Position numbers and translations under genes: made by a program | The notes under the pieces: model-generated | Database searches by the model: none | What the model saw: only the letters and a program-made list of their open reading frames with translations | What the model was told of the DNA's origin: nothing | From: Candidatus Omnitrophota bacterium | GTDB lineage: Bacteria > Omnitrophota > Gorgyraeia > Gygaellales > Profunditerraquicolaceae | Direction: 5' to 3' | DNA: 64,000 nucleotides | Assembly: GCA_030650425.1 (NCBI GenBank) | Contig: JAUSED010000005.1 | Coordinates: 78,932 to 142,931 of the forward strand | Part shown: one piece after another, positions 1 through 64,000 of the stretch | How positions within the stretch are numbered: position 1 is the first letter of the stretch | Layout: each line of letters opens with the position of its first letter

Positions 1-3000
1 AGGTAAAGGATGATGGCAAAGGGATTAACAAGGAGAAGATTATTAAGCGCGCGGAAGAGTTGGGATTCATCAAAAAAGGCCAAAGGCTTAGCGAGCAGCA
101 AATCCTTAACTTAATATTTCTGCCTGAGGTAAGCGAAGCAAAAGACAGCCGGGAAGGAACGGGAATAGGCTTGGCTACTATTAAGAAGAGCATTGAGGCT
201 GTATGCGGCCAGATAAACGTAAAGAGTAAGACAGGGCAAGGAACCCAATTTAGCTTTAGCCTGCCTTGCGGAGTAGAGCCAGATAAGCTGAAGTCCGGCC
301 TGATAAAATCATTAAAACATAAGCCGTTTGTTATCGAGGTAATCGGAGAAAGAGGGTCTTTTTATAAAGAGGCGGCTCTTTTCTTGACGTGCCTTTTGGG
401 AGCGCGGCCTTTTAACACAGGCTGGCATGCGCGCGCGGCAGTATCTTTATTGTTGAAAGCTATTATGGAAGGCGCGAAGGTAGACAAGAATGATACAAAA
501 GCTGTAGCCGAACTTATGGAAAAATTATTAGAATTAATAGACCGCCTCAGGGAGCCGGTAGTAATCGGCGGCATTGTTACAACCGCTAAGAATGGGAATG
601 CGGTATTGGCTTATCGCGATGAAATTAAATTAGTTACTGACGCCTTAGGCCTCCAGCTTCATAGATTGGTTAATAGCCTGGAAGTGAGCGCGGTAATTGA
701 TGAATTCATAAACAGCGTGGTTAATGGTACTATTGTTTCAGGCCGATACTCAGGCATAATTTTATATACCTCAAAACCGTCTAAACGAAAGGACTCGCTA
801 AAACTCGCGCTCTTGGCTCCTGCGGAAATACGCGCGCAGAGGTTGGGCTGTTCTGTAGAAGATATCAACAAGATAGACAAAAATACAGGTATGGGTGAGG
901 ATTTAAATTATTCCGATGGCATCCTATATATATCAACCGATGATCTTAGCCCGCGTCAGGCCTATCGCAAGGCGCTCGCTATTGTAAGAAAAGAGTTAGT
1001 TAAAGAGTCTTCGCCGCAATCTTCCACCAAACCTCTTTCATCCAGCCCTGCCAGTTCCCCGGTAGAATACGAAAGTAAGCCAGTGGTTTCAGGCGATATT
1101 TCCAGATTGCGCGGTTATTGGTTTATGGAAGCGCCGCGGGAGTATCGAAGGAACGCCCTTCTTTTCGCGGAGAATCACGATGAGCGTCCCGCGCTTGATG
1201 CCTTTAAGAGTATGGAAAAGGCAGAGGCCGCCGCTGTTATTATTCTATCAACAGAGGCGCATATGCTTATCCCGCTTGCCCAAATATACGGGATAAAAAT
1301 GCCTGTTGGCGCGCGCACGGAAATGATGAAATCCCCGGACGCGGGCATTTATCGTTTTAACTATCCACAGCGCCAAGAGGCTGACTTAAAAATAATGTCT
1401 TTCTTTGAACAGGTGCTTCCTATTTTTAGCCAGTCGGTTTTTAGTAAGGGCGATTTATACAGCGCTAAATTAGCTTATCCGGAGGTACATTCTTTAAGAG
1501 GGCTATTTCCGGTGGTGCGCCATTTGCAAGGAGCAGGCGACACAATAGCGGTGATTAATTATTCAGATGGCCGAGAGAAAGTCAGGATAGATTTAGCCAA
1601 AATTTTTGGTTATTATCCCAATCAGGGATTGGCAATTTTAACGCGTCAGCCCAAACTGCGCTATACCAAGAATGTCACTCTTGAATTTAAAGAACCGCGG
1701 ATAGAATTCTCTTTCGGCCCTTACGGCTATGCGATTTTAGGGTTTAGCTCCAGCTCGCCGTTGGAAGAGGAATTCGTATCTCCTACTTCTATGGAGCTTA
1801 ATCCTCACAACTCTTTCTACGGGCAAAAAACGATGATTGATGGCGTGCAGATAGATAAAGTTGTAGCAGCGGGCTTGAATAATTATATACAGGAAAAAGC
1901 ATTAAATACCGCTGACAAAGATAGATTGACTTTTTCTATTGATGGTGAGGCCTTGACGTATGAAATGGTTAAGCTCAAAGAGAGGGTTTTAGCCATAGAC
2001 ACAAGATTAAGCAGTTTGAACATAAAAGAAGCCTTAGCTGATTTATTAATCACAGGCTTAGAGGACGTAGCAGACTTTAATATAGAACAGCTGCCTTTTT
2101 GCTTACATTTTACACTACTTGAGAAATCCCGTTATCTTTTTGAATCTTTACCCGCGCATAATTTCGCAGGTATTAATAGGGGGATACTCGCGTTCACTAA
2201 CCCTCACGCCAGAGATGTTCTTTTGAGGCTGGGATTATGGCATATCTTGCATATTAAGGCAACAACCAAAGGCAGATTGCATGACGGCATTATGAGGCTT
2301 AGGGATGTCGGTGTTGCTAAGAGGTTGATCAAGGAAAGCCGGCTGGGAAGTATCAAAAGATTTATGGCCGCGGTTGAACGAGATGGAGTATTATCGGAGA
2401 ATGCGTTCTTGTTGAATATTCTAAAGGCTTTTTCGACGGAAGAGAAGAGCCCGCAGGATAAAGTGGCTGGTATAAGAGAAAGTATGCGTTGTGATCTCTT
2501 AAATGAACGTCTAAACGCGTTACAAGAAGCAGCTGATAATAATTTAGCAGTTTATCTTGTAGATGATTTATTAGTTTTGCTCCGCGAGAAAGAAGAGCCG
2601 GCCAGGTATAATTTACGCACGCAAGAGGGTAAAGATTGGTATCACGTTAAAATGAATGCTATTTGGCTGTTAGGTAAATTAGAAATATTTCAGGTTGGAA
2701 TAGAAAAAGCTAGGGAGGTCTTGGCCCTTATGCTTGCATTTGGCCTAAGGAGCCCCGCGCCCTGCGTTCATGTCTCAGCTATACTTTCTATTGAATCACT
2801 GGAAAAGAAGGCAAAGGCTTGGCTTAAGCAGGAAGAGGAGAAAGATACATTACTTCCGGGGGCATTACCCGAAGGTGGAGCGGTATCGAGCCCTGTTGAG
2901 GAGGAAGAGATTTTCTTAAGGGAAATTCTGGAAGAGTCTTGTCAAATGGGCTATACGCAGCGGGAGCGCGAGATTTTACAGAGCGCGGCAGAATTTATTT

Positions 3001-6000
3001 CTTCAGAATATCAAGGTAAAAGTTTTAAATCTGGGGAGACGTATTTCCATCATGCCTTGGCCGCGGCCAAGACGCTTTTAGGCTGGAGAGCCGATATAAA
3101 AATCGCCGTGGCGGCGTTTCTGCATAAATTAGACCCTGAATCAAGGAAAAGGCAGGAAGGCCGGCTGAAAATTAAGCATTTAGAAAGAGAAGAGGTTGAT
3201 CAAATTATCGGTATGGTTGAGCGTTTAGAAAACATTGAACAGCGCTGGCCGTATTTGGGCGGGACCATCGTTTACTTGAAAGGCAATAGAAGCGTGCGCC
3301 GTTACCAGAATGCCGTTATGCAATTATGCCGGGATTATGAAACGCTTCTTTTGGTTTACGCGGATAAATTACAAAGCCTGCCCAAGGCCGCGACCTTTAA
3401 GGAAAAAGAGTACCGTTTCCAGGAAATAGTGGATATTTATATGATGCTGCCAGCCCGCTATAACGATTATAGCATGTTTGAAAAACTTAGAAACAAGGCC
3501 TTTGCGATATATGTGCCAGAGGCGGTTTTAGCTATTGAAGGGGATGCCCAAAATAAAGGAATACGCCAAAAGACTTGGGGGCTTTCTTTCCAAGAAATGG
3601 AGCAAAAGCTGAGAGAACTTTCCGGAGAGATCGCTATTTTATTAGAGGCAGGCAACATTCAGGCGGAAATTAAATCGCGCGTAAAGAGCGCATACGGCAT
3701 GTTTGAAAAAATATCCAGCGGAAGAAGGGTAGAATATAATAATTTTGAGGCATTAAAAGATATTTTGGGAACACATATTATATCCGCAAGCGTGGATGTT
3801 ATTTATAATCCCATCATGGTTTGGCTGCGCAAGAAAGGATATAGTTTTAGCGTTGATCAAAAATCAAAATTCAAAAAAGGGTACGAAGCCATTCATATTG
3901 ATGTGGAAATAAACGGTATTGAGCAGGCGAAGGCCCCTCTGCCCTATGAAATCGTTATCTTTAGCCCGGATGATTATAAAAAATATATTTCCGGTAATAG
4001 AAAAGAAAAGTATCTGCCTTTAACTATCCCGCATTACGCTTGGAAATTCGCTGGCTTAGGCGAAAGAGGAGACGAGCAAATTATTGACGCGGATCAATTG
4101 GAATTAAATAGCTTGCCCGCTGAGAATTATCAACAATTGCTTCATTCGTTAAAAAAACTCATTTTTGTTAATTATTTAGAAAAAACACAACGCGGGCTTG
4201 AGGCGCGCTTTATAGAGCTTCCTTACCAAGCCTATCCGGCGGATCTGGCGGCGCATGAGGAGGTGAATAGGTTAGATTCTCAATACAATGGCTTTGTAAC
4301 AATCGCGCTTGAGAAGAGAGGAGAAGAAACCGTTAAAGAAATTTCTCGTCCCCAACCTTTGCAAGAAATCGCTCTTTTAGCAACAGGTATGATTGTCATG
4401 TTGAATCCTCCAGGGGAGGGTTTAGGCAAAGACGTGCTTGGGGTTCTTGAGACTAAAGTGAGCCAACCTCGCACAGTAATGCTTCTGAAGAGGTTGAGAA
4501 ATATGAAAAGTGCAGATTATTGGATTAGGGCGGGAAAGGCGTTAGTGAGCCATAATATAAAAGGCAGAGTTGATAAAGCATATTATGAAAACTTACGTCA
4601 GTTCGCGAGGAGCAAAGGATTTCTGGATATTGCTGAGCTTTTTGAGGCCTTTGGCCGCGGGATCGTTGAAGTTCCATTAGGCAAAAAAGGCGGCTCTTCA
4701 AGCCCCCTGGATTCATCCATTGACCTTGAATTCTTTAAGCATAAATTGCTTCATAGCGAAGGAAGCGTTTCCTTTAAGGGCCTAAATATTTACAGCGAAG
4801 AAGAAATCCGTTATTTTTGGAAGAAGCAAAAGAAATATGGCGGAGTTTTCCAGCAGTTGTCTTTCGCCGCCGATCAGCTAAGCAAGAAAGATAAGATTAA
4901 GGTTCTTTGCGCTGAGGGGGTTTCGCATTTTAAAGACGGCCCTAAATTTTTTACAGCCAGCCGCCTGGCTATTCTTCTGCGCGAGAAAGGCGTTCCTGCG
5001 GAGGCTTTTGACATTTATGTTGTGGATACGGATATGAGCGCGTTGGAACAAGCTGCTTACGGATTTTATGATGCCAGATGGTTCATTGCGCCTAAAGGTG
5101 AAGCGCAAGAGCAGGGTATATTTAAAAAATATTTTGTTGAGTCTAAAAAACCACAGGGGTATCAACTTAAAGAATCTCTACGCTCCCGCATTCATCCGGT
5201 ATATACGCCTTCCCTGATTGAGCTTGAGGAAATTAAAGAAATAGGCCAATTTGATTTGATTACATATTTTTTTAAGGAGTATGTTTTGGAAACAAATCCA
5301 AATGCTCACGGCCAGATCGTAACCAATATTGTAGCCGGACATTTGATCGCGTGCTTAAAGGAAGGCGGTTTTCTCTTAACAACAGCGAATAAATGGTTTG
5401 AAGAATCAAACCTGATGAAACGCCTATCCGTGACTGCGGTTTCCCGTATCCATCGTTCTAATGTGGGCACTTTTAGAACTAAGGTTCTCGCCTATAAGAA
5501 ATTATTCGCAAGCTATAATGATGAATTTTCTAATAAAAAACTCATTCAGCAGTCTAACCAGCTTCGCCATTTAGAAAAAGTTATGGGCCAAAATATCAGC
5601 GTTAAAAGATTCAGGGACGCGTATGAGCTTGCGCGTCAAATCCATCGGGGCAAGAAAAGAGATAACGGAGAACCGTATTTAATGCATCCTATAGCCGTCG
5701 TTGATATTTTTATTGATGTTTTAAAAAGATACCCTCAATATTGGAAGCAATTAGGCTTGGATAGGATTTCTCTGGATGATTCTTATGCCGCTTTGATTGA
5801 CCATGATGTGTTTGAGGAGTATGACTATGATCATGGCCCGTTGAAGAGAAAACAATTAGAGAGCCTGATTAAAATCGAATTAGGGGATGCGGCTTTTGAT
5901 TTTATCATCATATTGACAAATGATAAGGCAAGCGAAGAAGAATATCTTTTGCGCATTATTAGTGATACCCGTTTAATCCTTTCTCTTATGAAGATGGCTG

Positions 6001-9000
6001 ATAAACTGCATAGTTTAAAGACTCCCCGTTATTCCCGCGCTGCTGAGAGGCAGAAAGAGAGCCTTTTACAGGCTATTGATTTTATCCAGAAATCTCGGCT
6101 GCCCAAAGAGGTTCCGGGGATTGTCAAATATTTTATTGATGAAATTTGCCGTTTATATTTACCTGAAATTGTAAAAAGCCGCGAAGAGGGGACGCTTAAA
6201 GGAGGCTTGCCGCAACAATCTTCCCAGCTTGATCCGGAAAAATTTTTTAGCTCACCGGTGGGTCCCGAGGCCGACTGGCGGCGGGCCAATTTCTTACCCG
6301 AGACCTCACTGCTCTTTACTATCTTTTCACCTCAGGAGCAAAAGATGGCTCTTAAAAGATACAGAATCTTAACTCGGAATATGGCAGGGATTATCCCGGA
6401 GCATAACACGCCAGAAGCAGAAGAAACCATCAAGGCAATTTATCTCTACGGAGGGTATCTGTACCATGGTATCCCGACAGACATGGATATTGCGTTTATC
6501 AAATCGGCGAAGATTTCGGTTGAGAAGGACGCAGGGATTTCTATGCTTGCCCAGCGCCTCGCTGACACGGTAAGGTTCCGCGGAAAGGGGTCAGGTTCTG
6601 TTGAAGCGGAGAGGCGGTTGGGTATGACAGTGAATACCCGCCTTTATCTAACGGCAGCGGAATTATGGAATAGCGGCTATCAACTCAGGATGCCGTCTGG
6701 TCGGGAAATCTTTAATTTTGTCAGTCAATTGGTCTGGCCGACAGGGGGGAAGGGAAGTTATCTCGCGCAGGCGATCCTGGCTTTGAACCTATTGGATAAT
6801 ACGGTCTTGACCCGGCTAGGGCTGACTATGGCCGATGTCAGGTTAGTTTACTATGCCAGGGCCTTTTATCTTACTCAGAACCCGCCAATCGATATCCAAC
6901 AGGTTATGGATATCAATAAAAATGTTTGGTCACTGGTTAAAAAGATGAAATGCCAGTTTGCCAGTTCAGTCGTAAATAGAGGGGGTAGAAAGGATGCCTA
7001 TGGTTGTTTAATGCGAACTTTAGTTTCTCAACAACATAAACCTGGCTCCAGTTCACCGGTGGAGGTTTCATCTTCAATCGAAAGCTATGCCGTTGTGACG
7101 GATACTGAAAATAATTCTATAGTTTTTCTTCCCATAGTAAACGGCCCATATATTAGAAACTATCTTGGCACAAAAATAATTAGGGGATTGATTAAAAGTT
7201 TAGACCAATGGATAGGTTTTAAGATAGGCGGCAGGGAAGTACCCACTAATGAAGAAGAGGTTCTGCGTTGCCAGAAGATTTTAACACGATTCGTAATGCG
7301 TCGGTCAATGGGGGAAATTCCCATCGTGTCATTGCGAGCGAACGAAGTGAGCGAAGCAATCTCGACGAGATTGCTTCGTCGCTGCGCTCCTCGCAATGAC
7401 AAATTCCCTGGATCGCCCCCGTTCACTGACGCATTACCACGATTCATCTCCGAGGAAGGGGGAGAGGCAGTTGATTTGTCGACTAAGGGATTTGAAGTAC
7501 ATCTAGTCTTATCTTCGCAAGAAACTTCGAAAAAACCTAAACATCTATCCATAGAGGCATTTTTGGCAGTTAACCAGGAAGGCTATGTTGTGCTTGAGAT
7601 AGCCCCTTGGAATAAAGCAGGCCGTTATTTAGGCTTGGCCCATCAATTAAGGGTTTTCTTTTTTCAAAACATTTTATTGTGGAAATATGACCTTGGGCTT
7701 AAGGCTGTTTATAATATGATATTTACTGTGAGTTATAAGACTATTAACGGGTTAAAAAGAAGCGTATTTTTACCAAAAGACCTGCCAGACTTTATAGCTT
7801 ACGATCTTCCTCCTGTAAATATAGCGGTGATAGAGTCCTACCTTCTATCGTATCTTGTCAAGGAAACAGAGAGGGTGGCAGAGTTAGTGGTGAGAGACGA
7901 TTTAACGAAGAATAAAAAACGTTCTGGCTCGCCTATCGCGGCCTCATCGGTTGAGTCATCCGTTAACGGAACAGAGGAAACGGCAAGCGCGGAACTAAGA
8001 TCTATACTTCATAGCCTCAAGAATAAGTTTCTTTCGCTTGTATATTTTTCTGGCCTTTTGTTGCGTAAGGCTGGCCCCTTAAGAATCGAAGAGGATATAC
8101 CATTATTGAGACTGTTGCGAAATGTCATTTTTCGTCATCCTGAGCGAAGCGAAGGATCTCGTTATCGACGAGATTCTTCGGCCTTCGGCCTCAGAATGAC
8201 GCAAAGTCGGGCATTTCGCAACAGTCCCTTATTGCAAGCAAACAGCCCAATTTCATCCCCAATGGAGTTTCATATCGAATGGGCAGGGGCGCTTGACCAG
8301 AATCCGAAAGGGATTATCAGCGCGGCGGGCGAAAGATTTAAAATCTATTTTAATCTCGTATTTAGCGAATATTTCACCGCAGAAGAAGTACTGGCATTTT
8401 TTCCCGACCGGCTCAAAATAGAGATGAAGCCAAATTTTTACTACAAAGGAATAATCCTAGTGGATAAAATTCAGGTAGTAAATATTTATTCACCTGCCGG
8501 GGAATGGGCAAGGACTAACGACAGAGAGCAGCCAATCTATCCGGAGACCAAAAGCAAGGCCTTTAGGTTAGAGGTGCCATTTTATACCCATGATTCTTTA
8601 ATATTTGATAACGATATACACTGGGAAAAAAGGGAACTTTTGCTTTTTTCTCTGCTGATTAAATTTAAGCATCAGGGAGAAGAGAAGGTTATTGAACTTG
8701 AAGGGTATGGAAAAAGCGGGGCCGGCATAGTTGGCCTCCATTTACCTGCTGTAGGTTATTTTAGCGAAAGACTTAAGCAAAGGCTAGAGAATCTATACAG
8801 CGATTATTTAGGAGGCATTGAAAAAGATAACGCGATAACTCTCTTAGTGTATTATACGGAGGTATTAAAGATAGAATATGCTAAAGAATTACTGCTAAGG
8901 ATTGCCAAGGATAGCAACCATTTAATCAGAAAGGATTTGGCTGTAAGCTTAAGGCAGCTGTTAGCGCATGATATTCACGCAGAGATTTTAAATGAATTAA

Positions 9001-12000
9001 TCAATGACGCCGACAGAGAAGTCAGGGAAGAGGCGCTAGTTACCTATTGTGTATATGCTTTGCGCGGTAAATTTTCTAGTGATTTACAAGATCTAAATAA
9101 CTTACCAATGCGTATCTTTTTTTATGCGAAGAGCCTTTTTGTAAAAGAGGGAGAGAGAAAAGAATTAGTAACGATATTAAAACAACCAACAGATACCGTA
9201 AGCTTTCTTGCTGGTTTTTCCGGAGAAGACTTGCGCGGAGGAATTTACAGTAAGGAGCAAGCAGAAGGCTATATTCGTTTATTTAGAGAAGCGGTTGTTT
9301 CTGAAGTAAAGGGATTTTTAAGCACAATAGAAGCAAGAGTAAGAAGGGTAAGCCTTGATGGAAGCAAGGTTGAAGAGGATAAGAAAACAATTATCAGCCT
9401 GATATCGGAAATGAGACGGGAATTAGAAAGGCGGCAGGCTGGCAGCCCGATTTTCGTAGTTCGAGGCCTATCTTTGCGGCAGTATAACCCCGGTTTCAGA
9501 TTGCTGTATTTATCTGGGCATATTTCCAGTTCGCCGATAACCTCCAGAAGCAACAACATAGCAGGAGCGCCTTTTTCTAAGTCATTTTTACAATGGCTAA
9601 GTGACTCAGGTATAGGATTAAGGAGTCCTCCGTCCAAGCTGCTTGCGGCTTTTGTCTTCCTTGCATATCTAGCCGCATCTATTTTCTCGCCAATAGTAAG
9701 CAGAGCAGATTCAGTTCAAACGCCCTCAGGTGGAAAGGCGCCTCAGGAAATTCCGCAGGAAAAACCAAAGCAAGAAGGACAGGCGTCCTTGAAAGCTCCG
9801 GCAAAGGCCGCTAATGATTTAGCGCAAGTAAAATTAAGCGAGGCAATAACTGCTCTCAAGAATAAAAAGAGGCCAGAGGCCGAAGGATTCCTTAATTCTG
9901 CGAAAGAATATTTGTTCGAGGTTAAAGCCGGTAAAATTGTGGCTAAAATTGAAGATCATAAAACTTTGGTAGAATTTGCGGAGCTCTCAGAGCGCCTTCG
10001 CAGGTTCGATGATGCTATTTTGGCTTATAACGCGGCCGCGGGAGTTGTTGAAAAAAAGGATCCGGATTTAGCAGAATATTACAGGTCAATAGCTTCGTCT
10101 CTCGAACCGTTTAAAAAAGGAGAAACGTCCCGTCAGCCGCCTGCGCCTCTATCTCCTGAAGCTTCTAAGAAAGCGGTAACGTTAAGCCCGGAGGAGCAGG
10201 AAAAGCTAAAAAAGACCACCAGGGCCGCATTAGATAAAATCGAAAGATCTTTAGGGACACCTAAAGGTATCCCGATAACGGATGAGCAAAGAAAGGCGGC
10301 GAAGAAGAGTCTTGATGAGGCAAAGGAAAAGTTAGATAAATCACGGATAACTGACTTTGATCTTTATGCTGAAATCGGCAGAATATATAATTTATTAGAC
10401 TTCTATAAAGAGGCAGGAGAAGCAAACGCGAAAGCGCGGGAATCCGTCGCATCAGACGCAGAGAAAGGATTTATTAAAGACCAGATTCAGAAGAACGAGA
10501 TGGACGAGATGAACGCGCCAATAAAGCGCCCCGGCAGCTCGCCGTTAGGCAGTTCCAGCTCAAAAACCTCAAGCCCTATGGAAGATTATGGAAGATTTTT
10601 GGCTTTGGCGGAAGAAATTAGCAAAGTGATTAAAGCTGCACAGGCCGCCATCTTTGATAAGAATAGAGAACAAGGAGTTTTTGAGCTTTATGCGCAAATA
10701 GAGCACGCCGCGAACTTATTTGAAAGTTTTAAACGAATCTTTCATTCTTTTAGAATCACACCTGAGCTTAAAGAGCATTATACGGAGATAATAGTTGCTT
10801 TAGCAATGAATTTCCCGTCGCGAATTGAGCCAGAGTCAAATCTTATCCGAGGAATGGATACAGGCCTTACCGCAGCTGCCGAAAAAGAATTGAGGGCTAT
10901 TTTATCATATAAAGAGGCTAAGCAGGTACTATGGCAAAAACTGCAGCCGTATATTATAGGTTTAGATGAAATTCCTGAGCCTAAACTCAGCTTAGGCCTG
11001 CCCATGGTGATTAAATCGTTTCATAACCTTGATGAAATAAGATATCTCCAGGAAATGGCTGGTAATTTCGAGCTTCAATTCTGTGTGGTTTCGCCTAAAA
11101 GGACGCCTTATCCTTTACTTATTTTTTCAAAAGAGCTTGGGGGTTGGGCTGAAATAAGGTTTGTGCCTTTTGCCTCTGCGGTGGCCCATACCCAAGCTTA
11201 CTTGATTCCTTTGGAAGCAAGTCAAGAAGACGAAAGAAAGGCAGGATTAGTCAACAGAGTTTATCGAATTCCTTTCCTTGTTTTAGGTTTTGGTTCCGGA
11301 AAAGATACTCATTTGGAAATCTCCTGGTTTACAAAAAATGCGCCTTGGTTTCATTACGAGCGGGAAAATCAGGAAGAAATAGTCCGGTTTTTACGCAAGG
11401 TTAATTTCCTGGAGACATCTTCTCCCCTTATTGATAATACCGGTGAGGAATGGACAGATAGAGAACTGGAAATCTGGCGATTGTGGGCAAAAGGCGTAGA
11501 TCGGGAAGCTATAGGCAAGGCATTAAATGAAGGTGAACGTTTTATAAAAAGGGTCATTTCAAAGATTATAACAAAATTTAATATTTCAAAAAGAGGTCAA
11601 ATAGCGCACTTTATCTCTATTAAGGAGGCAAAAAAGTACGGCATAGATTTAGGTATTAGCTTAAAGGAGGCCTTAGATCAGGATTATCTTGCGGCAATTA
11701 AGCTTTATCTGAAAAATGAGCCTCCAATGGATATTGACAAAAAATTCAACAAAAAAGATTCGTGGTTTTTAAAGGCGGTCTTTCCTGTTATGCTTATTTT
11801 AACCAATATGGATATGGAACCTTTAGATGATAAATTCTCTGATAGTTTCCGCCAACGGATTACGGATGTTTTAATTGAGCAAGGAATTTTGGAAAAAGGA
11901 TTTACGATTAAGCCTAAGGAAGTTTTGAGTGAACGGGAGAAAAAGATTTTGTGGTTGTTTATAGCCGGTTACAATCCAAAAGCCATTGCTTTGACGCTTT

Positions 12001-15000
12001 CTCTACCCGAAGGCATCCTTCTTTCAGACATCCTCTTTGCTATGAAGCAAAAACTAAGGGTGCCTATAGATCAGCCTTATTATGCTTTGCCTAATCCCGG
12101 AGTTTTAGCCTTAGTTAAGAAAGCCATAGAGTTGAATGAATTACCGCAGTATATAAATTTAGATGATTTAACTTCCAGAGTTAAGCGAAATTCCTTGGCT
12201 CCAAGTGAGTTAAAATTGCTGCAGAAAATTTTGGAAGGTAAAAAAATGAAACAAATACCGCCAAGCGAGTTAGGTTTAAATTCTAGAAATGGAACAGAAG
12301 AAGCCCGCTACTATTTAAAGAATAAAATGGGGCTAAAAGGCTTAAGGCTCAGTAGTTTGGAGATGCGCTGGGAAGCTATGCGTCAGGGGTATTTCTTGAG
12401 GACAGAGTGGTTGGTTTTAACCAAAGAAGGCAGGATCCTTCATCAACCTTGGCCATTAGAGGACACCTTAGTCCTGGTTGTAAAAGCGAGAACCAGATCC
12501 GGGAAACCCGCAGGTTTTTATGTTTTTTATCCAGATGCCTCTCTAAGTCAAAGAAAAAATTTATTCATTAATATCAAACCCTATTCTCGCCAATTTTCCG
12601 AAGAATTTAAAGAGTCTCTTAAGGGAGCCGCGCAATATGTTAAGTCTCAAAGGGGTTCCCTGAAGAAAAGCAAGAATATGAAAACCAAGGCCTATAATCA
12701 GTCTCATGTCTACTTAGCCGGCTATTTTTATCCCAAATACCTGAAAGAAGGGTTTTTTGCTATAGAAGCCTTTAGCCTGACGTTTAAAGAAATTAATTAT
12801 TTTGGCCCGGTAAAAGCCTCTTACCTGAGATTTATTTTAGAGAATTTAGGCTATGACTGTGCCTTCTTAAATGTTATTTTTGAAACCAAAGAATATTATC
12901 AAAAGATAAATTTGGATATTCCGGAATTTTTTAGAGATGGCGAAGCAGCGGGTTTTAAAGGGCTAAAGGCTTTCGAATATTGTTTAGAAGCGATAAAGGA
13001 ACGCGATCGGAAAAGAGAGGTTAACCCGTATATAATTGAAGGGCTTCTTTCACACAGCGGTTTTCGAGTTGGGTATTACGGGACATTATTTACAATTTAT
13101 AAATTTTGGAATAAGCACGGAGTAGATGTTATTGAAGAGTATCAATATGATGCTTATGATCCTTCTGAATTCAAACGCCTCCTTCGCCTCCTGCCGTTTG
13201 AGCTCCCTTCATTAAAACAGCGACAGGATAGAGCTTATTATCTTGAACGTATATTGAAAGAGGCTGGCAGCATTGAGGATGTCATCTATTTGCGGGTTGC
13301 CAATGGAGTAAACGGCGATGAAGAATTTGGAGTTATAGATATACCTCATGAAGCCTCTCAGGAAAAAGCAGTATTTTTAAACGAGATAGCTGAAAAATTA
13401 GGCTCTAAAGCTCACATATTATTGCAAGCAAGGGATTTATTTGGTAGCGAAGAACTTTCTCCCGAAGAAGAAAGAGAGCGTGATTCCTTGATTGAACAGA
13501 TTCAACAATTAGCGGGTATTGATAAGAAAGAGACGAGTGAAAATGATACAAATGGCGCAATTACAAGAAAGACAGATGAGCAAATTGGGATGAAAACATC
13601 AGTATGGACTGAAATTTCCAGCTCGCCGGTGGAAGAGGAAGATGCAAGGCAGCGCGCGGTTCAAGTTACAAAGAGCCTTATTAATGACTTAAACAAAGAT
13701 ATCCTAGAAAAAAATAAAGTCACGAGAGAATCTGTTAGAGTGCAATTTGCCGATAAAACAAAAGACGAGAAAATCGAGCTCAATTTCGGTACAAAATTGT
13801 TAAATTTTGTTTCATTAATGGAGATAGTGAATATTTCCCCAGCTATCAAGGCAAAGGCTTTGATCAATATAGCTAGTAAAGACAGGAAATTCATGTTGAT
13901 TTTTTATGCTCATCTGAGGGTTTATTTCTATGATAGTTATGAAGAGAAATGGTCTTCGGTTGAATTAAACGCGAACAGGCAAAAATTTGGCCCCGAAGCG
14001 CTGTTGAAGGATGAGGCGGTAAAAAGTTTTATAAATAATGTCCTTAGAGAGCGTTTTGCTCAATTAAAGAACTTCAGAAAAATTATTAAAACATATCCTC
14101 TTCAGGATTATAGCTTAAACGGAGGCATAAAGATCAGCCTTGATAATACGATCTTTGACCTTCCCAATAGCAAAGAGACAGGGCTTGGCAGAATTGTGAG
14201 AGAGAAAATAGGGATAGTCAGGGATAAAGGGGCGCGGGGGACGATATTTACCGCCTTGGTTGAAAAGGATTCGTTTGAAAAATCCGTTCCGCGCTATCTT
14301 TTATTTTTGTCCCTTGTCGACACAGTTGAGCTTTATAACCAAGGCGGGCTTATTACTGTATACCCCAAAGACGGAAAGTATTACGGCTATAGCGATGACA
14401 TCTACATCAATACCTTTCTTTTTTATATTGTTTCTAAACAAGAGCCGGCATGGAAGCGTGTAGTTCTGAAAAGAGGGTCGAACAAAATAGTTATCGGAAG
14501 CGATGCTGATGGCGGTTTCATAACACCGCCTAATTCCAATATGCGCTTAGATTCATTGGAATTCCATAAATACGGCCCAACGTATGTGGATGTTAAGAAG
14601 CTGATGGATAGTAAAGGCAATTTTATCGCAGGATTTGCCGGCGTCGGTAAAGGCCAATATTTGGTTAACGGCATAGGATGGCCTTTGAAAGATAAGAAAT
14701 CTCCTGTAATTATTTTTGAGGGCAAATTTTACCTTACTACTGTGGTTAGATGGTTATTGCAAAAGTATGGAGAAATTCCGGTTGCAGAGCCCTTGGAAAA
14801 AGCCATTAAAGCGATACCGTTAAGGATGCTCCAGACTAAAAATACCTTCTATAGATTAGAAAAGACGGCAGCTAAACGTACGGTTTATGATATGGAAACA
14901 GATCGATGGTTGAAGAAAGATGTCTGGAAGGTTTTTCCATATGATCAAGAAGACGAAGGCTTGGGGACATATACACTTAATGAAATTGTTAGTATTCTCG

Positions 15001-18000
15001 TAGAGAATATAAGCAAGTCTAATCCCAAGCATAATCATCTCTTAGATTTACGTCCAGCTATTCTAAGATACCTTCCTTGTGTCAAGGATCAAAAACGGCT
15101 CGAAGCAATCAAAGCTAATCTTAAGTTAGGCATTGGTGAAGTAAAGCAAGAATTAACTGAAGATGAGCTCATGCGAAAATGGATAGGAACCGCTATCCGT
15201 CGTTTAACCGAAGAAAGAGAAATAACCCCGGTTTCTTCTTTTAAATTACATGCCTTATTGGGGATTGAATATCGAGTGGCTACAAAAGCTGCCCGGCGTG
15301 AAATAGAATACTTAGAAGAGATCGGTTATCTCATTAGAAAGAAGGAAGGGAGCAATGAGTATGAGCTAAATAACACCCATTTAATTTTAATTGTAAAATC
15401 GTCGGTCAATTCATCGCCGTTAGCCGAAGGAGTGTCCCTTTGGGGAGCGTCCCCAATTAGAGTGATGGCCGCGGGCATTGCCCTTATCACCTATCTCCAC
15501 CTTGTATTATTTACTCCTGTTTTTGCCGCGGAGCAAGCTTTAAAAGCTCAGCCTCTAACGATTGCTAACCCGGTAGTCTCGCTCCAAAAAGCTATAACGG
15601 AGAAAACAATACAGCAAACAGGACTCGATCAATTAAAAGTAAAGAAGGCCGCTGATGAGATAAATAAGTATATTGAGGAGCATATTAGGAAGCATAAAAA
15701 AATAGATGAGAAAGAAATTAGCTGGATATTAGGAAAGATGGGAGTTAGTTTCGCGATTATTGATAAGATTATTGCTAATAAGGAGATAAAAGAGATTAAA
15801 ATTCTTCCCAAGTCTCCGGGGGAAGAGATAATAACCATAAAAGTGCCCCCTGTTTTGCTTCCCCAACAAACGTATATCGAGCCTGCCAAGCAAACGCCTC
15901 GTGAAGCAAAGGTAAAAAAACCAACGCCGAAACCAGCAGTTTCTATTAAGGGGGAAGCCGCCATAGCTACCATTCCGCCCGGCACAAAACTTTCGTTGGA
16001 TGACAAGAAAATCACGATTAACCACCTCGTAACTTTGACCAGAGGGCCCGCCGGTATAATAATTACCATAGAAATTCCTCAGTGGGATAAAAATAAGCCT
16101 AGCCGCAGTAAGCTACTGAGTACTTTCAGCGGCGCGATGTTTACCTTATTGCCATTTTTAGGTATCGAGACGAGCCAGACGAATATCGATACTTTTGTGA
16201 AGGTGGTAGCAAGCTGGAACGGAAAAGATAATCCTAATAAACTAAGCCCAAGAGAAAAAATTTCCTATCCTATCGGAGAAGAAAGGGCGGCTGATTTACT
16301 TAAGGCCTTAAAGCCTGCCGCGCAAAGAGAAAAAATAATTGAACCTCCGGTTAAACAGGAAGAACCTAAAGAACCTTCGCAGGAGCAGCCTGCGTTAGAA
16401 AAAGAAGAGCAGATACTGCCGGCTGATGAGGTTAAGCAGCTTTTGGATGGGTTGACAAACGACAAGAACAGGGAAAACAAAGAGAAGATTAAAGAGCTGG
16501 TTACAAAAGTGGAGCGGCTTAGCAAAGAAAGCAGGTTTGCGGATGTTCCCCCCGAACTCGTGCAGAACCTTTGGATTGTGGTTGGTAATTATTATCAAAA
16601 CATAGGAGACGCAGAGAACGCTATTCGTGCTTATAAGGAAGCTGTTGAAGTTGGTAAGAAATTAGCCAAGCCATCTACCGGTCCCTATTCTCTTTTGGCA
16701 CAGCTCTATAAATCCCAAGGCCAGAGCTACCTTAAAGAGGAGCTGGAAGCCCTAATTTCATATATTGAACTGGCGAAGAGGCAAGGCATAGCAACGCCTA
16801 CCGAGGAAAAAAGGCGTAAGGAAATAGAAGATCTGCTGCACGGACAAAAAGTTCAGGCTGACGCAGAGCAAATTATGCAATTGCTGACAGGGGCTTCTCA
16901 GGATGTTGAAAGAAGAGATAAGCCGGCTGCTTTGGATAAAGTTAATCAGGCCATAGGAATTATAAAAACAAACAATATGGTTTTCCCCGGCGCATGGCAG
17001 CTTGCCGGGGAGATTTATTATAAGTTAGGCGATCTTAATCAAGCCCGGGATGCTTTCGCAATCTCCGGAGAAACGCCCGAGGCAAAATATGGTTTGTTTT
17101 TGATCGGGTTCAAGCAAGGCAAATTAGACGAGGCCCTGCCTACTTTGGGAGCCGCGATTGAAATGGCTTCAGGAGATAATAAAGACGCCTATCAAAAAGC
17201 ATTGTATGCTGCCGCGGAAGAATTAGAGAAAAGCGGTAAGCCTGAGGCGAAAAAATATTTCGAACAGATTATTACTTTGGATTCCGGAAGAGCGGGAGAT
17301 GCGCAGGTTAGATTAGGGGATATTTATTATCAACAAGGAGATTTTAAGCAGGCCGCTAAGTTTTATGCGGATGCCTTAAAGAGCGATTCTAGCGATGCCC
17401 GAAACACAGCCAAGAGCCAGCTTGCGCGGATTAGCTATAGGAATTTTATGAGGAGTACTCTTCCTATGCTTTTTGTTGGTTTGGTTTTATTCATTATCGC
17501 AGGAATCTCTGCGGGTAGAAAATTCAAAAATAAATTCAAACAAACATTAGAAAAAAGAGGGATACCTGTTAGCCAAGAGGACTTGGAAGATGAAAAATTC
17601 CAGTTAGAGCAAATAATAGCCAAGCCTGAAGCCCAATGGGTCCGTAAAGCCCTGTTTCCTTGGGGAATGATCACCAGCATAAAAAATTCTTTGAGGAGAG
17701 AGAGGATTAGGGAATTAAATAAATATAGATTTGCGCGTGACGCCGGTTGCGGGGAAGAGGAGGTAAAGAGATTCGAGAGATTGATGGTTGTTTACCGGGT
17801 TACAGGAGAAAAAGGATGGGCAAAGATAATCCCCTATCGCGTTATAGGCTTTATAGGAGGCCTGTCTTATGCCGGAAAAGTGATCTTGCCTCCCGGAAAT
17901 CAGCCAGCCGCGAAAATAGTTCAACTTTATCTTGAGATTGAAGGAGTAGGGATAATATGCAGGCCCGCGACCGACTTTTATGTCGATGAGGCTAAGGCAA

Positions 18001-21000
18001 TTGAAGAACTTAAAAGAAGGCAAAACGCATCCGCGATTAAGCCTAGTTTCAGCTCGCCGGTGATACCGCCAGATCGAGGGACACAATGCTTAATTCCGGA
18101 GGAATCCTCTTCTCCAGCTATATTGCCGCCTCTAGCTCCGCAAGAGCCTCTTGTTTATAGCTTTCAAGGCAGAATAGCGTCAAAGACAGAAGCAAATAGG
18201 GCTACGATAATTCGTGATATGACGATCAATGGTGTTTTCGGATTTAAGCTGATTATAGAGGAATATCAACGCGCCAAAAAATATGATCTGCATATCAATG
18301 ATTCCGACAGTTACCCTATTGGCTGGGTAGAATGGGAGTTTAGAGATGAAGTGCCTTATATTATTTTCATCAAGAGAAGGTTTAGCTATAAAGGTAAAGG
18401 ATTATCAGAATTGTTGATGAGGATAACGTTAAAACATATAGAAAAAATTTATGGCCAAAGAGTAGAAGATACAATAGTTGATTCATTTGTTATTTTTTCT
18501 GAATCTAGCATTGCGCGTATAACCGGATTATTACAGCGCCTATGGTTTAGGGCAGCCAAGGAAGATAAAGAAGCGATAAAGTTCCTGAAGTATCTAAAAG
18601 GCCTCCCAGACCCTTTCAGAGTATCTTCAAGTTCTCCTCTGCCCGGAATTCCCGTAACTTCTTCTCCCACAATTTATTCCGAAGATAATCTAAATAATCT
18701 AAGGACACAATCCTTAATTTCAAGTTTTGGAATTAAGTATTGTGTCCCTGGAATTCCTGGAATTCGGGACAATTTAGAAGACAGAATAATCATATATGAT
18801 GTTAACGGAAGAACAAAGATTATGAAAAAAGATATTAGGGCTAGCATAGTTGACATAGATCAGTTGCACCTTACTTCGTCTCAGAATAGATTGAGCGGAG
18901 GCAGATTTGTTGGTTGCACAGCTTGCCTTTTCTGGGATAACAATGCAGGTATCCATGGGTTTCTACATTTATTTCCTGTTCTTACGGCTGCCGAAGATTC
19001 GATCAAAGGCATTATTCCCGCAATAATCAATAATTTTAAGTTTTGGGGAGGGGAAATAAATGATATTGGTTCAGCGCTTATTCTCGCGCAATGTTCACAA
19101 AAAAATATTGCCCAAGTTTTGTTAGAGCAATTAGGAAGAAATACGAAAGTGGTTTTCGAAAATTTAACTGCCGATCCATTCGCAATAAGAAAACAGGAAT
19201 ATATTAATCGTATTAGCATCGAAAGAAATTTATTCTCTATAGACTTGCCTAAAATTCCTAAGCCTTTAATCTTTTCTATGGTTGACAATAAAAATCAATT
19301 CGTTAGTTCGCCTGTTGCTTATATGCCCATATCATCCCGAGGCGCGAGAAGGCACGCGAGATTTTGGCTGTTAATTAGTGTCGCGGAAATGGCGGGATTG
19401 ATGGTTGTGGGTATTTTAAGCCTGAGGGCCATCGGCACAATCGCCTTAATTACTTTGAGCGTATCAGCTATGCTCTATCTTCAGGCAGGTATTTTAAAGA
19501 AATGGGAAGAAATCATTCTGTCTAATCCTATAAGGGCCGGGCCCTTGAAAAAAGTTGCTTATTTCTACCGCTGGTTAGATCGCGTTGAAATTAATCCTGT
19601 CATTCTTGACCAGCAAAAAGGGCTGAAGTTATACTTTTTGTTCCTTCCTCATGAAGTATTCCATAAACTGAATTTAAAGGTCATTAAAACCTTCCGATCA
19701 ATCTTTCCGAGTTACGGGAAGAAGCTATCCGACTCTAAAACTATAGACGCCTTAGATGAATTTGGCGCTTATTTATTAGGCGCCTTTATTCCCGTGATGA
19801 TTTTAACCTTGCCGTTTACCACCTGTATTATCCATGAATCGTATATAAGAAGGGCAGCGCGCACAAATCGTATGCTTGAGGCGCTAAGGGCATTTGACAG
19901 AAAATACGAACAATTGGGCATAGAAGAACTTAATGAGGAAGAGTTTGGAGAATTAGAGCGGGGTATCATTGAAGAGGTTTTAGATGCAAATGTTGATATG
20001 TATTTATGGAATGAGAATGAACCGGTAAATAGCCAGAAAGGCATTGATCTAGACGAAGAGGCGTGGCTGCGCGGTAGTATAGAGCAATATTTTAGCGTCA
20101 ATGATCCTGCCGCAAGGCAGACGATCTTAAATCTTCTTTTAGCAGAAGAGTCAGAATATGAAAGGAAAGGCGGGTTAGGCTGGCGTTGGTTATTTAAATA
20201 TGATTCTTTAGGGAAGCCGGTAGGATTGCTGGGCCTGCATATATTCGATAGAAATAAGCTTCCTCAAGGGGTTATTGCCGGCAGCCTGATTCAGGAAGAG
20301 TCACTATATGGAAAGGGTTATGTAAACGAGATATTGTTCTGGATAACGGATAAGGGAGACAACGGCTTAAGTATATTTAAGATTACAAATTGGCTTAAAA
20401 ATAAGGAAAAGAGGCATCCCAACTACATTATGGATGGGGATACTAATTATTTACTCTTCGCGTTGTCTGAAATTATGCACCGCATAGATGACAAACGGCG
20501 TATTCTTAGGGAGAAGAGCGAATTAAGAGAAGCGGGGATAAAAGATTTGTTAACCGGCGCTTATAACAGAAGGTATTTAGATGAAAGTTTACCCAAGTGG
20601 ATAAGCGAAGCAGAAAAATTTAAGTATTTTTTCAGCCTGTTAATGCTGGACATAGATTTTTTTAAGGGCGTTAATGATACCTACGGCCATCCCGCGGGGG
20701 ATGCCATCTTAAAAGGCATAAGCGAGGAAATTCAACGCACTATGCGAACGGATATATTCAGGCCTTCTGATGTTTCGTTCCGTTACGGAGGGGAGGAGTT
20801 TTGTGTTATTGCAACATCTAATCTTGAAGGGGCAAAGAAGCTGGCTGAAAATATAAGAAAAAATGTAGAAGGGCTTTCTTTTGTGCTGCCGGGAGTTAAA
20901 AAGCCTGTCAAAGTTACGGTAAGCATTGGGGTAACTGAATATAGGCCGGGTGATGATACCCTGGGCGCTTTGATAAAAAGGGCAGACCAGGCCCTATATA

Positions 21001-24000
21001 AAGCAAAAGAAAATGGCAGAAACAGGGTAGAGGCCTTCGCGGCCTCTTTAGTTAGTTCGCCTATTGAAGGCTCGCGCGCGGATTTTTATCGCCCTAAGGC
21101 GGACAATCATTTGCCTTCTATCCCCAAGGAGAGGGAAGAGGCAATTAGGGGAGAGTTAAAGGGAAATCAGCCGATAACTAATATTCAAAGGCAATTTGTT
21201 ATTGATGTATTGAATGAGGCTCAAGGTTTAGCGAGAGAAGACGTAGAAATTGTACGTTCATTGCGGGGAATAGCTTCTATAGAAATACGCGCAGGGCCTA
21301 TGCCTAACCTTTACGGAGCTATTTATGATAATATCTTATATTTAGACACACTATTTTTCCAATCCCGCCAACGAATAGATTTTCTTCTTACCTTAATTTA
21401 TCTAGCCGGAGCCAGGCTTGGCAGAAAACGCAGGCATAATGAAGCATTTGCCAAGAAATACGCGGCAAATATTCCCAATAATAACCAAACTATAGTTAGC
21501 AGGCCGGAGTTATTCTTAAAACCCGAAGAAGTAATCGTATATTTTAAGCGCGAAGGAGAGAACATTGATAAAATCCAAAAGAACTCTATCTGGCTGCAGT
21601 TACCGGATGAATTTAAGGATTTTACAGTATTGACCCCGGCTCAAGCCCTAACTGAAGGGCTTATTATATTAACGAATAATCCGCACCTAAAGGAGCGCCT
21701 GCAAAATAATATAATATCGCAGCCAGAACGCTATAGAGTGTCAATAGAAGGAAAAGTCAGCGAGGAGGATTTACGTTCTATGTTATCAGGCCGGTATGTA
21801 AAAGCGGCAAGAGGAGAGAATAGCGGAGCTAATAATACTGTGCATATGTGGAAGGTAAAGCCGGATAGCCTAGAGGTAAAAGAACGAAATAAGGATAACA
21901 CAATTTTGGAGATTTATTTTTCCAGAAGAGGGGAACGGGAGATTTTGGTATTATTCAAGAATTTCGGTTATTCAGTGAAAAACATAACCCGGACACAAAT
22001 AGGCCTAATTAGCCCGCAGGATTTGAAACCCGGCAGTTATCGCAGGCTAAAATGGAATGAAATACCGGCCATAGCCGGGCTTTATTTCAAAGATACTTTG
22101 TATGAGCGAAACTTAGCGGTAAAAGAGCAAAAATATGCCCTTGAAGAAACGCAGGATTATGAGGTTATCGACTTCTTATTGAATGATAAAAATGTGATAA
22201 GTGATGTTTTCCAGAATATTTTTATGAGGTTTGATTTGGCCGCCGATAACGGAGAGAGAGAAGATCTTTATTACATCAGGGAGGGGGGGTTTAAAAGAGT
22301 TTACAAAATAGTCTTAAGGTCGAAAAATAACATAGAAAGATTCGCGTTTTTCGTTAAGGTTGTTAAGGCTGATGTTGAAATGACCGATTCTGGTTATCGT
22401 TATGACGCGGAGTATGCTAAAAGGCTTGTTGAGACCGCGCGCTTAGCGCGGCCATTAGCGCGGCAGAAGGAGCTTGATTCCTATCCTCCCGTAGGCGGTT
22501 ATTATTGCGTAAAGGGTAAAAACGGAGAAACAAGGATTATTTTTACAGAGGGCATTATCCCCGCGGCAAACGCGCATTTAACCCCGGATAAGAGAAACCA
22601 GATACTGATCAGGACGTATCTTTTATACTATTATATTTTTGGGAAACAAATATTTTTTGCGGATTCTAAACCGGAGAATGTTATTATCCATCATAAATCC
22701 CAGATAGGATATAGAGGCACGCTTATCGATATGGATAATATTATCTTTAGCGAAATATCCCCAGCCCATCTTGTCCATAACCTGCTTTTATACGGTTTCA
22801 AAGCAAGCGACATTATAGAAGCCTTGATTAAATTCTTGGGCAATCAAGAAGCCCACGATTTCTTAAGGTCAATTATGTTTTTAGCCGCGCAGCCGCACAG
22901 CCAGATTATGATTCCTATAGTAGAAGCGTTTAAAGGTTATAGAGATAGAGGGATATTCCAAAAGGAGGTCAGCGGAAGTTTTAAGATTAAGCAGCCTATA
23001 AAAATAGCTATCAATGATAAAGAAGTGTTAGTACCGGAACGGACAACCCTTCTTGAGATTTTAAATGATTGCTACGTGGATATTAATACGATGGATGTTG
23101 AATTAAATGGAAATCTGCTATCGCTGGGCCCCGGGGCCTTATTGACAAGCGAAAAAAGGTCAAAATATAAAAATACTATTCTAATGAGTAACGACAAAAT
23201 AAAATTCTACAGGGAATCAAGAGTTCACAAGGCTATGCCTAATGAGGTTCCTAAATTTTACACCCCTGCTTTAAAAATAAAATTAAAGCTGCTTAAGGAA
23301 ATGGGGTTTGATGGGCAATTAAAGGCCATGTCAAAAGAATTAATTAAGTTTAATTCCGCGGTTATAGATAAGGCCGTTGTAACGCCGGAGGTTAAGTCTT
23401 TTAGGCTCGTCAGCGGTTCATTATTAAATAACTTTATGAGGTATCTCAAAAAACACAGAAACCATCCTTTTGAAGGCTTTAAGCCGGATATAATGCTGAA
23501 GAGGTTTGACGATATAGATTTTGAAAGGCCGCAAGAAAGAGACAAAATGAGGCCGGTGCTTCAAAAATTACTGGCAGGCTTAAAGGATTCAAATAATACA
23601 TTTGATAGGATTTTTAAAATGTCAGCCGAGGAAGCGCGCGGCAGCAGCCCGGCCATCCAGGGCTCAAAACAACAGGTTAAGATTAAGAAGACAAAAGAAT
23701 TTGAGGAAATTTTGAAAGGAATTGTTTCAAGCCCGATTGCTAAAGAAGAGTATTTAGCTGTAGTGGTTGAGAGGGGATTTTTTGTGCCGGAAGGAATAGA
23801 AATGATAGAAAAAAGCCTTGATAAAGGCATATTGCACCCCGGAACGAAGGTGAGTCCGCAAGATTTCGCTGAATTTATGGAAAATTTTCATCTTAATTCA
23901 GGATTAACCGCGGGCTTGAATAAAATCTCTCGGCTAGCCTATTGGCCAATAAGCGAGAGTAAAAAGATATTTTATTTACCCAAAGAGTTATGGATGCGGA

Positions 24001-27000
24001 TTGATGGGGAAGGCCTGAAGAAGGACTTTAATCTTATAGACGACAGCTCGGCTTTAGATTTTGTAGCAAAGGCAATGGAGCTTAGCCGCCTAGCCCCGCG
24101 GATAAAAAATGAAAGCTATAAATTCATTTATGAAGAAGGCGATAGAGATAAGGCGCTTATCTTTGCAGCTAACAATGATAAGGTTATGTCAATAGAATTA
24201 TGGGATAGAAAAGAGGCCGCCATATATGAGCTGGCTATAATTTTTGGTTTAGGCCTTCAAGAAACAAAAGAACATCTGGAAGAGCGGTTTACTCTTGCAA
24301 AGGCTAAAGGTATTAAGCTTGGGGACCTGCCTTTATATGTCCGGCCGGGAAATACTGAATTATTTAAGATTGATAGTAAAAAAGAGGTGGAGGCATTAAG
24401 AGAATTTTATCCGTTGATAGAAATCAGCCCGTTTATCAAGAGAGTGGAGAAATTGTTGGAAGAAAATAAACCTGATCCCCTTATCCGCGGCTCTTCTCCG
24501 GTAAATGAAGGTTTTGGCGCGGTAGTGGCAGGGTTAAGCCGGAATTATTTATTTCCCTTCAACTCGCCTTTGGAGTTTTCCGGCCGCGCCCCTTATTTTA
24601 TTTTGCCGATTACGAAAGCGCTTTCTGTCGCCTCGCCGGTTAAGGGGCATAAGAGTAATTTTGATTTTTATGTAGCGCAGATAGAAAAAATATTGGGGGT
24701 GTCCTTAGATAGATTAACGCAAAAGCAGATAGGCGCAGGCCAGTTAGCCGAATCCTTAAGAAAAAAGTATCGGGCAGTTAACGAAATAAACGAAATAGCT
24801 AATCTTTTGAACGATTTTGGCGCAATTTGTTTAGATCAGGGAAGATATTCTCTTGCCAGAATTCTGTTTGAAGTAGGATTATTTTTAGAAAAGAGGCCGA
24901 AAGAGAGGATGGAATTGTTAGGGATGTTGGCTGCTGTAGATACCGACCAATCTCAAAAGGAAGCCGATGCTCAAAAAAAAGCAGTTTATTTACAAAGAGC
25001 AAAGCAGCGGTTGGAAGAAATATGCGAAACTCTTAATCCTCATCATCCGGAGATACATTTCCAATTAGGATATGTTTCCTATTTACTTGGTGAGTTTAAT
25101 TTAGCGTTCGCTTATTTTCAAACAGCCAAACGCCTTGGCCACCCGCTAGCCGGGTTTAATTTAGTCTCGATCTGCAAAGAACTTGGTGATTTTGACAACG
25201 CCCTTAAGGAGTTTCAAGAAATGATGCAAGCGGGCCTGGTTGATGGGGTTGTTTGTTCTGCTATGCTTGAAGACATAAAGGAACCCGGCGAGTTTAATAG
25301 ATTGCTCAAGGCAGTCTTAAGACAGAATAGCCAAACTGTGCTGTTTGATTTTACCATTGAATTTATCAAAATGGATTTTGATAGGGATAAGGCAAGGGCT
25401 ATCGCCAAGGAGTTTAGCTTAGAGAATGGTATTCAGAGCGCGGCGATCAAATTCCTTATTTTGGAAAGAATACTTGCTTTAAAGGATGTGGAGCTAAAAG
25501 GAAAAATGCTGGAGCAGTGGGAAACGGCGCAGATCCCGGAACGTAAGCCATTCATTGAGGCTTTAAAGGCCTCCTGCAGTGAAGAAAAAATAAATGCTAT
25601 TGCCAAAGCCTCAAGGAAGAAAAAAGATAAGGTTAGCATAAGAGCATTAAAAGAGCCCTGTTTTGCCCTGCTTGCGCTTGTCGCGGTAGGCGTTACGGAT
25701 GAGAAGATAAAGGAATTTGCCGGCTTTTTACTGAAATTCCTCAATGATCCGGTTGTTTCGTCAAACGCGCGCCTGGCGCTTATGCCTTTTACGCAAGCTA
25801 TCTTTGAAGAGGCCGCAGTGATTCTAGAAGAGCATAAAATGCAGGAGCAGGAAGAATCTGAGAAGCGTGACGCAAGAGAAAAGATAAAAGCTTTGTTGGA
25901 TCGGCATATGGCTCTGTATGATATTGTTTACGCGCCTAAGCGCGCGGGTAAAATTGATATAGAACAAGCGGACGAATTAATCTCTCTTACTGAAGAGATT
26001 CTCGCGCTTAATATTCGAGCAGAGTACCTTGATAATGGCGAAAAAGACGCGTTAAATGAGCAGGTGAGCGATATTCTAGAGGCCAAAAAGGCATTGGCAG
26101 AAACAGCGAGCCTTCAAAAAAATAAGGCGTTGGATTACGCCAGGCGTAATAGCCAAGCTTATGAAAAAGCTTATCAGGCCTTTATTGATGCCGGGATCAA
26201 GCCTGATGGTTGGTTTAAGCTAGTTTTGGTTGTGGAAAGGGAAGGTTTTGTTTTTACCTATTATTCCCTTAAGAGCGGAAAGTCTGTAAGAGTGGAGAAT
26301 GTTATAGTCATTTTCGAGGGGCGCGGTAAAGATGAATGCCGGGAGAGTCAAGAGCCTTTTGGCCGTAAGAATATTTACGATATTATTATCTTACAGGAAG
26401 ATAACGGAAAAAGCATATTTGGAGCAGAGATTAAAGAAGGTAAAATCAGTAATGAATTAGTTGGGGGAAATAATATCTATAGAACTTTAACCGAAGGCGC
26501 TGTTTATGCCGATCCCTCAGGAGTCAGGCACCTTATCTATATAGAGGAAGAGTCATCCAAAGCTTACATTTTAGTTGTTGGAAAATTTTCCGATCTCTTA
26601 AGGGTTTATGAAACAGAGAGCGAATATATACCCGCTTACCTTTTGCTACACGAAAGGGGGTTAAATAGAAAAGGCTGGGCGATGAATTTAATGAAAAAAC
26701 TCGTTGATATATTTCAGGGAGAAGGAAGCCTTAAAGTTAACCCGGGATGGCAGCGCGCAAAGCAGGCGCAGGGGATCGTTAAGGGTATGGTAGGTTCAAG
26801 ACAAATAGAAAGAAGGCTTTATTTTGAAGATAACGGCAAAGGAGCGATGTTCCATCTCCTTGATGTAAAAGGCGGGGATGTGGTAGGGATAAATAAATTT
26901 GGATATTTGATTAGTTTTAAGCCAGTGCGGTACTTGGAAAACGCGGAAGATGTTAGCGAATATGAATTATTAGAAAAAAAAGAGATAACCAATGAATGGC

Positions 27001-30000
27001 TTAAGGATAAAATTGAGGAGATTAAAGGAGGCGATTCCTTTAATGGCCGAAGCGCCTCGCCGGTTAACCGAACTAAAATCGAGGCCAAGATTCTAGAATG
27101 GTTTGATGGATTGATCAAGGGATTAAAAAGCCGCGGAGATATTCTGCCAGAAGAAAACTTAATTTTCCCCCAAGGTCATTTAGGTCGATGGGTTAAATTA
27201 TTAGAGTTTGGTTTCTTTGATAATCTTAATACGCTAACAAGAGAAAACATAGCCGGTATTGAGCACAGAATAATAAGAGAACGCGAATTGTATCAGAAAG
27301 TCATAGCGTTGACAGATATACAAAAATACTGTCTTAATCAAGCACAGGATAAGTTTACTTTATTCTTAAAACTGTATAAGAATTTAGTCCCATTTTCGCA
27401 TTGGCCAAAAACGGTGTTTGAGCTAGTAGATAAATATCCAACGATAGGTTTTTTTTATCTTTTATGTTCGGTTAGGGATATAAAAAATGATGTCGATATT
27501 GAAAATGTGGTAAGAATAATAATACATGAGTACGTACATTACTATTCGTTTTATTCGCCAATCATGCAATCTGAGTCATTTGCTGAGGTGTTCGCTGAAA
27601 CGATAGTCGAGATGATTTATCCGGATGCACCCACTCCGAACTATTATGAGGAGGCTAGACCATTGGGGAAGATGTTGTTTGAGATTGTAGGAAAAGAGGC
27701 TTTTCTTGAGGCTAATTTTAGAACCGGCTTATCGGGGCTTATACCTTATTTGGGGCCCAAGGTGGTTAGGATATATGAATTTCTGGAATTGGCCTTAGTT
27801 TGGTCTGGGCTAAACCCTGAGCTTGATTCTGAATTTGTGAGCTTTGTTGATTTCTCAAACTTGCTTAAGCACAGAAATAATGAACAGTTGTTAGACAAGA
27901 TTTGGACGATTTTGATGAGTAAAATGGAGCATATTAATAAATCTCTTCCGATAGGGCGTTTAGAGCGTTTTGATATTATACGAAGATTATTCGAAGTTAT
28001 GCGTTGGGAGTTGGCGGTGTTCAAACCTTCGGGCTCACCGTTAGCGCAGGCTAATCATGATATTCTGACTCTGGTTGTTGGTATCGGCACTGTCAACAAT
28101 ACAAGAGCCGGTTCGGGATTCCTTCCGGTTAATCCCAGCCCTGTATTGAAAAAAATAGAAACGGCCACTCATTCTTCCAGCCCGTTAGATAAAAAGAAAA
28201 AGGAGAGTTTGGATAAGCCGATACGGATAAGGGCATGGAATCCTGATATGGAAAATGTTTTGATAGATTGGATTAAGCGTAATCTGGCGATAGATTCCGC
28301 TCCTTCTGAAGAGGATGTAGGGGTGTTAGCTGCCAAGCTTAATTATAAAAAAAGCGCAGCGGAGCTCAAGGAAAGGCTGGATAAACTGGCTTTTATAAGG
28401 GACAGATATTTAGATTTTACCAATGAAAAATTAAGCGAAAAATTAGGCTGGAATCTAACCGCGGTTAAGAGGCGTTTGCGATGGTTTAAGTATGAGAGAT
28501 GGGCTCCGGAAAAGGAAAGAGAATTATGGGATTTGTTCAAGAGGGGTATAAACGACGCAGGCATTGCCGGCTTAGTAGTTTCTTTCGCCAAACCAAAGGA
28601 AAGATTATTAGAAATGCTAACCCTCTTTAGGGCAATTGACGCAATATATTTTTATCTGGGGCTGAATGCTTTATTGTCTTATCTAAAGATTACCCAATCC
28701 AGCCAGCGCAGGGCTATCCGCAGGTTAATCTCTGAATTAAAATTACACCAATGGACTTTAGAAGAGGAGGCAGAGCTTTTTAGAAGAAACAATGAAGACT
28801 TGTTAGCCTTAGCGGTTGATTTAGGCAAATCCCCATCCTCAATATCAGAGAAACTAAAGGAGCTTAATTTTATTAAGAAATACTACAAGGTATTATTATT
28901 TAAGGATTTAGGCATATTTTTGTGTTATCAGATAGGCGATTCATTAAAAGAGCGGGCTATCGCATGGAAGACGAGTTTTCTGGGTTTAACCGGAGGTGGT
29001 TACAAGTTAAAAAATGACCCCTTAAGAGAGAATGCAAGACGCATTGTGTCTTTATATAAAACCGGAATGCGCCATTTAGTAAAAGGTGAATTCCAGGAAG
29101 CAATAGATAAATGGAGCGAGGCGCTTAGTATCGATGAAGGCATTCCCTATTTGCATAAAAAAATAGACGCAGCCAAGCGCGCGCGCGATGACAGCCTTTA
29201 CCGGGACTTGCTTTTAGGCGAATGTATTAAGAGGGGATACGGAGAATCTATAGAGGCGATTATAAGGTTTAATATGGGGTTGATTAAAAAAATAATAGCG
29301 AGTTACAAAGTTACTAATGCCGCAAGAAAAAATTTGGAAGACGCCGCTATATTTGGCGCCAAGATAGCCGCTTTGAAATACCATCCAGAGCGAGGGGTAA
29401 AGTTTATGACCTTTGCCTGGAATGTGATTAAACATGAAATTAATAAAATATTGATGGAGGATTTCAAGGAAGGAGGAAGAATCGCAATTGAGAAAAAAGA
29501 TTATAAAAAATTATCAGAACTAAAGAAATGGATTAACGGGATAGGCAGATATCCTTCGCTGGAAGAAATAGTTAAGAAACTGAGCGTTTCCAAGGCAACC
29601 GCGGAATTATTTATTTCACTGCTGCGACATAATAACAATCATGTAATGTTAGACGAGAATATTGATGACAGCGATACCAGTTTCCATAATTTTATACCAA
29701 CCAAAGGTACAAACGGCCATGAAATAGGCCCTGAAGAAAAAACAGTTAATTCCGCATCCTTTGCTAAAGTATTAAATGCTCTGGATAACTTAGAGGGGGT
29801 TAACAGCAAGTATAAGGATTTATTTAGGGAGGTTGTTTGCCTTGAGTCGAAGGATACCGCGGATCAGTTCGGTTTTTCAATTGTCGCAAAACAGCGTGGG
29901 ATAAAAAGGCAGACTGTTACTAAGGCGTATTATTTAGTATTGGCAACACTACGTATTAAATTTAATACAGCGACGCATAAGCTTTATTATAGGACAATAG

Positions 30001-33000
30001 AGCAAGTCGCGCGAAAAATTCCGCAGAACGCGGTTTATGACGATTTTATTAAAGGGATTGCAGCAGAATTAGGCATTGAAACCCCGCTTGTCAGGCAGGA
30101 GATTGAATTGTTAAGGATAAAATCCGTGGTGCTTAGTTTTTGCGCGCAATCTTCATCCGCCTCGCCAATAAACGCGGATCTCTATGTTAAGGCAAGGCAG
30201 CGCGTTGAAGACACAAGAAACAGAGGCGGCGGTATAAAAGTAGTGTTTCTATGCAACGGAAACAGATGGCGCAGCGCGGCGATGTACCTTTGGACGGCGC
30301 ATTTAGCGGTAGAAAAATGGATTGCTGATTCTGCCGGGATTTATGCCTGGAGCGCAAAAAAGAACATTGCTTTGTTAGAAAAGGGATTAAGAGATCGATT
30401 TAGAGGCTTAGATGGGCGGCAAGTGAAGTTAATAAGGGCAATAGCCGCAAATGATGAGAGTTGGCTCACGAAAAAAGGATGGTTTAAGAGGGGGTTAAAA
30501 AGAAAAGAAATATATAAATTTTATCACCAGTCTGATTTAGAAGCTTGGAAAGAAAAAATTAACCAGAGCTGTCTGATTGATAAGCAAGAGTATCAAGAAG
30601 CTCTCCAAAAACTAAAGATTATACTCAAGGTTCTTGATGAATACCTGACATACGAGATTCAAGTAGAAGAAAACAGCGAGCTTAAAACTATCGCGCGGAA
30701 ATCCGAAATAAGAGCGGGTATTGTTAATGGATTTTCGTCAAAGGTGGGTACAGCAAGCTTAGTTTATGAAGCTACCCTTGTTGTTGTCTCCGACCGCAAG
30801 GTCAGGGATTTTATCCTAAAGTTTTTCCTCCAAGCCAAGGATAGGGTATTTTTATTTAGCGATTTAGTTCCTAAGAAGCATAAAGATTATGCCTCTAAGC
30901 TTTTTTCTGCTGACGGCGCGGATGTTTTAGACCCGGATAAGAAAGAGATTACAGGGGAATTGATGTTTCAATTGATAGGGGATTGTGTTGAAAAGAGTAT
31001 TATGCCTTTAATTACTCCTTCCGCCTCCAGCCCGATTTTTGATGAGCGCGGCTTCGAAGAGTTTTTGGGCCAGTTGAGAGAGCTCGTTAGTTTAGCTGAG
31101 CAAATCCTTCGGCTGCCATACCGGGACCAGGCAGAAGAGCTTCTTTACGCGCGAAGGGATGAAACATTTAAGCTTTTCGACCCTTCAAAAATTATACAGA
31201 TTCCGGATATTTTGCGTAAAACCAACCTTAACTTAAAAGAAGATTATTTGGATTCGCTGATTAAAATTATTATGGCCTTTCCATCGAACATTGATCCTTT
31301 TTGGAGGGATCAGGCCGCGGAAATCCAGAGGAAGTTAGTTGCCTCAAAACAACAAGACTCCGCATTGAGATTAAAAATAGAGGTTATCAATAACCTATTG
31401 AATGATTACGAGAAAGGCCTGGTTTTTGTAGCTGAGAAGGAGTTTTACAGAATGCTTTTAGGGCAAGGCAGGTTGTATCTTTGGAACAAACTGCTCTCTT
31501 ATGCGGCGCCATTAGGCCAATTGTCAAAAAGAAAATTGGAATTGGGATTATTAATGGCGACTAAACCATTTTTAAATCTTAGAGAAGTCCGAAATATACA
31601 GGAATTGGCAGGAGATTTTGAACTGCAATTCACAGTAATTTTTCCCAAAGGCGCGCGCCATCCTCTTGTCGTCTTCTCCAGAGAATTAATGGAGAGGGCC
31701 GAACAAAGGTTCGTTCCTTTCGCGTTTTCCGTAGGCCATACTCACGGATTAGCGGCGAGCCTTGAAGTAGGCCAAATAGACAAAGAGGCAGCTAGGATTA
31801 TTCAATCCTACGGGGTTTCTTATTTCATTTTAGCTTTTGGGCTCAGGCATATTGAGCTCGCGTGGTTTGAACCGAAGACTATGCAATTCGCCTATGAGCG
31901 TGAGGAGCAAAATAAGATTAGCCGCATCCTTGGCGTATATGGTTTATTAGCCAAGATTAGGCGTACTTCCTCACCCATACACACTCAACCGGCCCTCCTG
32001 AAGCAAACCAGGAGAGCGATGGATTTAACTCAAGAAGAATTAGCCGAAAGACTGGAGAGCTATTCGGAATACGATATTTTCAATTTTGAGCGGGGCGCTG
32101 ACTCAATCCCCATAGGTTTATTTACTAATATTAAAGAAGCAATGGGTTTATTATTGCAAGAACTTAGAGAATCCCTAGGCTATACACCCGCAAAGCTGGC
32201 TAAGGTTATAGGCTATACAGAGGTAGATATTCTGCATTGGGAGAATGCTGAGGCGTGGATCCCTAGCGGCGTATTGAGGGATATCAGAAAACGCGTAATG
32301 CCGGAGCGCCTGAGGCAAATAAGGGAAAAAATGGGGTTGTCGCAAAAAGAATTAGTTAACAGATTAGGATTTTTAAATCTGAGCGCTATTACTTTCTACG
32401 AGATCGGCACGGTAAAAATGCCCTTAGATTTCTTGAATAGGATTAATCAAGAAATGGTTATTTTCTTAAGTGATCTGCAAGAGCTAAGGAAAGATTTAGA
32501 TTATACCAAGGAATCATTAGGCCGAAAAGTTGGTTATAGCCGAACTTCTGTCGCGAAATGGGAAAAAGGCCTGCAAAATGTGCCCAGGGGTTTATTCGCG
32601 AATCTACAAAAAGAGGCCGCCCTATTATTGAAAGCGCTCAGAGAATTTTTGGGGTATAGGGCTGAAAAATTAGCTCGAGAATTAGGAAAGGGTTATACCG
32701 AAGAAGGTATTTTACGTTGGGAGGAAGGTAAGGAGTGGATACCCCGCGGCGTGTTAAAAGAAATTAGGGAGCGATTAATACCTTTACGCTTGAGGCAAAT
32801 AAGGAAAGAGGTGATGAATTTGTTGCAAAAAGAATTTGGGGAGAAAGTGGGGTATTCACAAAATATTAGTATCTACCTTCGAGAGAAAGGCAAAAAAAAG
32901 ATATCCCTACACTTATTAAATAAAACCACGGCATTATTTCCTAACCGTTTGGCCGAATTGCTTAAAGCCATCAACGAGGAGTTAGGATTAAATATTACAG

Positions 33001-36000
33001 ACTTGATTAGTTTGCTTCGATTGGAGTTTTCAGAGAATGATTTTAAAGAAATGCTTGTTGGCCTAAGGCAGGTACCCGAGTGGTTAATGGTTTCATTGAA
33101 TGACAAAAAAAATATCCGTCAACTTAAAAAATGGCGAACCTATCAAGAACAAGGTATCCCATTGGCGGCAAGGCCTGAAAGAATTGTGATCATCCCGGGG
33201 AAAAGCAAACATTCCAGCTTGGAGTGGCCGATCAAGGATAATTATGTTGAACTACCCGAAGAAATCTTAATAAATTATTCAGAAGATAGACTATCAGATC
33301 AGGATGTGTTTCCAGCAGAGGAAGAGCAATTTAGAAATTACCTGAAAGATATAGAAAATGAGATGACAAGAAAGGTCCTGTATTTGGCTTTAAATCACGA
33401 AGATATGGACAATATTATTAGATTAACGGGTTTGACGCAAGAAGAAATTGATAGGCACCTAATAGAAGGTGGAGAAAAGATCCAAAAGATAAGCGGTTTA
33501 AAGAGTTATATGGGCTATTTACAAGGAAAGAAGGCCGCGAGGGTTTCATCGCCGGTGACTTGCAGCTCTAGTTTAAACGAGGATCAGGCTAAAGAAAAAA
33601 TAACTTGGCAAGTCAGCCCTCTGCCGGCTTCGCAGTGGCCCTTAGAGCTGTTTTTGTCGCAATTAAAGACGGCCAGTAAAATATTAGGGACAAACTCGAG
33701 CACGGCATTTTTGCGGAAATATCGCAAAATACGCAGGGCCTTCCTGTTTCTCAGAGAAAAAGGGTTTCTCTCTGATTGGAATAGCGCTGTAAAGGCTACG
33801 GGAGGCCAACCAGCTTTTAGATGGACGAAAGAAATTTTTCTTAAACAACTAAAGAACGCCATAAAAGAGTCAGGCACGAGCGCAAGCTGGGTAATCAAAG
33901 ATAAATATCGTAAAATTTACAGGGCGTATTTACTCTACGGAATAGAATGGGGATTTCTAAATTGGGCTTCCGCGGTGAAGGCTTGTGGCGCAAAGCCACA
34001 TTTAAGAATAATTAAGACAAGGAAGATTTTTCTTTATAGGTTAAGACAGGTATTCGCGGATTTGGGCACAACTTCTAGTAGAGAGATTAAAAAAAGATAT
34101 CCTCAGCTTTTTATATCTTTTATCTTCTGTCAGGAAGAATGGGGCTATCTAGATTGGTCGAGCGCCGTGCGAAAAACTGGAAACCAGCCTATCTCCGGAG
34201 ATGAAATCAGATTGAACGTACATCTTCAGTTTTTAAAATCTAAATACCGAATTTATACGCTCCTTAAAGAAAATAAGAAAACCGATGCTAAAGAATTACT
34301 CAAAGGCCTGCTTGAAAATGGCGAAAGGGGCGTTATCACCCTGCATAAACTTATCCGGCCTCAATTTAAAGGCGGTTTGCCGCATATCTACCCGGAAATC
34401 AGAAAATATATTTGGAATTTGATCTTGGATTATTCCTTTACTCAAAAAGGGCGGATAAAGCTTGTCAGAAGGGATAAGCTGCCCGCTAGAGTCAGACACA
34501 GTTTTATTCAAGGTTTAGGGCATTGTTTGATTCAAGGGCGCCTGCCTTCCGGGGGTGAATTAATTCTGGGAGGGCGTTGGGGGGTTTTTGGAGAATATGG
34601 AGATTCTGAATATCTAGTAGAGATGAATAACGGTATACCGGTAAGGGTATTCTTCCTTAAAGACTACTCGGCATTTGAATTTTTTCCATATATTGACAAT
34701 ATAACGGGAGAGGTTATAGGTGTCCATTGGGGGGTTACAGAAAGGCAGAAACTCTCCGGCCTTAAAGACGTAACCACCTATGGTTATTTAGGCTCAAATG
34801 GTAATCTCTCTATCGGAGGAACGCGGCCGGGAGTTGATGGCCTTCTTCCTTCTGGAAAATATAAAGGCCTGCCTTGGGCGAGGTCATCCAATCATCCTGA
34901 TGAAAAGGTTAAGATTGTGATTAAAGACGGCCTTGTCCGCGAGTACTCCTCTTTGGAGTCTGAGCTTAAGGTGAGGCTTTCGCGTATTTATCATAAGCCA
35001 AGCGCAAAATACACTACGTCTTTCCAAAGAACCCTGAGTAAAGAAGAAACTAAGTTATTGGATGAGAGTTACGAAGTTTGCGATTATCGCTTGAATAAGA
35101 ATAGCGTGCTTAGCTTTTTAAGTTGTAAAATTAGTTTTAGCCTGCTTAAAGAGGCCAAGAACGCCTTGGTAAAATTAGAAGTAAGAAATGGCGGAATAGC
35201 GTTTGTAACATTTGTGGCGGATGAAAAGGGGAAGCCAATCTTAGATATCCACGACCAGGCCTTAAAAATAGACGTAAGAGAGAATATCGTCTATCAACTG
35301 CTTAAAAACTCAAAATCTCTCCGCCAAGAGAGATTAAAGAAAACACAAGGCCTTTTCGCGCAAGCAGAGCAATTATTGAATGATGGCCAATACGCAGAGG
35401 CAATAAAACTATTTAAGCAAGTCGTAAACATTGCTTCCAAAAGAAAGTTTAAGATTCAGGAAGAAAAAGATCTGGCGCGAAGGGCTTCTGAATATGCCGC
35501 GCTAGGCAAGCAGTATAGAACGGCCCTGGATGTATCTGGTTTGGCAGGGTTAGAATCCTTAGAGCCGCTTTGCCAGCGCGCTGTGGATTTATTTGAGCAA
35601 AGAAATTATGGCAAGGCTAAAGGCGTATGGAAAAAGGTGCTTAGTAGATTACGGGGCGCGCCTATCTTAGCTGACCAGAAAGATGCTTTAAGGGCGGCAG
35701 AAATCGCGATCCGCGGTTGTTTAGAAACTATAAATATTAAAATTGCCAAAGCATATTTTATTTCGGGTAAAGAGCATTATCTACGAGGGAATTACAGGAG
35801 GGCCATAAACTACTTTAGGAAGGTTTTGGATGTTCCTGTAGTCTTTAAGCATACGGCTGTGAAAGCCCAAGATTATATCAACCGTTGTAAGGATGCCGCG
35901 CTGGCAAGAAAATCCGAACTTTCTTCCCTTAATCTCTCTGGCCATTTCGATGAAAGTTCCCGCTTAGGTTCGCAGATTTTAAATAGCCTTTTTGAAAAAA

Positions 36001-39000
36001 TTCGGGCAGGTAAAGATGCTTACGATATAAAAACAATCAAGGAGGCGCGCAGAGCGGAGAAAGAAATCGTGGATACTCATCTCTGGCTGGTTAAGTTAGC
36101 GGCTATCCGGTATTTAAGAAATATTCAAGGGGTTAAAGAACCGGAGGTTAATCCGTATCTGGGCGATCTTATGCCTAAAGGGGTTTCAAAATTGCTCGAT
36201 ATTATCAGGATCTATGCTTATAAAGACAGGCAGTTTTCTGAAGATGAAATAATAGATGAGCTTGTGGCATTTTTCACGAAAGCGCTTTATGAAGACTCTA
36301 CGGTTTATAGAAAAATCACTTATGTGGAAGCCGCGCGCGATGATTCGGATGAGGCCGGCGATCTATCAGAAATAACAAGAAGTATGGCCGCGGTTGATCA
36401 TAATGCCCCTGATAAGATACTTGAAGACTTGGAAGCGCTGCCGTTAGACGAGGAGGACGCTTTGATCCAGCATAACCTATTGAGCCCTTACATAGATGCC
36501 ATAAAAGATTCTGCAGTAAGGCAGGTTGTCACTTTGGCTTTTCAGGGTTTAAGTATGGAATTTATTACGCGGCGAACCGAACTGAACGAGAAAGAGATCA
36601 ATCAGTATTTAAAACAAGGCGGCCAAGAGATCCAGAGCTTAGCCGGTTTAAAAGATTACGCGGCAGCGGCGAAGCGCAGTGCCTCGCCGGTTTCGGCGAA
36701 TAGGTCCATAGCCTCAAGCCCGGCTAATTCTCCTTCGACAATAGAAAAGATAACTAAAGAGATTGCCAACGCGCTTCAGCTAAGCGGTATTAAATCTCAA
36801 CTAGTTACTCTAGAAGGGCTATTTAATTATTTTAAAGAAGATTATCCCCAATTATTAGAGCCCGGCCGATCAAAAGAAGAGAAGTTCTGGTTATTGTGTT
36901 TGGGTTTTTTTAAGCTTGAAAATATCTTTATGCTGGAATGCGATTTAGGAGGGAAAATTCTTGAACTAAAAAATGAAATCCTGCTTAAGATGAAGAGCCT
37001 GGAAGAATCATTGCTCTCTAGCTATAGGGCCTTTGAGGTGGTTGAGTATTTTAAGCTGGGCTATGAAAATTATCCTTTTGATCTTAAGCGGTTAGAACAC
37101 GAGTCAGGAAAAGAATTCTTTGAGCTTCCTCAGAAACCAGAGAAAAGGGTTTTTGCGGGCGGGTGGGAAAGGCGGTATGCGCAGAAACTTTCTTGTATTT
37201 TCGCCAAGGAGCTACAAAGGGAATGGGAAAGGTTATCGCTTAAGAGAGATTACACCTTAGCGCCTCTTTATACACTCAGCGTAAATGAATTTATAGGAGA
37301 TACTAGGCAGTTTATACATCCTGCGAATTTTATTTACTACGATATGTCATTGTTAGATCCAAATAAAGGGATTACTGAAGCAAGGATTAAACAGGATATG
37401 ATCCTTAGTATTGCCTCTATGGATATTTATTTAGAATGGATAAGCCGGCATTGGGATTCCGACTTAATTAAACAAAAAGGATATACTTGGGAGAAAAATA
37501 GGATAAGCCTGAAATTCATAGAAAAAAACCAATCGCCTAACCTTTCTTTGTTTGGTAGAGCCCTTCCCCCTGTTAAGCTGAGGCCGTCTTACCGTATATT
37601 AAAAAATTTGACTGATGCAGAAGCGCTGGAGATTATATGTGGTACTCGGAGCGATGTTGGTTCTCCTCTAATTAGCCGGGAGCCAATGCGTACAGTTATT
37701 CCTGAAATACAATCTGTCGCTTCGCCGGTTTCAACGCTGGCCAAGGCTATTGGCAGTATTATATTTAATCTTTATTTAATATTTACTGCGCCTATTTATT
37801 CCACTCATCAATTAGTTTATGCGCGGATGCCTTCACAAGGTATTTTAAATATAGTTACAAGGCCAGTGGTTAGACGGTTTGAAGTTTTAAAACATCCGGA
37901 ATATAATGATTCCTTTTTGAATGCCGAAGACTGGCTTAAAGAAGGCAATAAGGATTTTGCGGTGCGGTTTTATTTACTCGGATTCCTTCAAAAGGCGGAA
38001 GTTATGGATTTACCTAATTTCTTAGAAGGCGCAGTAACCCTGGCTCAAGTTGAGGAGTTTATGGCTGGATACTTAGAATCCGTGTTGGAAGGCCTTGAGA
38101 ACTGCGTCGATCCGGTTAACATAGCCCCAATACAGGACTGGATCATTGAGCTTAAGATAGAGGCTTTGAATACTTCCAAGCGGCTATTGTCAAAAGAAGA
38201 TAAAACAAGGATTAGGATAGAATTCATTAAAAGATTGCATCAGCTTGAAGAAGGGCTAAACATAAAATCTCGTCCGCCACCGAAGGATAGAGACACTAAC
38301 CGCGCCCCCGGCATCTTCCCAAATATTGACTGTAGTTCATCCAGCCCTACTTCTTTCTTGCATCAGAATGATGCTAAGGATATCTATTTTAAAATTTGTA
38401 CCAATAATGATGTATTAGCTTATCGGGAACAGATTATCAGCCTTGCAAAGCCGGAGTTCAGTTCTACATATTGGGCTGAATTTATCGAAGACAGCTTTGA
38501 AAGCAAATCAGCGTTGTTTATCCTTATGTTTTCTAAAGAAGAGCTGATAGGTTTGGTTTTAACGCGTGACGGGCAAGATAGCGAGGAGGCATTCATTACG
38601 GCGTTTGTATTAGGCAGCCTCATCAGGCACAATGGTTATGGAATAAAAATATTCAGGACAGCCATCAAAGCGCTTAAAGACAGGAAATATACCTCTCTTT
38701 TTTTGATAACTGAGGAAGAGGAATGTATGAGAGGCCTGCTTGAAAGATTAAGGGCGTCGGCTGATATTATTAATTTAGAAGGCGGCAGGCCGGTTAGCGA
38801 TTACCAGTCATTCGCCAAGTGGTTTAGAGCCTATTTTCCTGGCAGCCCATTACCTAATGGCCCCGCCGCCTCGCCGGTTTTGGGAAAAATAGAGCCGTCC
38901 CCTATTTCGTCTTTGGCGATAGGGATCCTTAAAGAAGCCAAGGAACGGCTTAAGGAGTTTTTGGTGTTAAAAGTAGTTGTGGTTGGCATAATAGCAGCTG

Positions 39001-42000
39001 GAGTTATATTGGTAGCTATAGCTTATCTTTTTTCATTTATATATCGATTTTTCTATTTCTTTCTCAGAGATGCTCCAAGGCCGAATCTTGTTGAGCAGGC
39101 TAAGTCAAGAAGAAACAGCAAGAGACAAGATAAAGGAAAATTTTCAAGCTCTCTGGGAGCCATCGGAGCCTTTAGGGAACTTTTTAGCATAGATAATGAA
39201 GAGGTGCCTCTTGAGAAGATCCCAAGATTGATGAATAAGAAATGGGTAGATGAGATTGAAAAAGGCAACAGAATTATTGATGTGAAGACGAGGACTCTTG
39301 TTGTCCTAACAGTGCCATTTAATGAAATAGCCGACTTAAATATAGAGTTGAGTACTTTAGAGGTTGAAAGCTGCACAATGATTAGTTTCAGGGGTAGAGA
39401 TAGAGAAGGGAATATGGTTTTGGGGTTAGGCCATATTTTTGAGCCTGCGCGTAAACTGCAAGATTTTTCAGTTTTTGTTGTCCGGGCCCTATTGTCTATT
39501 CTCAAGGCTAGAGGCGTACATGAATTAGGCATGCTTATCCGTTATGACCCAATTTTCACCCAGCTCCCTAAAGAAATCATCAAAGGATGCAAGCATTTAT
39601 TCAAGAGGCCGGCTATAATTTTATCGAGAGAGAACAACTTAGTGGAAGATGTTATCGTTACTCCAAGAGGGGTAACGCGGGCCTTATACCAATATATAGT
39701 ATATGAAAGTGCCGGCCGTGGTTTTATTAGTCGAGAAAAAGTTGTAACTTTGTTTTACAATTGGGGTACCTTTAACACTGCCGCTTCGCCTATGCATACC
39801 CCGGATGAGGATAATAAACGAATATTTATTGAAGTAAATAACTTATTTAAGCAGGGCCGATTTAGAGAGGCCGTGGGCAAGTTGAGAGAGTTATTAAGTT
39901 ATCCTCTCGTTAATTTGGACAGGGCAAAGGCTTTGCATATGCTGGGAAGTGCCTTTATAGGATTGAAAAAGCCTTACACTGAAACAATGTTCTGTTTGGA
40001 TTCAGCCTTGCGCTTACTTAAAATTGATAACGTCCAGACACAAGAGTATTTGGATTTAGAGCTAGACATTAGTTTGGGGTTGGGACTTACGTATAATAAA
40101 TTAGGGCTTCCGGATAAAGCGCTTGGATGTTTCGAGAAGATAATAGAAGGATGTAACGACAAAGACATGCTTGATGCCGCGCGTCAAAGTATGCTGGAAG
40201 CTTATTTGATTAAGAAAGATTTTCCTGTTTTCTTTGATAAATTAGGCGATTATTTAAGCAGTAATTCAAATATAGATATAAGAGATATGACCTCCGTCTA
40301 TATCCTTGTGAATAGCTACCACCGTTATTTGGATGAGCATATCGATGAGGCAGGGATCCGGGGGGTTATTTTACTGGCAGAATTTTATTTCAGGCGCGCG
40401 GAAGAGTTATTAACCAAAGAAAAGATAAAGAACCATTCAGAATTTGACCTTTATCAGGCAGGAAGGGTTACCGCTGGTTTTGCTTTTATTTTCCTGCATC
40501 TTTACGCAAACAGCGATGTTCTGCGGGATAGGCACATCGCGTATTATTATAGCGGCAGATGCCTGCTGCATATAGCATGGTTTAAGGAATATTATTTAGC
40601 CAATGTGAATATAATTTTTTCCGCAGAAGGCCTAGAGTTAAATTTGGAGAATATGAAAGAAGTTTTGTCATTGGCAAGCGATTATCTGCTGGATGCCATA
40701 TTGATTGCGGAAAACGATGCTAAAGGCTCCGACGTAAGCTTTGTGAAAAAGGTAAAGGCTACCTTTTACGCGATATCTAATAAATTGAACTCTTTCGGGA
40801 TTTCATCTAGCCCCTTAGATGACGATAATCATAAATTTGAAATATTGCCTATGTTTTTATTAGTATCGCAAGGCGGTTCCGCCGCCTCGCTGGTTTCGGA
40901 AGAAGGGGGAGTATTTATTTCTTATCCTTCATCGGTTGAAGAGAAAAATCAATCCGTTAGTTCATCCATCACTGCGGCAGAGATAGCTGGCATATTCCTT
41001 GAAAGAAGCTGGCTTTCTATTTTTCCAGCAGCTCTTTTCTGGGCAGGTTATTATTTGTTTAAACTTCGCAAGAACATTGAATCTCAAAAAACAAGTTTTA
41101 ATTATTTATCCGTAAATAGCCAAAAGCTCTTCGATTTCAGGAGATTAATCCCTCAAGATAAAAAGGAGGTAATTATCTTGGCATCAATAGCCCTGATAGG
41201 GCTTACCACTATTGTTTTTCCAAGCCTATGCAGGGAGATTATACAGCTTGGCCAAGTAGTTAATCATCATCATATCTGGAAACTTCTTAATTATATTGTT
41301 GGAACGACAGCTGTAATGCGGGCTATTATGGTAGGAAGCAGAACGTTTTTATTTTCCGGAATATATTTCTTTTCAATGATAATATTTTCAGCTTTATGCT
41401 CGGTCTTTATCTTAAATAATATAACCTTATACGCTTATGAGTGCATTTTTGGCAACTTTAAGGCCTTTTTAGTCTTTATGGGAGCATTTTTCATAAGCGA
41501 TATTGTTGCTATGTTCAATAGGTTGATTTATAAAAAGGAGACAATAGGAAAGAAGAATGGTAAGCATTCATTAGGCGATAAAATTAACAGTAACGAAGCA
41601 AGTCCTACTAAGGAAATAAATTCCGGGACCGGCGCAGCTCATAATGTTAAGATAGCTCCGTCTTCTACCCGAACCAAGGCCAGCCAAGAGTTCCTATTGA
41701 GATATCTCCAAGAAACGAAAGAAAAGATAAACCGAAAGGGCCAAGATTCTAGTTCGCCTTTAGAAAATAAAGTTAATTCAGTAAATAAAATGGATGGCTC
41801 TATTTTGCCAAAAGACAACCCCGCCGCCTCGCCGCTGGCGGAAGAAATTGCGGATTGTAAAGTTACGATGGCCGGCTCATCCAGCCCTATTGACAATCCT
41901 GAAGCCTGTAACATTAATGCCGCTGAGATTATGCATAGCTCTATCCTTATGTTTTTAATTGAAAACCCTTATAAAGAGGTTAATCGGGTAAAGTTAAGCA

Positions 42001-45000
42001 GAAAATTTAAGAAAGAACTGAATTGTTCATTCAATGGGGTAATTGAGGCTTTGGAAAGAGAGAGCCTGATAACTGTAAATGGATTTAAGATTAGCATGGA
42101 TTTAGAAAATATAAGGCAGTTTATTCTTTATATCCTCTCCTACTACCAACAGCCTCAAAGTAAGGTTCAGTTGATGGAATTAAGCAGGATAGGTGAGAAA
42201 GAACTGGATAGATGTTTAAAGGAATTGCGAAGCGAAGAAGAAATCTTCTATCATCACCCAGAAGGCTATATTCCGGCAAAGATTGACAGGCTTTTGGCTA
42301 TGTATATAAGCGATAAAGATATGATTGGCGCGTTGGAAAGGAAAATAGTATTTTTGAAGAATAATGGTTATAAACTCAATGTTTTTGCGCACGCGGCTCT
42401 TTACCTTTATTATTTAGAAACCGGAAGATATTCTAAAGCAAATATACAAGCTAAGATAGTTGGCAATCCAAAAATCATTTCTGCGCTGTTTGTTGATATG
42501 GCAGACATTTTTTATCACGCGAAGAAATACCGGCAACAAAAGGAATGCCTGGAAGAGGCATTTAGATTGTGGCTTTTAGAGAAAAGGTTAATAGAAGAAC
42601 AAGATTATTCTTCGGTTGGTTTGCGCATGATAAAAGCAGAGCGGCTTTCCATGGAGCATAAAAAGCGTATATTATTTTTCTTGGAGGAATTAGCAGTTGT
42701 AAGCGGGCAATTGTTAAATGATAAAACAGCCTATGATTTATACTCTCCTTTAATCAGGCATTTTGAGTCCAGCAGTCCGTTGGGAGAAAATGACGAAAAA
42801 AAGTCCGGCAATAATTTAGCCAAAAACGGTCTCTCCGCCTCGCCACTGGCGCCACAGGAGCGCCTTGCCATCCTTTTCAATGCTAATACAGGGCTTAAAA
42901 ATATTCTGGAGATTTATTTCCGCCTTACAATTAATATCGATTTAGAGGCAATGGGAAAGATGATATATAACTTTATAGTTATTGACTATGAGCCTAAAAA
43001 TGAAGAGTTCGATAAGATTGATGCTTTAAGCGATGAAGAGAAGATAGAGTTGCTTAAGGAAAGACTAGTAGATAAAAATACTATGCGGGGGATAATCTAC
43101 GAAAATGAATCCATTCCAATCTTAGAGCAAATGCTATTTATTGATGAGCCTAGTAATGTAGCATTCCGCGCAACGCGGCATATATGCGATAAATTTATTG
43201 CAGAATTTATAGAATACCAAGAATTTGAAGATTTCGCTAAAGAGGTTTTAGATAAAATGCCAGATTTTCGCAAGGAGAGAGTCTTTGAATGGGGAGTTGT
43301 TTATCTATTGCTTTGGGCTGCGAAAATAATATATGAAAGACAGCATCTTCCGCAAAAAAACTCCTCTTCCGCTCAAGGCGCCGCTTCGCCGGTGGAAAGC
43401 ATAGCTACGTTAGAGAGGATTCTTAACGAAGGGTTTAAGGGCCCGGCAGCTCAGTTAGAGGCCTTTGGCCCGCAAAGCGATGATTTTGGATTTTTCCACG
43501 AACAAGGCAGGGCCGCGATATTATTAAGCTTGCTTAAAGCTGCCTTTCCCCGGATGAAACAAGATTTAAATTATATCATTACAAGCAAATGCAATTTGCA
43601 GTGCGCTCCTTGCATCGCGCAGTTGATTATGCAGAAAAACTCCAATGAGGATTTTTCTGAAGAGGTATTTAAAAAGAATATCTTAGAATTAAAAGGTTTT
43701 GAGAATATTTGGTTTGTAGGAGGGGAGCCATCTTTGTATGGCAAAAAGCCAGATGAAAAGGTTAGCGAACGCTTTATCAGGCTGGTAAATTTTGCCGCGA
43801 GCTTAGTCAAGAATGTTTTTATTGATACCAATGGCACTTTTATTATTGGGCTTAGCGATGAAGAATTAGAAGTATTATTTTTACGCTTTAGGAGAAATGT
43901 AACCTTTGTGCTGTCTGTGGATGAGTTTCATGAAGAGCAAATAAGGAGAAGATATGGGGTAGAGTTGAAGGAGATGATTGATAGGTTTAAGTCGTTTAAA
44001 GACAAAGGAATCATTAGCCTAGAATATAATATCAGGCTTGCCGGGAAAGAATTTAGGCATATAGAACAAGGGAAAATTTTGAGGCATTTTGGATTAGAAG
44101 AAGAATACAGGAATTCGAGAGAAGGCCTTTTTATTAACCAGCTGCAGGCGCAGGGAGGCGCTTTCACAACGTCTGATGTAAAAGCTATCCCAATTAAACT
44201 TGCTAATTTCATAAGGCACCAAGAAGAGCCAGAAGCCTTATTTTTGTTTATAGCTCTTGACGGCAGGTTAGTTGTCAGCGACCACGCAACATTTATCCCG
44301 TTCGATATAGAAGAGTCAGCTTTAGGCAATGTCTTTGAAAAAGAGCTTTCAGCTGTACTGTTTGAATACATTCGGCAATTATTGCGTTATAGGCCTAAAG
44401 AATATGAGCAAGGCCTGAAGTTGCTTAAGGCAATATGGGAATACCCTGAAGGAGAAAAAGAAATTAAGCAGTTTCGCCGGAAATTCTATGAACTTTCGCG
44501 GATTATTGTAGGATCCGTTTATGAAAAAATAAACGCAAGGCCTAAAAAAAGCTTGGCAGAAAAAATGATTGAGGTAGTAAAAAAATCCCGCGGGACAACG
44601 ATATGGTCTGTTAATGAGAAGGAGCAGATAAAGGAATTTATTGAAAAATATGATGAATCTCTTATTTTGGAGTCTATTCCTTCTTTGGCAAGGGAATTCC
44701 TGGATTTTATGCTTACTTATCAAAAAATTCCAGTATCCCAACCTTTACTGCTGATTAAGGCTAACGGATTATTGGGCTTTGGTTATGGGGTTTCGCGTGT
44801 CAATGATGTTAAGTATTTATTATTTGAGCGTTTAGACCGAGTGATTAAGACTTCGTTAAACTGGCTTCACGATACATTCCCCTATAAAAGATGGGATGAC
44901 CTAATCTGGTTATTTTATTATTATGCGTATTCATATCTTAAGAATACTGATTCTAACGAGGCATGGATTAAGTACTTGCGTCTCTGTTTGGGGGAAGAAT

Positions 45001-48000
45001 TAAAGGAGTTGCAAGATAAATGCTACAAGGGCGATACTGATTTTGATGTATTGGTAAGGCAGATTTTGTCCCCTGACAGCGTTATTAAATGTATCCACAG
45101 GCTGGATTTAAGAGATACAAATAATCCCCGCGGGGTTCTTATAGAAGAGTTTAAGGGAAAATATAAAGATGCGGGGATCGAAAAGTTACTGGGCATTTGT
45201 ATACAAATTATTCGCGGAGATCCTAATTGGAATCAGGTAGGTTATGCCGCAGAGAATGTTATCCTTTTACTTGAAAGCCCGTATGTTTTAGGACGTTTGT
45301 TTAAGGAGGCAGACTACTCTTCTTTAAGGGATGTTTTGTTTAAAATGAATATCCGTAAAGTAGCAGACAGGGCATTTGAGATATTAAGAGAATATAGAGA
45401 GCCTCCTGATTATCGTGATAATATAGCATTTATAATCCAACAAATTGGCGGCAAAAGAGCCGCGCGCAAATTAGCGAATATTTTTAATGAACGGGATATG
45501 TCTTGGCAGGTGAAAATATTGGATATGGTAGGGACAATGGTAAATATTTCAGAAGCAAAAGACAAGAGAGATGAAAGCAAAATAGCTTTGCAATTATTCA
45601 AAAAGGCCGTAAGAAATTTTAACCCCGAAATAGTAAATGAGGCGGTTTGCGGTTTAAGGAATTTAGTCAGCGAACGTCCTCTTCCTGCTAAAGATGTAAG
45701 AGACGCGGTTAAACTGCTTACAAATCTTAGAGAAGATATATTTAAGTTTTGGGATAAGGATACGCTAAAAAATGAACCTGTTAGTCTTGCCTTGCTGTTT
45801 ATTGAGAAGATGGTTGCCCTTGTTAAAGATATAGGGAGAGAGGCAACGATCAAGCGGTTAGAAGAATTAGAATTCAACAGGTTTGTTTTAGAGGATATCC
45901 AGAAACTTTTAGAAACCCACAAGGATGAAGATATTGTAGTTTATCTGCCTGATGGGCGCGATTTTATCTGGGAAAGGGAAACATTAGTTACAAAGGATGG
46001 AGAATTATTGCAGTCCTTTCGCGCCTCCTCGCCGCTGAGCAATGTTAATCAACCCGCAAATGGCGTGAATAATACCGAGGAGTTTTTGGCAAAATATAAA
46101 TATGCGGACGTTTTTGAAGGCCGGCGTATTCGGTTTAGGGCTAAATTTCTGCAGAGGCATGTAGTGCCGGACAGTATTTCGCTTCACATTGGTAATGTAA
46201 CAGTCGCCTCGCCGATTTCGGGAGAAATAGAAAGATTTAAAGAAATCCCTTTATCCAGGCTCTCTGATAAATCAGAGATTAGGGTATTAGTTATCCCGGA
46301 TATACATTGTCAATATGCTAAATTTGAGGACTTGCTCGAAGAGGCAGGTTTTATTGATCCGGATAAGAATTGGATCGCGGGTAATAGGCAATTAATTCAG
46401 ATTGGCGATGTGATCAGCCGCGGCCCGGAAGAAGGGGCCAGAAAATCTTGGGAGCTGTTGGATAAATTACAAGAAGAGGCGCCCCAACGCAGCGGAAGGG
46501 TTACAAGATTATTGGGCAGCCATGAATTATTGCATCTTCTTAGGGTAGGAATCGTTATAAGGAAAGACCCTGTGTGGATAAAAAAGATTAAAGGCGGTAT
46601 CGAGGAGAACAAAATTTGCGCTGCCTGCCGGGTTAACGGAAAGATAGTTGTTCATGCCGGAGTTGTTCCCGAATTATCATTGGGTAAGAAGGTTAATGAA
46701 TTAGAGGAGGAATTTAATAGTTTGTTATTGGAAGCGCTCAAACGCGATTCGTTTAAACATCCTATTTTCGGAATGGGAGAATATTCTTTTGGTTTTCAGC
46801 CGTATCCGGGTATATTTCAGGCGGATTTTGATTTAACGCTAAAATTCCATGCCGATAAAGTTATTCCGCAAATAGTGGGGCATAGCCCGGATTTAAAGAA
46901 TAAATCTATTCGAAGGGAAGGCGACATAATCAATATAGATGTCGCAATGTATAGAGGCGGAAAAGACGCGTTGGCTATTTTGTCTCTCGATTCGTCTTAT
47001 ATATCCTCTTCCGCGGTAACATTTATGCCTTATCCTATACCGTCTAATACCTCTATAGGCAGGCTGGAATTATTTGAGGATTGCCTTATTAAAGGTTGCC
47101 TTTCAGGTAAATCCTCCGAAATAATGAAGTTTATTGACTTGGGGATAGGAATGATGATCAATAAAGAAGGTATCCCTTCGCCAGCTACGACTTTAGAGTT
47201 AGCCGAGAGAATGCCTGAAGCTAAGGTCTATGGCATAGATAAAATAATACCAAAGATAGCCATTAAAACGGATAACTATTGGGCAATCTTCGATCAAAAA
47301 GGAAGGCTAAGGGTGATGGAGAAAGATGAAGAAGAATATAGCGGGGGTTATAACTTAATAGATATATCAAACCCGGATGAAGAGGTTATAAGCGAAATTC
47401 AAGGAATATACAATAAAGCAAGGCGGATAAATCCAAGTAATACGCCTAAACGCCTTAAGATATCCTTTAACGAGGTTATATACCGTCCGTTTGAACTCTT
47501 AGATAAAAACTCAAAGATTATATTCAAAGAGGCAGAATTTAACGAGCTTGAAAACATTTTTGCGGGAGTTAAATTTGATACTGGCAGGATATTTAATGTA
47601 AATCCGCATTATCCAGCGGATGAAGCTATGGAAAACCTGTTAAACATAACTAAGATTTTGAGAGAAAACAGTTGGCTTGTTGAGGGAAGTGTTTTTAGCG
47701 GCGCTTTCCTGAATTTTGCCGTTTATGATCTTAAAAAAGGTTATTTGGGCTTAAAGAGTATGTGCATATCTGAAAAATATCTTAATTTATCCAAAGAGCC
47801 ATCTTTTAATTCTACCCTGCCATCAGCCTTAAAGTTAGAACAGGCGCGGCCATTCCTTAATAACCTTACAGAAATTTACCAACAGGCTCCCCGTCGGCAA
47901 TTGATAATAGAGGAATTTAAAAGAAGGGGTTATTCGATGGTCAGGCCCTGCGGGCTTAGGGAAAATATTATTAAGTTTGATTTTGACCACGAATTTAAAA

Positions 48001-51000
48001 TAGGCGCCGCCTCGCCCATAACTGCCGCAGGGATAATTAACCTATTCCTTTCCTCATCTCCGGTTTCTGAATTGAGGCAGTATCTTGAAAATAATAAGAA
48101 TCCAATGGTAGGGAAATTTTTGAGTTGGATAGATAATCGGGGAGAATCACAAATTAATACAATATGGGAGAGCCAGCGCCGATTAGCTGAAGAAATAGGG
48201 ATATCAGAAATGACTATTTCTAATTACCTGCGCAGGATTCAGGCATTATTGCAGTTAGAAAAAAAGCCGCTCATTAAGATAGAACTAAAAATAAAGAGAA
48301 GGACAATAGCGGATCAGATAGAGGAATGGGCTTTAAATAGGGAGCCCAGCCAAAAACTCAAAGAATGGGGAATAAAAGAATTAGCTGCCTTGTTTGGAAA
48401 AACTCCCCACAGCATAAGGCAGGCGCTTCCCGCGATTAATAAAAGATTAACTGAACGAAACGAAGAGGAAGTAAGAGCAAATAAAAAAGAAGAGTCAGCT
48501 GAAGGCTATAAAAAAATAGCCCCAGCAGATGGCTTAGAGTTGTTTATACGAGAGGTTTTTAGGAAGATGGGTAAAGATGAGCAGCGGGTCTTTAATTACG
48601 ACTTTGAGGGTGGTAATGATATATTTAAGGGAACAGGATTAACCCTGAAGCGAGTTGAGTCATTAATAAGAAGCAGTGTTGTCAAGATTTGTAATGCGTT
48701 TGGAACGCAAGACGAAAAGGCAGCTTATGAAAGATATCTGGATTTCAAGAAGCAATTGAATGCAAGCCACAATAAAGAAAGCTTAATAGAAGAATTTAGG
48801 GTTGGTGAGAGCGTTGAGAAAGAGGCAGAGGAAAGAGATGTAGATGATTCTGAAGCATATTCTCAGGTTCAAGATAATTCCATTGATGTAGAGAACCAAG
48901 AGGCCGCCAAGCATATAAAACGCCCATCCTCCTCGCCGATTCATAACAGTGAGCAAAACCCAGAGGAAGGCTTAAGGCGGATCTCTGGAAAGGCAGAGTT
49001 TACAGAAAAGATAAAACCATATCTTGAGGTGGGGGCAATGTATATTTTGTTTATAGCGGCTTGGATAGTTTTTGGCATTATAGGAAAAGTGCTGGATATT
49101 ATTAAGCCGTTTCTATCTAAGTTAATAGGATTCTTACAGCAAAAAACTTCAAGCAGAAGGAAAGATTCTAAGATACATAAACATATGGGAAAAGGGGATA
49201 TTTCTAAGTTAGGGAAAGAAAATGGTGCCGCTTCGCCGCTGACGCGAAATATAGAAAGAGCCAACGCAATATTTAACAGAGTTCTTGAGGCAGCCAGTAG
49301 GAATTCAAAAAGAAAGTATGCTATTAAGCTCTTCATTAAAGAAATAGACGCATACGGTAGGGCTTCTTTAAGCGGCAATTATATTACAATAAATCCAAAC
49401 CAGTTAGGTAATCCAGATTTTGAATTAGCTAAATTAATGGGCCATGAGATTACCCATATAACCTTGGGGCATATTTGGATTGTACGCATTGGATTCAGGG
49501 TCACAACCGCATTATTTTCAATCCTGTTTGCCGCAATGATAAGCGGGATTATTACTGAATTTGACGCGCTTCTTATTGCCGTGGTATTTTTAGGTACGGT
49601 GTTGATGTGTTACTTGGTTACTCAAAGCGAAGCCGATAAGAAAGGTAAGCAATATGCGATATTAGCCGGATTTGGAAATGATACAAAACCTTCGGCTTCT
49701 AAAAAAGCCAGTCATTCCGGCTCGCCGGTAGAAATCATTAGATATGATGAAGTCGATAAGAATGGGGTATTATTTAACCGTTTTCGGTTAATCTATGGAA
49801 CTAATAACCAGCCGCAAAAGCGAATTGTAGAGGTAAGGCAAAAAGGTTTTGAGCCGGTATCTATGTTGAATTATACCTCGCGTAAGATTCACGATACATT
49901 CCCATATGCAGCTGAAGGGCTCTCTCAAGAATTTAGCTGGCATGGCGAAAAAATGCTGGGTGATATGCCGCATACTACCACTCAAAGCGCGCTGTTAGCT
50001 TTAGAGAGGATTAATATTACAGGGAAAACCGTGATTGACGCTGGAACCGGTGATGGAGTATTAGCTATTATGATGGCAAAGCAAAAAAGTGAAGTTAAAG
50101 CTGCGGATTTTCCTTGGATGTTAGAGTTAGCCAAGGAGAACGCAAGATTAAATGGCGTCTATGATTCTATAGAATTTATCGCAGCTACTTTTCAAGATTT
50201 TGGACGAAATTACACAGGGCCGGTAGATATTTTGGTAACTAACATTGGGCGCATGGGAAGTTATCAGAGATACGAGTCTCTATCTAATTTATTCAAGCGA
50301 GCGCAAATTATTATTTTGGCCGGCAGTGAAATGAGGCCTTATGCTCCGTATGCGGATGTTAATCATCCATTTCATCCCTACGACGGGTATCCCTTCTTTA
50401 AAGGAGATAAGTTTATTCCTCTACTCAAAGTAATAGTCAGAACAAAATATTCAAGCGCTGAATGGGCGGCATTGGTTCTTGCCGCCGCCTCGCCGGTCAG
50501 TCAGTTAAATCAGAAAGGCTTAAATTGGAAAGAATTTTTAGGCAGGGTAAAAGAAGCGCGGGTGATTTTGGTAAAAAATGATCTTCATTCTCCCTCAGGC
50601 GAAGCTCCTTGGATATTATCACCAACTGAGCAAGATAAAAAGGTATTCGCAGGAAATTACAACAAAGTTACAGAATTATTAAGGAACCTTCGTATCCTCG
50701 AAGCCCTTGAATTAGATACACCGGATCCGCACAACGATGTATTAGATGATGAAGGGTTTTTAAAGCTGATTGGGGCATTTATGGCTGGCGCCTCTAGCCC
50801 ATTGCGAAACAAACCCGCCGCCTCGGCCGCAGGTATTCCTAATAAAATAATAACCAGAAAGAGATTCGAAGATTGCCTAAGAATAAAGAATTGGGTTAAT
50901 CTTAAAGGCGGGTATAAGAAAGTTTGGTATCCGGGTTCCGGTTCTGATGTGGCGTTGGCCCTGTATGCTACTAATGGAGATGAATTTACCCTTACAAATT

Positions 51001-54000
51001 ATACACTCTTTGGAGAAGCGGATGATTTTAGCAACTTTGAGGGTTGGGAGAGGGAATATCATTATCATTTAAGATGCACCCACAGTTGGCTTAGCGTTAA
51101 TTACTATAGATGGAATAGTATAAGCGCGCAGATTTTCTCTGAATTAGAAGCGATAGGGGTAAATTTTGATGATGTATTAAAGACAAGGATTAATCCTGCG
51201 AGATTTAGACTGGAATTTGATTGGCAGCATCCTTCTGAGAAGATAGCCAAAACAAGGATTATTGACTATATAACTCCGGGCTGCGACTTTTATACTCCGG
51301 AAAACAAGGCAGATATCATAATTATCAAGGCGTTAGATCAATTTCACATTAACCCGCAGGACATGCTTTCTTTCTTAAATCAAAATGGATTTATAGTTAG
51401 CGATATTTATCTGGAGATCCTAGGAATCAGGCCCGTTGCCTTGAAGCTCAGCCATAAATTTGGATACGCCCATAACTTGCCATTCGGAGAATTAGTTGGA
51501 TTAACTACGGGTACGGATGTATTTTTATACAGGAAAATTTCCGCAGCCACTATTTTTAATGGCCCCTCGCGGATAAGTTCACCTATTAATCGCCAAGGGC
51601 AGGCCCCTCAAGATGAAGGCCTTAATAAACAGATTGAGGCGTTAATCAAGATAGTAGGGACAGGGGACGTCAGGGCATCTATTAAGTTATTCGAGATAGC
51701 AGAAGCAGGAAATTTAGGCCGTGGCTTTGTTACTGAGATTTTTGCCCTTCTGAAAGACGAACGTAGGTCTGCGCGAACCGATGCCGCGGTAGTGCTGCAG
51801 GTTGCAGCCTGCAAAGACATTGAAACAATGCTTGAACTTATTGAGCGGACAATAAATGACGAATCGTTAGCGGATGAACGCTACGATACGCATGGCCGTA
51901 TGACTTGGCCTCAGCGCCTTACCGTAAACATCATTAATGAAAGAAAAGGCCAATACATTTTGGAATCTTTAGAATCATTAAGAGGTAATTCTTTACAAAA
52001 GGATATGGTTATAGATTTTATCTTGGATTATGGCAAGTATATAAACGGCTTCTTTAACTTTGCGATCTTGCTCCTCGATAATAAATTATTAAATGATAAA
52101 CAAATCAACAAGATTATCTATGATGTATTTGGCGCGCCTGTTTCACTAAGTAGAATTCGTAAGGCAGCCATTTTTAGTCAACCTCAAGAAATTCTTCCGA
52201 AAGAATTAGGCCTAAAGATACAGACAGATTCTAAAGTAATTATCCTGTCCGGATGCAATTATCCGTTACTAAGGACAGAGGCTCTGATAGAGGATTTAAG
52301 ACACACATACCACTTCGACAGCCGGGTTTCATTTACGGAATGGCCCGTAGAGGAAACGCCCTTTGGCTACGCATTGGATGCCTATAACTTTTTGAAAGAG
52401 CGCTCTCAAGAAATACCTTCGCTTGGAAAGATGCTGAGAGCGATGGAAAGTCGCTCAGGAGAGATTATCGAGGCTTATAAAGAGGAGCTTTATAAGCCAT
52501 ATCCGAATTGGTATTATCTATTAAAAGAGCTCAATGAGATTATGCATCAGGTCCCTTATGACGCAAAATTACTTTTAGGCATCCTTGATTCTTATGCGAG
52601 AGAGATTTTCCATGAAGCTAATTGGATTAAAACATCGCAAGAGAGCATTCCCGGCACCTATATTATATCTTTATATGGAGGGTTATCTGCGCATGACACA
52701 CCTTGGATTTGCGCGGGAGAGGATTTATCAAGCCTTTTAGGCCGGATATTAAAGGAAAATCAGATTGATTGGCGCGCGGAAGAAGACAAGAGCTTAGCAG
52801 GCCTTAGAAACTATGCATACATTGTATTGCCGCTTTCATTAGTAGGCAGCGGTAACGAGGATTTACTGAAGGCCATAATCGGCATATACTTTTTACCAGA
52901 GATCGGTTCTCTTCGCAAGCCAATGCATTCGCTAAACTTAGAGTATGTGATTTCCCACACTGATTCCTCCAGAAGATTTAGCATCGATTTAAAGAAAATC
53001 ATAGATTCTTTACTAAGTACCTTTCCCAAGAACCTTTCTTCGCCGATTACTCTTGCCTGCGGTAAACCGTTGCAGCTAAATCCCGCCGCCTCGCCGCTGG
53101 CTGATAAAAAAAATCAAGATGAATTCAGGATGTTTGAATTTATGGATTTGTTAAGCCAGGATTTAAATCAACATTCCGCTGAGTTAGAGAAAAATAGCCC
53201 TAAGGTTGCGGTGTTTTGTTCTGCCAGGATTAATTCCGGAAAATATTGGGAACTGGCAAAGGCCTTAGGGGCTTCGCTAGAATCTTCCGGTTATACTATA
53301 ATTACCGGAGCTGGCCCGGGTTTGATGGAGGCGGTTGGCGAGGGCGCAGGCCAAACTATTGGGCTGAATATTAATATGCCGAATAAACAAATTCCTAATT
53401 TTTACGTAAAGGAGTGTTTAGAATTTCACAATTTCTCAATAAGAAAGGCTATATTTATCAAATACGCTGATGCCTTTGTAATCATTCCCGGAGGATTAGG
53501 AACTTTAGATGAGCTTCTTGAGGCCTTAACCTTAAAAGACAGGGGATATATCGATGCCCCAATCATTTTATTAGATAAAGGATTTTATTCAGGTTTATTT
53601 GAATTTCTAGAGGGAGTCGAACAGGCTGGTTTTTTGAGAAAGCCCCTTAAAGAATTATGCGTCCTTGTTGATTCTGTAGATGAAGTTTTGCGATATCTTA
53701 AACTAAATAAGGCGCCTCTCAAGCAGGGGAAAAATAATATAGATATTAAACAGGTTTTGGATAATCTCAAGGAGTCATTGGCCGAACTGCAAGGCATAGA
53801 ATCAGCGGTTGGTATTCTGGGCTCGCATTCGTTTGGGAAAGACTCTTCCTCTTATAGGCAGGCATATAATTTAGCCAGGGGTTTTTCCAGAGGTGGCAGA
53901 AAAATACTTTATAGGGGCTGTCAGGGGATTACCGAAGCAGTTGACAAGGCCATTGAAGCAGAAAAAGGCGTGGGTATATCTTTTTGGGTCCCGGATTATG

Positions 54001-57000
54001 AAAAAATTCAGCCGGTTATAGGTAAACGATTGGTTTCTCTGCACAGGTTCGCGCAGAAGATTCTTTTGATAACGCATAGCAGGCTTGGGCTTATTTTCTT
54101 TGCCGGAGGAATTGGCACGCTCGATATATTATCCGATGCTTTATGTTTGATTCAAAATAAAAAGATACAGGCAATGCCTATTGTATTAGTGAATAGAGAG
54201 TTTTGGCAGCCTTTGGTTAGCTGGCTGGAAACTATTTTGAAATCAGGGGCAATATCCAAGGAGGATATTGAATTAGTTAATCTTGTTAGTACAAATGAAG
54301 AGATAATGAAGATTATCGCCGCATCTTCGGTTTTAGGCGAGCAAGCGCGGGATTCGAGCGAATATCGTTTAAGTTCGCCTGTGAACGAATCCTGCGTAGG
54401 CCAACCCTTAGACAGACCCTCTCAAATTAGTAATGTAGACACTTTACACAACTCATCGCCTGTCAAGCAATTAGGAAAGAAAATGCTTCTGCGGTTAGAT
54501 ACCGATAAAAAGTATTCGAGCTCTCCGGCAATAATAGAAGAGATAGCCGCGGCAATTACAGATTCGCTCAAGCTGACTGATTACTCTGGTTCGCCGTTGT
54601 TCTCCTATACTTTCTGTTTCCCTGCCACAATACGTGGCGGAAGCTCGTCTATGTCCGTTTCACCTGTAACTTATGTAGCCTTGGTGGTTTTATATTCATC
54701 TACCTCGTTTTTGATAACAGAAGGAGCAGGATTATTAGTAAACCAGCTTTTTCTAATTCCGCAAATTATTTGCGCTCCGCCAATAGTAAAATATGCAACT
54801 AAGCCCGTTTCCTCGCCGGTAGGGGCTGTTGGCTTCAGCTCGCCGGTGGAAAAAACAGTTGGAGCGACGGTGGTGACGCGAGGCGCCGCCTCGCCGCTTG
54901 GTGAATGGTCAAGTGATAATCTTAGGCAGCAACTTAAGCAGATTGAAGGGAATGTTTTGAATTTGCTGAAGAAATATTCTTTGCCAGAGTTTACGGATAT
55001 TGTTTTACATCCTGTCGCGTATCGTTCTTTAATCACGTGGTTAAACGCAGTCATCAAAAGCCGTGAAGATATACAAGATTTCAAAAAAATGCTGCAGAGA
55101 ATGGAAAAAGACTTTCTGGGGAGTATTTCCGGATTTGTTGCTATAATTTCTCCTGAAGAAAGAAAATCTTTAGTAGAATCTTTAGAATCCTTTAAGCGGA
55201 AGGCAAACGATAAGTTAAATGGTTTTATTACTGAAGCAAGAGAGCTGTATGGAAGGTTTTTGAAGTTGACGCAGCGGGATTTAGAAAATCGTTTTCCGGG
55301 AGAAACTACTCTTATTCTCTTACGGATAATGAGGACAGAGCCTATTAACCGTGAGTGGAATAGGGTTAGGGAAAATGAACATTTCACTTTAGATCCGTAT
55401 CATGGCTATACAAAATTAGACTGGAGAGTGATTATTGTTGCGCAAGTGCCTTTCGGGAGAATCAAAACAACCCCATGGGTATTGGAATCAAGTAAGACTG
55501 AAGAAGAATTTATTGTTTCCGGAGGCCTTCTAAACGTTGTCCAAACCTTTGATAAAAAAGATAAATGGATTAAGTGGAGAGAAGCAAACAAGGATTATTT
55601 TTATGCCAAGCTAAACTCGGCTTCTTCGCCAATCCTAGAAAATAATCAAAGTCTTCTCGTAGCTGGACGAAGTCCTATCAAATTTATTGGCTTAAGCTTG
55701 CCTGTGGAGGGAAAGCTTAAAGAGGTTTTCCTCTATGATAAGCTAGAAGAGAAACTGGTGCCGGTAGAGGCCAAAATCCTTGATACTCAGGACCCTGAAT
55801 TCAACGGTTTTCAGGATGCTGTAAGGGAGTGGTTAGCCTATTCTAGGGATGGTTATGCTATTGATAAAGCTAAAGACCCTCTAACCGGAGAAATTATTAC
55901 TATTCCTCATATCCGTCCTCTTGCCAGCCAAATTATCCAGAATGGAATCACTACTAAAGAGCACTTTATCGTTTTTAAGACAGCCGAGCAGGGAATTATT
56001 GCCTTTGTTCGCCTAAAGTTAAGGCCGCGCAGTATCCTTGGTGCCGGGTTTATTGTTTCTCCGGTTATCCGGCAAGTTAAACGTTACGATACGGAAACTC
56101 TCTTAATGGCCGTGATTCAGTCAATCATCGAATTTAGCCTTCAACAATTGGGCAGGGTAAGGGTGTGGGCGGATCCAGCTAACCGAAAGATGCTGGATTA
56201 TATTTTGCTATTTGGGCCGATAAGAAGACAAGGAAAATTCCTGGTAACGGACGAGGCCGCGCGAAGAATTCTGTGGTACATCCGTAAAAAGATGGCAGAT
56301 TATACCGCAACTTTAGCTGAGCCGGAAGAGAAAAAGTTGGATGGTTCTATTTCCGGCGCCTCCTCGCCGCTGGATTTAACGGTTGGCTTAAGTATTATCA
56401 TCTCCTATGCCTTATTAGTTCCGGTATTTGATTTATACCTGCGTAGGACTATTCAGCGTAAGACCATAGAAGAATTTAAGAAATTCCCATATCCTGTTTG
56501 GATTATGACATTCGCTTTTCTATTATTAGCATGGAAATTCCCGCCGTTGCACAATATTATTTTTTACCTCACCGCATTTTGTCCCGGCATTTTCCTTTCT
56601 TTGATAACGACACTTTCTTTGGCGACTATTTTTAGCCACCGAAAGACCAAGAAAATCATTATACCTTATTATTTATTGCGGGAAGAAGTGAATTATATGT
56701 GGAGACTATATGTCGTTAATATGAAGATTATTGAAGCCGTTGATATCTTTTTCTCAGCTGTGGCAGTCGCCTTCTTTAGTTATTATACCCATGCAACAGC
56801 TTATTTCATACTAGTAATGCTTCTAAAAAGAGCCGGAGTTCTATATCTAGCCCGAGGGCTCACTAAGGAATTTTCTTTAGAGCTTGAAGAGAGATACGAT
56901 GGGGGCAGGGACTTTATAAAAAAGTTTATCACAACAGAGCAGTTATTAGGAACAGATATTGCGCTTAGAGCAAAGGGGGAGCATAAGATAAGCTATAATT

Positions 57001-60000
57001 GCCCGCGGCCAATAGCTTTTGCGTTTAGTTATAAAGGATTAGTTCTGTATTTAGAGGAACCGTATCTTGCTTATTATTTATACCCTTGGTTTATGCCTGT
57101 AGTCAGAGTGATTCAAGAGATCTCCGGCTGGAGAAAGGCAAGAGACCGCGCGAAAGATTCTCTTCCGCAAAGCGAAGCAGCTTGCGGCGGATTAATTCCG
57201 CAGCGTATTGAGTATAGAGATGGGGCCGCCTTGCCGCCGGGATCGCATATCGTCGTCTACGAGGAGAATGGGAATGTAGACGTTGTATATAGCCCATTGT
57301 TTAACAAAGGGTTACAAAACAAATCTTTAGGATATCAAGATGGCCCCGCCGCCGGCACTGAGCCTAATCGAAGCGCCTCGCCGGTTTCAGGAGAGACAGA
57401 ATTATCTTCGGCTTCCGCATGCCTTAGCCCCGCTAAATCCCGCGATAGCCCTAAGGGGAATAAATTCTTAACCTTAACTTCTGCTTTTCTTATTTTTCTT
57501 ACCTCCTTCCATCTTTACCTTAGTCCTTTGCGGGCCTATGCTAACCTTAAGGTTAATCTAAGCGTAATCACGCCCCAAGCGTCACAAGAGCGCCAAGAAA
57601 CCGAAGAGCTTTATAATCAGGCAAGCAGGCATCTAAAGAATCAAAAATACCAAGAAGCGCTGGATCTGTATATAAAGTTAATTAAGCTAGCGCCCAATTA
57701 TATAGATGCCTACATTGACAGGGCCTATCTTTATATCCACCTTGCTCAAGAAGCAAAACAAACAGGTAAAGATACAAAAGGCCTTAGGAAGAACAGAGAC
57801 AATGCAATGTTGGATTTAAAGAAGGCTGAGGCGCTTACTTTAAAGGCCATAAAAGAGAAATACTTTACTAAAGAAGAAGGCAATTTGGTATTTGCCTCAA
57901 TCTATAATCACTACGGATTATTTTATTATCACCTTGAAGGTGATTACAAGAAAGCAGTTAGTTATTTTGAGCAGGCCATAGGCTTAGAGCCGGATAACCC
58001 GATAAATCATAATGATTTAGGGGGAGCCTATTTTAAGTTAGGTAAATACGGCCTTGCCGAAGAGGCATATACTAAGGCAATTGATAAAGCAAAAGCCGCC
58101 AAAGACAATTACGCGGGTTCCCGCATTTACGCAAACCGCGCATTCTTAAGGTTTAAACTCGATAGATATAAGGCGGCAAAGCAAGACATACAGGAAGCCA
58201 CTAGTTTAAATCCCAATTTAAAGAATGATAATAATATCCAAAATTTATTAAAGGAGATTGAATTGAAACTTCAAGAGCGAGAAGGGGTTATTGATTTGTC
58301 TTATCTAAAACTCAATAACTCCAATATCCTTCAGCAGGCTTCCTCGCCGGTTTCGGAGAATAGAAGGGGACAGTTCTATCGTAACTGTTCATCGGCTATG
58401 GAGATAGACAGAGACGGTCTGGAGGATTCTAAGGAAGCGCTTATCGCGCCTTTGCAACATCCCTTAGGCAGGCATTTATATATAGGTACTGATGAGGAGC
58501 GAGACTTATCTAAATGCAGGCAATTGTTATTTGCAGCTTGTCTTGAACTTAGGATATGGAAGAAGCGATATTATTTTGAGCAAGTTGAAAACAGGATATG
58601 CAAGGATCCTTCGTTTCGGACAAAAATAGGCCTTATTGTCTTATTGCGCGATATCCTGCTTAATTATGACGCTTCTAACGTAACGGTTGCTTTTGTAGAC
58701 AGGCTTGAGGGTATTCCGGAAGAACTGATATCGTTCCTTTTAGATGACGAGATCTTATCAGCTTATTTGAATTATCAAGATGAACTTCGAAAATATAAAT
58801 ACATGGATGATAGGGCTATCGAAACTGGCTTTTTCCCATTTTATTATCTATGGTCAGCGTATAAACGCGGGGAAATGCGTGATGCCAAAGAACTCAAAGA
58901 GAGAGTTGTTAGCATCCTTAAGGGTTTTGGCTATGATAAAGCATTCTTCAAGCTCCTAAATGACTTAGCGCATAAGAAAAAGGCGGATTTTAGCCTTGAT
59001 AGCGGCGCAGACGAATTGCGGGTTTTCTTTAGGGCCTTATCCCGTAAAGATATCGTTGAGATTTTTAGACAGACCTTATCAACTCAGATTCTGCCTTCTG
59101 TTAAAAGGCATAGAGCTTCATCTGTAATACAAGGTACCGCCTCGCCGCTGAAGGAAATTGGATCAGAAACCCAAAGAGAAGCAGCCAGGGGAATGATGGT
59201 CATTGAATTGCCCGTGGATGCCGACTTGGGCGAGATCATAAATCACAAAATTGTATATGTTAAGAATGACGGGAATATTAGCACGATTAATGAAGGAAAT
59301 ACAATTAAACTACTACATCCTGATGGGCTAGAATGGAATCTTAGCTGCAAGGTAAGGGATTATCTAAGAGCTACATTTAGCTTAGATTACTCTCTCCTAG
59401 GATTAAAACCTCATCCCTCAACACTTGGAGCGATATGGGCAATGGAAAGGTATCCTACCAATAATCAGCAAGTCCTTGACGCGGGTTGCGGTGAAGGGGT
59501 TTTCACGATTTTGGCGGCTAATTTAGGAGCGAGTAAGGTTATAGGCGTTGATTTAAAAGATTTCATTATTGGACTCGCAAGAAGAAATGCTGAATTAAAT
59601 CGCTTAACTCATATTATTGAATATCACAAACAGGATTTCACAAAACCGTTACAACTATCTGTAAATAACATCAAGTTTGACAAGATCATAACTAATATAC
59701 CCTGTGGTTATACTTATATGGTTCCATCTTTATTGAGGCTTTATCCGGAAGTCAAAACCTTTATTTGGGCAGGTGATTACGTTCATCAAGAAGGCCGCGA
59801 GTATATCGTGGAGGGATCAGAAGAATATATTAGGGAGATTCAGGCATTAGGATTTCGATTCGTAGAAAAATTGATTATTCCTCAAAGAGGTTTGTTTTAT
59901 CCAGAAATTATTATTTGGAAGTGGGTGACATATATCTTAAAGCGGGAAATTAACGAAGCAGGCGCCGCCTCGCCGCTGGGGAAAAATGATCAAAATATCC

Positions 60001-63000
60001 TTATCCCTGAAATTATTTCTGAAGCTATTGCAGAAGAAGTTCAAAGAATGCCGGCTTGGGAACTTTTATCTGTTTTAGATCTCAAAAAGGCCAAGCTACT
60101 TTTTACTAAAAGCGGTCCTAGAGAGCTTACTGTCCACAAGATTAAAGTGCCAAAGCTTGTAAATAAGTATAAAGCGCCAGAGGGTTTAAGTATTCTGCCG
60201 TATGAACTTTTTGATACGACAGAATTTGAACTTTTATACAATAAAAAAGGATACCTTATCGCGATTTATCCGGTTCTCCCAAACGGATTCCTGATTAAAT
60301 CTGGCGAACGACTCCCTCACTATTTTGATTTTAGTGAATATTATTTTAAAATTCCGGAATTCGGTGATCCGAAAATGATTGAAAAATGGGATGCCTTCGT
60401 AAAGGATGTCGGCAGAGATCGGGAAGCAATACAGGCTTATGAGGATTTAATCGGGATAAAGGGTAAGCTTGAAAGGCGCCCGCGTTGGGTACCTTACATC
60501 TACGCAAATCTTGATTATCGGGATAATTTTCCATTTGCTCGGGCTTTTTACATTGAGATGTTTAGCCGTTTGATTAAAAAAGATGAAATCTCGAATAAAA
60601 TCTCTAGAGACATAATCCGGTCTATTCTTCCTGTTTTTCCGACTGTTTACCATCCGGGATCCCATTTATTGGATGATTGGAAATACATTTTAGCTGTTAC
60701 CAGGCGTCTTGATATCCAAAAAGACCATGATATTTTGGTTGTTGGCCCGGGGAATGGCCTTGACACTTGGTTTGTTTCTCGGCAAACAAGGCGGAAAATT
60801 TATGTTGCGGGAATTAATCCTTTGGAAGTTGCCAATACCAGGGCTGTCGCAAAAATTGCCGGGTTTAAGATAGAAGCCAGGATTTACGACAACATTATTT
60901 CTAAAGACGGCGTGACTGTCTTTAATAAGAGATTTGATCGGATTATCTGGAATATGCCCACATATTATCCGGTTGCCCCTAGAATCCGGGAAAGCCTTGA
61001 AGAATGGGAAGATAATGATTACGACGGTATGATCTTAAGGCGTTTTGCCGGAGGCCTTCCATTACTTCTTAAACCAAATGGAATTGCTTTGGTTTGGAAT
61101 TCCGCTGCCGGAAAACTTTTAGATGAGGTTGAAGAAATCTTAAAAGCAAGAGGAGCGCTAGATGTGGCAGTCGAAAAATACCCGGGTATGACGTATTTAG
61201 CCAATATCGAAATGGGCACGGAAACCATTCCTACCGCGCTTTACTTTATCCGCAAGGGAAAAAATCCGGATGCAGCAAGCGCCTATTGTGTCAGTTCGCC
61301 GCTGAAAGAAATAGTTGGAGCGACGGTGGTGACGCGAGGCGCCGCCTCGCCGGTTTCGGGGGGAATATTCCTAACTATATTATGGCCTAAAGACGGTAAT
61401 ATCTTTAATGCGCTCAAAATCTCTGTCATTAGTAGCGATATTCCTAATCTTGCGGATTCTCATAAGAGCAAGATTGAGGGCATCGTTTGTCAACAAGCCG
61501 GATTGCTTAATGATCAATTGGGCAGTATCAAAGACACTTTCATTCAGCGGCCATATCTTGATGTTCAGTTTAGGGATACTATTTATGGCTATATGACACT
61601 TACTGAGTTCTTTGGTTATTTGCGGATGGGATTTAAGGTAGGAGACAGCTTTATGGGAGGATATATTGTAGATTTCTATGGTTTCGGCAATCATAAGACG
61701 ATGCAGAAGCTCAGCGACTACAATAACAGAAGTATAAGCAATTATTTCTTTTTGCTCGCAGCGCTGAAGAAAATTGGTGGCGTTATCATTGATGCCCAGA
61801 AAGTGGTATATAAATATATTGGAGTCAACGAAGATTTTTTTACCGGATTTGACTTTGGCGAGCATCTAATTATTCAAAGGGCTAAAGTTAGGGGATTCAG
61901 CAAGTATCTTAGCAATGCCGCGTTTAATATGTATGATAGCGCGAGTAACTTCAGTGGTGGTTTTAGGCAACTCAAACCTTATTTCTATCCTCTGATGTTC
62001 GGCAAGGGGAACCTTGGAGAGCGGGCGAATGACCCCTCGTTCATAAATTCCCAGTATAGTCTTAGTCATATTTTTTCTCCTTCTAAAAAAGTATACCACG
62101 CTCTTAACGGGGTTGTCAAGAATATTAGTCTTGCCGCCTCGCCGATAAGGATCTCTCCATTTCTCAGTGACATATTTAGAATGTTTCATATGTTTGAGGT
62201 AAATGAATCTATTTTAAGCGAAGACGGGAAAGAGGCGCAGCAGTGGGTTAAGAAAATCATTGGCACAATGCAGAGGCCCCCTGTCGGCCTTATTACAAAT
62301 AATAATGCAGAAAAGCTCATAGCGCTTATGCCTAATCCACGGAAAATATCTCTCGGTGGTTGGTTTGATCTTAGCAGCCTCAATTTTGGAAGCGATGATG
62401 AATTTGGCTTTGGTTGTTTAAGGCCTTGCCCGCATTGTTCAGAAGGGAATACAAGAGCGCGGGTAACAAATCGCACGCTGCCGCCTGCAATAAAGCTTAT
62501 TGAAGAGATGCGCAAGGAAGGCCAGCAAGATACGTTAAGAGGCCTGAAAACTTATCCCGGAAGGTTTCTGATCCAAGGGTGGAATAACACCGACCTTTTC
62601 TATTGGTGTGATCCTTTCTTTAGAGTCTATTTAGACGGCCTTATTGAATTTATCGCGCGTCATTACAAAGATAGAAAATTCCGCCTGCGGATAGCCACAA
62701 TCGGCCCAAACATAGATGACTGGCGCGCATTTATCGTAGCAAAGAGTATTGACAATCTGGTGCTTCAATATCCTGAGTTAAGAAATAATATATTTAGTCT
62801 ATCCTTGCATTTGGCCTTATTTAGCACCAGAGGGTTTGATTATAATACTATCTCTGCTTTGTATGAGCGCAAGATAAATCCACAGCGGCTGGCTAAGGTT
62901 ATAGATAACTATGTGGCCCGCTACGCAGCTATTATTGGCGTTCTCAAGAATACGCTAAGAACGGTCAAAGTATTTCTGTCAAATGAAAGCAGTGAATTTG

Positions 63001-64000
63001 ACTCTCTTACGCTTACTGTATTAGATAGGGTCTTAGAGAGGGTCAATATCAGTGGTGGCTTAAAACAGAAGATTATTGATGGAGTAGCTGCAAGAGAACT
63101 AAACAGTGATGTAATGACCCCGTACGGCTTTACTGTAAAAAGCGCTAACATTACGCCATCCGGCCACCGGGGGTTTGATTTTGTAATTGGGTTATTCAAG
63201 CTTGCAGGCAGATGGAAAGAAGCTGAACGTTACAAGAGGGCTCAAGCAGTAATGAACTTCGCTCCATACCGCAGTAATTATGTCCCAGAAGATGGGTACC
63301 CTCAAACCATAATTTTACCGGGAGAAAGAATTATTGTTCAAAACGAGAAAAGAGAAATGTTTAAATTACCTCTGCAACAACTCGATCCTGATGCTGAATT
63401 TCTTGCCCGCTACGGACTACCTGACAAAAAATCTATAACTAAATATTTATCTTCAAGCCCATTGGCCGAAGTCGCCGCCTCGCCGGTGATAAACAGGCAA
63501 TCCATAACTTATGAAGAATTTGCCGATGATAAACTAGTCAGATTATTACAAAGCGCATCAGAAGAAGAAGTATGGGAGGGCATAATTCAATCCTTAGAAA
63601 AGCCAAGTCTCACTAAGAAAGAGGTGTCGGTAATTTTTGAGAATATTGTAAAGATATGTTATATGGAATATGGATATTACAGGTTCTCCGGTTTTTACTC
63701 TAAGGAGAAATTCCGCGAATTTTTTAAGAGGCTATTAGCATTTAAAGAGGAAATAACCGAAAGGATATTTGTAAATGAAGAAATTAAAATTCTATTCAGG
63801 AAAAGAATTGAAATTCTGAACAAAGTTTTAGATCTATCTGCGGCCGTTCCTTATGAGGTAATTCACTACCAAAGAGAGGATAGGATCATTCCTAAAGACA
63901 CCGATGGTTATTCTTTACCTTTAGCATTTTTAAGAATAATAGCTTTGACTATTTACGATACGTTGAAGGTTAATTTGACAAATAAGGTGGTTGCTATGCA
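1..64000 (+). CDS. Internal fragment of one giant stop-free ORF (21,332 codons in the window, truncated at both edges), encoding a mosaic multi-module protein
   Basis: In the phase with codons at 3,6,9..., my by-eye translation pass from 3 to 63998 met no stop (selected stretches were checked codon by codon). The ORF track lists only three short plus-strand ORFs, all in other phases, as expected if this frame never closes in the window. Recognisable protein domains occur in this phase along the whole length. Confidence 0.9.
3..269 (+). other. C-terminal part of a CheA-type histidine-kinase ATPase (HATPase_c) domain
   Basis: The translation VKDDGKGINKEKIIKRAEELGFI..QQILNLIFLPEVSEAKDSREGTGIGLATIKKSIEAVCGQINVKSKTGQGTQFSFSLPC matches the DDGxGI, ILNLIF-PGFS, GxGxG and G-GT-F blocks of CheA-like kinases. 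Confidence 0.75.
1095..1745 (+). other. Alpha-amylase-family (GH13-like) C-terminal fragment, region IV onward only
   Basis: LLFAENHDERPALDAF resembles GH13 conserved region IV (FxxNHDxxR). It is followed by AAVIILSTEAHMLIPLAQIYG and a beta-sandwich-like tail (GDTIAVINYSDGREKVRIDL). The N-terminal catalytic regions are absent, and the module starts directly after the junction at about 1056. Confidence 0.35.
2990..3990 (+). other. RelA/SpoT homologue module (HD hydrolase-like plus (p)ppGpp synthetase-like domains)
   Basis: The HD part reads GKSFKSGETYFHHALAAAKTLL..AAFLHKL. The synthetase part reads AEIKSRVKSAYGMFEKISSGRR..ALKDILGTHII..KGYEAIHIDVEI, which matches the RelA_SpoT pattern (RxKS.S...K, D..G.RI, GY.S.H). 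I checked the translation codon by codon at 3660-3790. Confidence 0.75.
4890..5300 (+). other. CheR-like SAM-dependent methyltransferase domain
   Basis: IKVLCAEGVSHFKDGPKFFTASRLAILLRE..FDIYVVDTDMSALEQAAYGFYD..FDLITYFFKEYVL parallels the CheR pattern (RIWSAGCSTGEEPYS..ATDID..AL..A..G.Y..FDLIFCRNVLIYF). Confidence 0.55.
5610..6030 (+). other. Second HD (SpoT-type metal-dependent phosphohydrolase) domain
   Basis: AYELARQIHRGKKRDNGEPYLMHPIAVVDIF..ALIDHDVFEE matches the SpoT/HD signature (H.GQ.R..GEPY..HP..VA ... HD..ED). Confidence 0.6.
7293..7437. mobile_element. MITE-like 145-bp palindromic element inserted in-frame, flanked by an 8-bp direct repeat CACGATTC
   Basis: The terminal inverted repeats are GTAATGCGTCGGTCAATGGGGG (7293-) and CCCCCGTTCACTGACGCATTAC (-7437). 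The inner hairpin is GTCATTGCGAGCGAACGAAGTGAGCGAAGCAATCTC / GAGATTGCTTCGTCGCTGCGCTCCTCGCAATGAC. An identical CACGATTC occurs at 7285-7292 and at 7438-7445. Confidence 0.8.
8109..8228. mobile_element. Second MITE-like palindromic element (~120 bp) inserted in-frame, flanked by the direct repeat TTATTG
   Basis: ACTGTTGCGAAATG (8111-8124) is the perfect reverse complement of CATTTCGCAACAGT (8212-8225). The inner hairpin is CGTCATCCTGAGCGAAGCGAAGGATCTCG / CGAGATTCTTCGGCCTTCGGCCTCAGAATGACG. TTATTG occurs at 8103-8108 and at 8229-8234. Confidence 0.75.
8880..9060 (+). other. HEAT/PBS-lyase-like repeats
   Basis: LLLRIAKDSNHLIRKDLAVSLRQLLAHDIHAEILNELINDADREVREEALV fits the HEAT_2 pattern (d.d..vR..a..aL). 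Confidence 0.4.
9636..9708 (+). other. Internal signal-peptide / TM-like hydrophobic segment
   Basis: KLLAAFVFLAYLAASIFSPIVSRA|DSVQ lies about 35 codons downstream of the junction ISSSPI (about 9531). Confidence 0.5.
10760..11440 (+). other. Paralogous module copy A (unknown function; H-x-H motif), followed by a junction and a GerE HTH array
   Basis: LKEHYTEIIVALAMNFPSRIEP...IRYLQEMAGNFELQFCVVSPK..PLLIFSKEL...RFVPFASAVAHTQAYL...LEISWF aligns by eye with copy B at 31235-31985. Confidence 0.6.
11446..12345 (+). other. Three GerE/LuxR-type HTH units
   Basis: The three units read WTDRELEIWRLWAKGVDREAIGKALNEGERFIKRVISKIITKFNI, LSEREKKILWLFIAGYNPKAIALTLSLPEGILLSDILFAMKQKLRV, and LAPSELKLLQKILEGKKMKQI.... 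Each follows the LTxRExxVL..a.G...keIA pattern. Confidence 0.55.
15451..15537 (+). other. Internal signal-peptide-like segment with an AxA-type site
   Basis: GASPIRVMAAGIALITYLHLVLFTPVFA|AEQALKA lies directly after the junction NSSPLAEG (about 15414). Confidence 0.55.
16555..17420 (+). other. TPR repeat block
   Basis: Repeated W/Y..G..Y...G....A...Y..A motifs, for example LWIVVGNYYQNIGDAENAIRAYKEAVEV, WQLAGEIYYKLGDLNQARDAFAIS, and VRLGDIYYQQGDFKQAAKFYADALKSD. Confidence 0.7.
20540..21035 (+). other. GGDEF diguanylate-cyclase domain (GGEEF active site intact)
   Basis: [78 protein letters not shown]. I verified this codon by codon over 20520-20820. Confidence 0.9.
21525..22070 (+). other. RsuA/RluB-family pseudouridine-synthase-like domain, catalytic Asp motif lost
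   Basis: TEGLIILTNNPHLKERLQNNIISQPERYRVSIEGKVSEEDL...ILEIYFSRRGEREILVLFKNFGYSVKNITRTQIGLISPQDLKPGSYRRLKWNEI parallels T.GLLLLTNDG.L...L.HP.....K.Y.V.V.G......L ... L.EGRNRQVRRMF...G..V..L.R..IG...L.DL.PG..R.L. The position of GRLD reads TPAQA. Confidence 0.6.
22262..22900 (+). other. Protein-kinase-like fold module
   Basis: EGGFKRVYKIVLRS..FFVKVVKA (Gly-loop/Lys-like) and FADSKPENVIIHHKSQIGYRGTLIDMDNI (catalytic-loop D.KPEN and DFG-like DMD). Confidence 0.45.
22990..23200 (+). other. ThiS/MoaD-like beta-grasp module (tentative)
   Basis: IKIAINDKEVLVPERTTLLEILNDCYVDINTMDVELNGNLL resembles ThiS (I.vNG......g.Tl..LL........vAVe.NG.iv). There is no C-terminal GG. Confidence 0.3.
24790..25235 (+). 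other. TPR repeat block
   Basis: ANLLNDFGAICLDQGRYSLARILFEVGL.., HFQLGYVSYLLGEFNLAFAYFQTAKRLG, and GFNLVSICKELGDFDNALKEFQEMMQ. Confidence 0.6.
27500..27620 (+). other. HExxH zinc-metallopeptidase-like motif region
   Basis: VRIIIHEYVHYYSFYSPIMQSESFAEVFAE contains HEYVH with a downstream Glu. The assignment rests on the motif only. Confidence 0.3.
29190..29960 (+). other. Sigma-70-family-like module (region 2 and region 4 HTH)
   Basis: Region 2-like: IIRFNMGLIKKIIASYKV...LEDAAIFGAKIAALKYHPERGVKFMTFAWNVIKHEINKIL, compared with nlrLV..iA.ky...DL.QEG..GL..A...fd...g.kFsTYA.wwIr. Region 4-like: KDLFREVVCLE..DTADQFGFSIVAKQRGIKRQTVTKAYYLVLATLR. I verified this codon by codon at 29220-29460. Confidence 0.55.
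30232..31005 (+). other. Low-molecular-weight phosphotyrosine phosphatase / ArsC-like module
   Basis: IKVVFLCNGNRWRSAAMYLW carries the CX5R(S/T) P-loop (C-NGNRW-R-S). A DP-containing loop (ADVLDPDKKEI) lies downstream. Confidence 0.55.
31235..31985 (+). other. Paralogous module copy B, followed by a junction and an XRE HTH array
   Basis: LKEDYLDSLIKIIMAFPSNIDP...VRNIQELAGDFELQFTVIFPK..PLVVFSREL...RFVPFAFSVGHTHGLA...IELAWF aligns with copy A at 10760-11440. Confidence 0.6.
31990..33080 (+). other. Array of about seven tandem XRE/Cro-C1-type HTH units
   Basis: LKQTRRAMDLTQEELAERL.., LRESLGYTPAKLAKVIGYTEVDILHWENAEAWIP, LRQIREKMGLSQKELVNRLG.., LRKDLDYTKESLGRKVGYSRTSVAKWEKGLQNVP, LREFLGYRAEKLARELG..ILRWEEGKEWIP, LRQIRKEVMNLLQKEFGEKVGYSQNISIYLREKG, and INEELGLNITDLISLL... 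Confidence 0.7.
33630..34200 (+). repeat. Three tandem ~64-aa (~190 bp) repeats of unknown function
   Basis: Each unit contains (K/R)KY(R)KI(Y)RA..L...(E)WGFL(N/D)W.SAVKA.G..P. Examples are LRKYRKIRRAFLFLREKGFLSDWNSAVKATGGQP, IKDKYRKIYRAYLLYGIEWGFLNWASAVKACGAKP, and IKKRYPQLFISFIFCQEEWGYLDWSSAVRKTGNQP. Confidence 0.7.
35340..35900 (+). other. TPR-like repeat block
   Basis: AEQLLNDGQYAEAIKLFKQVV, AVDLFEQRNYGKAKGVWKKVL, and AKAYFISGKEHYLRGNYRRAINYFRKVLDV. Confidence 0.55.
36050..36660 (+). other. Second sigma-70-like module (weak region 2; region 4-like HTH)
   Basis: EIVDTHLWLVKLAAIRYLRN.. and AVRQVVTLAFQGLSMEFITRRTELNEKEINQYLKQGGQEIQSLAGL. The C-terminus is paralogous to 33370-33500 (RKVLYLALNHEDMDNIIRLTGLTQEEIDRHLIEGGEKIQKISGL). 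Confidence 0.4.
38400..38760 (+). other. GNAT acetyltransferase-like module
   Basis: AFITAFVLGSLIRHNGYGIKIFRTAIKALKDRKYTSLFLIT resembles GNAT motif A (V.p..rg.GiG..L.......a...g...i.L). Confidence 0.45.
38865..38876 (+). repeat. Junction 12-mer GCCGCCTCGCCG (Ala-Ala-Ser-Pro), perfect copy
   Basis: Exact match, codon-aligned (start divisible by 3). Context: GPAASPVLGK. Confidence 0.95.
38945..39065 (+). other. Transmembrane segment
   Basis: FLVLKVVVVGIIAAGVILVAIAYLFSFIYRFFYFFL. Confidence 0.6.
39822..40165 (+). other. TPR repeat block
   Basis: EVNNLFKQGRFREAVGKLRELLS, ALHMLGSAFIGLKKPYTETMFCLDSALRL, and LGLGLTYNKLGLPDKALGCFEKIIEG. Confidence 0.55.
40975..41530 (+). other. Polytopic membrane module (about 5 hydrophobic helices)
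   Basis: WLSIFPAALFWAGYYLF, VIILASIALIGLTTIVFPSL, FLFSGIYFFSMIIFSALCSVFIL, and FKAFLVFMGAFFISDIVAMF. Confidence 0.6.
41823..41834 (+). repeat. Junction 12-mer, perfect copy
   Basis: Exact match, codon-aligned. Context: NPAASPLAEE. Confidence 0.95.
43555..44340 (+). other. Radical SAM domain
   Basis: ITSKCNLQCAPCIAQ has the CX3CX2C motif at 43590-43613. It is followed by WFVGGEPSLYG (the GGEP motif) and IDTNGTF. Confidence 0.7.
45420..45900 (+). other. HEAT-like repeats
   Basis: IIQQIGGKRAARKLANIFNERDMSWQVKILDMVGTM, AVRNFNPEIVNEAVCGLRNLV, and DAVKLLTNL... Confidence 0.35.
46280..46990 (+). other. Calcineurin-like / PPP-family metallophosphoesterase domain
   Basis: VLVIPDIHCQ (DxH), IQIGDVISRGPE (GDxxDRG-like), LLGSHELL (GNHE-like), VVHAGV, and VGHSP. 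The motifs occur in the canonical order. Confidence 0.7.
49250..49660 (+). other. M48 (HtpX/Ste24-like) zinc peptidase module with following TM helices
   Basis: DAYGRASLSGNYITINPNQLGNPDFELAKLMGHEITHITLGH resembles NAfa.G...I.i..gL...l...El.aVlaHE.gHi...H. It is followed by IGFRVTTALFSILFAAMISGII and LLIAVVFLGTVLMCYLV. Confidence 0.65.
49950..50330 (+). other. PrmA-like class I SAM methyltransferase domain
   Basis: HTTTQSALLALERINITGKTVIDAGTGDGVLAIMMAK..AADF..LELAKENARLNGV..VDILVTNI. Confidence 0.6.
50484..50495 (+). repeat. Junction 12-mer, perfect copy
   Basis: Exact match, codon-aligned. Context: LAAASPVSQL. Confidence 0.95.
53085..53096 (+). repeat. Junction 12-mer, perfect copy
   Basis: Exact match, codon-aligned. 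Context: NPAASPLADK. Confidence 0.95.
53202..53700 (+). other. LOG / TIGR00730-family (Rossmann, PGGxGTxxE) domain, copy 1
   Basis: KVAVFCSAR..GYTIITGAGPGLMEAVGEGA..FVIIPGGLGTLDELLEALTL. The PGGLGTLDE motif was verified codon by codon at 53487-53513. Confidence 0.8.
53800..54300 (+). other. LOG-family-like domain, copy 2 (more divergent)
   Basis: AVGILGSHSF..ILYRGCQGITEAVDKAIE..LIFFAGGIGTLDILSDALCLIQ. Confidence 0.55.
54835..54896 (+). repeat. 62-bp double-junction repeat, copy A (SSPVEKTVGATVVTRGAASP)
   Basis: The 40-bp core AGTTGGAGCGACGGTGGTGACGCGAGGCGCCGCCTCGCCG (54857-54896) is identical to 61313-61352. The 22 bp upstream are similar, with several mismatches. Confidence 0.9.
54885..54896 (+). 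repeat. Junction 12-mer, perfect copy
   Basis: Exact match, codon-aligned. Context: RGAASPLGEW. Confidence 0.95.
55980..56230 (+). other. GNAT-like module
   Basis: GIIAFVRLKLRP..GAGFIVSPVIRQVKRYDTETLLMAVIQSIIEFSLQQLGRVRVWADPANRKMLDYILLFG. Confidence 0.35.
56380..56870 (+). other. Polytopic membrane module (about 4 helices)
   Basis: TVGLSIIISYALLVPVFDLYL, VWIMTFAFLLLAWKF, IIFYLTAFCPGIFLSLITTLSLATIF, and IFFSAVAVAFFSYYTHATAYFILVMLL. The module starts right after the junction GASSPL (about 56364). Confidence 0.6.
57456..58220 (+). other. Signal-peptide-like segment followed by a TPR block (resembles a stand-alone secreted TPR protein)
   Basis: KGNKFLTLTSAFLIFLTSFHLYLSPLRAYA|NLK is followed by YNQASRHLKNQKYQEALDLYIKLIKLAPNYIDAYIDRAYLY, YNHYGLFYYHLEGDYKKAVSYFEQAIGLEPDN, and NDLGGAYFKLGKYGLAEEAYTKAI. 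Confidence 0.6.
59400..59900 (+). other. PrmA-like class I SAM methyltransferase domain
   Basis: HPSTLGAIWAMERY..QQVLDAGCGEGVFTILAANLGASKVIGVDL..ARRNAELNRL..FDKIITNIP. Confidence 0.65.
59964..59975 (+). repeat. Junction 12-mer, perfect copy
   Basis: Exact match, codon-aligned. Context: AGAASPLGKN. Confidence 0.95.
60690..61230 (+). other. Class I SAM methyltransferase-like domain
   Basis: HDILVVGPGNGLDTWFVS..KIYVAGINPLEVANTRAVAKIAG..FDRIIWNMPTYY (an NPPY-like motif) ..LKPNGIALVW. Confidence 0.5.
61291..61352 (+). repeat. 62-bp double-junction repeat, copy B (SSPLKEIVGATVVTRGAASP)
   Basis: The 40-bp core at 61313-61352 is identical to 54857-54896. It lies immediately upstream of the antisense TA cassette. 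Confidence 0.9.
61341..61352 (+). repeat. Junction 12-mer, perfect copy (left border of the TA cassette)
   Basis: Exact match, codon-aligned. Context: RGAASPVSGG. Confidence 0.95.
61380..61865 (-). CDS. vapC: PIN-domain ribonuclease toxin (VapC-like), antisense to and nested in the giant ORF
   Basis: This is the 161-aa ORF in the track. The four PIN acidic positions occur in canonical context: IFVDSNIFIY, VVAELLHRL, LLTNDALNLALM, and ATNDRDFERI. Its ATG (61863-61865) abuts the TAG stop of the upstream small gene (61866-61868), a typical TA operon layout. Confidence 0.85.
   Translation of the reverse strand: MLAKVKSGKKIFVDSNIFIYHFLGINDNATNFLQRCEQKEIIAYTSVIVVAELLHRLMIAETIEIYNISSHKAVSYLKSHPQITKELSKCHIAINSIPKLNIKIWPLNESVFDTAQLIIKQSGLLTNDALNLALMRIRKIRNIATNDRDFERIKDITVFRP
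61866..62069 (-). CDS. Small antitoxin (AF2212/DUF104-like), 67 aa from the internal ATG
   Basis: MTKTILGIYERGVIRPLSKVPLAEHQRIEIRFELP matches the ..aiYenGvlkPlepl.LpEg.rv.i pattern of PIN-associated antitoxins. An AGGAG SD lies 7 nt upstream of the ATG at 62067-62069. The track ORF (107 aa) over-extends 5' across the promoter. Confidence 0.7.
   Translation of the reverse strand: MTKTILGIYERGVIRPLSKVPLAEHQRIEIRFELPKTTTEVTRAIIHIKRGIAKILAESPNFSPLNN
62077..62119 (-). promoter_or_regulatory. Sigma-70-type promoter plus Shine-Dalgarno for the antisense TA operon
   Basis: The minus strand reads TTGACA (62119-62114), an 18-nt spacer ending in TGG (extended -10 TGn), TATACT (62095-62090), TTTTTAGA, AGGAG (62081-62077), AAAAAAT, then ATG. 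Confidence 0.65.
62133..62144 (+). repeat. Junction 12-mer, perfect copy (right border of the TA cassette)
   Basis: Exact match, codon-aligned. Context: SLAASPIRIS. Confidence 0.95.
62400..63200 (+). other. Possible second radical-SAM-like module
   Basis: FGFGCLRPCPHCSEGN carries CX3CX2C at 62415-62438. No other motif is confidently recognised. Confidence 0.3.
63474..63485 (+). repeat. Junction 12-mer, perfect copy
   Basis: Exact match, codon-aligned. Context: EVAASPVINR. Confidence 0.95.

Follow-up and report, generated by a model that had tools for sequence, protein, structure and literature searches.

A stop-free reading frame filling 64 kb of an Omnitrophota genome, with protein-sized modules, a recurrent junction motif and a nested antisense toxin-antitoxin cassette

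The DNA analyzed here (the window) is a 64,000 nt stretch of a Candidatus Omnitrophota bacterium contig (GCA_030650425.1 JAUSED010000005.1:78932-142931), whose plus-strand frame starting at nt 3 (frame +3) is continuous and coding throughout its at least 21,332 codons. The first-pass annotation had described this phase as free of stops, and a direct count agrees: it has no TAA, TAG or TGA in 21,332 codons, while the remaining frames have 1,702 and 2,021 stops on the plus strand and 802, 1,561 and 1,194 on the minus strand. By simple arithmetic, were stops as dense as in the remaining plus-strand frames (8%), the probability of finding none would be about 10^-770. An alternative genetic code is irrelevant because none of the three stop codons is present. 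Frame +3 ranked first in 71 of 71 intervals of 900 nt by cross-validated codon log-likelihood (mean score +0.25 bits per codon versus -0.72 and -0.88), and its translation is not low-complexity, since its amino-acid composition is normal and its entropy is about 4.0 bits along the whole length. The first 88 residues are the C-terminal half of a CheA P4 ATPase domain (all of the top ten PDB matches are CheA, E 6e-15), so the window begins in mid-domain and the open reading frame (ORF) continues upstream. An RNA explanation was set aside, as no Rfam family and no tRNA was found in the window.

Could the contig be a chimera in which unrelated fragments were joined in frame? The parent contig is absent from the GTDB representative genomes and JGI metagenome contigs searched, in which a query joining both window ends found no match. 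The ORF, however, offers no repeats on which a mis-join could form: it contains one trivial tandem repeat and only seven paralogous pairs (26-45% identity). GC content and skew are uniform across the 64 kb, the coding score is continuous, one junction motif (below) is spread along the whole length, and chance stop-free in-frame joins over this distance are not credible. Moreover, independent short contigs from other samples repeat the local order junction, antisense cassette, junction (below). We consider a chimeric assembly extremely improbable.

Along the giant ORF, enzyme and regulator domains of cytoplasmic type follow one another, mostly with intact catalytic motifs. They comprise signaling enzymes, transcription-factor helix-turn-helix (HTH) domains, methyltransferases, radical SAM, LOG, peptidase-like and TPR domains, and about 18 transmembrane (TM)-like segments accompany them (Table 1). 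A profile search of the translation recognized about 20 distinct Pfam families, none of them dominant (most numerous are the XRE HTH domains, with 3-4 copies, and TPR, with several short stretches), and together these domains span about 12% of the residues. The last plus-frame Pfam domain ends at nt 59,705, so that the first-pass annotation's domain series from nt 3 stands up to that point, but not in its extension past 62 kb, where this frame has no match. A second, weak HD_4 match lies at aa 1873-1905, a TM cluster (aa 6456-6600) precedes the GGDEF domain, the radical SAM cluster motif has the form CxxxCxxC, both PrmA-like methyltransferase copies keep a SAM-binding loop, and the M48 domain sits among TM-like segments (aa 16343 and 16500-16540). 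The 18 TM-like segments, as called by a hydropathy scan only (Kyte-Doolittle mean of at least 1.8), form about nine clusters and make up about 1.6% of the residues; in six of the nine clusters the first helix lies 3-38 aa after a junction.

Table 1. Coordinates of features in the 64,000 nt window.
Feature	Position (nt)	Strand	Remarks
Stop-free frame, internal fragment of a giant protein-coding gene	3..63998	+	21,332 codons; open at both window edges
CheA-type (P4) HATPase_c, C-terminal half	3..266	+	Cut by window edge; Pfam HATPase_c 4.6e-9, profile 42-108 of 111
HD_4 and RelA/SpoT-like region (aa 995-1317)	2985..3953	+	HD_4 1e-12; RelA_SpoT 1.6e-4, below cutoff
Near-perfect hairpin, 145 nt, MITE-like palindrome	7293..7437		MFE -88.1 kcal/mol, z -11.75
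Near-perfect hairpin, 117 nt (39 codons)	8110..8226		MFE -70 kcal/mol, z -9.43
Module copy 1 (aa 3514-3810), helical bundle and JAMM/MPN-like domain	10542..11432	+	Degenerate metal site HTQ
GerE/LuxR HTH after module copy 1	11454-11612	+	GerE 1.2e-10
GGDEF diguanylate cyclase	20544..21026	+	GGEEF intact (aa 6929); Pfam 6.7e-42; PDB WspR/PleD ~1e-31
Module copy 2 (aa 10335-10665), helical bundle and JAMM/MPN-fold domain	31005..31997	+	JAMM/MPN part nt 31506-31958; E..HTH..D kept
Array of 3-4 XRE-type HTH domains	32148..32882	+	HTH_31 1.2e-22, HTH_3 9.7e-21; internal duplication
GNAT acetyltransferase domain	38457..38717	+	Pfam 5.1e-5, above cutoff; RHNGYG motif
Radical SAM domain	43572..44018	+	Pfam 8.5e-11; cluster motif CNLQCAPC
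Calcineurin-like metallophosphoesterase domain	46278..46664	+	Pfam 7.1e-5, above cutoff
M48 (HtpX/Ste24-type) peptidase domain	49263..49655	+	Pfam; HEITH motif (HExxH)
PrmA-like class I methyltransferase, copy 1	49971..50246	+	Pfam; DAGTGDG
Two LOG/SLOG (Lysine_decarbox) domains	53202..54311	+	Pfam 2e-49; PDB TT1465 6.9e-39; first keeps GGLGTLDE
39-nt junction element GTTGGAGCGACGGTGGTGACGCGAGGCGCCGCCTCGCCG	54858..54896	+	Encodes VGATVVTRGAASP; 100% identical to nt 61314-61352
PrmA-like methyltransferase paralogue	59412-59705	+	Pfam; internal paralogue search; DAGCGEG
Left copy of perfect 12-nt direct repeat GCCGCCTCGCCG flanking cassette	61341..61352	+	Reads AASP in giant frame
PIN-domain (VapC-type) toxin gene, intact	61380..61865	-	161 aa; Pfam PIN 3.2e-15, profile 1-118 of 120
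AF2212-like antitoxin gene	61866..62069	-	67 aa; ATG at 62069; Pfam AF2212-like 1.3e-8
Sigma-70-type promoter of cassette	62090..62119	-	TTGACA, 18 nt, TG-TATACT; 11/12 consensus matches
Right copy of GCCGCCTCGCCG flanking cassette	62133..62144	+	Spacing 792 nt = 264 codons
GCCGCCTCGCCG copies away from cassette	38865, 41823, 50484, 53085, 54885, 59964, 63474	+	In frame
Junctions 1-18 (starts of 4-residue match)	1041, 1053, 1752, 2886, 4698, 6249, 7050, 8253, 9528, 10536, 10569, 11418, 13620, 15411, 15447, 18051, 18108, 18630	+	
Junctions 19-36	19305, 21054, 23643, 23727, 24492, 24630, 27054, 28176, 30159, 31026, 31968, 33546, 36681, 36714, 37719, 38868, 39783, 40806	+	
Junctions 37-54	41751, 41826, 41880, 42771, 42837, 43383, 46026, 46206, 48009, 48054, 48930, 49230, 50487, 50793, 51576, 53037, 53088, 54372	+	
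Junctions 55-70	54453, 54519, 54810, 54837, 54888, 55623, 56361, 57375, 58341, 59139, 59967, 61293, 61344, 62136, 63453, 63477	+	Whole set within 1041..63488

Two copies of one module in the chain combine a helical bundle with a JAMM/MPN-like domain. Junction motifs at aa 3512/3523 and 3806 delimit copy 1, and both junctions flanking copy 2 lie in linkers of predicted pLDDT<50 in a structure model of one module, in which the JAMM/MPN domain has the MPN fold. The E, H, H and D of the JAMM-like zinc site are conserved in 90-100% of 16 aligned module sequences; HxH and D stand one residue farther apart than in the canonical E...HxHx7Sx2D, and copy 2 has Gly for Ser. Compared with the JAMM/MPN+ metalloproteases (Rpn11, CSN5, BRCC36, AMSH, PfJAMM1 and the bacterial BilC/Cap3), this candidate domain is joined at its N-terminal side to a large helical bundle, and it has no Pfam JAB or Prok-JAB match at E<=1e-3 in tiles spanning either copy. 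No ubiquitin-like partner of the module was seen, and a locus search with a narrower module alignment found one locus only. Homologous modules elsewhere occur also as stand-alone genes (P0015), and in other Omnitrophota proteins their flanks are protein-specific motifs (RSLGE, GLEE, SE[AL]R, LRPLAAGE).

An exhaustive HMMER search with the giant ORF gave only 31 weak matches. Its named relatives (P0013, P0003, P0007 and P0015) are Omnitrophota MAG proteins, two of which fill whole contigs; the relatives are distant (24-36% identity), and there is no collinearity with Omnitrophota fragments beyond isolated common modules. On sequence grounds an Omnitrophota origin is most probable, an assignment that relies on these distant relatives and on the junction motif shared with P0013 (below). 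A word-indexed homology search with 1,000-aa chunks found no match, which we do not read as orphan status because the method gives a false negative for the LOG region, where homology is clear in Pfam (2e-49) and PDB (7e-39). The continuous coding, the genuine domains and the Omnitrophota MAG relatives thus uphold the view that the window is an internal fragment of a gene that exceeds 64 kb and resembles the giants of Omnitrophota, and the recoded antisense cassette (below) adds evolutionary evidence for it. Its content had also been called unusual, and this is not supported, since multi-enzyme giant ORFs have already been described and GGDEF domains were noted in many of them (West-Roberts et al. 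2023, bioRxiv 10.1101/2023.11.21.568195).

The giant ORF is best read as a member of that described multi-enzyme, membrane-anchored class. Multi-enzyme Omnitrophota giants (class 1) reach 147,155 aa (Nielsen & Lui 2026, bioRxiv 10.64898/2026.06.07.730766), and like them the window ORF is longer than 10,000 aa, has many Pfam families with none dominant, and has methyltransferase, HATPase_c, GNAT, HD, radical SAM and TPR domains that match their co-occurrence modules 1 and 2, near-unique sequence and few tandem nucleotide repeats. The class has TM helices scattered along the chain (about 2% of residues), to which the TM-like segments of the window may correspond. Its giants are further marked by an N-terminal signal peptide or C39/S8 peptidase, a SecA_DEAD domain, and a T2SS-like locus and PilZ genes beside the gene. 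The archaeovorin type is represented by a 39,678 aa protein of Velamenicoccus archaeovorus LiM (West-Roberts et al. 2023; Seymour et al. 2023, PMC10066038), and the window resembles it in that a giant ORF combines methyltransferases with peptidase and GGDEF domains and, in place of its many TM helices, has TM-like segments. That type is, however, defined by glycosyl transferases, glycosyl hydrolases, NUDIX and SecA_DEAD, whereas the content of the window is signaling and regulatory rather than carbohydrate-active: at E<=1e-3 the 64 kb have no match to a GT, GH or NUDIX family, and SecA_DEAD was also undetected there, the rest of the gene lying outside the window. SecA, C39 and S8 likewise have no match inside the window, which holds neither gene end nor neighboring genes. 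With viral polyproteins and PKS/NRPS megasynthases the ORF shares many autonomous units and short stereotyped linkers, but this is a resemblance of layout only, as carrier-protein logic is absent and the modules have no functional relation to one another.

A recurrent junction of the form [SA][SA]SP followed by V/L/I joins these protein-sized modules. The core motif, [SA]SP[VLIAM], ranks top in an unbiased 4-mer scan of the giant ORF and occurs at 70 sites versus 2.7 expected (the maximum in 200 shuffles was 9); none of the 70 falls within a recognized domain, versus 8.4 expected. Median spacing is 283 aa, and what lies between one junction and the next is as long as an ordinary protein (median 283-466 aa). 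The junction is kept at the boundaries of paralogous modules within the ORF, and the same motif is carried by P0013 and P0022. The residue after the proline is V/L/I/A/M throughout, with acidic residues preferred next. All six serine codons are in use at the junctions, yet TCG-CCG is strongly over-used (P 1.6e-22). The 12-mer GCCGCCTCGCCG, which encodes AASP, has 9 copies in the window and GCCTCGCCG has 15, all on the plus strand and in the giant frame, and two 39-nt junction elements are identical although the modules flanking them are unrelated to each other. The share of this DNA-uniform form rises in the 3' direction along the window (6/22, 7/17 and 20/31), and the strong nucleotide uniformity at many sites contradicts a constraint on the peptide only. 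Junctions were also considered as RNA or DNA hairpins and rejected: their mean z is -0.34 against their own shuffles, with z<-2 at only 2 of 70 sites, and their lower MFE follows from their higher GC.

Is the chain, then, a polyprotein that a co-evolving protease cuts at the [SA][SA]SP junctions into about 40-70 ordinary-sized proteins? West-Roberts et al. (2023, 10.1101/2023.11.21.568195) themselves left cleavage into smaller products as an open question and called the cleavage points not known, which blocked analysis. The ORF encodes candidate proteases in cis, namely the JAMM/MPN-like module (E..HxH..D) and the M48 module (HExxH); the junction is conserved far beyond the need of a flexible linker, lies solely between domains (in low-confidence linkers on both sides of the modeled module) and delimits segments of the size of ordinary proteins, and the nearby first TM helix in six of nine clusters resembles an N-terminal signal anchor. 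The existence of module homologues as stand-alone genes, and of others with their own protein-specific flanking motifs, is also consistent with cutting. Against it, known JAMM enzymes are isopeptidases or cut after the Gly-Gly of ubiquitin-like domains and are not known to cut S-S-P sites, and module copy 1 has lost a metal ligand. A protease site would not need the repeated 12-mer or the TCG-CCG bias, and such strong conservation of nucleotides points to an origin at the DNA level. We regard processing at the junctions as a possibility to be taken seriously, though a rather unlikely one.

Two near-perfect hairpin elements, each single copy in the window, are read through in the giant frame, and the 117-nt element stops just ahead of the junction at aa 2751. 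Rickettsia palindromic elements are reportedly selfish palindromic DNA inserted in frame in protein-coding genes, and the two elements are like them in being long palindromes within an ORF that would be translated as extra peptide with the frame unbroken. They differ in that their sequences are unrelated, they are two single-copy elements in the window, and the host is not Rickettsia.

Near its 3' end the window carries two abutting minus-strand genes that look like a functional AF2212-like/PIN toxin-antitoxin operon, as predicted from sequence. The first-pass annotation had taken almost all minus-strand ORFs for low-complexity shadows, but nt 61380-62069 is no shadow and holds this operon. 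A search for further antisense or out-of-frame genes gave no Pfam match at E<=0.01 in the 37 other off-frame segments of at least 95 aa. The toxin scores 57.2 bits (Pfam cutoff 23.6) and the antitoxin 35.6 bits (cutoff 21.6). The antitoxin gene lies upstream in the same orientation, with its stop (61866-61868) abutting the toxin ATG at 61865 and a Shine-Dalgarno (SD) sequence, AAGGAG, 7 nt ahead of its own ATG. The toxin has 44 homologues, the best of them 75% identical over full length (E 2.3e-71), and in a 10-sequence PIN family alignment D14, E52, D128 and D149 are invariant and D147 nearly so; these acidic positions are assigned to the catalytic site of PIN domains. In its abutting small genes, antitoxin first, full-length PIN domain, own promoter and ribosome binding site, and in the ordinary toxin-antitoxin islands that house its close free-standing relatives, the cassette resembles type II VapBC-like modules. 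Unlike them, it lies wholly inside another ORF (61,380-62,119 with its promoter), antisense to the giant frame and codon-aligned with it, opposite a predicted passenger segment of the giant protein (aa 20460-20706), and it is purged of TTA, CTA and TCA, a nested and purged state common to a clade of related cassettes.

Of the cassette's codons, only TTA, CTA and TCA would place a stop in the giant frame. The cassette uses none of them among its 22 Leu and 14 Ser codons, whereas usage in the host ORF is 42% and 14% (P ~8e-7), and in a control set of 34 low-GC PIN loci the median count is 6 and no locus has fewer than 2. Five relatives of the cassette (L004, L005, L088, L090 and L091), found in other samples, also have none, and their antisense frames are open for 281-369 codons, in four cases across the whole contig (these contigs are about 1 kb long and so display an open antisense frame, not giant size); the free-standing relatives L092, L006 and L007 have 8-17 such codons. 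These relatives share the two-gene antitoxin-toxin layout, and the nested cassettes group in one clade of a neighbor-joining tree (without support values). When the window is compared with L004, nucleotide identity at the first, second and third PIN codon positions is 0.75/0.82/0.46, and amino-acid identity is 67% for PIN versus 39.5% for the giant-frame peptide. Such comparisons show purifying selection on the cassette's own protein sequence, and the recoding of an antisense cassette without stop-complement codons in six diverged sequences shows that continuity of the giant frame is also under selection.

Might the open frame nevertheless not be translated end to end, so that internal starts serve an operon-like array, or the ORF is decaying or non-functional? 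It has 86 in-frame start codons with SD-like sequence upstream, and its Pfam coverage is limited (above). Separate proteins, however, need stop codons, of which the 64 kb have none, and the catalytic motifs are intact. Operon-like internal initiation was rejected, as junctions show no enrichment of SD plus start signals behind them (13 versus 9.9 expected). The cassette recoding in six lineages amounts to selection against stops in this frame, which is hard to explain if it is not read through, and the giant ORF of V. archaeovorus has peptides mapped to it (PMC10066038). We find this alternative very unlikely.

The cassette also bears on the origin of the junctions, as its perfect 12-nt flanking repeat is the junction itself and is spaced by a multiple of 3, as is the equivalent repeat in L004 (16 nt, spacing 903 nt). 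Along with the plus-strand, in-frame copies of GCCGCCTCGCCG and GCCTCGCCG, the complete identity of the 39-nt elements between unrelated modules and the 3' increase in DNA-uniform junctions, this would fit junctions that are nothing more than scars of cassette insertion, be they target-site duplications or recombination sites, with the peptide merely a tolerated linker. The 5' junctions, however, keep S-S-P-[VLI] with all six serine codons, and AGY and TCN serine codons cannot be interconverted by single synonymous changes; this codon range, the V/L/I/A/M after the proline and the acidic preference together argue that the peptide, too, is constrained. Scars alone would also leave unexplained why flanks are identical within a lineage and different between lineages. 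That the junctions are scars and nothing else we judge unlikely.

The best explanation, and in our view a highly probable one, is a single real giant gene: a chain of modules with junctions, its open frame selected and read through, that grows by cassettes. Ribosomes would read through the entire ORF, and both the segment facing the cassette and the pair of in-frame hairpins would yield tolerated passenger peptide. Growth, less firmly, would come from gene-sized cassettes that enter in frame at junctions already present and duplicate the junction sequence in doing so, so that one lineage-specific junction would come to flank all modules. The product would be either one tethered, membrane-anchored enzyme array or a chain cut at the junctions. 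This explanation has a difficulty: flanking repeats are identical within a lineage although the cassettes have diverged by about 33% between lineages, so the insertion model requires homogenization or nucleotide-level selection.

A broader reading joins several of these steps. The giants would grow by in-frame cassettes at a self-propagating junction, a 12-16-nt target duplication encoding a lineage-specific [SA][SA]SP-type linker; read-through selection would be strong enough that a foreign operon inserted backward was kept and recoded into a dual-coding segment; and the junctions would be bacterial polyprotein processing sites. Taken as a whole, this combination seems to us doubtful. The junction motif, the recoded nested toxin-antitoxin operon and the in-frame hairpins seem not to have been reported previously, as a text search of Nielsen & Lui and of West-Roberts et al. 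found no mention of them.

If none of these extra features generalizes, the window is an ordinary addition to a class already known. Neither of the two papers on giant bacterial genes settles whether such ORFs are really read as a single unit or whether their product is cleaved. On the first question the recoded antisense operon is a natural experiment on selection for an uninterrupted frame, and provides strong indirect evidence that ribosomes read through the giant frame. On the second, the stereotyped junction offers concrete, testable module boundaries for giant proteins, usable for proteomic terminus searches, as structure-prediction units and in reconstructing gene growth. A codon-aligned antisense toxin-antitoxin operon kept across a clade would be an unusually clear case of long-term dual coding in bacteria.

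Counting stop codons in the frame whose codons start at nt 3 (frame +3, the giant frame) gave no TAA, TAG or TGA in 21,332 codons, and the frame is open at both window edges, which confirms the claim of the first-pass annotation that the whole window is a single stop-free frame. The other five frames contain from 802 to 2,021 stops, and at the 8-9.5% stop density of the other two plus-strand frames the chance of a stop-free frame +3 is about 10^-770. Its translation has an ordinary globular composition, with an entropy of ~4.0 bits in every 200-residue block; frame +3 was ranked first by a cross-validated codon model in 71 of 71 windows of 900 nt, and the GC content (38-45%) and positive GC skew are uniform across the window. 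The giant ORF contains one trivial tandem repeat and only seven internal paralogous pairs (26-45% identity), so it is not a repeat array and holds nothing for an assembler to mis-join. The window opens within a CheA-type P4 ATPase domain, whose C-terminal half makes up residues 1-88, and the gene therefore extends upstream of the window.

The giant frame is a continuous, coding and modular ORF with relatives in Omnitrophota. It was scanned against Pfam in 24 overlapping 1,000-aa tiles. From the 5' end the matches are HATPase_c, HD_4 with a weak RelA/SpoT region, then a weak CheR, a GerE/LuxR HTH, TPR stretches and a strong GGDEF (confirmed against PDB sequences, ~1e-31), followed by 3-4 XRE HTH domains, GNAT, radical SAM and metallophosphoesterase, and lastly an M48 peptidase, two PrmA-like methyltransferases and two LOG/SLOG domains. 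The first-pass annotation had placed domains from nt 3 to beyond 62 kb; the CheA-type start at nt 3 stands, but the last plus-frame domain ends at nt 59,705 and the tile scan recognised none past that point. Most of the enzymes checked retain their catalytic signatures intact (GGEEF, CxxxCxxC, HExxH, GGxGTxxE, both SAM loops, the R..G.G motif of GNAT and the G2 box of HATPase). Pfam covers only ~12% of the residues, and a hydropathy scan found 18 TM-like segments in about nine clusters. PDB sequences (7e-39) as well as Pfam (2e-49) show an unmistakable LOG domain in the region 51576-54872, yet a word-indexed protein search returned no match there. The candidate list of that search appears to fill up when queries are long, and its empty results for 1,000-aa chunks are therefore no proof of orphan status.

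The parent contig is absent from both the GTDB representative genomes and the JGI metagenome contigs. An exhaustive HMMER search of 1.84 billion representatives with aa 3500-4600 gave only 31 matches, the best at 2.8e-22 and all at 24-36% identity; those with a named source are Omnitrophota MAG proteins. Two of the matched proteins, P0013 and P0007, each span a whole contig and so are themselves fragments of larger ORFs. Across the classes of Omnitrophota, giant ORFs of >20 kb are a common feature, and a 39,678-aa ORF of V. archaeovorus is matched by peptides (PMC10066038); ORFs of up to 85,804 aa (bioRxiv 10.1101/2023.11.21.568195) and 147,155 aa (bioRxiv 10.64898/2026.06.07.730766) have been described, in catalogues of 46 giants and 916 long proteins, respectively. 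In the latter work a multi-enzyme class is set up, together with a domain module for signalling and regulation (methyltransferase, HATPase_c, GNAT, HD), so the domain content, first taken to be unusual, is typical of the class. The core of the first-pass annotation, a giant-gene fragment of Omnitrophota type, is supported, and the ORF is a sequence-unique addition to an already known class. An example of the surroundings downstream of such a gene is seen at the 3' end of the truncated Omnitrophota ORF P0003 (GCA_028711765.1, JAQTRP010000019.1), which is adjoined by two 185-aa genes and then by the housekeeping operon nusA, infB, rbfA, truB, ribF, rpsO, pnp. In many of the matched proteins (P0001, P0002, P0005, P0008, P0010, P0011, P0013, P0014, P0016 and P0023) a ~65-aa repeat, matched by window ~12480-13260 (aa ~4160-4420) and with a consensus like 'L.G.L.GFGY.V.YIS..YKLY.HY...G.D....F..LL', occurs in tandem, apparently as a still uncharacterised repeat family shared by these multi-module proteins.

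The modules of the giant ORF are separated by a stereotyped junction peptide, [SA]SP[VLIAM], which occurs 70 times against 2.7 expected (maximum of 9 in 200 shuffles). Its variants also top an unbiased 4-mer scan (SSSP 18 against 0.24 expected, SSPV 15 against 0.20, AASP 13 against 0.29). Recognised domains contain none of the 70 sites, where 8.4 would be expected; successive sites are a median of 283 aa apart, or 466 aa if only the stricter SSP form is taken and sites within 60 aa are merged. In six of nine TM clusters the first helix follows a junction by 3-38 residues, diverged internal paralogues retain the motif at the same boundaries, and the AlphaFold model of a complete module (pLDDT 85.4) places both flanking junctions in terminal stretches of low confidence (residues 1-8 and 320-331). 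Numerous sites, chiefly in the 5' part, draw on all six serine codons, AGY as well as TCN, yet keep S-S-P followed by V/L/I, which shows a constraint on the peptide.

The same motif occurs six times in P0013 against 0.2 expected and twice in P0022. Homologues of the JAMM-like module (below) in other Omnitrophota proteins carry other, protein-specific flanking motifs where the window has SSP[VLI] in the alignment: by protein set these are RSLGE (P0003), LRPLAAGE (P0024), SE[AL]R (P0020) and GLEE (P0004/P0017/P0021). RSLG in P0003, LRPL/RPLA in P0024 and GLEE in P0021 are significantly enriched; SE[AL]R was noticed by eye only. It seems that junctions are alike within one protein and differ from lineage to lineage. 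The module itself, a helical bundle plus a JAMM/MPN-like domain that Pfam does not recognise, is present twice in the window; copy 2 (aa 10335-10665) retains HTH and copy 1 (aa 3514-3810) has HTQ. In another Omnitrophota MAG it forms a gene of its own (594 aa). The module is a candidate peptidase whose only tie to the junctions is co-occurrence. Stand-alone relatives (P0004, P0006, P0015, P0017, P0018, P0011; L003 246-2030) have a signal-peptide-like N-terminus and then an L-R-x-P type motif (FALRPP, ALRQP, MLRPMS, YLRAPL), a motif perhaps related to the junctions of the giant ORFs. For the junction peptide three roles are conceivable: a cleavage site in a polyprotein, a required linker, or mostly a scar.

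The junctions are also biased as DNA. In 43 of 70 junctions TCG encodes the Ser that precedes Pro, against 12% globally (P 1.6e-22), and CCG encodes the Pro in 45 of 70 against 31% (P 7e-9). GCCTCGCCG and GCCGCCTCGCCG are present in 15 and 9 copies, always on the plus strand and in frame, where 0.004 are expected. The TCG-CCG share climbs along the window from 6/22 before aa 8000 through 7/17 in the middle to 20/31 after aa 14000, and all nine copies of GCCGCCTCGCCG lie past nt 38,800; the rise may be an age gradient of module addition. A 39-nt junction element encoding VGATVVTRGAASP is 100% identical at two places 6.4 kb apart whose adjoining modules are unrelated, and its GC content is 72% against 41% for the gene. 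It includes a small palindrome, GCGAGGC-GCC-GCCTCGC. A structural RNA role for the junctions was not supported.

Coordinates of junction, cassette and hairpin features in the window
Feature	Position (nt)	Strand	Details
39-nt junction element, first copy	54858-54896
39-nt junction element, second copy	61314-61352
PIN toxin ORF	61380-61865	-	full-length PIN domain, 3.2e-15
AF2212-like antitoxin ORF	ATG at 62069	-	abuts PIN upstream; 1.3e-8
Shine-Dalgarno AAGGAG	7 nt before antitoxin ATG at 62069	-
Near-consensus promoter	62119-62090	-	TTGACA, 18 nt, TG-TATACT
Near-perfect hairpin	7293-7437		translated in frame; -88 kcal/mol, z -11.8
Near-perfect hairpin, 39 codons	8110-8226		translated in frame; ends just before junction; -70 kcal/mol, z -9.4

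Almost all minus-strand ORFs had been dismissed as shadows, but among the longest minus-strand ORFs tested there is one real gene locus, the toxin-antitoxin (TA) operon at 61380-62119 (the cassette); 37 further off-frame segments of 95 aa or more in the window have no Pfam match. For the PIN protein of the cassette 44 homologues were found, the best with 75% identity (E 2.3e-71). In the giant frame this stretch reads as aa 20460-20706, and the two are codon-aligned, so TTA, CTA and TCA are the only codons that could stop the giant frame. None is present among the 22 Leu and 14 Ser codons of the cassette (P ~8e-7), although in the host ORF such stop-complement codons account for 42% of Leu and 14% of Ser codons. 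As a control, 80 more distant PIN loci were used: the 34 with GC of 45% or less have a median of 6 TTA/CTA/TCA in the PIN gene alone (minimum 2), and zero counts occur only at 57-64% GC. The antisense frame is open over the PIN gene in 9 of the 80, all high-GC. The GC of the nested cassettes runs from 0.51 down to 0.40, the value in the window.

Close relatives of the cassette from other samples (codon counts are for the cassette)
Locus	PIN identity to window	TTA/CTA/TCA	Antisense aligned frame
L004	66%	0	open, 369/369 codons
L088	58%	0	open, 331/331 codons
L005	57%	0	open, 281/319 codons
L090	52%	0	open, 354/354 codons
L091	52%	0	open, 305/305 codons
L092	52%	17	not open (7 codons)
L006	51%	8	not open (20 codons); ordinary TA island
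L007	51%	16	not open (27 codons); ordinary TA island

The samples behind the five open loci are SRR22388286 (L004), ERZ5996431 (L005), ERZ27254759/ERZ4903185 (L088), ERR3478686 (L090) and SRR32573210 (L091). An intact antisense operon purged of stop-complement codons is found in a clade of relatives: in a neighbour-joining tree, built without support values, the window and the nested cassettes form one clade and the free-standing ones its sister. Translated on the antisense strand, L004 and L005 align to the giant frame of the window (35% identity, E 1.5e-51, and 27%, E 7e-26), and in both SSP junctions adjoin the cassette. The cassette is flanked in the window by a perfect 12-nt direct repeat, GCCGCCTCGCCG, which is an AASP junction (spacing 792 nt, or 264 codons), and in L004 by a perfect 16-nt repeat encoding RASSP (spacing 903 nt). 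Between the window and L004 nucleotide identity at the three PIN codon positions is 0.75, 0.82 and 0.46, and the PIN proteins are 67% identical against 39.5% for the giant-frame peptide over the same DNA, so selection preserves the toxin sequence, whereas the giant frame is merely kept open.

Each of the two in-frame hairpins is single-copy within the window. The peptides that they encode, '..LRRCAPRNDKF..' and '..HPERSEGSRYRRDSSAFGLRMTQ..', suggest palindromic mobile elements that are read through and tolerated as additional residues. In their behaviour the hairpins resemble Rickettsia palindromic elements. They would be further foreign DNA tolerated only in frame-preserving form.

Continuity of the giant frame is very probably under selection, and the simplest reason, which we regard as well supported, is that ribosomes read through it. 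A junction was probably the entry site of the cassette, whose donor may have had a higher GC content and an antisense frame open by chance, since the nine control loci open over the PIN gene are all high-GC; after entry the cassette probably evolved under the dual constraint. More speculatively, all modules might have been added in the same way, with junction duplication; this would account for one junction sequence per lineage and for the apparent 5'-to-3' gradient of uniformity, although by itself it does not explain how flanks stay identical within a lineage. The recoded antisense TA operon and the junction signature, or any junction-like motif, are mentioned in neither main giant-gene paper (10.1101/2023.11.21.568195; 10.64898/2026.06.07.730766). 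These two features make the gene more than ordinary, and they open two questions to direct tests: where the modules of giant ORFs begin and end, and whether such an ORF is read as a single unit.

Follow-up and report, generated by a model that had tools for sequence, protein, structure and literature searches.

A recurrent Ser-Pro junction peptide marks the boundaries between protein-sized modules of a bacterial giant gene

What is the role of a short Ser-Pro peptide that recurs dozens of times along a single uninterrupted reading frame? The window analyzed here, the whole 64,000-nt stretch of DNA, covers an interior portion of a giant gene: in a six-frame translation, the plus-strand frame starting at nt 3 runs for 21,332 codons with 0 stops and is open at both window ends, whereas the remaining five frames contain 802 to 2,021 stops. 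Judged by sequence, the nearest relatives of this gene are giant genes of Candidatus Omnitrophota (“Archaeovorin”-like). A preliminary description of the same DNA placed 75 copies of the peptide; for 74 of these, Ser-Pro codons lie no more than 8 nt away, and the remaining one, at 27073, misses the true site (27057) by 16 nt. The 74 comprise 67 core motifs, 5 G-S-P-[VLI] variants, and 2 of the form SSSPT. Copies at 1044 and 15450 are absent from that list.

The pattern [AS]SP[VLIAM] occurs 70 times in the open reading frame (ORF), compared with 2.57 ± 1.61 in 1,000 residue shuffles (shuffle maximum, 10), a 27-fold enrichment that confirms the earlier observation. The longer form, [AS][AS]SP[VLIAM], is found 43 times versus 0.34 in shuffles (maximum, 3), and the total rises to 77 copies with Gly permitted at position −1. 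An unbiased k-mer scan of the ORF returned SSP as the top over-represented tripeptide (50 versus 3.7) and SSSP, SSPV, and SSPL as the most frequent tetrapeptides. Among 66,001 pooled residues, Ser alone is tolerated before Pro (215 versus 8.4), with no enrichment of Thr in its place (<3 copies), and the residue after Pro is V, L, I, or A, plus some S, and nothing else. The junction consensus at all cassette boundaries is [S/A/V/T/G]-[S/A/(G)]-S-P-[V/L/I/A/M].

The motif is enriched 13- to 55-fold in 10 Omnitrophota giant-gene fragments (observed/expected: L001, 3/0.28; L002, 11/0.3; L003, 23/0.96; L006, 7/0.4; L025, 3/0.15; L026, 23/0.73; L027, 14/0.42; L030, 18/1.39; L035, 30/0.9; L037, 13/0.39) and in six further long fragments of unassigned taxonomy (P0013, 21/1.0; P0014, 32/1.2; P0047, 20/1.1; and others). 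Related giant genes conserve the motif as well as its placement, and in ordinary genes it does not rise above chance level. Chance, compositional bias, or an assembly artifact would be compatible with linkers that are somewhat rich in Ser, Gly, and Pro, but this explanation, the probability of which is practically nil, is refuted by the shuffle counts together with the recurrence of the motif, at conserved positions, in assemblies made independently from many samples. In other giant-gene lineages, the same homologous module is bounded by junctions of the forms [TP]DxSG[AV]AP, PAAGL[EG]E, and RSE[VI]R or RSE[VM]R, which differ between lineages and are uniform within each gene.

The gaps between motif copies are bimodal in length, with about 18 gaps of 4 to 60 amino acids (aa) that make up double or triple junctions and others of 74 to 1,045 aa, so that the copies group into 53 junctions delimiting 52 modules (median, 315 aa; mean, 390 aa) (Table 1). 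The mean spacing of about 0.85 kb given at the outset needs correction in that the spacing is bimodal rather than uniform. The RSH, radical SAM, and M48 blocks each lie between consecutive motifs, as confirmed by the Pfam scan. When the window gene and seven relatives were taken together, none of 158 motifs fell inside a Pfam domain, against 18.4 expected (P about 3e-9), and profile alignments show that the ends of full-length family profiles coincide with module ends. The GGDEF domain, for example, stops 5 residues short of its junction, as it does at the C terminus of free-standing diguanylate cyclases, and the tandem LOG module corresponds to two copies of a free-standing LOG protein of about 240 aa. 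In an AlphaFold model of aa 6840 to 7165, the sole internal stretch with pLDDT of <50 (residues 174 to 184) is centered on VSSPI (177 to 181), between two confident domains, GGDEF and the next; in a single-domain model, the motif residues (1 to 6) are disordered. The linkers are moderately rich in Ser, Gly, and Pro.

The motif thus sits in short unstructured linkers between folded units and never inside them, and it is very likely a mark of junctions, that is, of cassette boundaries. Moreover, N termini resembling Sec- or lipoprotein-type signal peptides directly follow the motif at 7 of 114 junctions, compared with 1.9% of random positions, and 0 occur upstream. The view put forward in the preliminary description, of an ORF made of self-contained modules of gene size that one standard linker connects, is accordingly supported.

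Table 1. Junctions and modules of the giant ORF in the 64-kb window
Feature	Position (nt)	Strand	Remarks
Giant ORF, internal part	3-63998	+	21,332 codons, stop-free
Junction 1 (double), SSSPA-SSPV	1041-1064	+	
Junction 2, SSSPL	1752-1763	+	
Junction 3, VSSPV	2886-2897	+	RSH module start
Junction 4, SSSPL	4698-4709	+	RSH module end
Junction 5, FSSPV	6249-6260	+	
Junction 6, SSSPV	7050-7061	+	
Junction 7, SGSPI	7926-7937	+	Gly variant
Junction 8, ISSPM	8253-8264	+	
Junction 9 (double), AGSPI ... SSSPI	9441-9539	+	
Junction 10 (double), GSSPL ... TSSPM	10536-10580	+	Paralogous module A start
Junction 11, TSSPL	11418-11429	+	Module A end; then GerE HTH
Junction 12, SSSPV	13620-13631	+	
Junction 13 (double), NSSPL ... 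GASPI	15411-15458	+	Then TM-like segment
Junction 14 (double), FSSPV ... SSSPA	18051-18119	+	
Junction 15, SSSPL	18630-18641	+	
Junction 16, VSSPV	19305-19316	+	TM plus GGDEF module start
Junction 17, VSSPI	21054-21065	+	Between GGDEF and zincin-like domains; AlphaFold: sole disordered linker
Junction 18 (double), GSSPA ... VSSPI	23643-23738	+	
Junction 19 (double), GSSPV ... VASPV	24492-24641	+	
Junction 20, SASPV	27054-27065	+	
Junction 21 (double), SGSPL ... SSSPL	28032-28187	+	
Junction 22, SASPI	30159-30170	+	
Junction 23, ASSPI	31026-31037	+	Paralogous module B start
Junction 24, TSSPI	31968-31979	+	Module B end; then XRE-type HTH module
Junction 25, VSSPV	33546-33557	+	
Junction 26 (double), SASPV ... 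ASSPA	36681-36725	+	
Junction 27 (double), VGSPL ... VASPV	37659-37730	+	
Junction 28 (double), PGSPL ... AASPV	38841-38879	+	Then TM segment
Junction 29, AASPM	39783-39794	+	
Junction 30, SSSPL	40806-40817	+	
Junction 31 (triple), SSSPL ... AASPL ... SSSPI	41751-41891	+	
Junction 32 (double), SSSPL ... SASPL	42771-42848	+	
Junction 33, AASPV	43383-43394	+	Radical SAM module start
Junction 34 (double), ASSPL ... VASPI	46026-46217	+	Radical SAM end, Metallophos start
Junction 35 (double), AASPI ... SSSPV	48009-48065	+	
Junction 36, SSSPI	48930-48941	+	Then TM segment
Junction 37, AASPL	49230-49241	+	M48 module start
Junction 38, SGSPV	49719-49730	+	Gly variant; M48/methyltransferase divide
Junction 39, AASPV	50487-50498	+	
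Junction 40, ASSPL	50793-50804	+	
Junction 41, ISSPI	51576-51587	+	
Junction 42 (double, 51-nt spacing), LSSPI ... AASPL	53037-53099	+	Tandem-LOG start; kept in 9 relatives
Junction 43 (quadruple), LSSPV ... NSSPV ... SSSPA ... SGSPL	54372-54599	+	Tandem-LOG end; kept in relatives
Junction 44 (triple), VSSPV ... FSSPV-EKTVGATVVTRG-AASPL	54810-54899	+	
Junction 45, ASSPI	55623-55634	+	
Junction 46, ASSPL	56361-56372	+	TM segment immediately after
Junction 47, SASPV	57375-57386	+	
Junction 48, ASSPV	58341-58352	+	
Junction 49, TASPL	59139-59150	+	Methyltransferase module 2 start
Junction 50, AASPL	59967-59978	+	Methyltransferase module 2 end
Junction 51 (double, 51-nt spacing), VSSPL-KEIVGATVVTRG-AASPV	61293-61355	+	Paralogue of junction 44
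Junction 52, AASPI	62136-62147	+	
Junction 53 (double), SSSPL ... AASPV	63453-63488	+	
RelA/SpoT-like module (HD_4 plus RelA_SpoT)	2898-4697	+	SpoT profile position 2 = module residue 7
Paralogous module A	10581-11417	+	Motif at each end
TM segments (N-terminal) plus GGDEF module	19317-21053	+	
Zincin-like “DPHRAK...RAGP...TLIHEA...NE” domain	21084-21458	+	Degenerate copy (TLIYLAG)
Pseudouridine-synthase-like plus kinase-like module	21495-23642	+	Labels from match sequences and motifs, no family assignment
Paralogous module B	31038-31967	+	33% identity to A; motif at each end
XRE-type HTH module (several) plus Aca2/MqsA-like region	31980-33545	+	HipB-like profile position 6 = module residue 7
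Radical SAM module	43395-46025	+	
Calcineurin-like/ApaH-like phosphoesterase module	46218-48008	+	Profile position 4 = module residue 25
M48 peptidase module with TM segments	49242-49718	+	
Tandem LOG/TIGR00730 module	53100-54371	+	Motif at each end here and in 9 relatives with differing neighbors
PrmA-like methyltransferase module	59151-59966	+	272 aa versus 288-aa full-length profile

Comparison between giant genes showed that the modules occur in different contexts. In 10 genes (that of the window and 9 relatives), the LOG module has the motif on either side, with differing neighbors; in L002, for example, it adjoins a homologue of the RelA/SpoT-like module. The module with pseudouridine-synthase-like and kinase-like parts has homologues in many giant-protein fragments from several lineages. 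At the nucleotide level, L001 and L024 share 94% identity as far as AGCTCGCCGGT and are unrelated beyond it, and the homology between L006 and L026 spans motif to motif. An additional 150-aa cassette in L003, with motif copies on its flanks, recurs in L035 at another place with 88.6% nucleotide identity. Because nucleotide homology switches on and off at the motif and the cassettes reside in differing contexts, the motif is an in-frame cassette-exchange joint, likely the precise site of the crossovers by which giant genes gain, lose, or exchange cassettes, always in frame. The earlier suggestion that the linker is the scar of a cassette-joining mechanism is borne out in that homology begins and ends at motif-encoding DNA.

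The motif could be primarily a nucleic acid signal, its conserved 12 to 15 nt serving as a recombinase target or as a site of RNA processing, translational pausing, or recoding, with GCCTCGCCGG as the sequence that a recombinase or RNase would bind and the peptide as its mere translation. The crossovers map to the motif, and a strong codon bias is confined to codons −3 to +1, where GC3 at the Ser codon is 0.84 against a background of 0.40. The Ser codon is TCG in 43 of the 70 copies, compared with 12% in the background; of all Ser codons, TCG is the one that the ORF uses least, and yet it encodes the Ser of 12 of the 20 orthologous LOG junctions compared between lineages. Furthermore, the 10-mer CGCCTCGCCG occurs 14 times, on a single strand and in a single frame only. 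The bias toward TCG-CCG/GCC indicates that something acts at the nucleotide level, too. Against a nucleic acid signal as the main explanation, which we consider improbable, the other 27 of 70 copies use different Ser codons, and the peptide is retained under free codon choice in L002 and L037. No consistent RNA structure was detected at the motif in ten 80-nt windows (z-scores, −0.84 to +0.98), nor were an Rfam match or an inverted-repeat architecture, and no excess of out-of-frame stops, of Shine-Dalgarno sequences with start codons, or of Met follows the motif.

In several lineages, the motif codons are homogenized as AGC/GCC-TCG-CCG-STN, which amounts to a microhomology of 12 to 15 nt. Uniformity arising from crossovers in such short conserved DNA is the core of another explanation, under which the motif is a passive, flexible, helix-breaking hinge and the protein stays intact. 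The location of the motif in disordered linkers, the homogenized nucleotide sequence, and the breakpoints exactly at the motif are all compatible with a hinge, and a 2026 Omnitrophota preprint (10.64898/2026.06.07.730766) takes most giants to be membrane-anchored single proteins. A hinge, however, does not require Ser-Pro to be invariant, an aliphatic residue to come next, or Thr to be excluded. In L002, 10 of 11 motifs are SSPL, encoded by six distinct Ser-Pro codon pairs with TCG-CCG absent, and in L002 and L037 alike, the peptide is kept despite scrambled codons that include switches between TCN and AGY serines, so that microhomology cannot maintain the motif there. At orthologous LOG junctions, the Ser and Pro codons show no greater identity between distant relatives (33%) than do codons within the module (27%). 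Separated products also fit better with the signal peptides that follow junctions and with the odd number of transmembrane (TM) segments that a crude hydropathy test, the only basis for this argument, places between pairs of cytoplasmic-type modules, a topology that an intact chain could not satisfy. The passive hinge is, in our estimate, unlikely, although it deserves serious consideration. The junction peptide itself is under selection, as also seen from the different peptides of other lineages, each equally uniform within its gene, and the relative with scrambled codons and an intact peptide implies that a protein reads the peptide.

Such a reader might be a proline-directed enzyme that O-glycosylates or phosphorylates the invariant Ser, for instance in linker protection or regulation. 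The Ser is located in an exposed linker, and the window carries kinase-like and phosphoesterase modules. Known Ser/Thr-modifying systems normally accept both residues, but Thr is not enriched in place of Ser. In addition, junctions of other lineages lack a hydroxyl acceptor (PAAGLEE, with neither Ser nor Thr) or differ in chemistry (RSE[VM]R), and acceptor-free junctions imply that the shared junction function is not Ser modification. Hence, although glycosyltransferases rank second among Archaeovorin domains (West-Roberts et al. 2023, bioRxiv 10.1101/2023.11.21.568195), the phosphorylation or glycosylation site raised in the preliminary description is disfavored and appears very improbable.

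The best overall explanation, with a probability of roughly 0.55, is that the giant gene is an array of cassettes whose junction peptide combines a recombination joint with a probable cleavage site. The gene joins 52 or more protein-sized cassettes in frame. Its junction peptide would be read by a protein, most likely an endopeptidase specific for this site, which would split the giant translation product into modules and make it a bacterial polyprotein. The cut may fall after the aliphatic residue (P4-P1 = [A/S]-S-P-[V/L/I]) or after Pro, and the subtilisin-like and zincin-like modules present within genes of this kind are candidates for the enzyme. Cleavage, another of the roles raised in the preliminary description, would best account for protein-level selection on the motif; taken by itself, the assignment of the motif as a cleavage site is tentative, at slightly under even odds. 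Several points weigh against it. The zincin-like copy in the window is degenerate, without His-Glu, and the second His of HExxH is missing across the family; S8 and C39 domains are absent from the window. A conserved disordered linker could instead serve a chaperone, a modifying enzyme, or a docking partner, microhomology alone could account for the uniformity of the motif within lineages, and the TM parity is a matter of hydropathy only.

Several known systems resemble this arrangement in part. The polyproteins of picorna-, poty-, flavi-, and nidoviruses yield many mature proteins per ORF, and their junctions share the consensus of the virus's own protease, which is uniform within a lineage and varies between lineages, as do the junction peptides of giant genes. 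The window, however, belongs to a cellular bacterial gene that is about ten times as long, turns over its cassettes frequently, and has candidate proteases only. In the P97/P102 adhesins of Mycoplasma hyopneumoniae, an S/T-X-F|X-D/E motif in disordered regions directs processing into several fragments. The short linear motif of these large bacterial surface proteins is comparable, but each of them has few sites, exchange of cassettes at the motif is not known, and the chemistry differs.

The Omnitrophota Archaeovorins are similar in that the nearest relatives of the window gene are genes from Omnitrophota metagenome-assembled genomes, TM segments are present, and HATPase_c, radical SAM, TPR, Lysine_decarbox/LOG, GGDEF, methyltransferase, and peptidase domains are common to both. 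Cleavage was suspected on the basis of C39 and S8 domains by West-Roberts et al., who give no cleavage points. Neither Omnitrophota preprint (2023 or 2026) mentions a linker or polyprotein or uses the terms cassette, recombination, mosaic, or shuffling for the internal structure of giant genes, and the 2026 preprint does not mention proline, junction, disorder, proteolysis, or fusion. No published description of the junction motif was found.

The MARTX toxins of Vibrio and other bacteria are likewise very large proteins with a string of unrelated effector domains. Short processing sites (small-Leu-small) lie in unstructured segments between the effectors, and a protease within the protein cuts all of them (PMC2900308); effector repertoires are stated to vary between strains via recombination (PMC6315884, citing Kwak et al. 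2011). MARTX toxins differ in carrying 3 to 5 effectors in about 5,000 aa, versus >50 modules in >21,000 aa here, in their RTX repeats and C80 cysteine protease, neither of which the Pfam scan detected in the window, and in small-Leu-small sites rather than a Ser-Pro-aliphatic motif. Cleavage is proven there and putative here, and nucleotide-level conservation of junctions has not been described for MARTX. In polymorphic toxins, short conserved peptides, VENN in CdiA and PxxxxDPxGL in Rhs, mark exchangeable cassettes: homology between strains starts at the motif-encoding DNA and runs to the next motif, and exchange is proposed to proceed by recombination between these conserved stretches of motif-encoding DNA (PMC3150448). 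The same pattern of homology between junctions is seen in the giant genes. According to the abstract of PMC9424206, proteolysis frees the CdiA-CT region. Each polymorphic toxin, however, has one junction and a single toxin cassette, at its C terminus, with an immunity gene downstream and spare cassettes kept as orphans outside the ORF, whereas the giant gene has dozens of junctions in one ORF that join enzymes, regulators, and envelope proteins rather than toxins, with no immunity genes involved. The closest analogues of the motif are the linker sites of MARTX toxins and the VENN junction of CdiA.

The window is occupied by one stop-free ORF of 21,332 sense codons that begins at nt 3, covers at least 63,996 nt, and runs off both window ends; stop counts in the remaining five frames are 802 to 2,021, and the G+C content is 41%. 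The translation carries 70 copies of the junction motif [A/S]-S-P-[V/L/I/A/M], compared with 2.57 ± 1.61 (maximum, 10) in 1,000 residue shuffles, and 43 copies of the stricter form [AS][AS]SP[VLIAM], compared with 0.34, a frequency far above chance. An unbiased k-mer count returned SSP as the most overrepresented tripeptide in the window (50 versus 3.7) and SSSP, SSPV, and SSPL as the commonest tetrapeptides. Once Gly is accepted at position -1, the count is 77 copies, with 53 boundaries. The preliminary description, which had claimed about 75 such junctions, was largely accurate: a Ser-Pro codon pair lies within 8 nt of 74 of its 75 coordinates (67 core motifs, 5 G-S-P-[VLI], and 2 SSSPT), although the true copies at 1044 and 15450 were absent from it and the one at 27057 was placed 16 nt off, at 27073. 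Its mean spacing of ~0.85 kb calls for one correction: the gaps between motifs are bimodal and not uniform. Short gaps, of 4 to 60 aa, form double, triple, and one quadruple junctions, and long gaps delimit 52 modules among the 53 junctions (median, 315 aa; mean, 390 aa). Internal paralogy is nearly absent, with only 7 HSPs across the ORF, and the sole tandem repeat, a short one of 1.9 copies of 20 nt, looks trivial; on these grounds, a repeated-domain artifact was rejected. Artifact in general is a practically negligible explanation.

The motif was further analyzed relative to the folded parts of the protein. The domains recognized by Pfam and NCBIfam in the window are mostly of cytoplasmic type and include HATPase_c, HD with RelA/SpoT, a CheR-like region, GerE, TPR, GGDEF, several XRE-type HTH, GNAT, radical SAM, Metallophos, M48, two PrmA-like methyltransferases, and tandem LOG. 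Among 158 motifs in the window and seven related giant ORFs, none lies inside a domain envelope, compared with 18.4 expected (P ~3e-9; domains make up 11.7% of the sequence, and motifs used for cutting query pieces were excluded), so the motif stands between domains and not within them, as had been surmised from the sequence. In an AlphaFold2 model of aa 6840-7165 (mean pLDDT, 86), which contains two confident domains, the sole internal low-confidence segment (pLDDT <50) comprises residues 174-184, with VSSPI at 177-181; when the downstream domain is modeled alone (pLDDT, 89), its disordered part is the six N-terminal motif residues. Position 2 of the SpoT profile matches residue 7 of the RSH module, a HipB-type HTH profile begins at module residue 7 and an ApaH-like profile at module residue 25, and GGDEF ends 5 residues short of the next junction, as does the C terminus in free-standing diguanylate cyclases. 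By these profile alignments, module ends coincide with protein ends. In relatives, some modules also start like exported proteins. For example, one opens directly after the motif with an apparent complete signal peptide (SSPV-NRLAAFTLMPFVYGLGINSYVVMAYA/QQ) followed by LysM-YkuD, and another has a lipoprotein-like start (SSPV...KKFFISMFMLGIFLIPFGC/AS). A hydrophobic stretch of 13 residues occurs within 45 residues downstream of 7 of 114 junctions, compared with 1.9% of random positions (P = 0.006), and the same hydropathy test found none upstream of these junctions.

The only sizeable pair of internal paralogs consists of two modules of ~290 aa without an assigned family (33% identity), each with the motif on either side and directly followed by an HTH cassette, GerE/LuxR in one case and XRE in the other. 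This adjacency in both copies, with different HTH families, suggests functionally coupled neighboring cassettes, such as a sensor and a regulator. In three double junctions, the two Ser codons stand exactly 51 nt apart, and two of the three share the spacer x-E-x-VGATVVTRG-AASP, in the RNA of which GGUGGUG can pair with CGCCGCC. Mini-cassettes of this kind, 8 to 28 aa long between paired motifs, could have been left behind by cassette deletion or could form a structured double linker.

To place the window among its relatives, protein and genome collections were searched. Neither a 5.8-billion-protein index nor the GTDB r232 representative genomes yielded a close relative of the window, the radical SAM block had no match in a word-index search of proteins, a single-protein scan of GTDB genomes was likewise negative, and the highest identity of window modules to any retrieved sequence is ~38 to 42% per module. 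The best database match, to a LOG-block query, is P0001, a product of 1,542 aa encoded across the whole of a 4.7-kb contig in a "Candidatus Omnitrophota bacterium" MAG. In JGI metagenomes and GTDB genomes, profile-guided scanning yielded 58 loci. The motif is strongly enriched in every giant stop-free ORF with an Omnitrophota title and in three giant loci from metagenomes (L002, L003, and L006); ten loci are enriched, and SSP is the top tripeptide in each of them except the short L001. The giant motif-bearing GTDB loci (L025 to L028, L030, L035, and L037) have Omnitrophota titles throughout. An exhaustive HMMER search with the module at window aa 7010-7890 retrieved further motif-rich fragments (P0013 to P0047 in the table). 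Conversely, in ordinary 240-aa LOG genes at loci of other phyla, the motif is at chance level, and the 5,115-aa ORF of L029, from a GTDB MAG titled "uncultured Planctomycetia bacterium," has no Ser-Pro motif, compared with 0.67 expected. Giant genes of Omnitrophota are characterized by this motif.

The giant ORF of L029 has a tandem-LOG module and a zincin-like domain in common with the window; hydrophobic, TM-like segments take the place of the motif on the flanks of its LOG module. Core metabolic enzymes are also embedded as cassettes in giant ORFs, including glutamate/leucine dehydrogenase, an alanine dehydrogenase/PNT N-terminal domain, a PEP-utilizing enzyme domain, and HPr. Finally, P0001 ends in a proline/tyrosine-rich tail with PAY.P repeats (5 copies versus 0.012 expected), which sits after an apparent conserved hydrolase-type domain. 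Several giant genes close their last module in this way, with similar tails in P0005 and P0044, and such a tail may commonly form the C-terminal end of giant genes.

Locations of features and copy numbers of junction peptides in the window, in related loci (L), and in matched protein fragments (P)
Sequence	Feature	Position	Copies	Expected
Window	RSH module (HD_4 + RelA_SpoT)	2898..4697		
Window	Paralogous module followed by GerE/LuxR	10581-11417		
Window	Zincin-like domain	21084..21458		
Window	Pseudouridine-synthase-like + kinase-like module	21495..23642		
Window	Paralogous module followed by XRE	31038-31967		
Window	Double junctions with 51-nt interval	53040/53091, 54840/54891, 61296/61347		
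Window	LOG module (tandem LOG/TIGR00730)	53100..54371		
Window	Short tandem repeat	55824-55862		
L003	150-aa cassette	nt 8897-9346		
L035	150-aa cassette	nt 18066-18503		
L003	Subtilisin-like module	nt 12041-15106 (aa 4013-5035)		
L035	Metabolic-enzyme cassettes	aa 13-161, aa 3797-4269		
L027	Metabolic-enzyme cassette	aa 3560-3692		
L001 (P0001 C terminus)	PAY.P repeats in tail	aa 1480-1552	5	0.012
L001	Ser-Pro motif		3	0.28
L002	Ser-Pro motif		11	0.30
L003	Ser-Pro motif		23	0.96
L006	Ser-Pro motif		7	0.40
L025	Ser-Pro motif		3	0.15
L026	Ser-Pro motif		23	0.73
L027	Ser-Pro motif		14	0.42
L030	Ser-Pro motif		18	1.39
L035	Ser-Pro motif		30	0.90
L037	Ser-Pro motif		13	0.39
P0013	Ser-Pro motif		21	1.0
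P0014	Ser-Pro motif		32	1.2
P0016	Ser-Pro motif		6	0.2
P0044	Ser-Pro motif		13	0.85
P0046	Ser-Pro motif		8	0.5
P0047	Ser-Pro motif		20	1.1
P0003	[TP]DxSG[AV]AP	20 aa before module start, 11 aa after end	4	0.02
P0007	PAAGL[EG]E	12 aa before module start, 20 aa after end	3-4	0.07
P0012	RSE[VI]R	17 aa before module start, 57 aa after end	5	0.12
P0023	RSEMR-type	none seen before module start, 7 aa after end	5-6	0.05

Comparison of related loci reveals what happens at the motif. In the window and in nine relatives (34 to 51% identity), motif copies delimit the tandem-LOG module at either end, and its flanking modules differ; the RSH module adjoins LOG in L002 and lies ~16,000 residues from it in the window. 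L001 and L024 are 94% identical as far as ...AGCTCGCCGGT and unrelated beyond. Conversely, L001 and L003 are unrelated before AGCTCGCCGGTA and then ~80 to 90% identical, at two successive module starts. Homology between L006 and L026 runs from motif to motif (75.5% over 1,311 nt). The YkuD-LOG interval of L003 holds an extra 150-aa cassette, with a motif copy on each side, that shares 88.6% nucleotide identity with a stretch of L035 in otherwise unrelated contexts, the HSP starting 1 nt before the Ser codon; this cassette is a candidate for recent mobilization. Between these relatives, nucleotide homology switches at the motif, in agreement with the suggestion that the motif is the scar of a cassette-joining mechanism. 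The comparisons show the motif to be the standard joint, exposed and in frame, that connects cassettes of protein size, and to be the crossover point at which these are gained, lost, and exchanged. Through in-frame exchange at this joint, giant genes diversify and grow, in the manner of VENN toxin swapping but dozens of times per ORF.

The residue specificity of the motif was profiled over 66,001 residues pooled from the window and ten relatives. Position 0 is Ser only (215 versus 8.4), without enrichment of Thr, and position +1 is Pro only. Position -1 is mostly Ser (180), followed by Ala (35), with Gly slightly enriched; position -2 is Ser (89), Ala (52), Val (27), Thr (15), or Gly (14); and position +2 is Val (81), Leu (58), Ile (43), Ala (29), or Ser (17), with Leu preferred in L002, Val in L026 and L006, and Ala in L030. 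Positions +3 and +4 are polar and unconstrained. The linker had been taken in the preliminary description as a possible site of proline-directed phosphorylation or of glycosylation; however, only Ser occupies the would-be acceptor position, Thr is not enriched, and other lineages have junction peptides without a hydroxyl acceptor, all of which make a modification site quite improbable.

Codon choice at the junctions is also biased. Among the 70 window motifs, Ser is TCG in 43 (61%; background, 12%) and Pro is CCG in 45 (64%; background, 31%), and Ala is GCC; CGCCTCGCCG is present in 14 copies, on the + strand only and in frame only, and the rise in GC3 is limited to codons -3 to +1. The bias extends to all window junctions and is strongest from 36.7 kb to 63.5 kb; the flavor AGC TCG CCG GTG (S-S-P-V, often followed by E-E-E) prevails in the 5' third of the window, and GCC GCC TCG CCG STN (A-A-S-P-V/L) prevails in the 3' two-thirds. 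The same type of bias was found in L001, L003, L006, L027, and L035, and across lineages, 12 of 20 orthologous LOG junctions still have TCG as their Ser codon. In L002, SSSPL occupies 10 of 11 junctions with six different Ser-Pro codon pairs, including TCN/AGY switches, and no TCG-CCG, and L037 is similar. The junction peptide is retained despite varied codons and is therefore under selection at the protein level. Uniformity of the nucleotides is lineage specific and would most simply reflect concerted evolution of junctions reused as crossover microhomology; concerted evolution, translational pausing, and a DNA-binding factor are the candidate causes of the codon bias. Codon identity at orthologous junctions (33%, versus 27% within the module) gave no convincing sign of purifying selection at synonymous sites, an idea that was rejected, and GC-biased gene conversion at a recombination hotspot was rejected because GC3 rises without a flanking gradient, in the motif codons only.

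A codon-level signature of this kind is what a primary nucleic-acid signal could leave, and the rival readings were probed through out-of-frame stops, Shine-Dalgarno and start signals, RNA folding, Rfam, the GC3 profile, and codon identity at orthologous junctions. RNA folding gave no consistent hairpin at ten junctions, and Rfam gave no match; a primary nucleic-acid signal is improbable. Programmed frameshifting or termination was rejected because out-of-frame stops are no commoner after motifs than elsewhere, L002 being an exception attributed to its TTA Leu codons. Internal translation starts, as relics of former genes, were rejected as well: within 40 codons after the motif, the frequency of Met is 0.42 versus 0.48, and that of a Shine-Dalgarno sequence with an in-frame start is 0.10 versus 0.11.

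Other lineages possess other junction peptides. Homologs of the pseudouridine-synthase-like and kinase-like module occur in long fragments without the Ser-Pro motif; a recurrent short peptide particular to each fragment closely flanks the module at its start and end and never falls within it (P0003, P0007, P0012, and P0023 in the table). The giant-protein fragments P0003, P0007, P0008, P0012, and P0023 all lack the Ser-Pro motif and differ in their recurrent peptides, among which is also GGG[LM]S[IV]D. Peptides that are constant inside each gene but change from lineage to lineage have the look of polyprotein cleavage sites; they would also be the expected product of junction homogenization by recombination. 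The latter would suit a motif that acts only as a passive hinge and as recombination microhomology. This explanation is possible but doubtful, as the strict specificity without Thr, combined with codon-independent conservation, points to a peptide that is read by a protein, and the lineage-specific, internally uniform peptides point the same way. Such peptides point to a general, so far undescribed design principle of giant bacterial genes.

The protein that would read the invariant Ser-Pro-aliphatic peptide is most likely an endopeptidase, which would cut the product into modules. This reading draws on the signal peptides that start at junctions, on odd numbers of TM segments, and on the protease modules within giant genes. 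By hydropathy, a crude and threshold-dependent method, the window contains 10 to 22 TM segments; in this test, odd numbers fall between pairs of modules that are both expected to be cytoplasmic, for example, at all thresholds tested, one between CheR-like and GerE and three between radical SAM and methyltransferase. The protease-type module in the window is M48. In L003, a subtilisin-like module directly follows the motif (SSSP-AQGGKIVVFVID...), with an E value of 1.8e-14 to subtilisin Carlsberg and conserved GTSYA Ser motif and AAAGN oxyanion region. The putative Asp and His of this module are unusually close (VID-RFDAKSN-HGE), and an I9 propeptide was not detected in it. S8 and C39 domains are reported from full-length giants (West-Roberts et al., 10.1101/2023.11.21.568195). 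A previously unannotated domain of ~135 aa (DPHRAK...RAGP...LYLD...TLIHEA...D..NE.FA) is found directly after junctions, in up to four copies per fragment, in giant proteins of several lineages. Its AlphaFold model adopts a zincin fold with a Foldseek probability of 0.89 to selecase, at an E value of only 0.096; no Foldseek match to this model reached 0.001, and Pfam and PDB sequence searches with the zincin-like domain and a 715-aa module returned nothing significant. The family is without the second His of HExxH, and the window copy has lost the His-Glu. This domain is a candidate junction protease and no more, and the M48 and subtilisin-like modules are likewise only candidates. Classical substrates of subtilisin and elastase have Ala-Ala-Pro-Phe/Leu/Val at P4 to P1. 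The motif [A/S]-S-P-[V/L/I] resembles these, so that cleavage after the aliphatic residue would be chemically plausible, with post-proline cleavage as the alternative.

The most far-reaching interpretation, with a probability of roughly 0.35, is that of operons written as one ORF: dozens of whole-protein cassettes would be joined by a lineage-specific junction code that is both the crossover point and the cleavage site of a coevolving protease, subtilisin-like or of the new zincin-like type, with some products exported by their own signal peptides. If true, this would be a cellular polyprotein system of a scale unknown in bacteria and would explain both the building and the use of the largest known genes. 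With the motif at hand, whether giant proteins are processed becomes a question for mass spectrometry, of S-P-[V/L/I] neo-termini versus bridging peptides. The function of the largest proteins predicted in biology, which reach >100,000 aa in Omnitrophota, is opaque. For want of known cleavage or boundary points, a lack named as an obstacle by the authors who described these proteins (West-Roberts et al., 10.1101/2023.11.21.568195), they could not be divided into parts; a simple regular expression supplies such points and splits a giant ORF into units of protein size, each of them open to separate annotation and folding.

Several known systems are comparable in part. Like Archaeovorin-type giant genes of Omnitrophota, the window is a stop-free ORF of tens of kilobases with its closest relatives in Omnitrophota, many TM segments, and a shared repertoire of methyltransferases, HATPase_c, radical SAM, TPR, LOG, GGDEF, and peptidases. 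The glycosyltransferases, HEAT repeats, NUDIX, and SecA_DEAD of that type were not detected within the 64-kb window; since the gene extends past both window ends, absence in the window is not absence from the gene. Neither the junction motif nor a polyprotein reading of the giants was found by word searches of the papers on Omnitrophota giant proteins (2023, 10.1101/2023.11.21.568195; 2026, 10.64898/2026.06.07.730766). In MARTX toxins, the effectors are separated by unstructured linkers that carry the processing sites (PMC2900308), but the RTX glycine-rich repeats and C80 cysteine protease domain of these toxins were not found by Pfam in the whole window. Their sites are small-Leu-small; here an aliphatic residue follows Pro, Leu in 22 of 70 copies (10 of 11 in L002), with flanks of another kind. 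In contrast to integron arrays, no attC-type inverted repeats were seen in the folding of ten junctions, and the conserved core, of 12 to 15 nt, is not palindromic. The homology breakpoints follow the pattern known from VENN-encoding sequences of cdiA loci, where homology and recombination both map to the DNA encoding the motif (PMC3150448). As in CdiA VENN/Rhs systems, a peptide motif marks exchangeable cassettes and nucleotide homology starts and stops at it; those systems, however, have one C-terminal toxin cassette with an immunity gene, whereas here there are >50 internal cassettes and no intervening genes. Viral polyproteins are also among the closest systems in mode of working; as would be expected of a processed polyprotein, one uniform short site stands at the boundaries here, in linkers predicted to be unstructured. 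With no RTX or C80, no single C-terminal toxin plus immunity gene, and no attC-like structure, the gene is not a member of the MARTX, polymorphic-toxin, or viral polyprotein families. What it represents is junction-coded cassette exchange, probably with polyprotein processing, and the novelty lies in >50 cassettes within one bacterial ORF, in a class of proteins for which such exchange had not been described before.

What the first reader, a model, noticed from the sequence alone, without database searches (positions are those of the whole stretch)
1..21035. Several unrelated signalling enzymes, including at least two nucleotide second-messenger systems, are fused in one polypeptide
Within 21 kb the ORF strings together a CheA-type ATPase (3-269), a RelA/SpoT (p)ppGpp module (2990-3990), a CheR-like methyltransferase (4890-5300), a second HD domain (5610-6030) and an intact GGDEF cyclase (20540-21035). 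Two LOG-family domains follow at 53.2-54.3 kb.

These normally belong to separate chemotaxis, stringent-response and c-di-GMP pathways. I saw none of their usual partner domains, such as the receiver, HPt, CheW or ACT domains that normally accompany them. Their co-linear fusion is not a known architecture.
Basis: partly seen in the sequence, partly recalled or inferred. Interest (0 to 1): 0.55.

Follow-up and report, generated by a model that had tools for sequence, protein, structure and literature searches.

The report
Slice of an Omnitrophota-type giant gene
The fused signalling enzymes are real, but they are a few of about 40 protein-sized modules in one giant gene of a kind already described in Omnitrophota bacteria, and the modules are separated by a recurring Ser-Ser-Pro motif that the two preprints I checked do not mention.

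Summary
All 64 kb of the window form one open reading frame: frame +3, 21,332 codons, no stop, open at both ends.
- a CheA-type ATPase;
- a Rel-like module whose hydrolase half is degenerate (HK instead of HD) and whose synthetase half is divergent;
- a CheR-fold methyltransferase fused to an intact alarmone-hydrolase HD domain;
- an intact GGDEF cyclase with an I-site;
- a tandem LOG pair, of which one copy is intact.

The claim that this is "not a known architecture" does not hold. The only close relatives are fragments of very long proteins from Omnitrophota genomes assembled from metagenomes. Published surveys (2023, 2026) list HATPase_c, GGDEF, LOG, radical SAM, methyltransferases and HD domains among the usual contents of such giants. 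One homologue is followed by PilZ, sugar-transporter and glycosidase genes, as published for this class.

New here: the peptide [S/A/G]-S-P-[V/L/I/M] occurs 72 times against about 3 expected. It sits at module boundaries, at a median spacing of about 490 residues. It also occurs in a subset of homologous giants, and it is absent from about 30,000 residues of ordinary Omnitrophota proteins. It is a candidate linker or processing site.

Verdict: a new member of a known kind, with moderate interest.

The parts
3..63998 (+). Single uninterrupted ORF (21,332 codons), open at both ends: an internal slice of a giant gene
   Evidence: 0 stops, against 1,702 and 2,021 in the other + frames. Self-BLAST shows it is almost non-repetitive. 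GC3 is homogeneous across modules, 0.40 +/- 0.04.
3..269 (+). CheA-type (P4) HATPase_c, cut by the window start. G1 (DDGKG) and G2 (GTGIG) boxes are present. No CheW-like P5 domain follows.
   Evidence: No Pfam hit in aa 89-961 even at E <= 1.
168..887 (+). End of the ATPase plus an unannotated domain, homologous to the start of Omnitrophota giant fragment P0011
   Evidence: BLASTP 31.6% identity over 247 aa, E 1e-22
1131..1976 (+). Region homologous to Omnitrophota fragment P0001, which its source annotates as alpha-amylase family. An SSSSP motif is conserved at the aligned position (aa 583).
2886..4697 (+). Module A (aa 962-1565), a long-RSH (Rel-like) protein. It has a pseudo-HD (LLHK, ADKLQSL) at aa 995-1151 and a divergent synthetase at aa 1225-1330 (R..K...S...K, D..G.H, GY..H, YEIVIF), followed by a C-terminal region. 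There is no ACT domain.
4698..6248 (+). Module B (aa 1566-2082): a CheR-fold SAM methyltransferase (about aa 1625-1835) fused to an intact alarmone-hydrolase-type HD domain (aa 1869-2027; HP, HD, E, D all present)
   Evidence: (catalytic residues invariant in 14 homologues)
11454..11612 (+). GerE/LuxR-type helix-turn-helix
   Evidence: E 4.3e-9
16455..17402 (+). TPR repeat scaffold
19305..21053 (+). GGDEF module (aa 6435-7017). After the SSP motif come a basic stretch, three TM-like helices (aa 6456-6610) enclosing a PIRAGP...HEVFH motif, an unannotated region of about 230 aa, and the GGDEF domain (aa 6848-7008) with GGEEF and RPSD.
   Evidence: The N-terminal part found no homologues by the word-indexed protein search.
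2886..2894 (+). SSP motif (VSSPVEEEE), start of module A. This is one of 50 SSP and 72 [SAG]SP[VLIM] sites in the window.
4698..4706 (+). SSP motif (GGSSSPLDSS), boundary between modules A and B
   Evidence: Homology to other giants stops here.
6249..6257 (+). SSP motif (FFSSPVGPE), end of module B
21054..21062 (+). SSP motif (LVSSPIEGS), end of the GGDEF module
32304..32879 (+). Two XRE-type HTH domains plus an Aca2/YdiL-like domain
38460..38717 (+). GNAT acetyltransferase
43572..44018 (+). Radical SAM domain
46278..46664 (+). Calcineurin-like metallophosphoesterase
49263..49655 (+). M48 (HtpX/Ste24-like) metallopeptidase with HEITH, flanked by TM-like helices
53202..54302 (+). Tandem LOG/SLOG domains. 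Copy 1 is intact (PGGLGTLDE) and copy 2 is degenerate. The whole tandem is homologous to P0015 and P0058.
59412..59702 (+). PrmA-like class I methyltransferase, with a paralogous copy at aa 16651-16748

Best explanation
The window is an internal slice of a giant gene (at least 64 kb, at least 21,332 aa) of the multi-enzyme type known from the candidate phylum Omnitrophota: the 'Archaeovorin' type, or class 1 'multi-enzyme' giants.

The polypeptide is a mosaic of about 40 modules, each the size of an ordinary protein (median about 490 aa). They include enzymes, TPR scaffolds, HTH domains and TM segments. Modules are joined by a conserved [S/A/G]-S-P-[V/L/I/M] linker, often followed by acidic residues.

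The signalling enzymes are individual modules, each corresponding to what would elsewhere be a separate gene:
- a CheA-type ATPase;
- a Rel-like protein with a dead hydrolase;
- a CheR-fold methyltransferase fused to an alarmone hydrolase;
- a membrane-anchored GGDEF cyclase;
- a LOG pair.

Inferred, not shown:
- The modules act autonomously while tethered to the cytoplasmic membrane by the scattered TM helices.
- Their ATP-, GTP-, SAM- and acetyl-CoA-dependent domains face the cytoplasm.
- Fusion gives equimolar co-expression and co-localisation in a very small cell.
- c-di-GMP made by the GGDEF module is read by small PilZ proteins of the kind encoded directly downstream of homologous giant genes.
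- The adjacent synthetase-only and hydrolase-only modules split alarmone turnover between them, in the way RelA and SpoT or small alarmone hydrolases do.
For: - One ORF, with no stop in 21,332 codons.
- Domain repertoire matches the published repertoire for Omnitrophota giants.
- An exhaustive HMMER search with aa 961-2100 gave 52 hits below 1e-10. The best are fragments of 1,000-8,000 aa, and every one that carries an organism name is from Candidatus Omnitrophota/Omnitrophica and is marked partial.
- Homologue P0011 is the 3' end of a giant ORF that runs off its contig. It is followed by 2 PilZ genes, GH94, SBP_bac_1, 2 BPD_transp_1 and GH2. This is the downstream context West-Roberts et al. 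describe.
- Modules A and B hit homologues independently and at different positions.
- Motif statistics: SSP 50 observed against 3.5-3.8 expected; [SAG]SP[VLIM] 72 against 2.9. Serine codons vary between TCN and AGY, so selection acts on the peptide. No motif lies inside a Pfam domain. Only 4 of 49 homology segments cross a motif (about 30 expected), and in the two crossings I inspected the homologue has the motif at or within a few residues of the aligned position.
- The motif is absent from 2,983 aa of ordinary genes next to a giant and from 27,587 aa of ordinary Omnitrophota ORFs.
- Five of nine first TM helices start within 40 aa after a motif (P about 3e-4), as N-terminal signal anchors would.
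- In homologues the Rel-like module is 720-732 aa, from about one SSP to the next. That is the size of a canonical RelA/SpoT, and it includes a weak ACT match.
- In the AF2 models the module ends next to the motifs have pLDDT below 50.
- Catalytic residues are kept in GGDEF, HD2, LOG1 and the ATPase G-boxes.
Against: - The source genome was not found, so the Omnitrophota origin rests on homologues at 25-49% identity.
- The ends of the gene are outside the window. This includes any SecA_DEAD, C39 or signal-peptide region and the downstream genes.
- TM helices were called by hydropathy only.
- If all 17 were real, a simple alternating topology would put a GerE DNA-binding domain outside the cell, so some calls must be wrong.
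- No expression, activity or localisation data exist for this protein.
- The Rel-like synthetase lacks conserved Q and R residues and has H in place of R in D..G.R, so it may be inactive or use another substrate.
- Several other long homologues lack the SSP motif entirely, so it is not universal.
Confidence: 0.72

Rival explanations
1. Bacterial polyprotein. The giant ORF is translated once and then cut, or released during translation, at the SSP[V/L/I] sites. This yields about 40 separate proteins, so the signalling enzymes are fused only at the gene level.
For: - Motif spacing equals ordinary protein size, and motifs coincide with module boundaries.
- Modules are shuffled independently between giants.
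- Signal-anchor-like TM helices start right after motifs.
- The Rel-like module is full protein length between motifs in homologues.
- An M48 metallopeptidase and other HExxH sites lie within the ORF.
- West-Roberts et al. propose proteolytic processing but say the cleavage points are unknown.
Against: - There is no direct evidence of cleavage.
- I know of no protease with this specificity.
- A flexible hinge, or a glycosylation or phosphorylation site in a linker, would give the same sequence pattern.
- Other related giants lack the motif.
- Some motifs occur in clusters 10-45 aa apart, which fits a linker better than a unique cut site.
Confidence: 0.2
2. One integrated signalling protein. 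The CheA-like kinase, the Rel-like module, the CheR-like methyltransferase and the GGDEF cyclase were brought together to couple chemotaxis-type sensing, alarmone and c-di-GMP output within one molecule.
For: - All these domains lie in one ORF.
- Modules A and B are adjacent.
- The CheR-HD fusion is conserved in at least 13 homologues.
Against: - The domains are separated by thousands of residues of unrelated modules.
- No receiver, HPt, CheW, MCP or PilZ domain is present to link them.
- In homologues the same modules occur in other orders and about 5,000 aa apart, for example in P0011.
- The same ORF also carries radical SAM, GNAT, M48, phosphoesterase and HTH modules.
Confidence: 0.05
3. 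A polyvalent or effector protein of a mobile element or defence island. On this reading it is a chain of toxin-like or conflict domains (RSH, SLOG/LOG, GNAT, XRE-HTH, Aca2-like) delivered into or used against another cell.
For: - Several domain families here (RelA/SpoT-like, SLOG cluster 4, GNAT, XRE plus Aca2/YdiL-like) also occur in conflict systems.
- One homologous fragment is annotated RelE/ParE.
- Nielsen & Lui keep 'integrative-element passenger genes' as an open hypothesis.
Against: - PADLOC found nothing in aa 1-10,000.
- GC3 is homogeneous.
- The homologue's context is PilZ, sugar transporter and glycosidase genes, not a mobile element.
- The size is far above known polyvalent proteins.
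Confidence: 0.04
4. Artefact: an assembly chimera or a non-coding stretch that happens to be open.
For: Long-read assemblies of such genes are error-prone. L082 shows a related giant gene broken into abutting ORFs.
Against: - Errors break ORFs rather than create them.
- 21,332 sense codons in a row cannot arise by chance when the other frames carry 8-9% stops.
- Recognisable, well-folding domains lie along the whole length.
Confidence: 0.01

Closest known systems
'Archaeovorin'-type giant proteins of Omnitrophota (West-Roberts et al. 2023, bioRxiv 10.1101/2023.11.21.568195; type: the 39,678-aa protein of Velamenicoccus archaeovorus LiM)
   Same: - ORF of tens of kb, scattered TM helices, mostly unannotated sequence.
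- The domain repertoire includes HATPase_c, GGDEF, Lysine_decarbox, Radical_SAM, TPR and methyltransferases.
- Modules are homologous to Omnitrophota fragments.
- A homologue has the published downstream context of PilZ, transporter and glycosidase genes.
   Different: - Within this 64 kb I found no HEAT repeats, GT5/GT1 glycosyltransferases, NUDIX, SecA_DEAD or C39 peptidase. They may lie outside the window.
- The window is enriched in regulatory and nucleotide-signalling modules.
- The SSP inter-module motif is not mentioned in that paper.
Class 1 'multi-enzyme' long proteins and Pfam co-occurrence 'Module 1' (signal transduction/regulatory) of Nielsen & Lui 2026, bioRxiv 10.64898/2026.06.07.730766
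   Same: - Many distinct Pfam families tile one polypeptide, with none dominating.
- Methyltransferase, HATPase_c, GNAT and HD domains co-occur.
[quoted passage not shown]
   Different: That catalogue is described at Pfam level only. It has no module boundaries or linker motif, and RelA/SpoT and CheR-fold modules are not discussed.
Long RSH enzymes (Rel, RelA, SpoT)
   Different: - HD is replaced by HK throughout this family.
- EIQIRT is replaced by YEIVIF.
- There is no ACT domain in the window copy.
- The module is embedded in a giant polypeptide.
- Scores are far below the family cut-offs.
Small alarmone hydrolases, Mesh1 and RelH; CheR chemoreceptor methyltransferase
   Different: - I am not aware of the two being described as a fused unit elsewhere.
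- No CheR_N domain was detected.
- The Pfam CheR score is below its cut-off.
- The substrate is unknown; no chemoreceptor-type domain was found in the window, and the rest of the genome is not available.
Polyvalent proteins of phages and conjugative elements (Iyer, Burroughs, Anand, de Souza & Aravind 2017, J Bacteriol; cited from memory) and viral polyproteins
   Same: Many unrelated enzymatic domains are concatenated in one polypeptide. Polyproteins have short recurring cleavage motifs at module boundaries.
   Different: - No mobile-element or viral context.
- No defence-system or phage hits.
- The protein is several times larger.
- Cleavage has not been shown.

Membership tests
Omnitrophota giant ORF (Archaeovorin / multi-enzyme class) | Single ORF longer than 20 kb (more than 10,000 aa) | tested here: met
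   At least 63,996 nt and 21,332 codons without a stop, open at both ends
Omnitrophota giant ORF (Archaeovorin / multi-enzyme class) | Encoded in an Omnitrophota genome | tested here: inconclusive
   The source genome was not recovered. All best homologues that carry an organism name are Candidatus Omnitrophota/Omnitrophica MAG proteins.
Omnitrophota giant ORF (Archaeovorin / multi-enzyme class) | Many distinct enzyme domains, including methyltransferases, peptidases, HATPase_c, GGDEF, LOG, radical SAM and TPR, with most of the sequence unannotated | tested here: met
   compared. About 86% of residues have no Pfam match (my rough tally).
Omnitrophota giant ORF (Archaeovorin / multi-enzyme class) | Numerous transmembrane helices | tested here: met
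   17 hydropathy peaks of at least 1.7 over 19 residues. This is a heuristic, not a dedicated predictor.
Omnitrophota giant ORF (Archaeovorin / multi-enzyme class) | SecA_DEAD-like domain and N-terminal C39/S8 peptidase | tested here: not met
   None found in the 64-kb window. The gene ends lie outside the window, so absence from the whole gene cannot be tested.
Omnitrophota giant ORF (Archaeovorin / multi-enzyme class) | Secretion-system genes upstream; PilZ, solute-binding/ABC and glycosidase genes downstream | not testable with these tools
   The window holds only the ORF. The homologue P0011 locus (L081) does show 2 PilZ, GH94, SBP, 2 permease genes and GH2 downstream.
Long RSH (RelA/SpoT homologue) | HD hydrolase catalytic motif (HD...ED...ADRLHN) | tested here: not met
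   Module A has LLHK and ADKLQSL, as do all members of its subfamily.
Long RSH (RelA/SpoT homologue) | Synthetase motifs RxKxxxSxxxK, DxxGxR, GYxSxH, EIQIRT | tested here: inconclusive
Long RSH (RelA/SpoT homologue) | C-terminal regulatory TGS and ACT/RRM domains | tested here: not met
   No TGS or ACT by Pfam at E <= 1. Homologues P0011 and P0024 have weak ACT matches before the next SSP.
Small alarmone hydrolase / Mesh1-type HD | HD fold with the R, H(P), HD, E, D catalytic set | tested here: met
CheR methyltransferase | CheR-type class I methyltransferase fold | tested here: met
CheR methyltransferase | Sequence membership (Pfam PF01739 cut-off) and the N-terminal CheR_N helical domain | tested here: not met
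   16.8 bits against a cut-off of 27; no CheR_N hit.
GGDEF diguanylate cyclase | GG(D/E)EF active site, metal-binding D and N residues, Pfam/TIGRFAM cut-offs | tested here: met
   RYGGEEF and DIDFFKGVND are present. PF00990 scores 141 bits and TIGR00254 159.8 bits.
GGDEF diguanylate cyclase | RxxD allosteric I-site five residues upstream of GGEEF | tested here: met
   RPSDVSFRYGGEEF
CheA histidine kinase | P4 ATP-binding domain of CheA type | tested here: met
   The ten best PDB matches are CheA P4 (E 6e-15 to 2e-10). The N-terminal third of the domain is off the window.
CheA histidine kinase | P5 CheW-like domain after P4; P1 HPt and P3 dimerisation domains before it | tested here: not met
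   No CheW hit downstream at E <= 1, and the PDB alignment to CheA P4-P5 stops at the end of P4. P1-P3 would lie upstream of the window and cannot be tested.
LOG (lysine-decarboxylase-like) family | PGGxGTxxE motif | tested here: met
   Copy 1 has PGGLGTLDE at aa 17829. Copy 2 (AGGIGTLDILSD) lacks the E.
Known anti-phage defence systems | Match to any PADLOC model | tested here: not met
   0 families for aa 1-10,000

The most novel reading that the evidence does not exclude
The [S/A/G]-S-P-[V/L/I/M] motif is a processing or co-translational release signal. On this reading the giant ORF is a bacterial polyprotein, a 'one-gene operon', that yields about 40 separate proteins, including free CheA-like, Rel-like, CheR-HD, GGDEF and LOG enzymes. 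A second group of related giants would achieve the same with a repeated small R[AG]PP...HExxH/C domain between modules.
Probability: 0.2. Interest if true: 0.85.

Novelty: new member of a known kind. Interest (0 to 1): 0.48.

Why it matters
Giant genes of Omnitrophota take up a sizeable share of very small genomes, and what they do is still unclear. The published work says that whether they are cut into pieces is an open question, and that the lack of known cleavage points blocks structural annotation.

For the finding as written, the result is deflationary. The fused signalling enzymes are typical cargo of a known class of gene, not a new signalling architecture.

The useful by-product is a simple sequence rule: a Ser-Ser-Pro-hydrophobic motif that is specific to the giants I examined and sits at module boundaries.
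- It lets such proteins be split computationally into protein-sized units. Two such units gave AF2 models with pLDDT 81-87.
- It turns the question 'one protein or many?' into something existing mass-spectrometry data could test.

Tried and rejected
- **Genome scan.** None of the Omnitrophota loci it returned held a giant ORF.
- **Metagenome scans.** Two scans found nothing: aa 89-400, and a 3-sequence alignment of module B. A 14-sequence alignment was too divergent to build patterns from.
- **Word-indexed protein searches.** These were insensitive. With 2,100 aa, one real hit. With module B, only P0009. With the GGDEF-module N-terminus, nothing. The exhaustive HMMER search was what worked.
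- **Searches of unannotated stretches.** Pfam at E <= 1 on aa 89-961, 1451-1650 and 2083-3806 gave nothing useful. PDB sequence searches on aa 89-961 and 2083-3806 gave nothing, and on aa 3806-6435 gave only TPR matches.
- **Other libraries.** PADLOC found nothing. Rfam found nothing, and there was only one trivial tandem repeat.
- **DNA-level origin of the motif, rejected.** The serine codons vary, so the SSP motif is not a DNA repeat or recombination site.
- **General compositional bias, rejected.** Ordinary Omnitrophota ORFs have none of the motif.
- **Recent acquisition of the signalling modules from different donors, rejected.** GC3 is uniform.
- **Minus-strand ORFs** (up to 238 aa) were treated as shadows of the giant ORF and not pursued.

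Full report
**1. What is in the window.**
Translation of the six frames shows that frame +3 (nt 3-63998) has no stop codon in 21,332 codons. The other two + frames have 1,702 and 2,021 stops. The ORF listing shows nothing long only because it omits ORFs that run off the ends. The finding's 21 kb is therefore the first third of a single ORF that fills the window and continues beyond both ends. The protein has an ordinary globular composition. By self-BLAST it is almost free of internal repeats, with eight weak paralogous pairs at 31-47% identity. There is one trivial DNA tandem repeat and no Rfam match. GC3 is uniform along the ORF, 0.40 +/- 0.04 across 41 segments.

**2. Check of each claimed domain** (residue n = nt 3n..3n+2).
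- *CheA-type ATPase, nt 3-269.*
  - Pfam HATPase_c matches aa 1-88, cut by the window start.
  - The ten best PDB matches are all CheA P4 domains (E 6e-15 to 2e-10). Ordinary histidine kinases begin at E 7e-5. NCBIfam ranks CheA models first.
  - The alignment to CheA P4-P5 stops at the end of P4. No CheW-like domain follows, even at E <= 1.
- *RelA/SpoT module, nt 2990-3990.*
  - HD_4 matches aa 995-1151. RelA_SpoT at aa 1225-1317 scores below the curated cut-off. TIGR00691 gives E 2e-23.
  - Alignment with 11 homologues and 6 canonical RSH proteins shows that this whole subfamily has LLHK where canonical enzymes have LLHD..ED. It is a pseudo-hydrolase.
  - The synthetase keeps R..K...S...K, D..G, GY..H and the catalytic E. 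It lacks the Q and R of EIQIRT (YEIVIF here). The window copy also has H in place of R in D..G.R. Whether it makes (p)ppGpp is open.
- *CheR-like methyltransferase, nt 4890-5300, and second HD, nt 5610-6030.*
  - Pfam CheR reaches only 16.8 bits (cut-off 27), and Pfam misses the HD.
  - A PDB sequence search matches the HD to Rel/SpoT hydrolase domains (E 3.9e-9).
- *GGDEF, nt 20540-21035.* E is 3.8e-41 (Pfam) and 4.6e-47 (TIGR00254). It has RYGGEEF, DIDFFKGVND, an RPSD I-site at the canonical distance, and the DxLT..NRR stalk.
- *LOG pair, nt 53.2-54.3 kb.* Two Lysine_decarbox stretches plus SLOG cluster 4. Copy 1 has PGGLGTLDE and copy 2 is degenerate.

**3. The rest of the ORF.**
Pfam also finds the following:
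- GerE;
- several TPR arrays;
- two XRE-type HTH domains with an Aca2/YdiL-like domain;
- GNAT;
- radical SAM;
- a metallophosphoesterase;
- an M48 peptidase;
- two PrmA-like methyltransferases.

By my rough tally, only about 14% of residues fall in any Pfam match. No receiver, HPt, CheW, ACT, PilZ or EAL domain appears. A hydropathy scan gives 17 TM-like segments. Three of them lie just upstream of the GGDEF domain.

**4. Relatives.**
- *Search results.* The word-indexed search with aa 1-2100 found one real relative, a partial 2,573-aa Omnitrophota protein. The exhaustive HMMER search with aa 961-2100 found 560 hits, 52 of them below 1e-10.
- *Two independent units.* The query behaves as two units. 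Hits cover either aa 962-1557 (module A) or aa 1565-2071 (module B), at quite different positions in subject proteins of up to 7,967 aa.
- *Origin of the hits.* Every top hit that carries an organism name is a partial protein from a Candidatus Omnitrophota/Omnitrophica MAG.
- *P0011.* This homologue sits on a 41.7-kb contig, and its frame is open up to the contig end. The gene is followed by two PilZ genes, GH94, a solute-binding protein, two permeases and GH2.
- *P0032.* This homologue is part of a giant gene that is broken into abutting ORFs. It carries LOG, APH, DSPc, CheR, PrmA, NUDIX, PRTase, GT5, GT1 and PMM.

**5. Comparison with the literature.**
[quoted passage not shown] 2023, PMC10066038).
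- West-Roberts et al. 2023 define 'Archaeovorins'. They list HATPase_c, Radical_SAM, TPR, Lysine_decarbox and GGDEF among the 20 commonest domains. They note PilZ genes directly downstream that could read c-di-GMP from the GGDEF domains, followed by solute-binding proteins, transporters and glycosidases. They state that cleavage is suspected but the cleavage points are unknown.
- Nielsen & Lui 2026 catalogue 916 proteins of 10,000 aa or more, with a 'signal-transduction/regulatory' Pfam co-occurrence module. They argue that TM-only giants are inner-membrane-anchored with cytoplasmic enzyme domains.

This is a new member of that class.

**6. A recurring inter-module motif.**
- *Where it came from.* While reading the alignment to P0001 I saw SSSP on both sides.
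- *Frequency.* In the window, SSP occurs 50 times (3.5-3.8 expected from shuffles), SSSP 18 times (0.3 expected), and [SAG]SP[VLIM] 72 times (2.9 expected).
- *Sequence context.* The residue after Pro is V, L, I, M or A in 47 of 50 SSP cases, and acidic residues often follow. Serine codons are a mix of TCN and AGY, so the constraint acts on the peptide.
- *Spacing.* Merged into 40 linker clusters, the spacing has a median of 487 aa.
- *Position relative to domains and homology.*
  - No motif lies inside a Pfam domain. The recognisable modules are bracketed by motifs at 962 | Rel-like | 1566 | CheR-HD | 2083, and 6435 | TM+GGDEF | 7018.
  - Of 49 BLAST segments shared with long homologues, only 4 cross a motif (about 30 expected for random sites). 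This test is dominated by two modules. In the two crossings I inspected, the subject has the motif at or within a few residues of the aligned position.
- *Paralogues.* The internal paralogues at aa 3523 and 10342 both start at an SSP motif.
- *Membrane helices.* Five of nine first TM helices begin within 40 aa after a motif (P about 3e-4), like N-terminal signal anchors.
- *Module size in homologues.* In P0011 and P0024 the Rel-like module runs 720-732 aa, from about one SSP to the next. That is the length of a canonical RelA/SpoT, and it includes weak ACT matches. The window copy (605 aa) has lost the ACT part.
- *Model confidence.* Both AF2 models have low confidence at the motif-proximal ends.
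- *Distribution.*
  - The motif is bimodal among homologues: 1.5-4.7 per 1,000 aa in one subset (P0001, 9, 11, 12, 18, 24, 25, 32, 35, 49, 58, 66, 91...), and zero or chance level in other long homologues.
  - The canonical-size (650-780 aa) RSH hits have no SSP[VLIMA] at all, and [SAG]SP[VLIM] only at the chance level: 4 observed against 3.1 expected.
  - It is absent from 2,983 aa of ordinary genes next to the P0011 giant and from 27,587 aa of ORFs in five other Omnitrophota loci. The giant ORFs of L081 and L082 have 19 and 40 copies.
- *Literature.* Neither preprint contains 'linker' or 'SSP', and no paper in the library pairs Omnitrophota with 'polyprotein'.

**7. Interpretation.**
- *Shown.* There is one giant ORF. 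Its modules are homologous to, and shuffled relative to, modules of Omnitrophota giants. Each signalling domain lies inside its own motif-delimited module. GGDEF, HD2, LOG1 and the ATPase G-boxes keep their catalytic residues.
- *Inferred.*
  - The modules are former independent genes that now work side by side on one membrane-tethered polypeptide.
  - The ATP-, GTP-, SAM- and acetyl-CoA-dependent modules must face the cytoplasm.
  - Fusion replaces operon-level co-regulation.
  - c-di-GMP from the GGDEF module is read by downstream PilZ proteins, as seen in the homologous locus.
  - Modules A and B split alarmone synthesis and hydrolysis between them.
- *Open.* The motif may be a flexible hinge, a modification site or a cleavage site; the sequence cannot tell. 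I put the polyprotein reading at about 0.2.
- *Unlikely.* A single integrated signalling machine is unlikely because module order is not conserved and no connecting domains exist. A defence or mobile-element reading has no support from PADLOC, from composition or from the homologue's context.

**8. Limits.**
- The gene ends are unseen.
- TM calls are heuristic. They cannot all be right, because a strict alternation would put a GerE domain outside the cell.
- The boundary test relies mainly on two modules, since the homologues were collected with those two.

Noticed in passing
window aa 336-21151 (50 sites; e.g. nt 2886-2894, 4698-4706, 6249-6257, 19305-19313, 21054-21062): [S/A/G]-S-P-[V/L/I/M] occurs 72 times against about 3 expected. 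It sits at module boundaries and is specific to the giant ORFs examined: it is also present in a subset of Omnitrophota giant fragments and absent from about 30,000 aa of ordinary Omnitrophota ORFs. It is a candidate linker or processing site and is not mentioned in the two preprints on these proteins.
   Followed up: yes
window aa 6509-6555 (nt 19527-19667) and aa 7094-7150 (nt 21282-21452); P0043, P0027, P0016, P0046, P0026, P0037, P0038, P0020, P0023: A small 'IRAGP ... HExxH' element lies among the TM helices upstream of the GGDEF domain, with a degenerate copy right after the GGDEF module. In long homologues that lack the SSP motif, a related domain of about 90 aa (R[AG]PP ... HE[LI]xxH/C) recurs between enzyme modules, four times in P0043. 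It could be an alternative module separator, perhaps a protease-like one.
   Followed up: partly
window aa 3523-3838 and 10342-10705 (nt 10569-11516 and 31026-32117): Two paralogous modules of unknown function (32-38% identity) each start at an SSP motif. Each is followed by a helix-turn-helix module, GerE in one case and XRE in the other. This suggests duplication of a two-module block.
   Followed up: partly
window aa 18279-18323 and 20431-20472 (nt 54837-54971 and 61293-61418); L081 nt ~430-560: A conserved module start, 'SSP[VL].(K)..VGAT', appears twice in the window. It also appears in the P0011 giant ORF just before its HATPase-like module.
   Followed up: no
window aa 10768-10959 (nt 32304-32879) and aa 3818-3870 (nt 11454-11612): DNA-binding HTH domains (two XRE plus Aca2/YdiL-like; GerE) are embedded in a polypeptide predicted to be membrane-anchored. 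This is odd for transcription factors unless the modules are released or the protein contacts DNA at the membrane.
   Followed up: no
window aa 16343-16551 (nt 49029-49655): An M48 (HtpX/Ste24-like) metallopeptidase with HEITH lies between TM-like helices. It is a protease encoded in cis that could act on the giant protein itself.
   Followed up: no
window aa 962-2082 (nt 2886-6248): A synthetase-only Rel-like module (dead HD) lies directly next to a hydrolase-only module (CheR-fold methyltransferase plus intact HD). This resembles the RelA/SpoT division of labour. The CheR-HD fusion is conserved in at least 13 Omnitrophota fragments, and I do not know of it elsewhere. The adjacency of the two modules is not conserved: they are about 5,000 aa apart in P0011.
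   Followed up: partly
L082 (ENA ERZ25039459 contig_38025, 31 kb held): A related giant gene is called as a chain of abutting same-strand ORFs (7546+, 304, 868, 270, 90, 3669, 2020, 1904+ aa) in three frames, all rich in the SSP motif. The most likely cause is frameshift errors in the assembly, which would make public length statistics for such genes underestimates.
   Followed up: partly
window minus strand, e.g. 54671-55387, 45410-45922, 39053-39532, 61380-61865: The only complete ORFs of 150 aa or more listed in the window are antisense to the giant ORF. They were treated as shadow ORFs.
   Followed up: no

Follow-up and report, generated by a model that had tools for sequence, protein, structure and literature searches.

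Palindromic elements that are read through inside bacterial genes have been described before. According to a review (PMC10969869), the Rickettsia palindromic elements (RPEs) of Ogata et al. (2000) are selfish palindromic elements of about 150 bp that lie in frame within genes, are translated, and leave the host ORF intact. The same review calls in-frame fusions by intragenic ERIC/IRU and other bacterial MITEs "not unusual" (PMC10969869). IS66 duplicates 8 bp of target (PMC6778807), and members of the IS66 family of insertion sequences (IS) have inverted repeats that start GTAAGCGTC..., that of the IS66-family member ISPsk01 starting GTAAGCGTCCGGCGAAC... (PMC12888890). In-frame MITE insertions are already known from the RPEs of Rickettsia and from ERIC, and the locus considered here reveals no new mechanism; the case is clear but not very unusual, one of selfish DNA that a coding region tolerates. 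Hitherto unremarked is an IS66-type MITE family in Omnitrophota that comes with an autonomous partner: our literature search found neither a description of an IS66-derived MITE family like this one nor any reference to MITEs in Omnitrophota, and the giant-gene papers are silent on MITEs and palindromes.

The window, by which we mean the whole 64-kb stretch of DNA that was analysed, is occupied by a giant bacterial ORF on the plus strand, probably of Omnitrophota origin. Frame 3 is free of stops over the entire window (positions 3 to 63998, 21,332 codons or more) and stays open at either end of it, and the other five frames hold 802–2021 stops each. Pfam domains are scattered along the ORF (HATPase_c, HD_4/RelA_SpoT, GerE, TPR, GGDEF, HTH_3, Radical_SAM, Metallophos, Peptidase_M48, PrmA, and Lysine_decarbox/SLOG). 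This ORF hosts an imperfect palindrome of 145 bp at 7293–7437 (plus strand, as are all parts of the element given below), bounded by 22-nt terminal inverted repeats (TIRs) and flanked by a perfect 8-bp duplication.

The left TIR (GTAATGCGTCGGTCAATGGGGG, 7293–7314) and the right TIR (CCCCCGTTCACTGACGCATTAC, 7416–7437) are complementary at 19/22 positions (86%), and the two copies of the target-site duplication (TSD), both CACGATTC, lie at 7285–7292 and 7438–7445. A left spacer at 7315–7327 leads from this outer shell to the inner hairpin core, GTCATTGCGAGCGAA...GAAGCAATCTCG A CGAGATTGCTTCG...CTCGCAATGAC, at 7328–7400, whose stems are formed by perfect 12-nt arms (7327–7338/7390–7401) and perfect 13-nt arms (7352–7364/7366–7378), and a right spacer follows at 7401–7415. 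The preliminary description had reported the palindrome, its inverted repeats, its inner hairpin, and the identical 8-bp flanks, and all of these coordinates and sequences check out. When the window was searched with the TIR pattern at up to 3 mismatches, the two arms were the 2 sites found, compared with 0.00 expected in shuffles, and the element is present there in a single copy. An 8/8 match of flanks at fixed positions has a chance of about 1.5e-5 (4^-8); the palindrome, TIRs, and flanks are far beyond chance expectation. The GC content of the element is 54% compared with 42–45% in its flanks, a jump that supports a putative foreign origin of the insert. The fold check suggested earlier for a stable mRNA hairpin gave a predicted RNA structure of −88.1 kcal/mol (z = −11.3), which stands out from background more than any other fold in the window. 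The only Rfam hit is Atu_L6, whose 19 bits fall far short of its gathering threshold of 100, and nothing relevant was found in Rfam for related copies either. The region between 7000 and 8500 has no terminator-like site, nor is it enriched in promoter-like ones. The left spacer holds an 8-bp repeat, AAATTCCC (7315–7322, second copy at 7401–7408), that was considered as the footprint of a nested insertion around the core. It is absent from the 8 other scorable core-bearing copies, and, being found only in the window's copy, it lends no general support to nested insertion.

The insertion starts at a codon boundary, the element together with one TSD copy (7293–7445) measures 153 nt (145 + 8), a multiple of 3, and the window's copy has no stop in frame +0; the giant ORF is therefore predicted to be read through the element with a gain of 51 residues. 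The insert translates as VMRRSMGEIPIVSLRANEVSEAISTRLLRRCAPRNDKFPGSPPFTDALPRF (VMRR...ALPRF) and stands between ...ILTRF and ISEEGG.... Excision in silico restores ...QKILTRF|ISEEGG..., which verifies the earlier statement that the footprint is a stop-free 51 codons whose removal rejoins the host frame. Besides this frame the element has no ORF other than an antisense one, and the in-frame insert peptide has no Pfam match.

Sequences with the same ends were found at 43 loci by TIR pattern, 12 in genomes and 31 in metagenomes. Ten of the 12 genome loci lie in 8 Omnitrophota MAGs, two of which, Yes70-23 (L001 and L009) and RIFCSPLOWO2_12_FULL_51_8 (L007 and L010), carry two copies each, and one complete copy lies in Marinifilum. 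Viral contigs yielded no TIR copies. Apart from the window's copy there are 19 distinct complete small copies of 71–446 bp, mostly from Omnitrophota, and 13 of the 19 have perfect 8-bp TSDs, every one with a different TSD sequence. The window's copy is 80–86% identical to L043, L014, L002, L025, and L033. The element is small, lacks a transposase gene, and has TIRs, a TSD of fixed length, dispersed copies, and TIRs in common with an autonomous IS. The preliminary description had ventured only "MITE-like"; with its ends recurring in 19 complete elements, 13 of them with perfect TSDs, and also bounding a 1.86-kb IS66-family IS, the 145-bp element is, to judge from these sequence traits, a genuine MITE.

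The autonomous partner is best seen at locus L019, where 168–2026 (1,859 bp) is bounded by the same TIR and encodes a 455-aa protein with a DUF6788 ORF upstream. This protein matches PF03050 (DDE_Tnp_IS66) at 1.4e-43 and scores 233 bits with the NCBIfam equivalog NF033517, "IS66 family transposase," for which the cut-off is 180 bits. The IRL of L019, GTAATGCGTCAGTCAACGGGGG, differs from the window's left TIR at 2/22 positions. A second IS66-family element, L047 (1,860 bp), has perfect TIRs, both of which agree with the right arm of the window's copy at 22/22 positions, and L049 and L050 are more copies of the 1.86-kb IS with the same TIRs. L052 is a variant with the transposase alone, on a contig whose transposase is named Omnitrophota by NCBI. 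Inward from the tip, the right spacer of the MITE (GGGGGCGATCCAGGG) resembles the subterminal sequence beside the IRL of the autonomous IS (GGGGGCGAACAGGG), a match at 12/18 positions that is modest evidence of relatedness. L036 was considered as a second autonomous element and ruled out; its ORF is an IS110-type transposase. All three full-length IS copies with both flanks readable (L019, L047, and L049) lack matching 8-bp flanks, so that support for the 8-bp rule comes from the MITE copies and the literature.

The MITE ends start GTAATGCGTC... and fit the IS66-family trait of inverted repeats of ~20–30 bp beginning with GTAA, and the 8-bp TSD is likewise usual for insertions of this family. 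The canonical gene order tnpA-tnpB-tnpC is not found in the partner, which consists of a DUF6788 ORF plus transposase or, in L052, of transposase alone; with the canonical three genes absent, the partner is a non-canonical IS66-family member. It presumably resembles the ISBst12 subgroup, which lacks tnpA and tnpB. Compared with the IS66 family at large, the likenesses are ends that begin GTAA..GCGTC as published (PMC12888890), an 8-bp duplication (PMC6778807), a partner with a DDE_Tnp_IS66/NF033517 transposase, and a MITE right end that agrees with the L047 ends at 22/22 positions. The differences are that a DUF6788 ORF replaces tnpA/tnpB in a partner of just 1.86 kb and that the interior of the MITE is a separate hairpin module rather than IS sequence.

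Like the RPEs as the review presents them, the element is an in-frame palindrome that gives an extra peptide segment, a resemblance that is functional only. It differs from them in host phylum, in that TIRs, an 8-bp TSD, and a transposase family are identified here, and in how seldom it lies in frame: none of the other copies retrieved is surrounded by a long ORF, so that in-frame residence is 1/20 here, whereas the review describes it as frequent in RPEs (PMC10969869). With ERIC/IRU the element shares small size, TIR boundaries, lack of autonomy, long hairpins, and an occasional location inside ORFs; family, TIRs, and hosts are different, and in this instance an ORF longer than 64 kb is read through two unrelated elements within 1 kb.

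The second of these elements is an unrelated palindrome at about 8108–8228 on the plus strand, 0.7 kb downstream, which is read through in the same frame. Its footprint is 126 bp (42 codons), with arms G[A/G]GACTGTTGCGAAATG, a core GTCATCCTGAGCGAAGCGAAGGATCTCG..., and direct repeats TTATTG at 8103–8108 and 8229–8234. The arms include perfect 15-nt stretches at 8110–8124 and 8212–8226, and the predicted RNA fold is −70.4 kcal/mol (z = −9.3). A parent of this element gave no match in the family loci, plasmids, or viral contigs.

A word-indexed search of 5.8 billion proteins with the 600-aa host region gave no match. Exhaustive HMMER with both elements excised from the query gave 7 distant matches, none of which spans either insertion junction, and query residues 415–756 (~340 aa, holding both palindromic elements) are covered by no homologue. 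The pre-insertion site was not found in protein searches or in metagenome contigs with a wobble-degenerate pattern of the 12-codon left flank, and the 64-kb window contains no internal paralogues to stand in for it. An empty-allele junction would read ...TTAACACGATTC joined straight to ATCTCCGAGG....

We consider that the 145-bp palindrome is very probably a non-autonomous IS66-derived MITE that inserted in the giant gene, was tolerated, and is read through. Two 22-bp IS66-family ends built around a hairpin core would make up such a MITE; an IS66-type transposase acting in trans would bind the ends, and insertion into the giant gene would proceed through a cut at CACGATTC with an 8-bp stagger. 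Transposition itself we infer from the footprints. Insertions that break the ORF would be purged by selection, and this copy may have persisted because it left the ORF unbroken and sits where the protein is under little constraint. On the simplest view, the insert would be a tolerated selfish element, with no function implied. Only 8 of 114 frames among family members (7%) are stop-free and no other copy was found in a long ORF, so survival at this site fits selection for ORF continuity; 3 of 19 footprints are divisible by 3. These figures, the second element read through, and the lack of a homologue for the host stretch all fit the earlier proposal that continuity of the ORF is selected and that its local peptide content is only weakly constrained.

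A MITE could also have acquired a role after insertion, the mRNA hairpin acting as a pause, an RNase III site, or a stabiliser, or the 51 residues serving as a linker. The exceptional stability of the structure (−88 kcal/mol), the second hairpin element read through only 0.7 kb away, and the fact that the reading frame used here is open also in L014, L033, and L043 would agree with such a role. We nevertheless judge it improbable, as conservation of the insert was not seen in any orthologue by protein and metagenome-contig searches, the other retrieved copies lie outside long ORFs, and the element shows no terminator-like or excess promoter-like signal between 7000 and 8500, no Rfam family, and no Pfam match, whereas transposition accounts fully for the same sequence features. 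Alternatively, a dispersed repeat could have misled the assembly, through a chimeric join or by collapse of an insertion, so that the element would not truly lie in this gene. The family is multi-copy in metagenomes, and the full-length IS tends to break assemblies: most homologues are on contigs of 1.8–2.4 kb, and the full-length copies have mismatched flanks. Chimeric joining at a repeat of 145 bp would neither make a TSD nor keep the frame, however, and the element has a perfect 8-bp duplication in one frame that stays open over 7 kb on the upstream side and 56 kb on the downstream side, which leaves an artefact highly improbable. Single reads or read pairs would normally span an element of only 145 bp.

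The palindrome might, finally, be native coding sequence, an ancestral repeat or structured gene segment that is palindromic by chance, as the intact frame and the failure to find an empty site would allow. Copies 80–86% identical, with TSDs of their own, occur in many other genomes and metagenomes in unrelated and mostly non-coding contexts, and they are not pieces of homologous giant genes; the element shares its ends with an IS66-family IS, and GC content jumps locally. The idea is already contradicted by the family data, and we give it almost no credence.

Returning to the MITE, its interior deserves separate mention. L014, L025, L033, L043, L002, and L042 also contain this core, which is found without the IS66-type shell in Methylosinus and Halomonas; the 3′ half of the core matches gut phage contigs at ~92% identity. 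These occurrences bear out the earlier recognition of the inner core as a widespread hairpin repeat. Its tips are conserved (GTCAT...ATGAC), changes in its stem are compensated (subtypes TTGCGAG, GCCCGCG, TCCCGC, CCTGAG, and TCTGAG), and it is dispersed in many copies across phyla: cores of this kind are present in Omnitrophota, Alpha- and Gammaproteobacteria, and gut phage contigs. Their shells differ, being IS66-type here, of another type in the second element (8108–8228), and of a third type in L001. Searches of the literature with literal core sequences returned unrelated primer matches only. As short dispersed hairpins with conserved tips and compensated stems, the cores are like REP/REPIN sequences, which are mobilised by RAYT, and they are unlike them in being carried in a DDE-transposon shell and in having no GTAG head. 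REPs typically have such a head. It is conceivable, though on balance doubtful, that the GTCAT...ATGAC cores form a cross-phylum superfamily that is independently mobile or exchangeable and rides in different transposon shells. If so, the 145-bp element would be a two-layer composite, a hairpin passenger within a MITE, and giant Omnitrophota ORFs would be sites where such composites turn into coding sequence.

Overall, an ORF longer than 64 kb has apparently been struck by transposable elements and retains only frame-preserving insertions, which provides indirect evidence of selection maintaining the continuity of the giant gene. The two insertions also mark a stretch of ~340 residues where the peptide apparently varies freely, and the insertion could serve as a polymorphism marker for strain-level work at giant-gene loci. 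Knowledge of the MITE family should be useful for annotation because its hairpins can give rise to spurious ORFs and interrupt assemblies. A 130-aa antisense ORF at 7160–7552 on the minus strand, whose middle part is encoded by the element as the preliminary description had noted, has no Pfam match and, inside a 64-kb open frame, is probably spurious. This ORF weakly favours the further claim that the core often creates spurious small ORFs, but "often" was not confirmed: the insert-frame peptide, the single frame searched, matched only one 66-aa ORF among 5.8 billion proteins. For locating copies of the MITE, the sequence string is GTAATGCGTCNGTNAANGGGGG.

The palindrome at window positions 7293–7437 is built exactly as the preliminary description had it, with terminal inverted repeats (TIRs), inner stems, and 8-nt flanking repeats all located within 7285–7445. 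Its 22-nt TIRs (7293–7314 and 7416–7437), which we call the shell, are complementary at 19 of 22 positions and enclose perfect inner stems of 12 nt (7327–7338/7390–7401) and 13 nt (7352–7364/7366–7378). The 8-nt direct repeat CACGATTC (7285–7292 and 7438–7445) directly adjoins both ends. With up to three mismatches allowed, the TIR pattern has an expectation of 0.00 in shuffled sequence and is found in the window only as these two arms; the signal is not due to chance. A fold energy of −88.1 kcal/mol (z = −11.3) was computed for the 161-nt segment, and a 160-nt sliding fold places the element as the strongest outlier of the whole window (GC-corrected z of −8.2). Its GC content is 54% versus 42–45% in the flanking kilobases. 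The antisense 130-residue ORF at 7160–7552 is present, its center encoded by the element. An internal 8-bp direct repeat, AAATTCCC (7315–7322 and 7401–7408), lies on both sides of the inner hairpin, or core (plus 5 nt); considering its own spacers only, p is about 0.005. No other family member compared carries such a repeat, which could be the footprint of a nested insertion or a chance occurrence.

Copies of the shell are found well beyond this contig. The pattern GTAATGCGTCNGTNAANGGGGG, which fits both arms, occurs at 12 loci in GTDB genomes (one genome scanned per species), 10 of them in eight different Omnitrophota MAGs. Another, in a Marinifilum (Bacteroidota) MAG (locus L011, 1674–1849), is a complete shell with both TIRs, a perfect target-site duplication (TSD) TCATACGG, and a different interior, so the shell is not confined to Omnitrophota. 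A locus in an Oscillospiraceae MAG is a probable chance match, with the second arm absent. The same pattern gave 31 further loci in metagenome contigs, and extraction left 19 distinct complete small elements of 71–446 bp. Perfect 8-bp direct repeats, each of different sequence, flank 13 of the 19, against a chance expectation of about 0.0003 for 19 copies by arithmetic. Over its full length, the flagged element shares 80–86% identity with L043, L014, L002, L025, and L033, which come from independent samples. These matches and flanking repeats together establish a dispersed TIR-bounded family that generates 8-bp TSDs. At one locus (L036, 40–1711), an IS110-family transposase (DEDD_Tnp_IS110 plus Transposase_20) is enclosed by a pair of IS66-type TIR-like ends spaced 1,672 bp apart, an arrangement that resembles insertion of an IS110 element into or beside a MITE or IS end.

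The shell is common to the family members and their interiors differ. Some carry the core of the flagged element, GTCATTGCGAG...GAAGCAATC, and others have GTCATGCCCGCGAAAGCGGGCATCCAG-type or different hairpins; the core of L007 is truncated, and L010 is a 71-bp shell without a core. The preliminary description had recognized the core as a widespread bacterial hairpin, and this holds: the same type occurs without the shell on plasmid pOB3b1 of Methylosinus trichosporium, as a hairpin in the intergenic space that separates convergent genes, and as adjacent copies in one Halomonas replicon, and gut phage contigs match only its 3′ half, at about 92% identity. The accompanying remark, that spurious small ORFs frequently arise from it, found little support, the in-frame peptide having matched a single 66-residue ORF. 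Among the fetched loci, GTCAT...ATGAC hairpins are seen within IS66 shells, within other TIR shells (L001, 5869–6049), and apparently alone, with cores at L001 5921–5996 and 7502–7591, L003 1977–2042, L010 917–1048, L043 5891–5970, L045 153–232, and L044 150–345. Such cores make up a superfamily spanning Omnitrophota, Methylosinus, and Halomonas, with the compensated stem subtypes TTGCGAG, GCCCGCG, TCCCGC, CCTGAG, and TCTGAG.

Next to the TIR, some loci have promoter, ribosome-binding site, and ATG-like sequence in place of a hairpin. One of these (L019, 168–2026) is a unit of 1,859 bp with ends GTAATGCGTCAGTCAACGGGGG and CCCCCGTTGACTGACGCAGTAC that encodes a 106-residue DUF6788 ORF and a 455-residue ORF; the latter is a match to Pfam DDE_Tnp_IS66 (1.4e-43) and scores 233 bits against NCBIfam NF033517, “IS66 family transposase,” for which the cut-off is 180. 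At E ≤ 1e-40, relatives of this transposase number 3,953, mostly on contigs of 1.8–2.4 kb, as expected of an assembly-breaking multicopy IS. Among the relatives fetched, a 1,860-bp copy in NCBI assembly GCA_041643275.1 (L047, 2542–4401) has perfect TIRs identical at 22 of 22 positions to the right arm of the flagged element, and further 1,859-bp copies occur in L049 (379–2237) and L050. A 1,555-bp variant with a single ORF (L052), on a contig whose protein is Omnitrophota-named at NCBI, has a TIR four mismatches from the reference L019 IRL. MITE–IS similarity reaches slightly past the TIR, as seen between the right end in the window (GGGGGCGATCCAGGG) and the L047 IRL (GGGGGCGAACAGGG), which is modest evidence.

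The shared TIRs, the published IS66-family ends, which begin GTAAGCGTC... (PMC12888890), and the 8-bp duplications that IS66 makes (PMC6778807) all mark the flagged element as an IS66-family-type MITE. Its autonomous partner has the DUF6788 ORF upstream in place of tnpA/tnpB (L019, L047, and L049) and is thus a noncanonical IS66-family member. Unlike the MITE derivatives, all three readable full-length IS copies (L019, L047, and L049) lack matching 8-bp flanks. Assembly across, or collapse of, a multicopy IS may account for the mismatch, as may recombination between copies, which is documented for IS66 (PMC6778807). From the shared ends and footprints we infer transposition in trans: an IS66-type DDE transposase would act on the element ends, and the flanking duplication would come from cutting the target with an 8-bp stagger.

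The insertion lies in a frame (+ frame 3) that is stop-free across the whole window (21,332 codons) and open at both ends; the remaining five frames have 802–2021 stops each. The element begins with the first base of a codon, has no stop in this frame, and with one repeat copy adds 153 nt, or 51 codons; its conceptual excision gives back ...QKILTRF|ISEEGG.... Tolerance of the insertion reflects arithmetic (length and stop-free frame) and position. Because (length + 8) is divisible by 3 in only three of the 19 other members, and stops interrupt all but 8 of their 114 frames, we estimate that roughly 1–4% of random insertions would keep an ORF open. No long ORF surrounds any of these 19 copies, the longest open stretch through one being 522 nt.

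A second palindrome, the MITE-like element 2 (about 8108–8228), lies 0.7 kb downstream and is translated in the same frame, as ...PLLRLLRNVIFRHPERSEGSRYRRDSSAFGLRMTQSRAFRNSPLL... It has perfect 15-nt arms GACTGTTGCGAAATG, written G[A/G]GACTGTTGCGAAATG, and a GTCATCCTGAG-type core, GTCATCCTGAGCGAAGCGAAGGATCTCG...; TTATTG direct repeats around it (8103–8234) are 126 bp, or 42 codons, apart. Its fold energy is −70.4 kcal/mol (z = −9.3), and apart from the two elements the 64 kb has no strong folding outlier. The ends of element 2 are unrelated to those of the flagged element, and fetched loci, plasmids, and viral contigs yielded no relatives of it. Both elements keep the frame, as expected if frame-breaking insertions in the giant gene are purged, which supports the earlier proposal that continuity of the ORF is under selection and the local segment is not. 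A domesticated function for the flagged element has low probability: no terminator-like signal, excess of promoter-like signal, or Rfam match was found.

The stretch of about 340 residues holding both elements has no Pfam domain and no match in a word-indexed protein search. An exhaustive HMMER search of 1.84 billion representatives gave seven matches, none covering query residues 415–756; one distant relative (P0002) shares a module with the giant ORF that starts just past element 2. One distant relative of an upstream module is annotated as coming from a Candidatus Omnitrophica MAG, in agreement with the host range of the MITE family and the giant genes published for this phylum.

Palindromic mobile elements in frame within genes are established, among them Rickettsia RPEs and intragenic ERIC, which the flagged element resembles in this respect, and fusions of this kind are described as “not unusual” in a 2024 review (PMC10969869). 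What is new here is an Omnitrophota family whose IS66-type shell holds swappable hairpin cores, the identified autonomous partner of that family, and the setting of such an element inside a giant gene, of which the giant-gene literature searched makes no mention.

The ORF itself, at least 21,332 codons (3–63998), is a chain of many domains unrelated to one another and mostly of cytoplasmic type: HATPase_c, HD_4 plus RelA_SpoT, GerE, TPR, GGDEF, several HTH_3/HTH_31, Radical_SAM, Metallophos, Peptidase_M48, two PrmA-like methyltransferases, and two Lysine_decarbox/SLOG (LOG/SLOG) domains, with long stretches lacking any domain match. Serine-rich motifs (SSSP, SGSP, and SPISSP among them) occur ahead of several modules. 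Also inside this frame, at about 18700–18750, is a small AT-rich hairpin, GGACACAATCCTTAATTTCAAG...TTGGAATTAAGTATTGTGTCC, with flanking GGAATTCC repeats (z = −4.8 in 150-nt context), which could be another short palindromic insertion.
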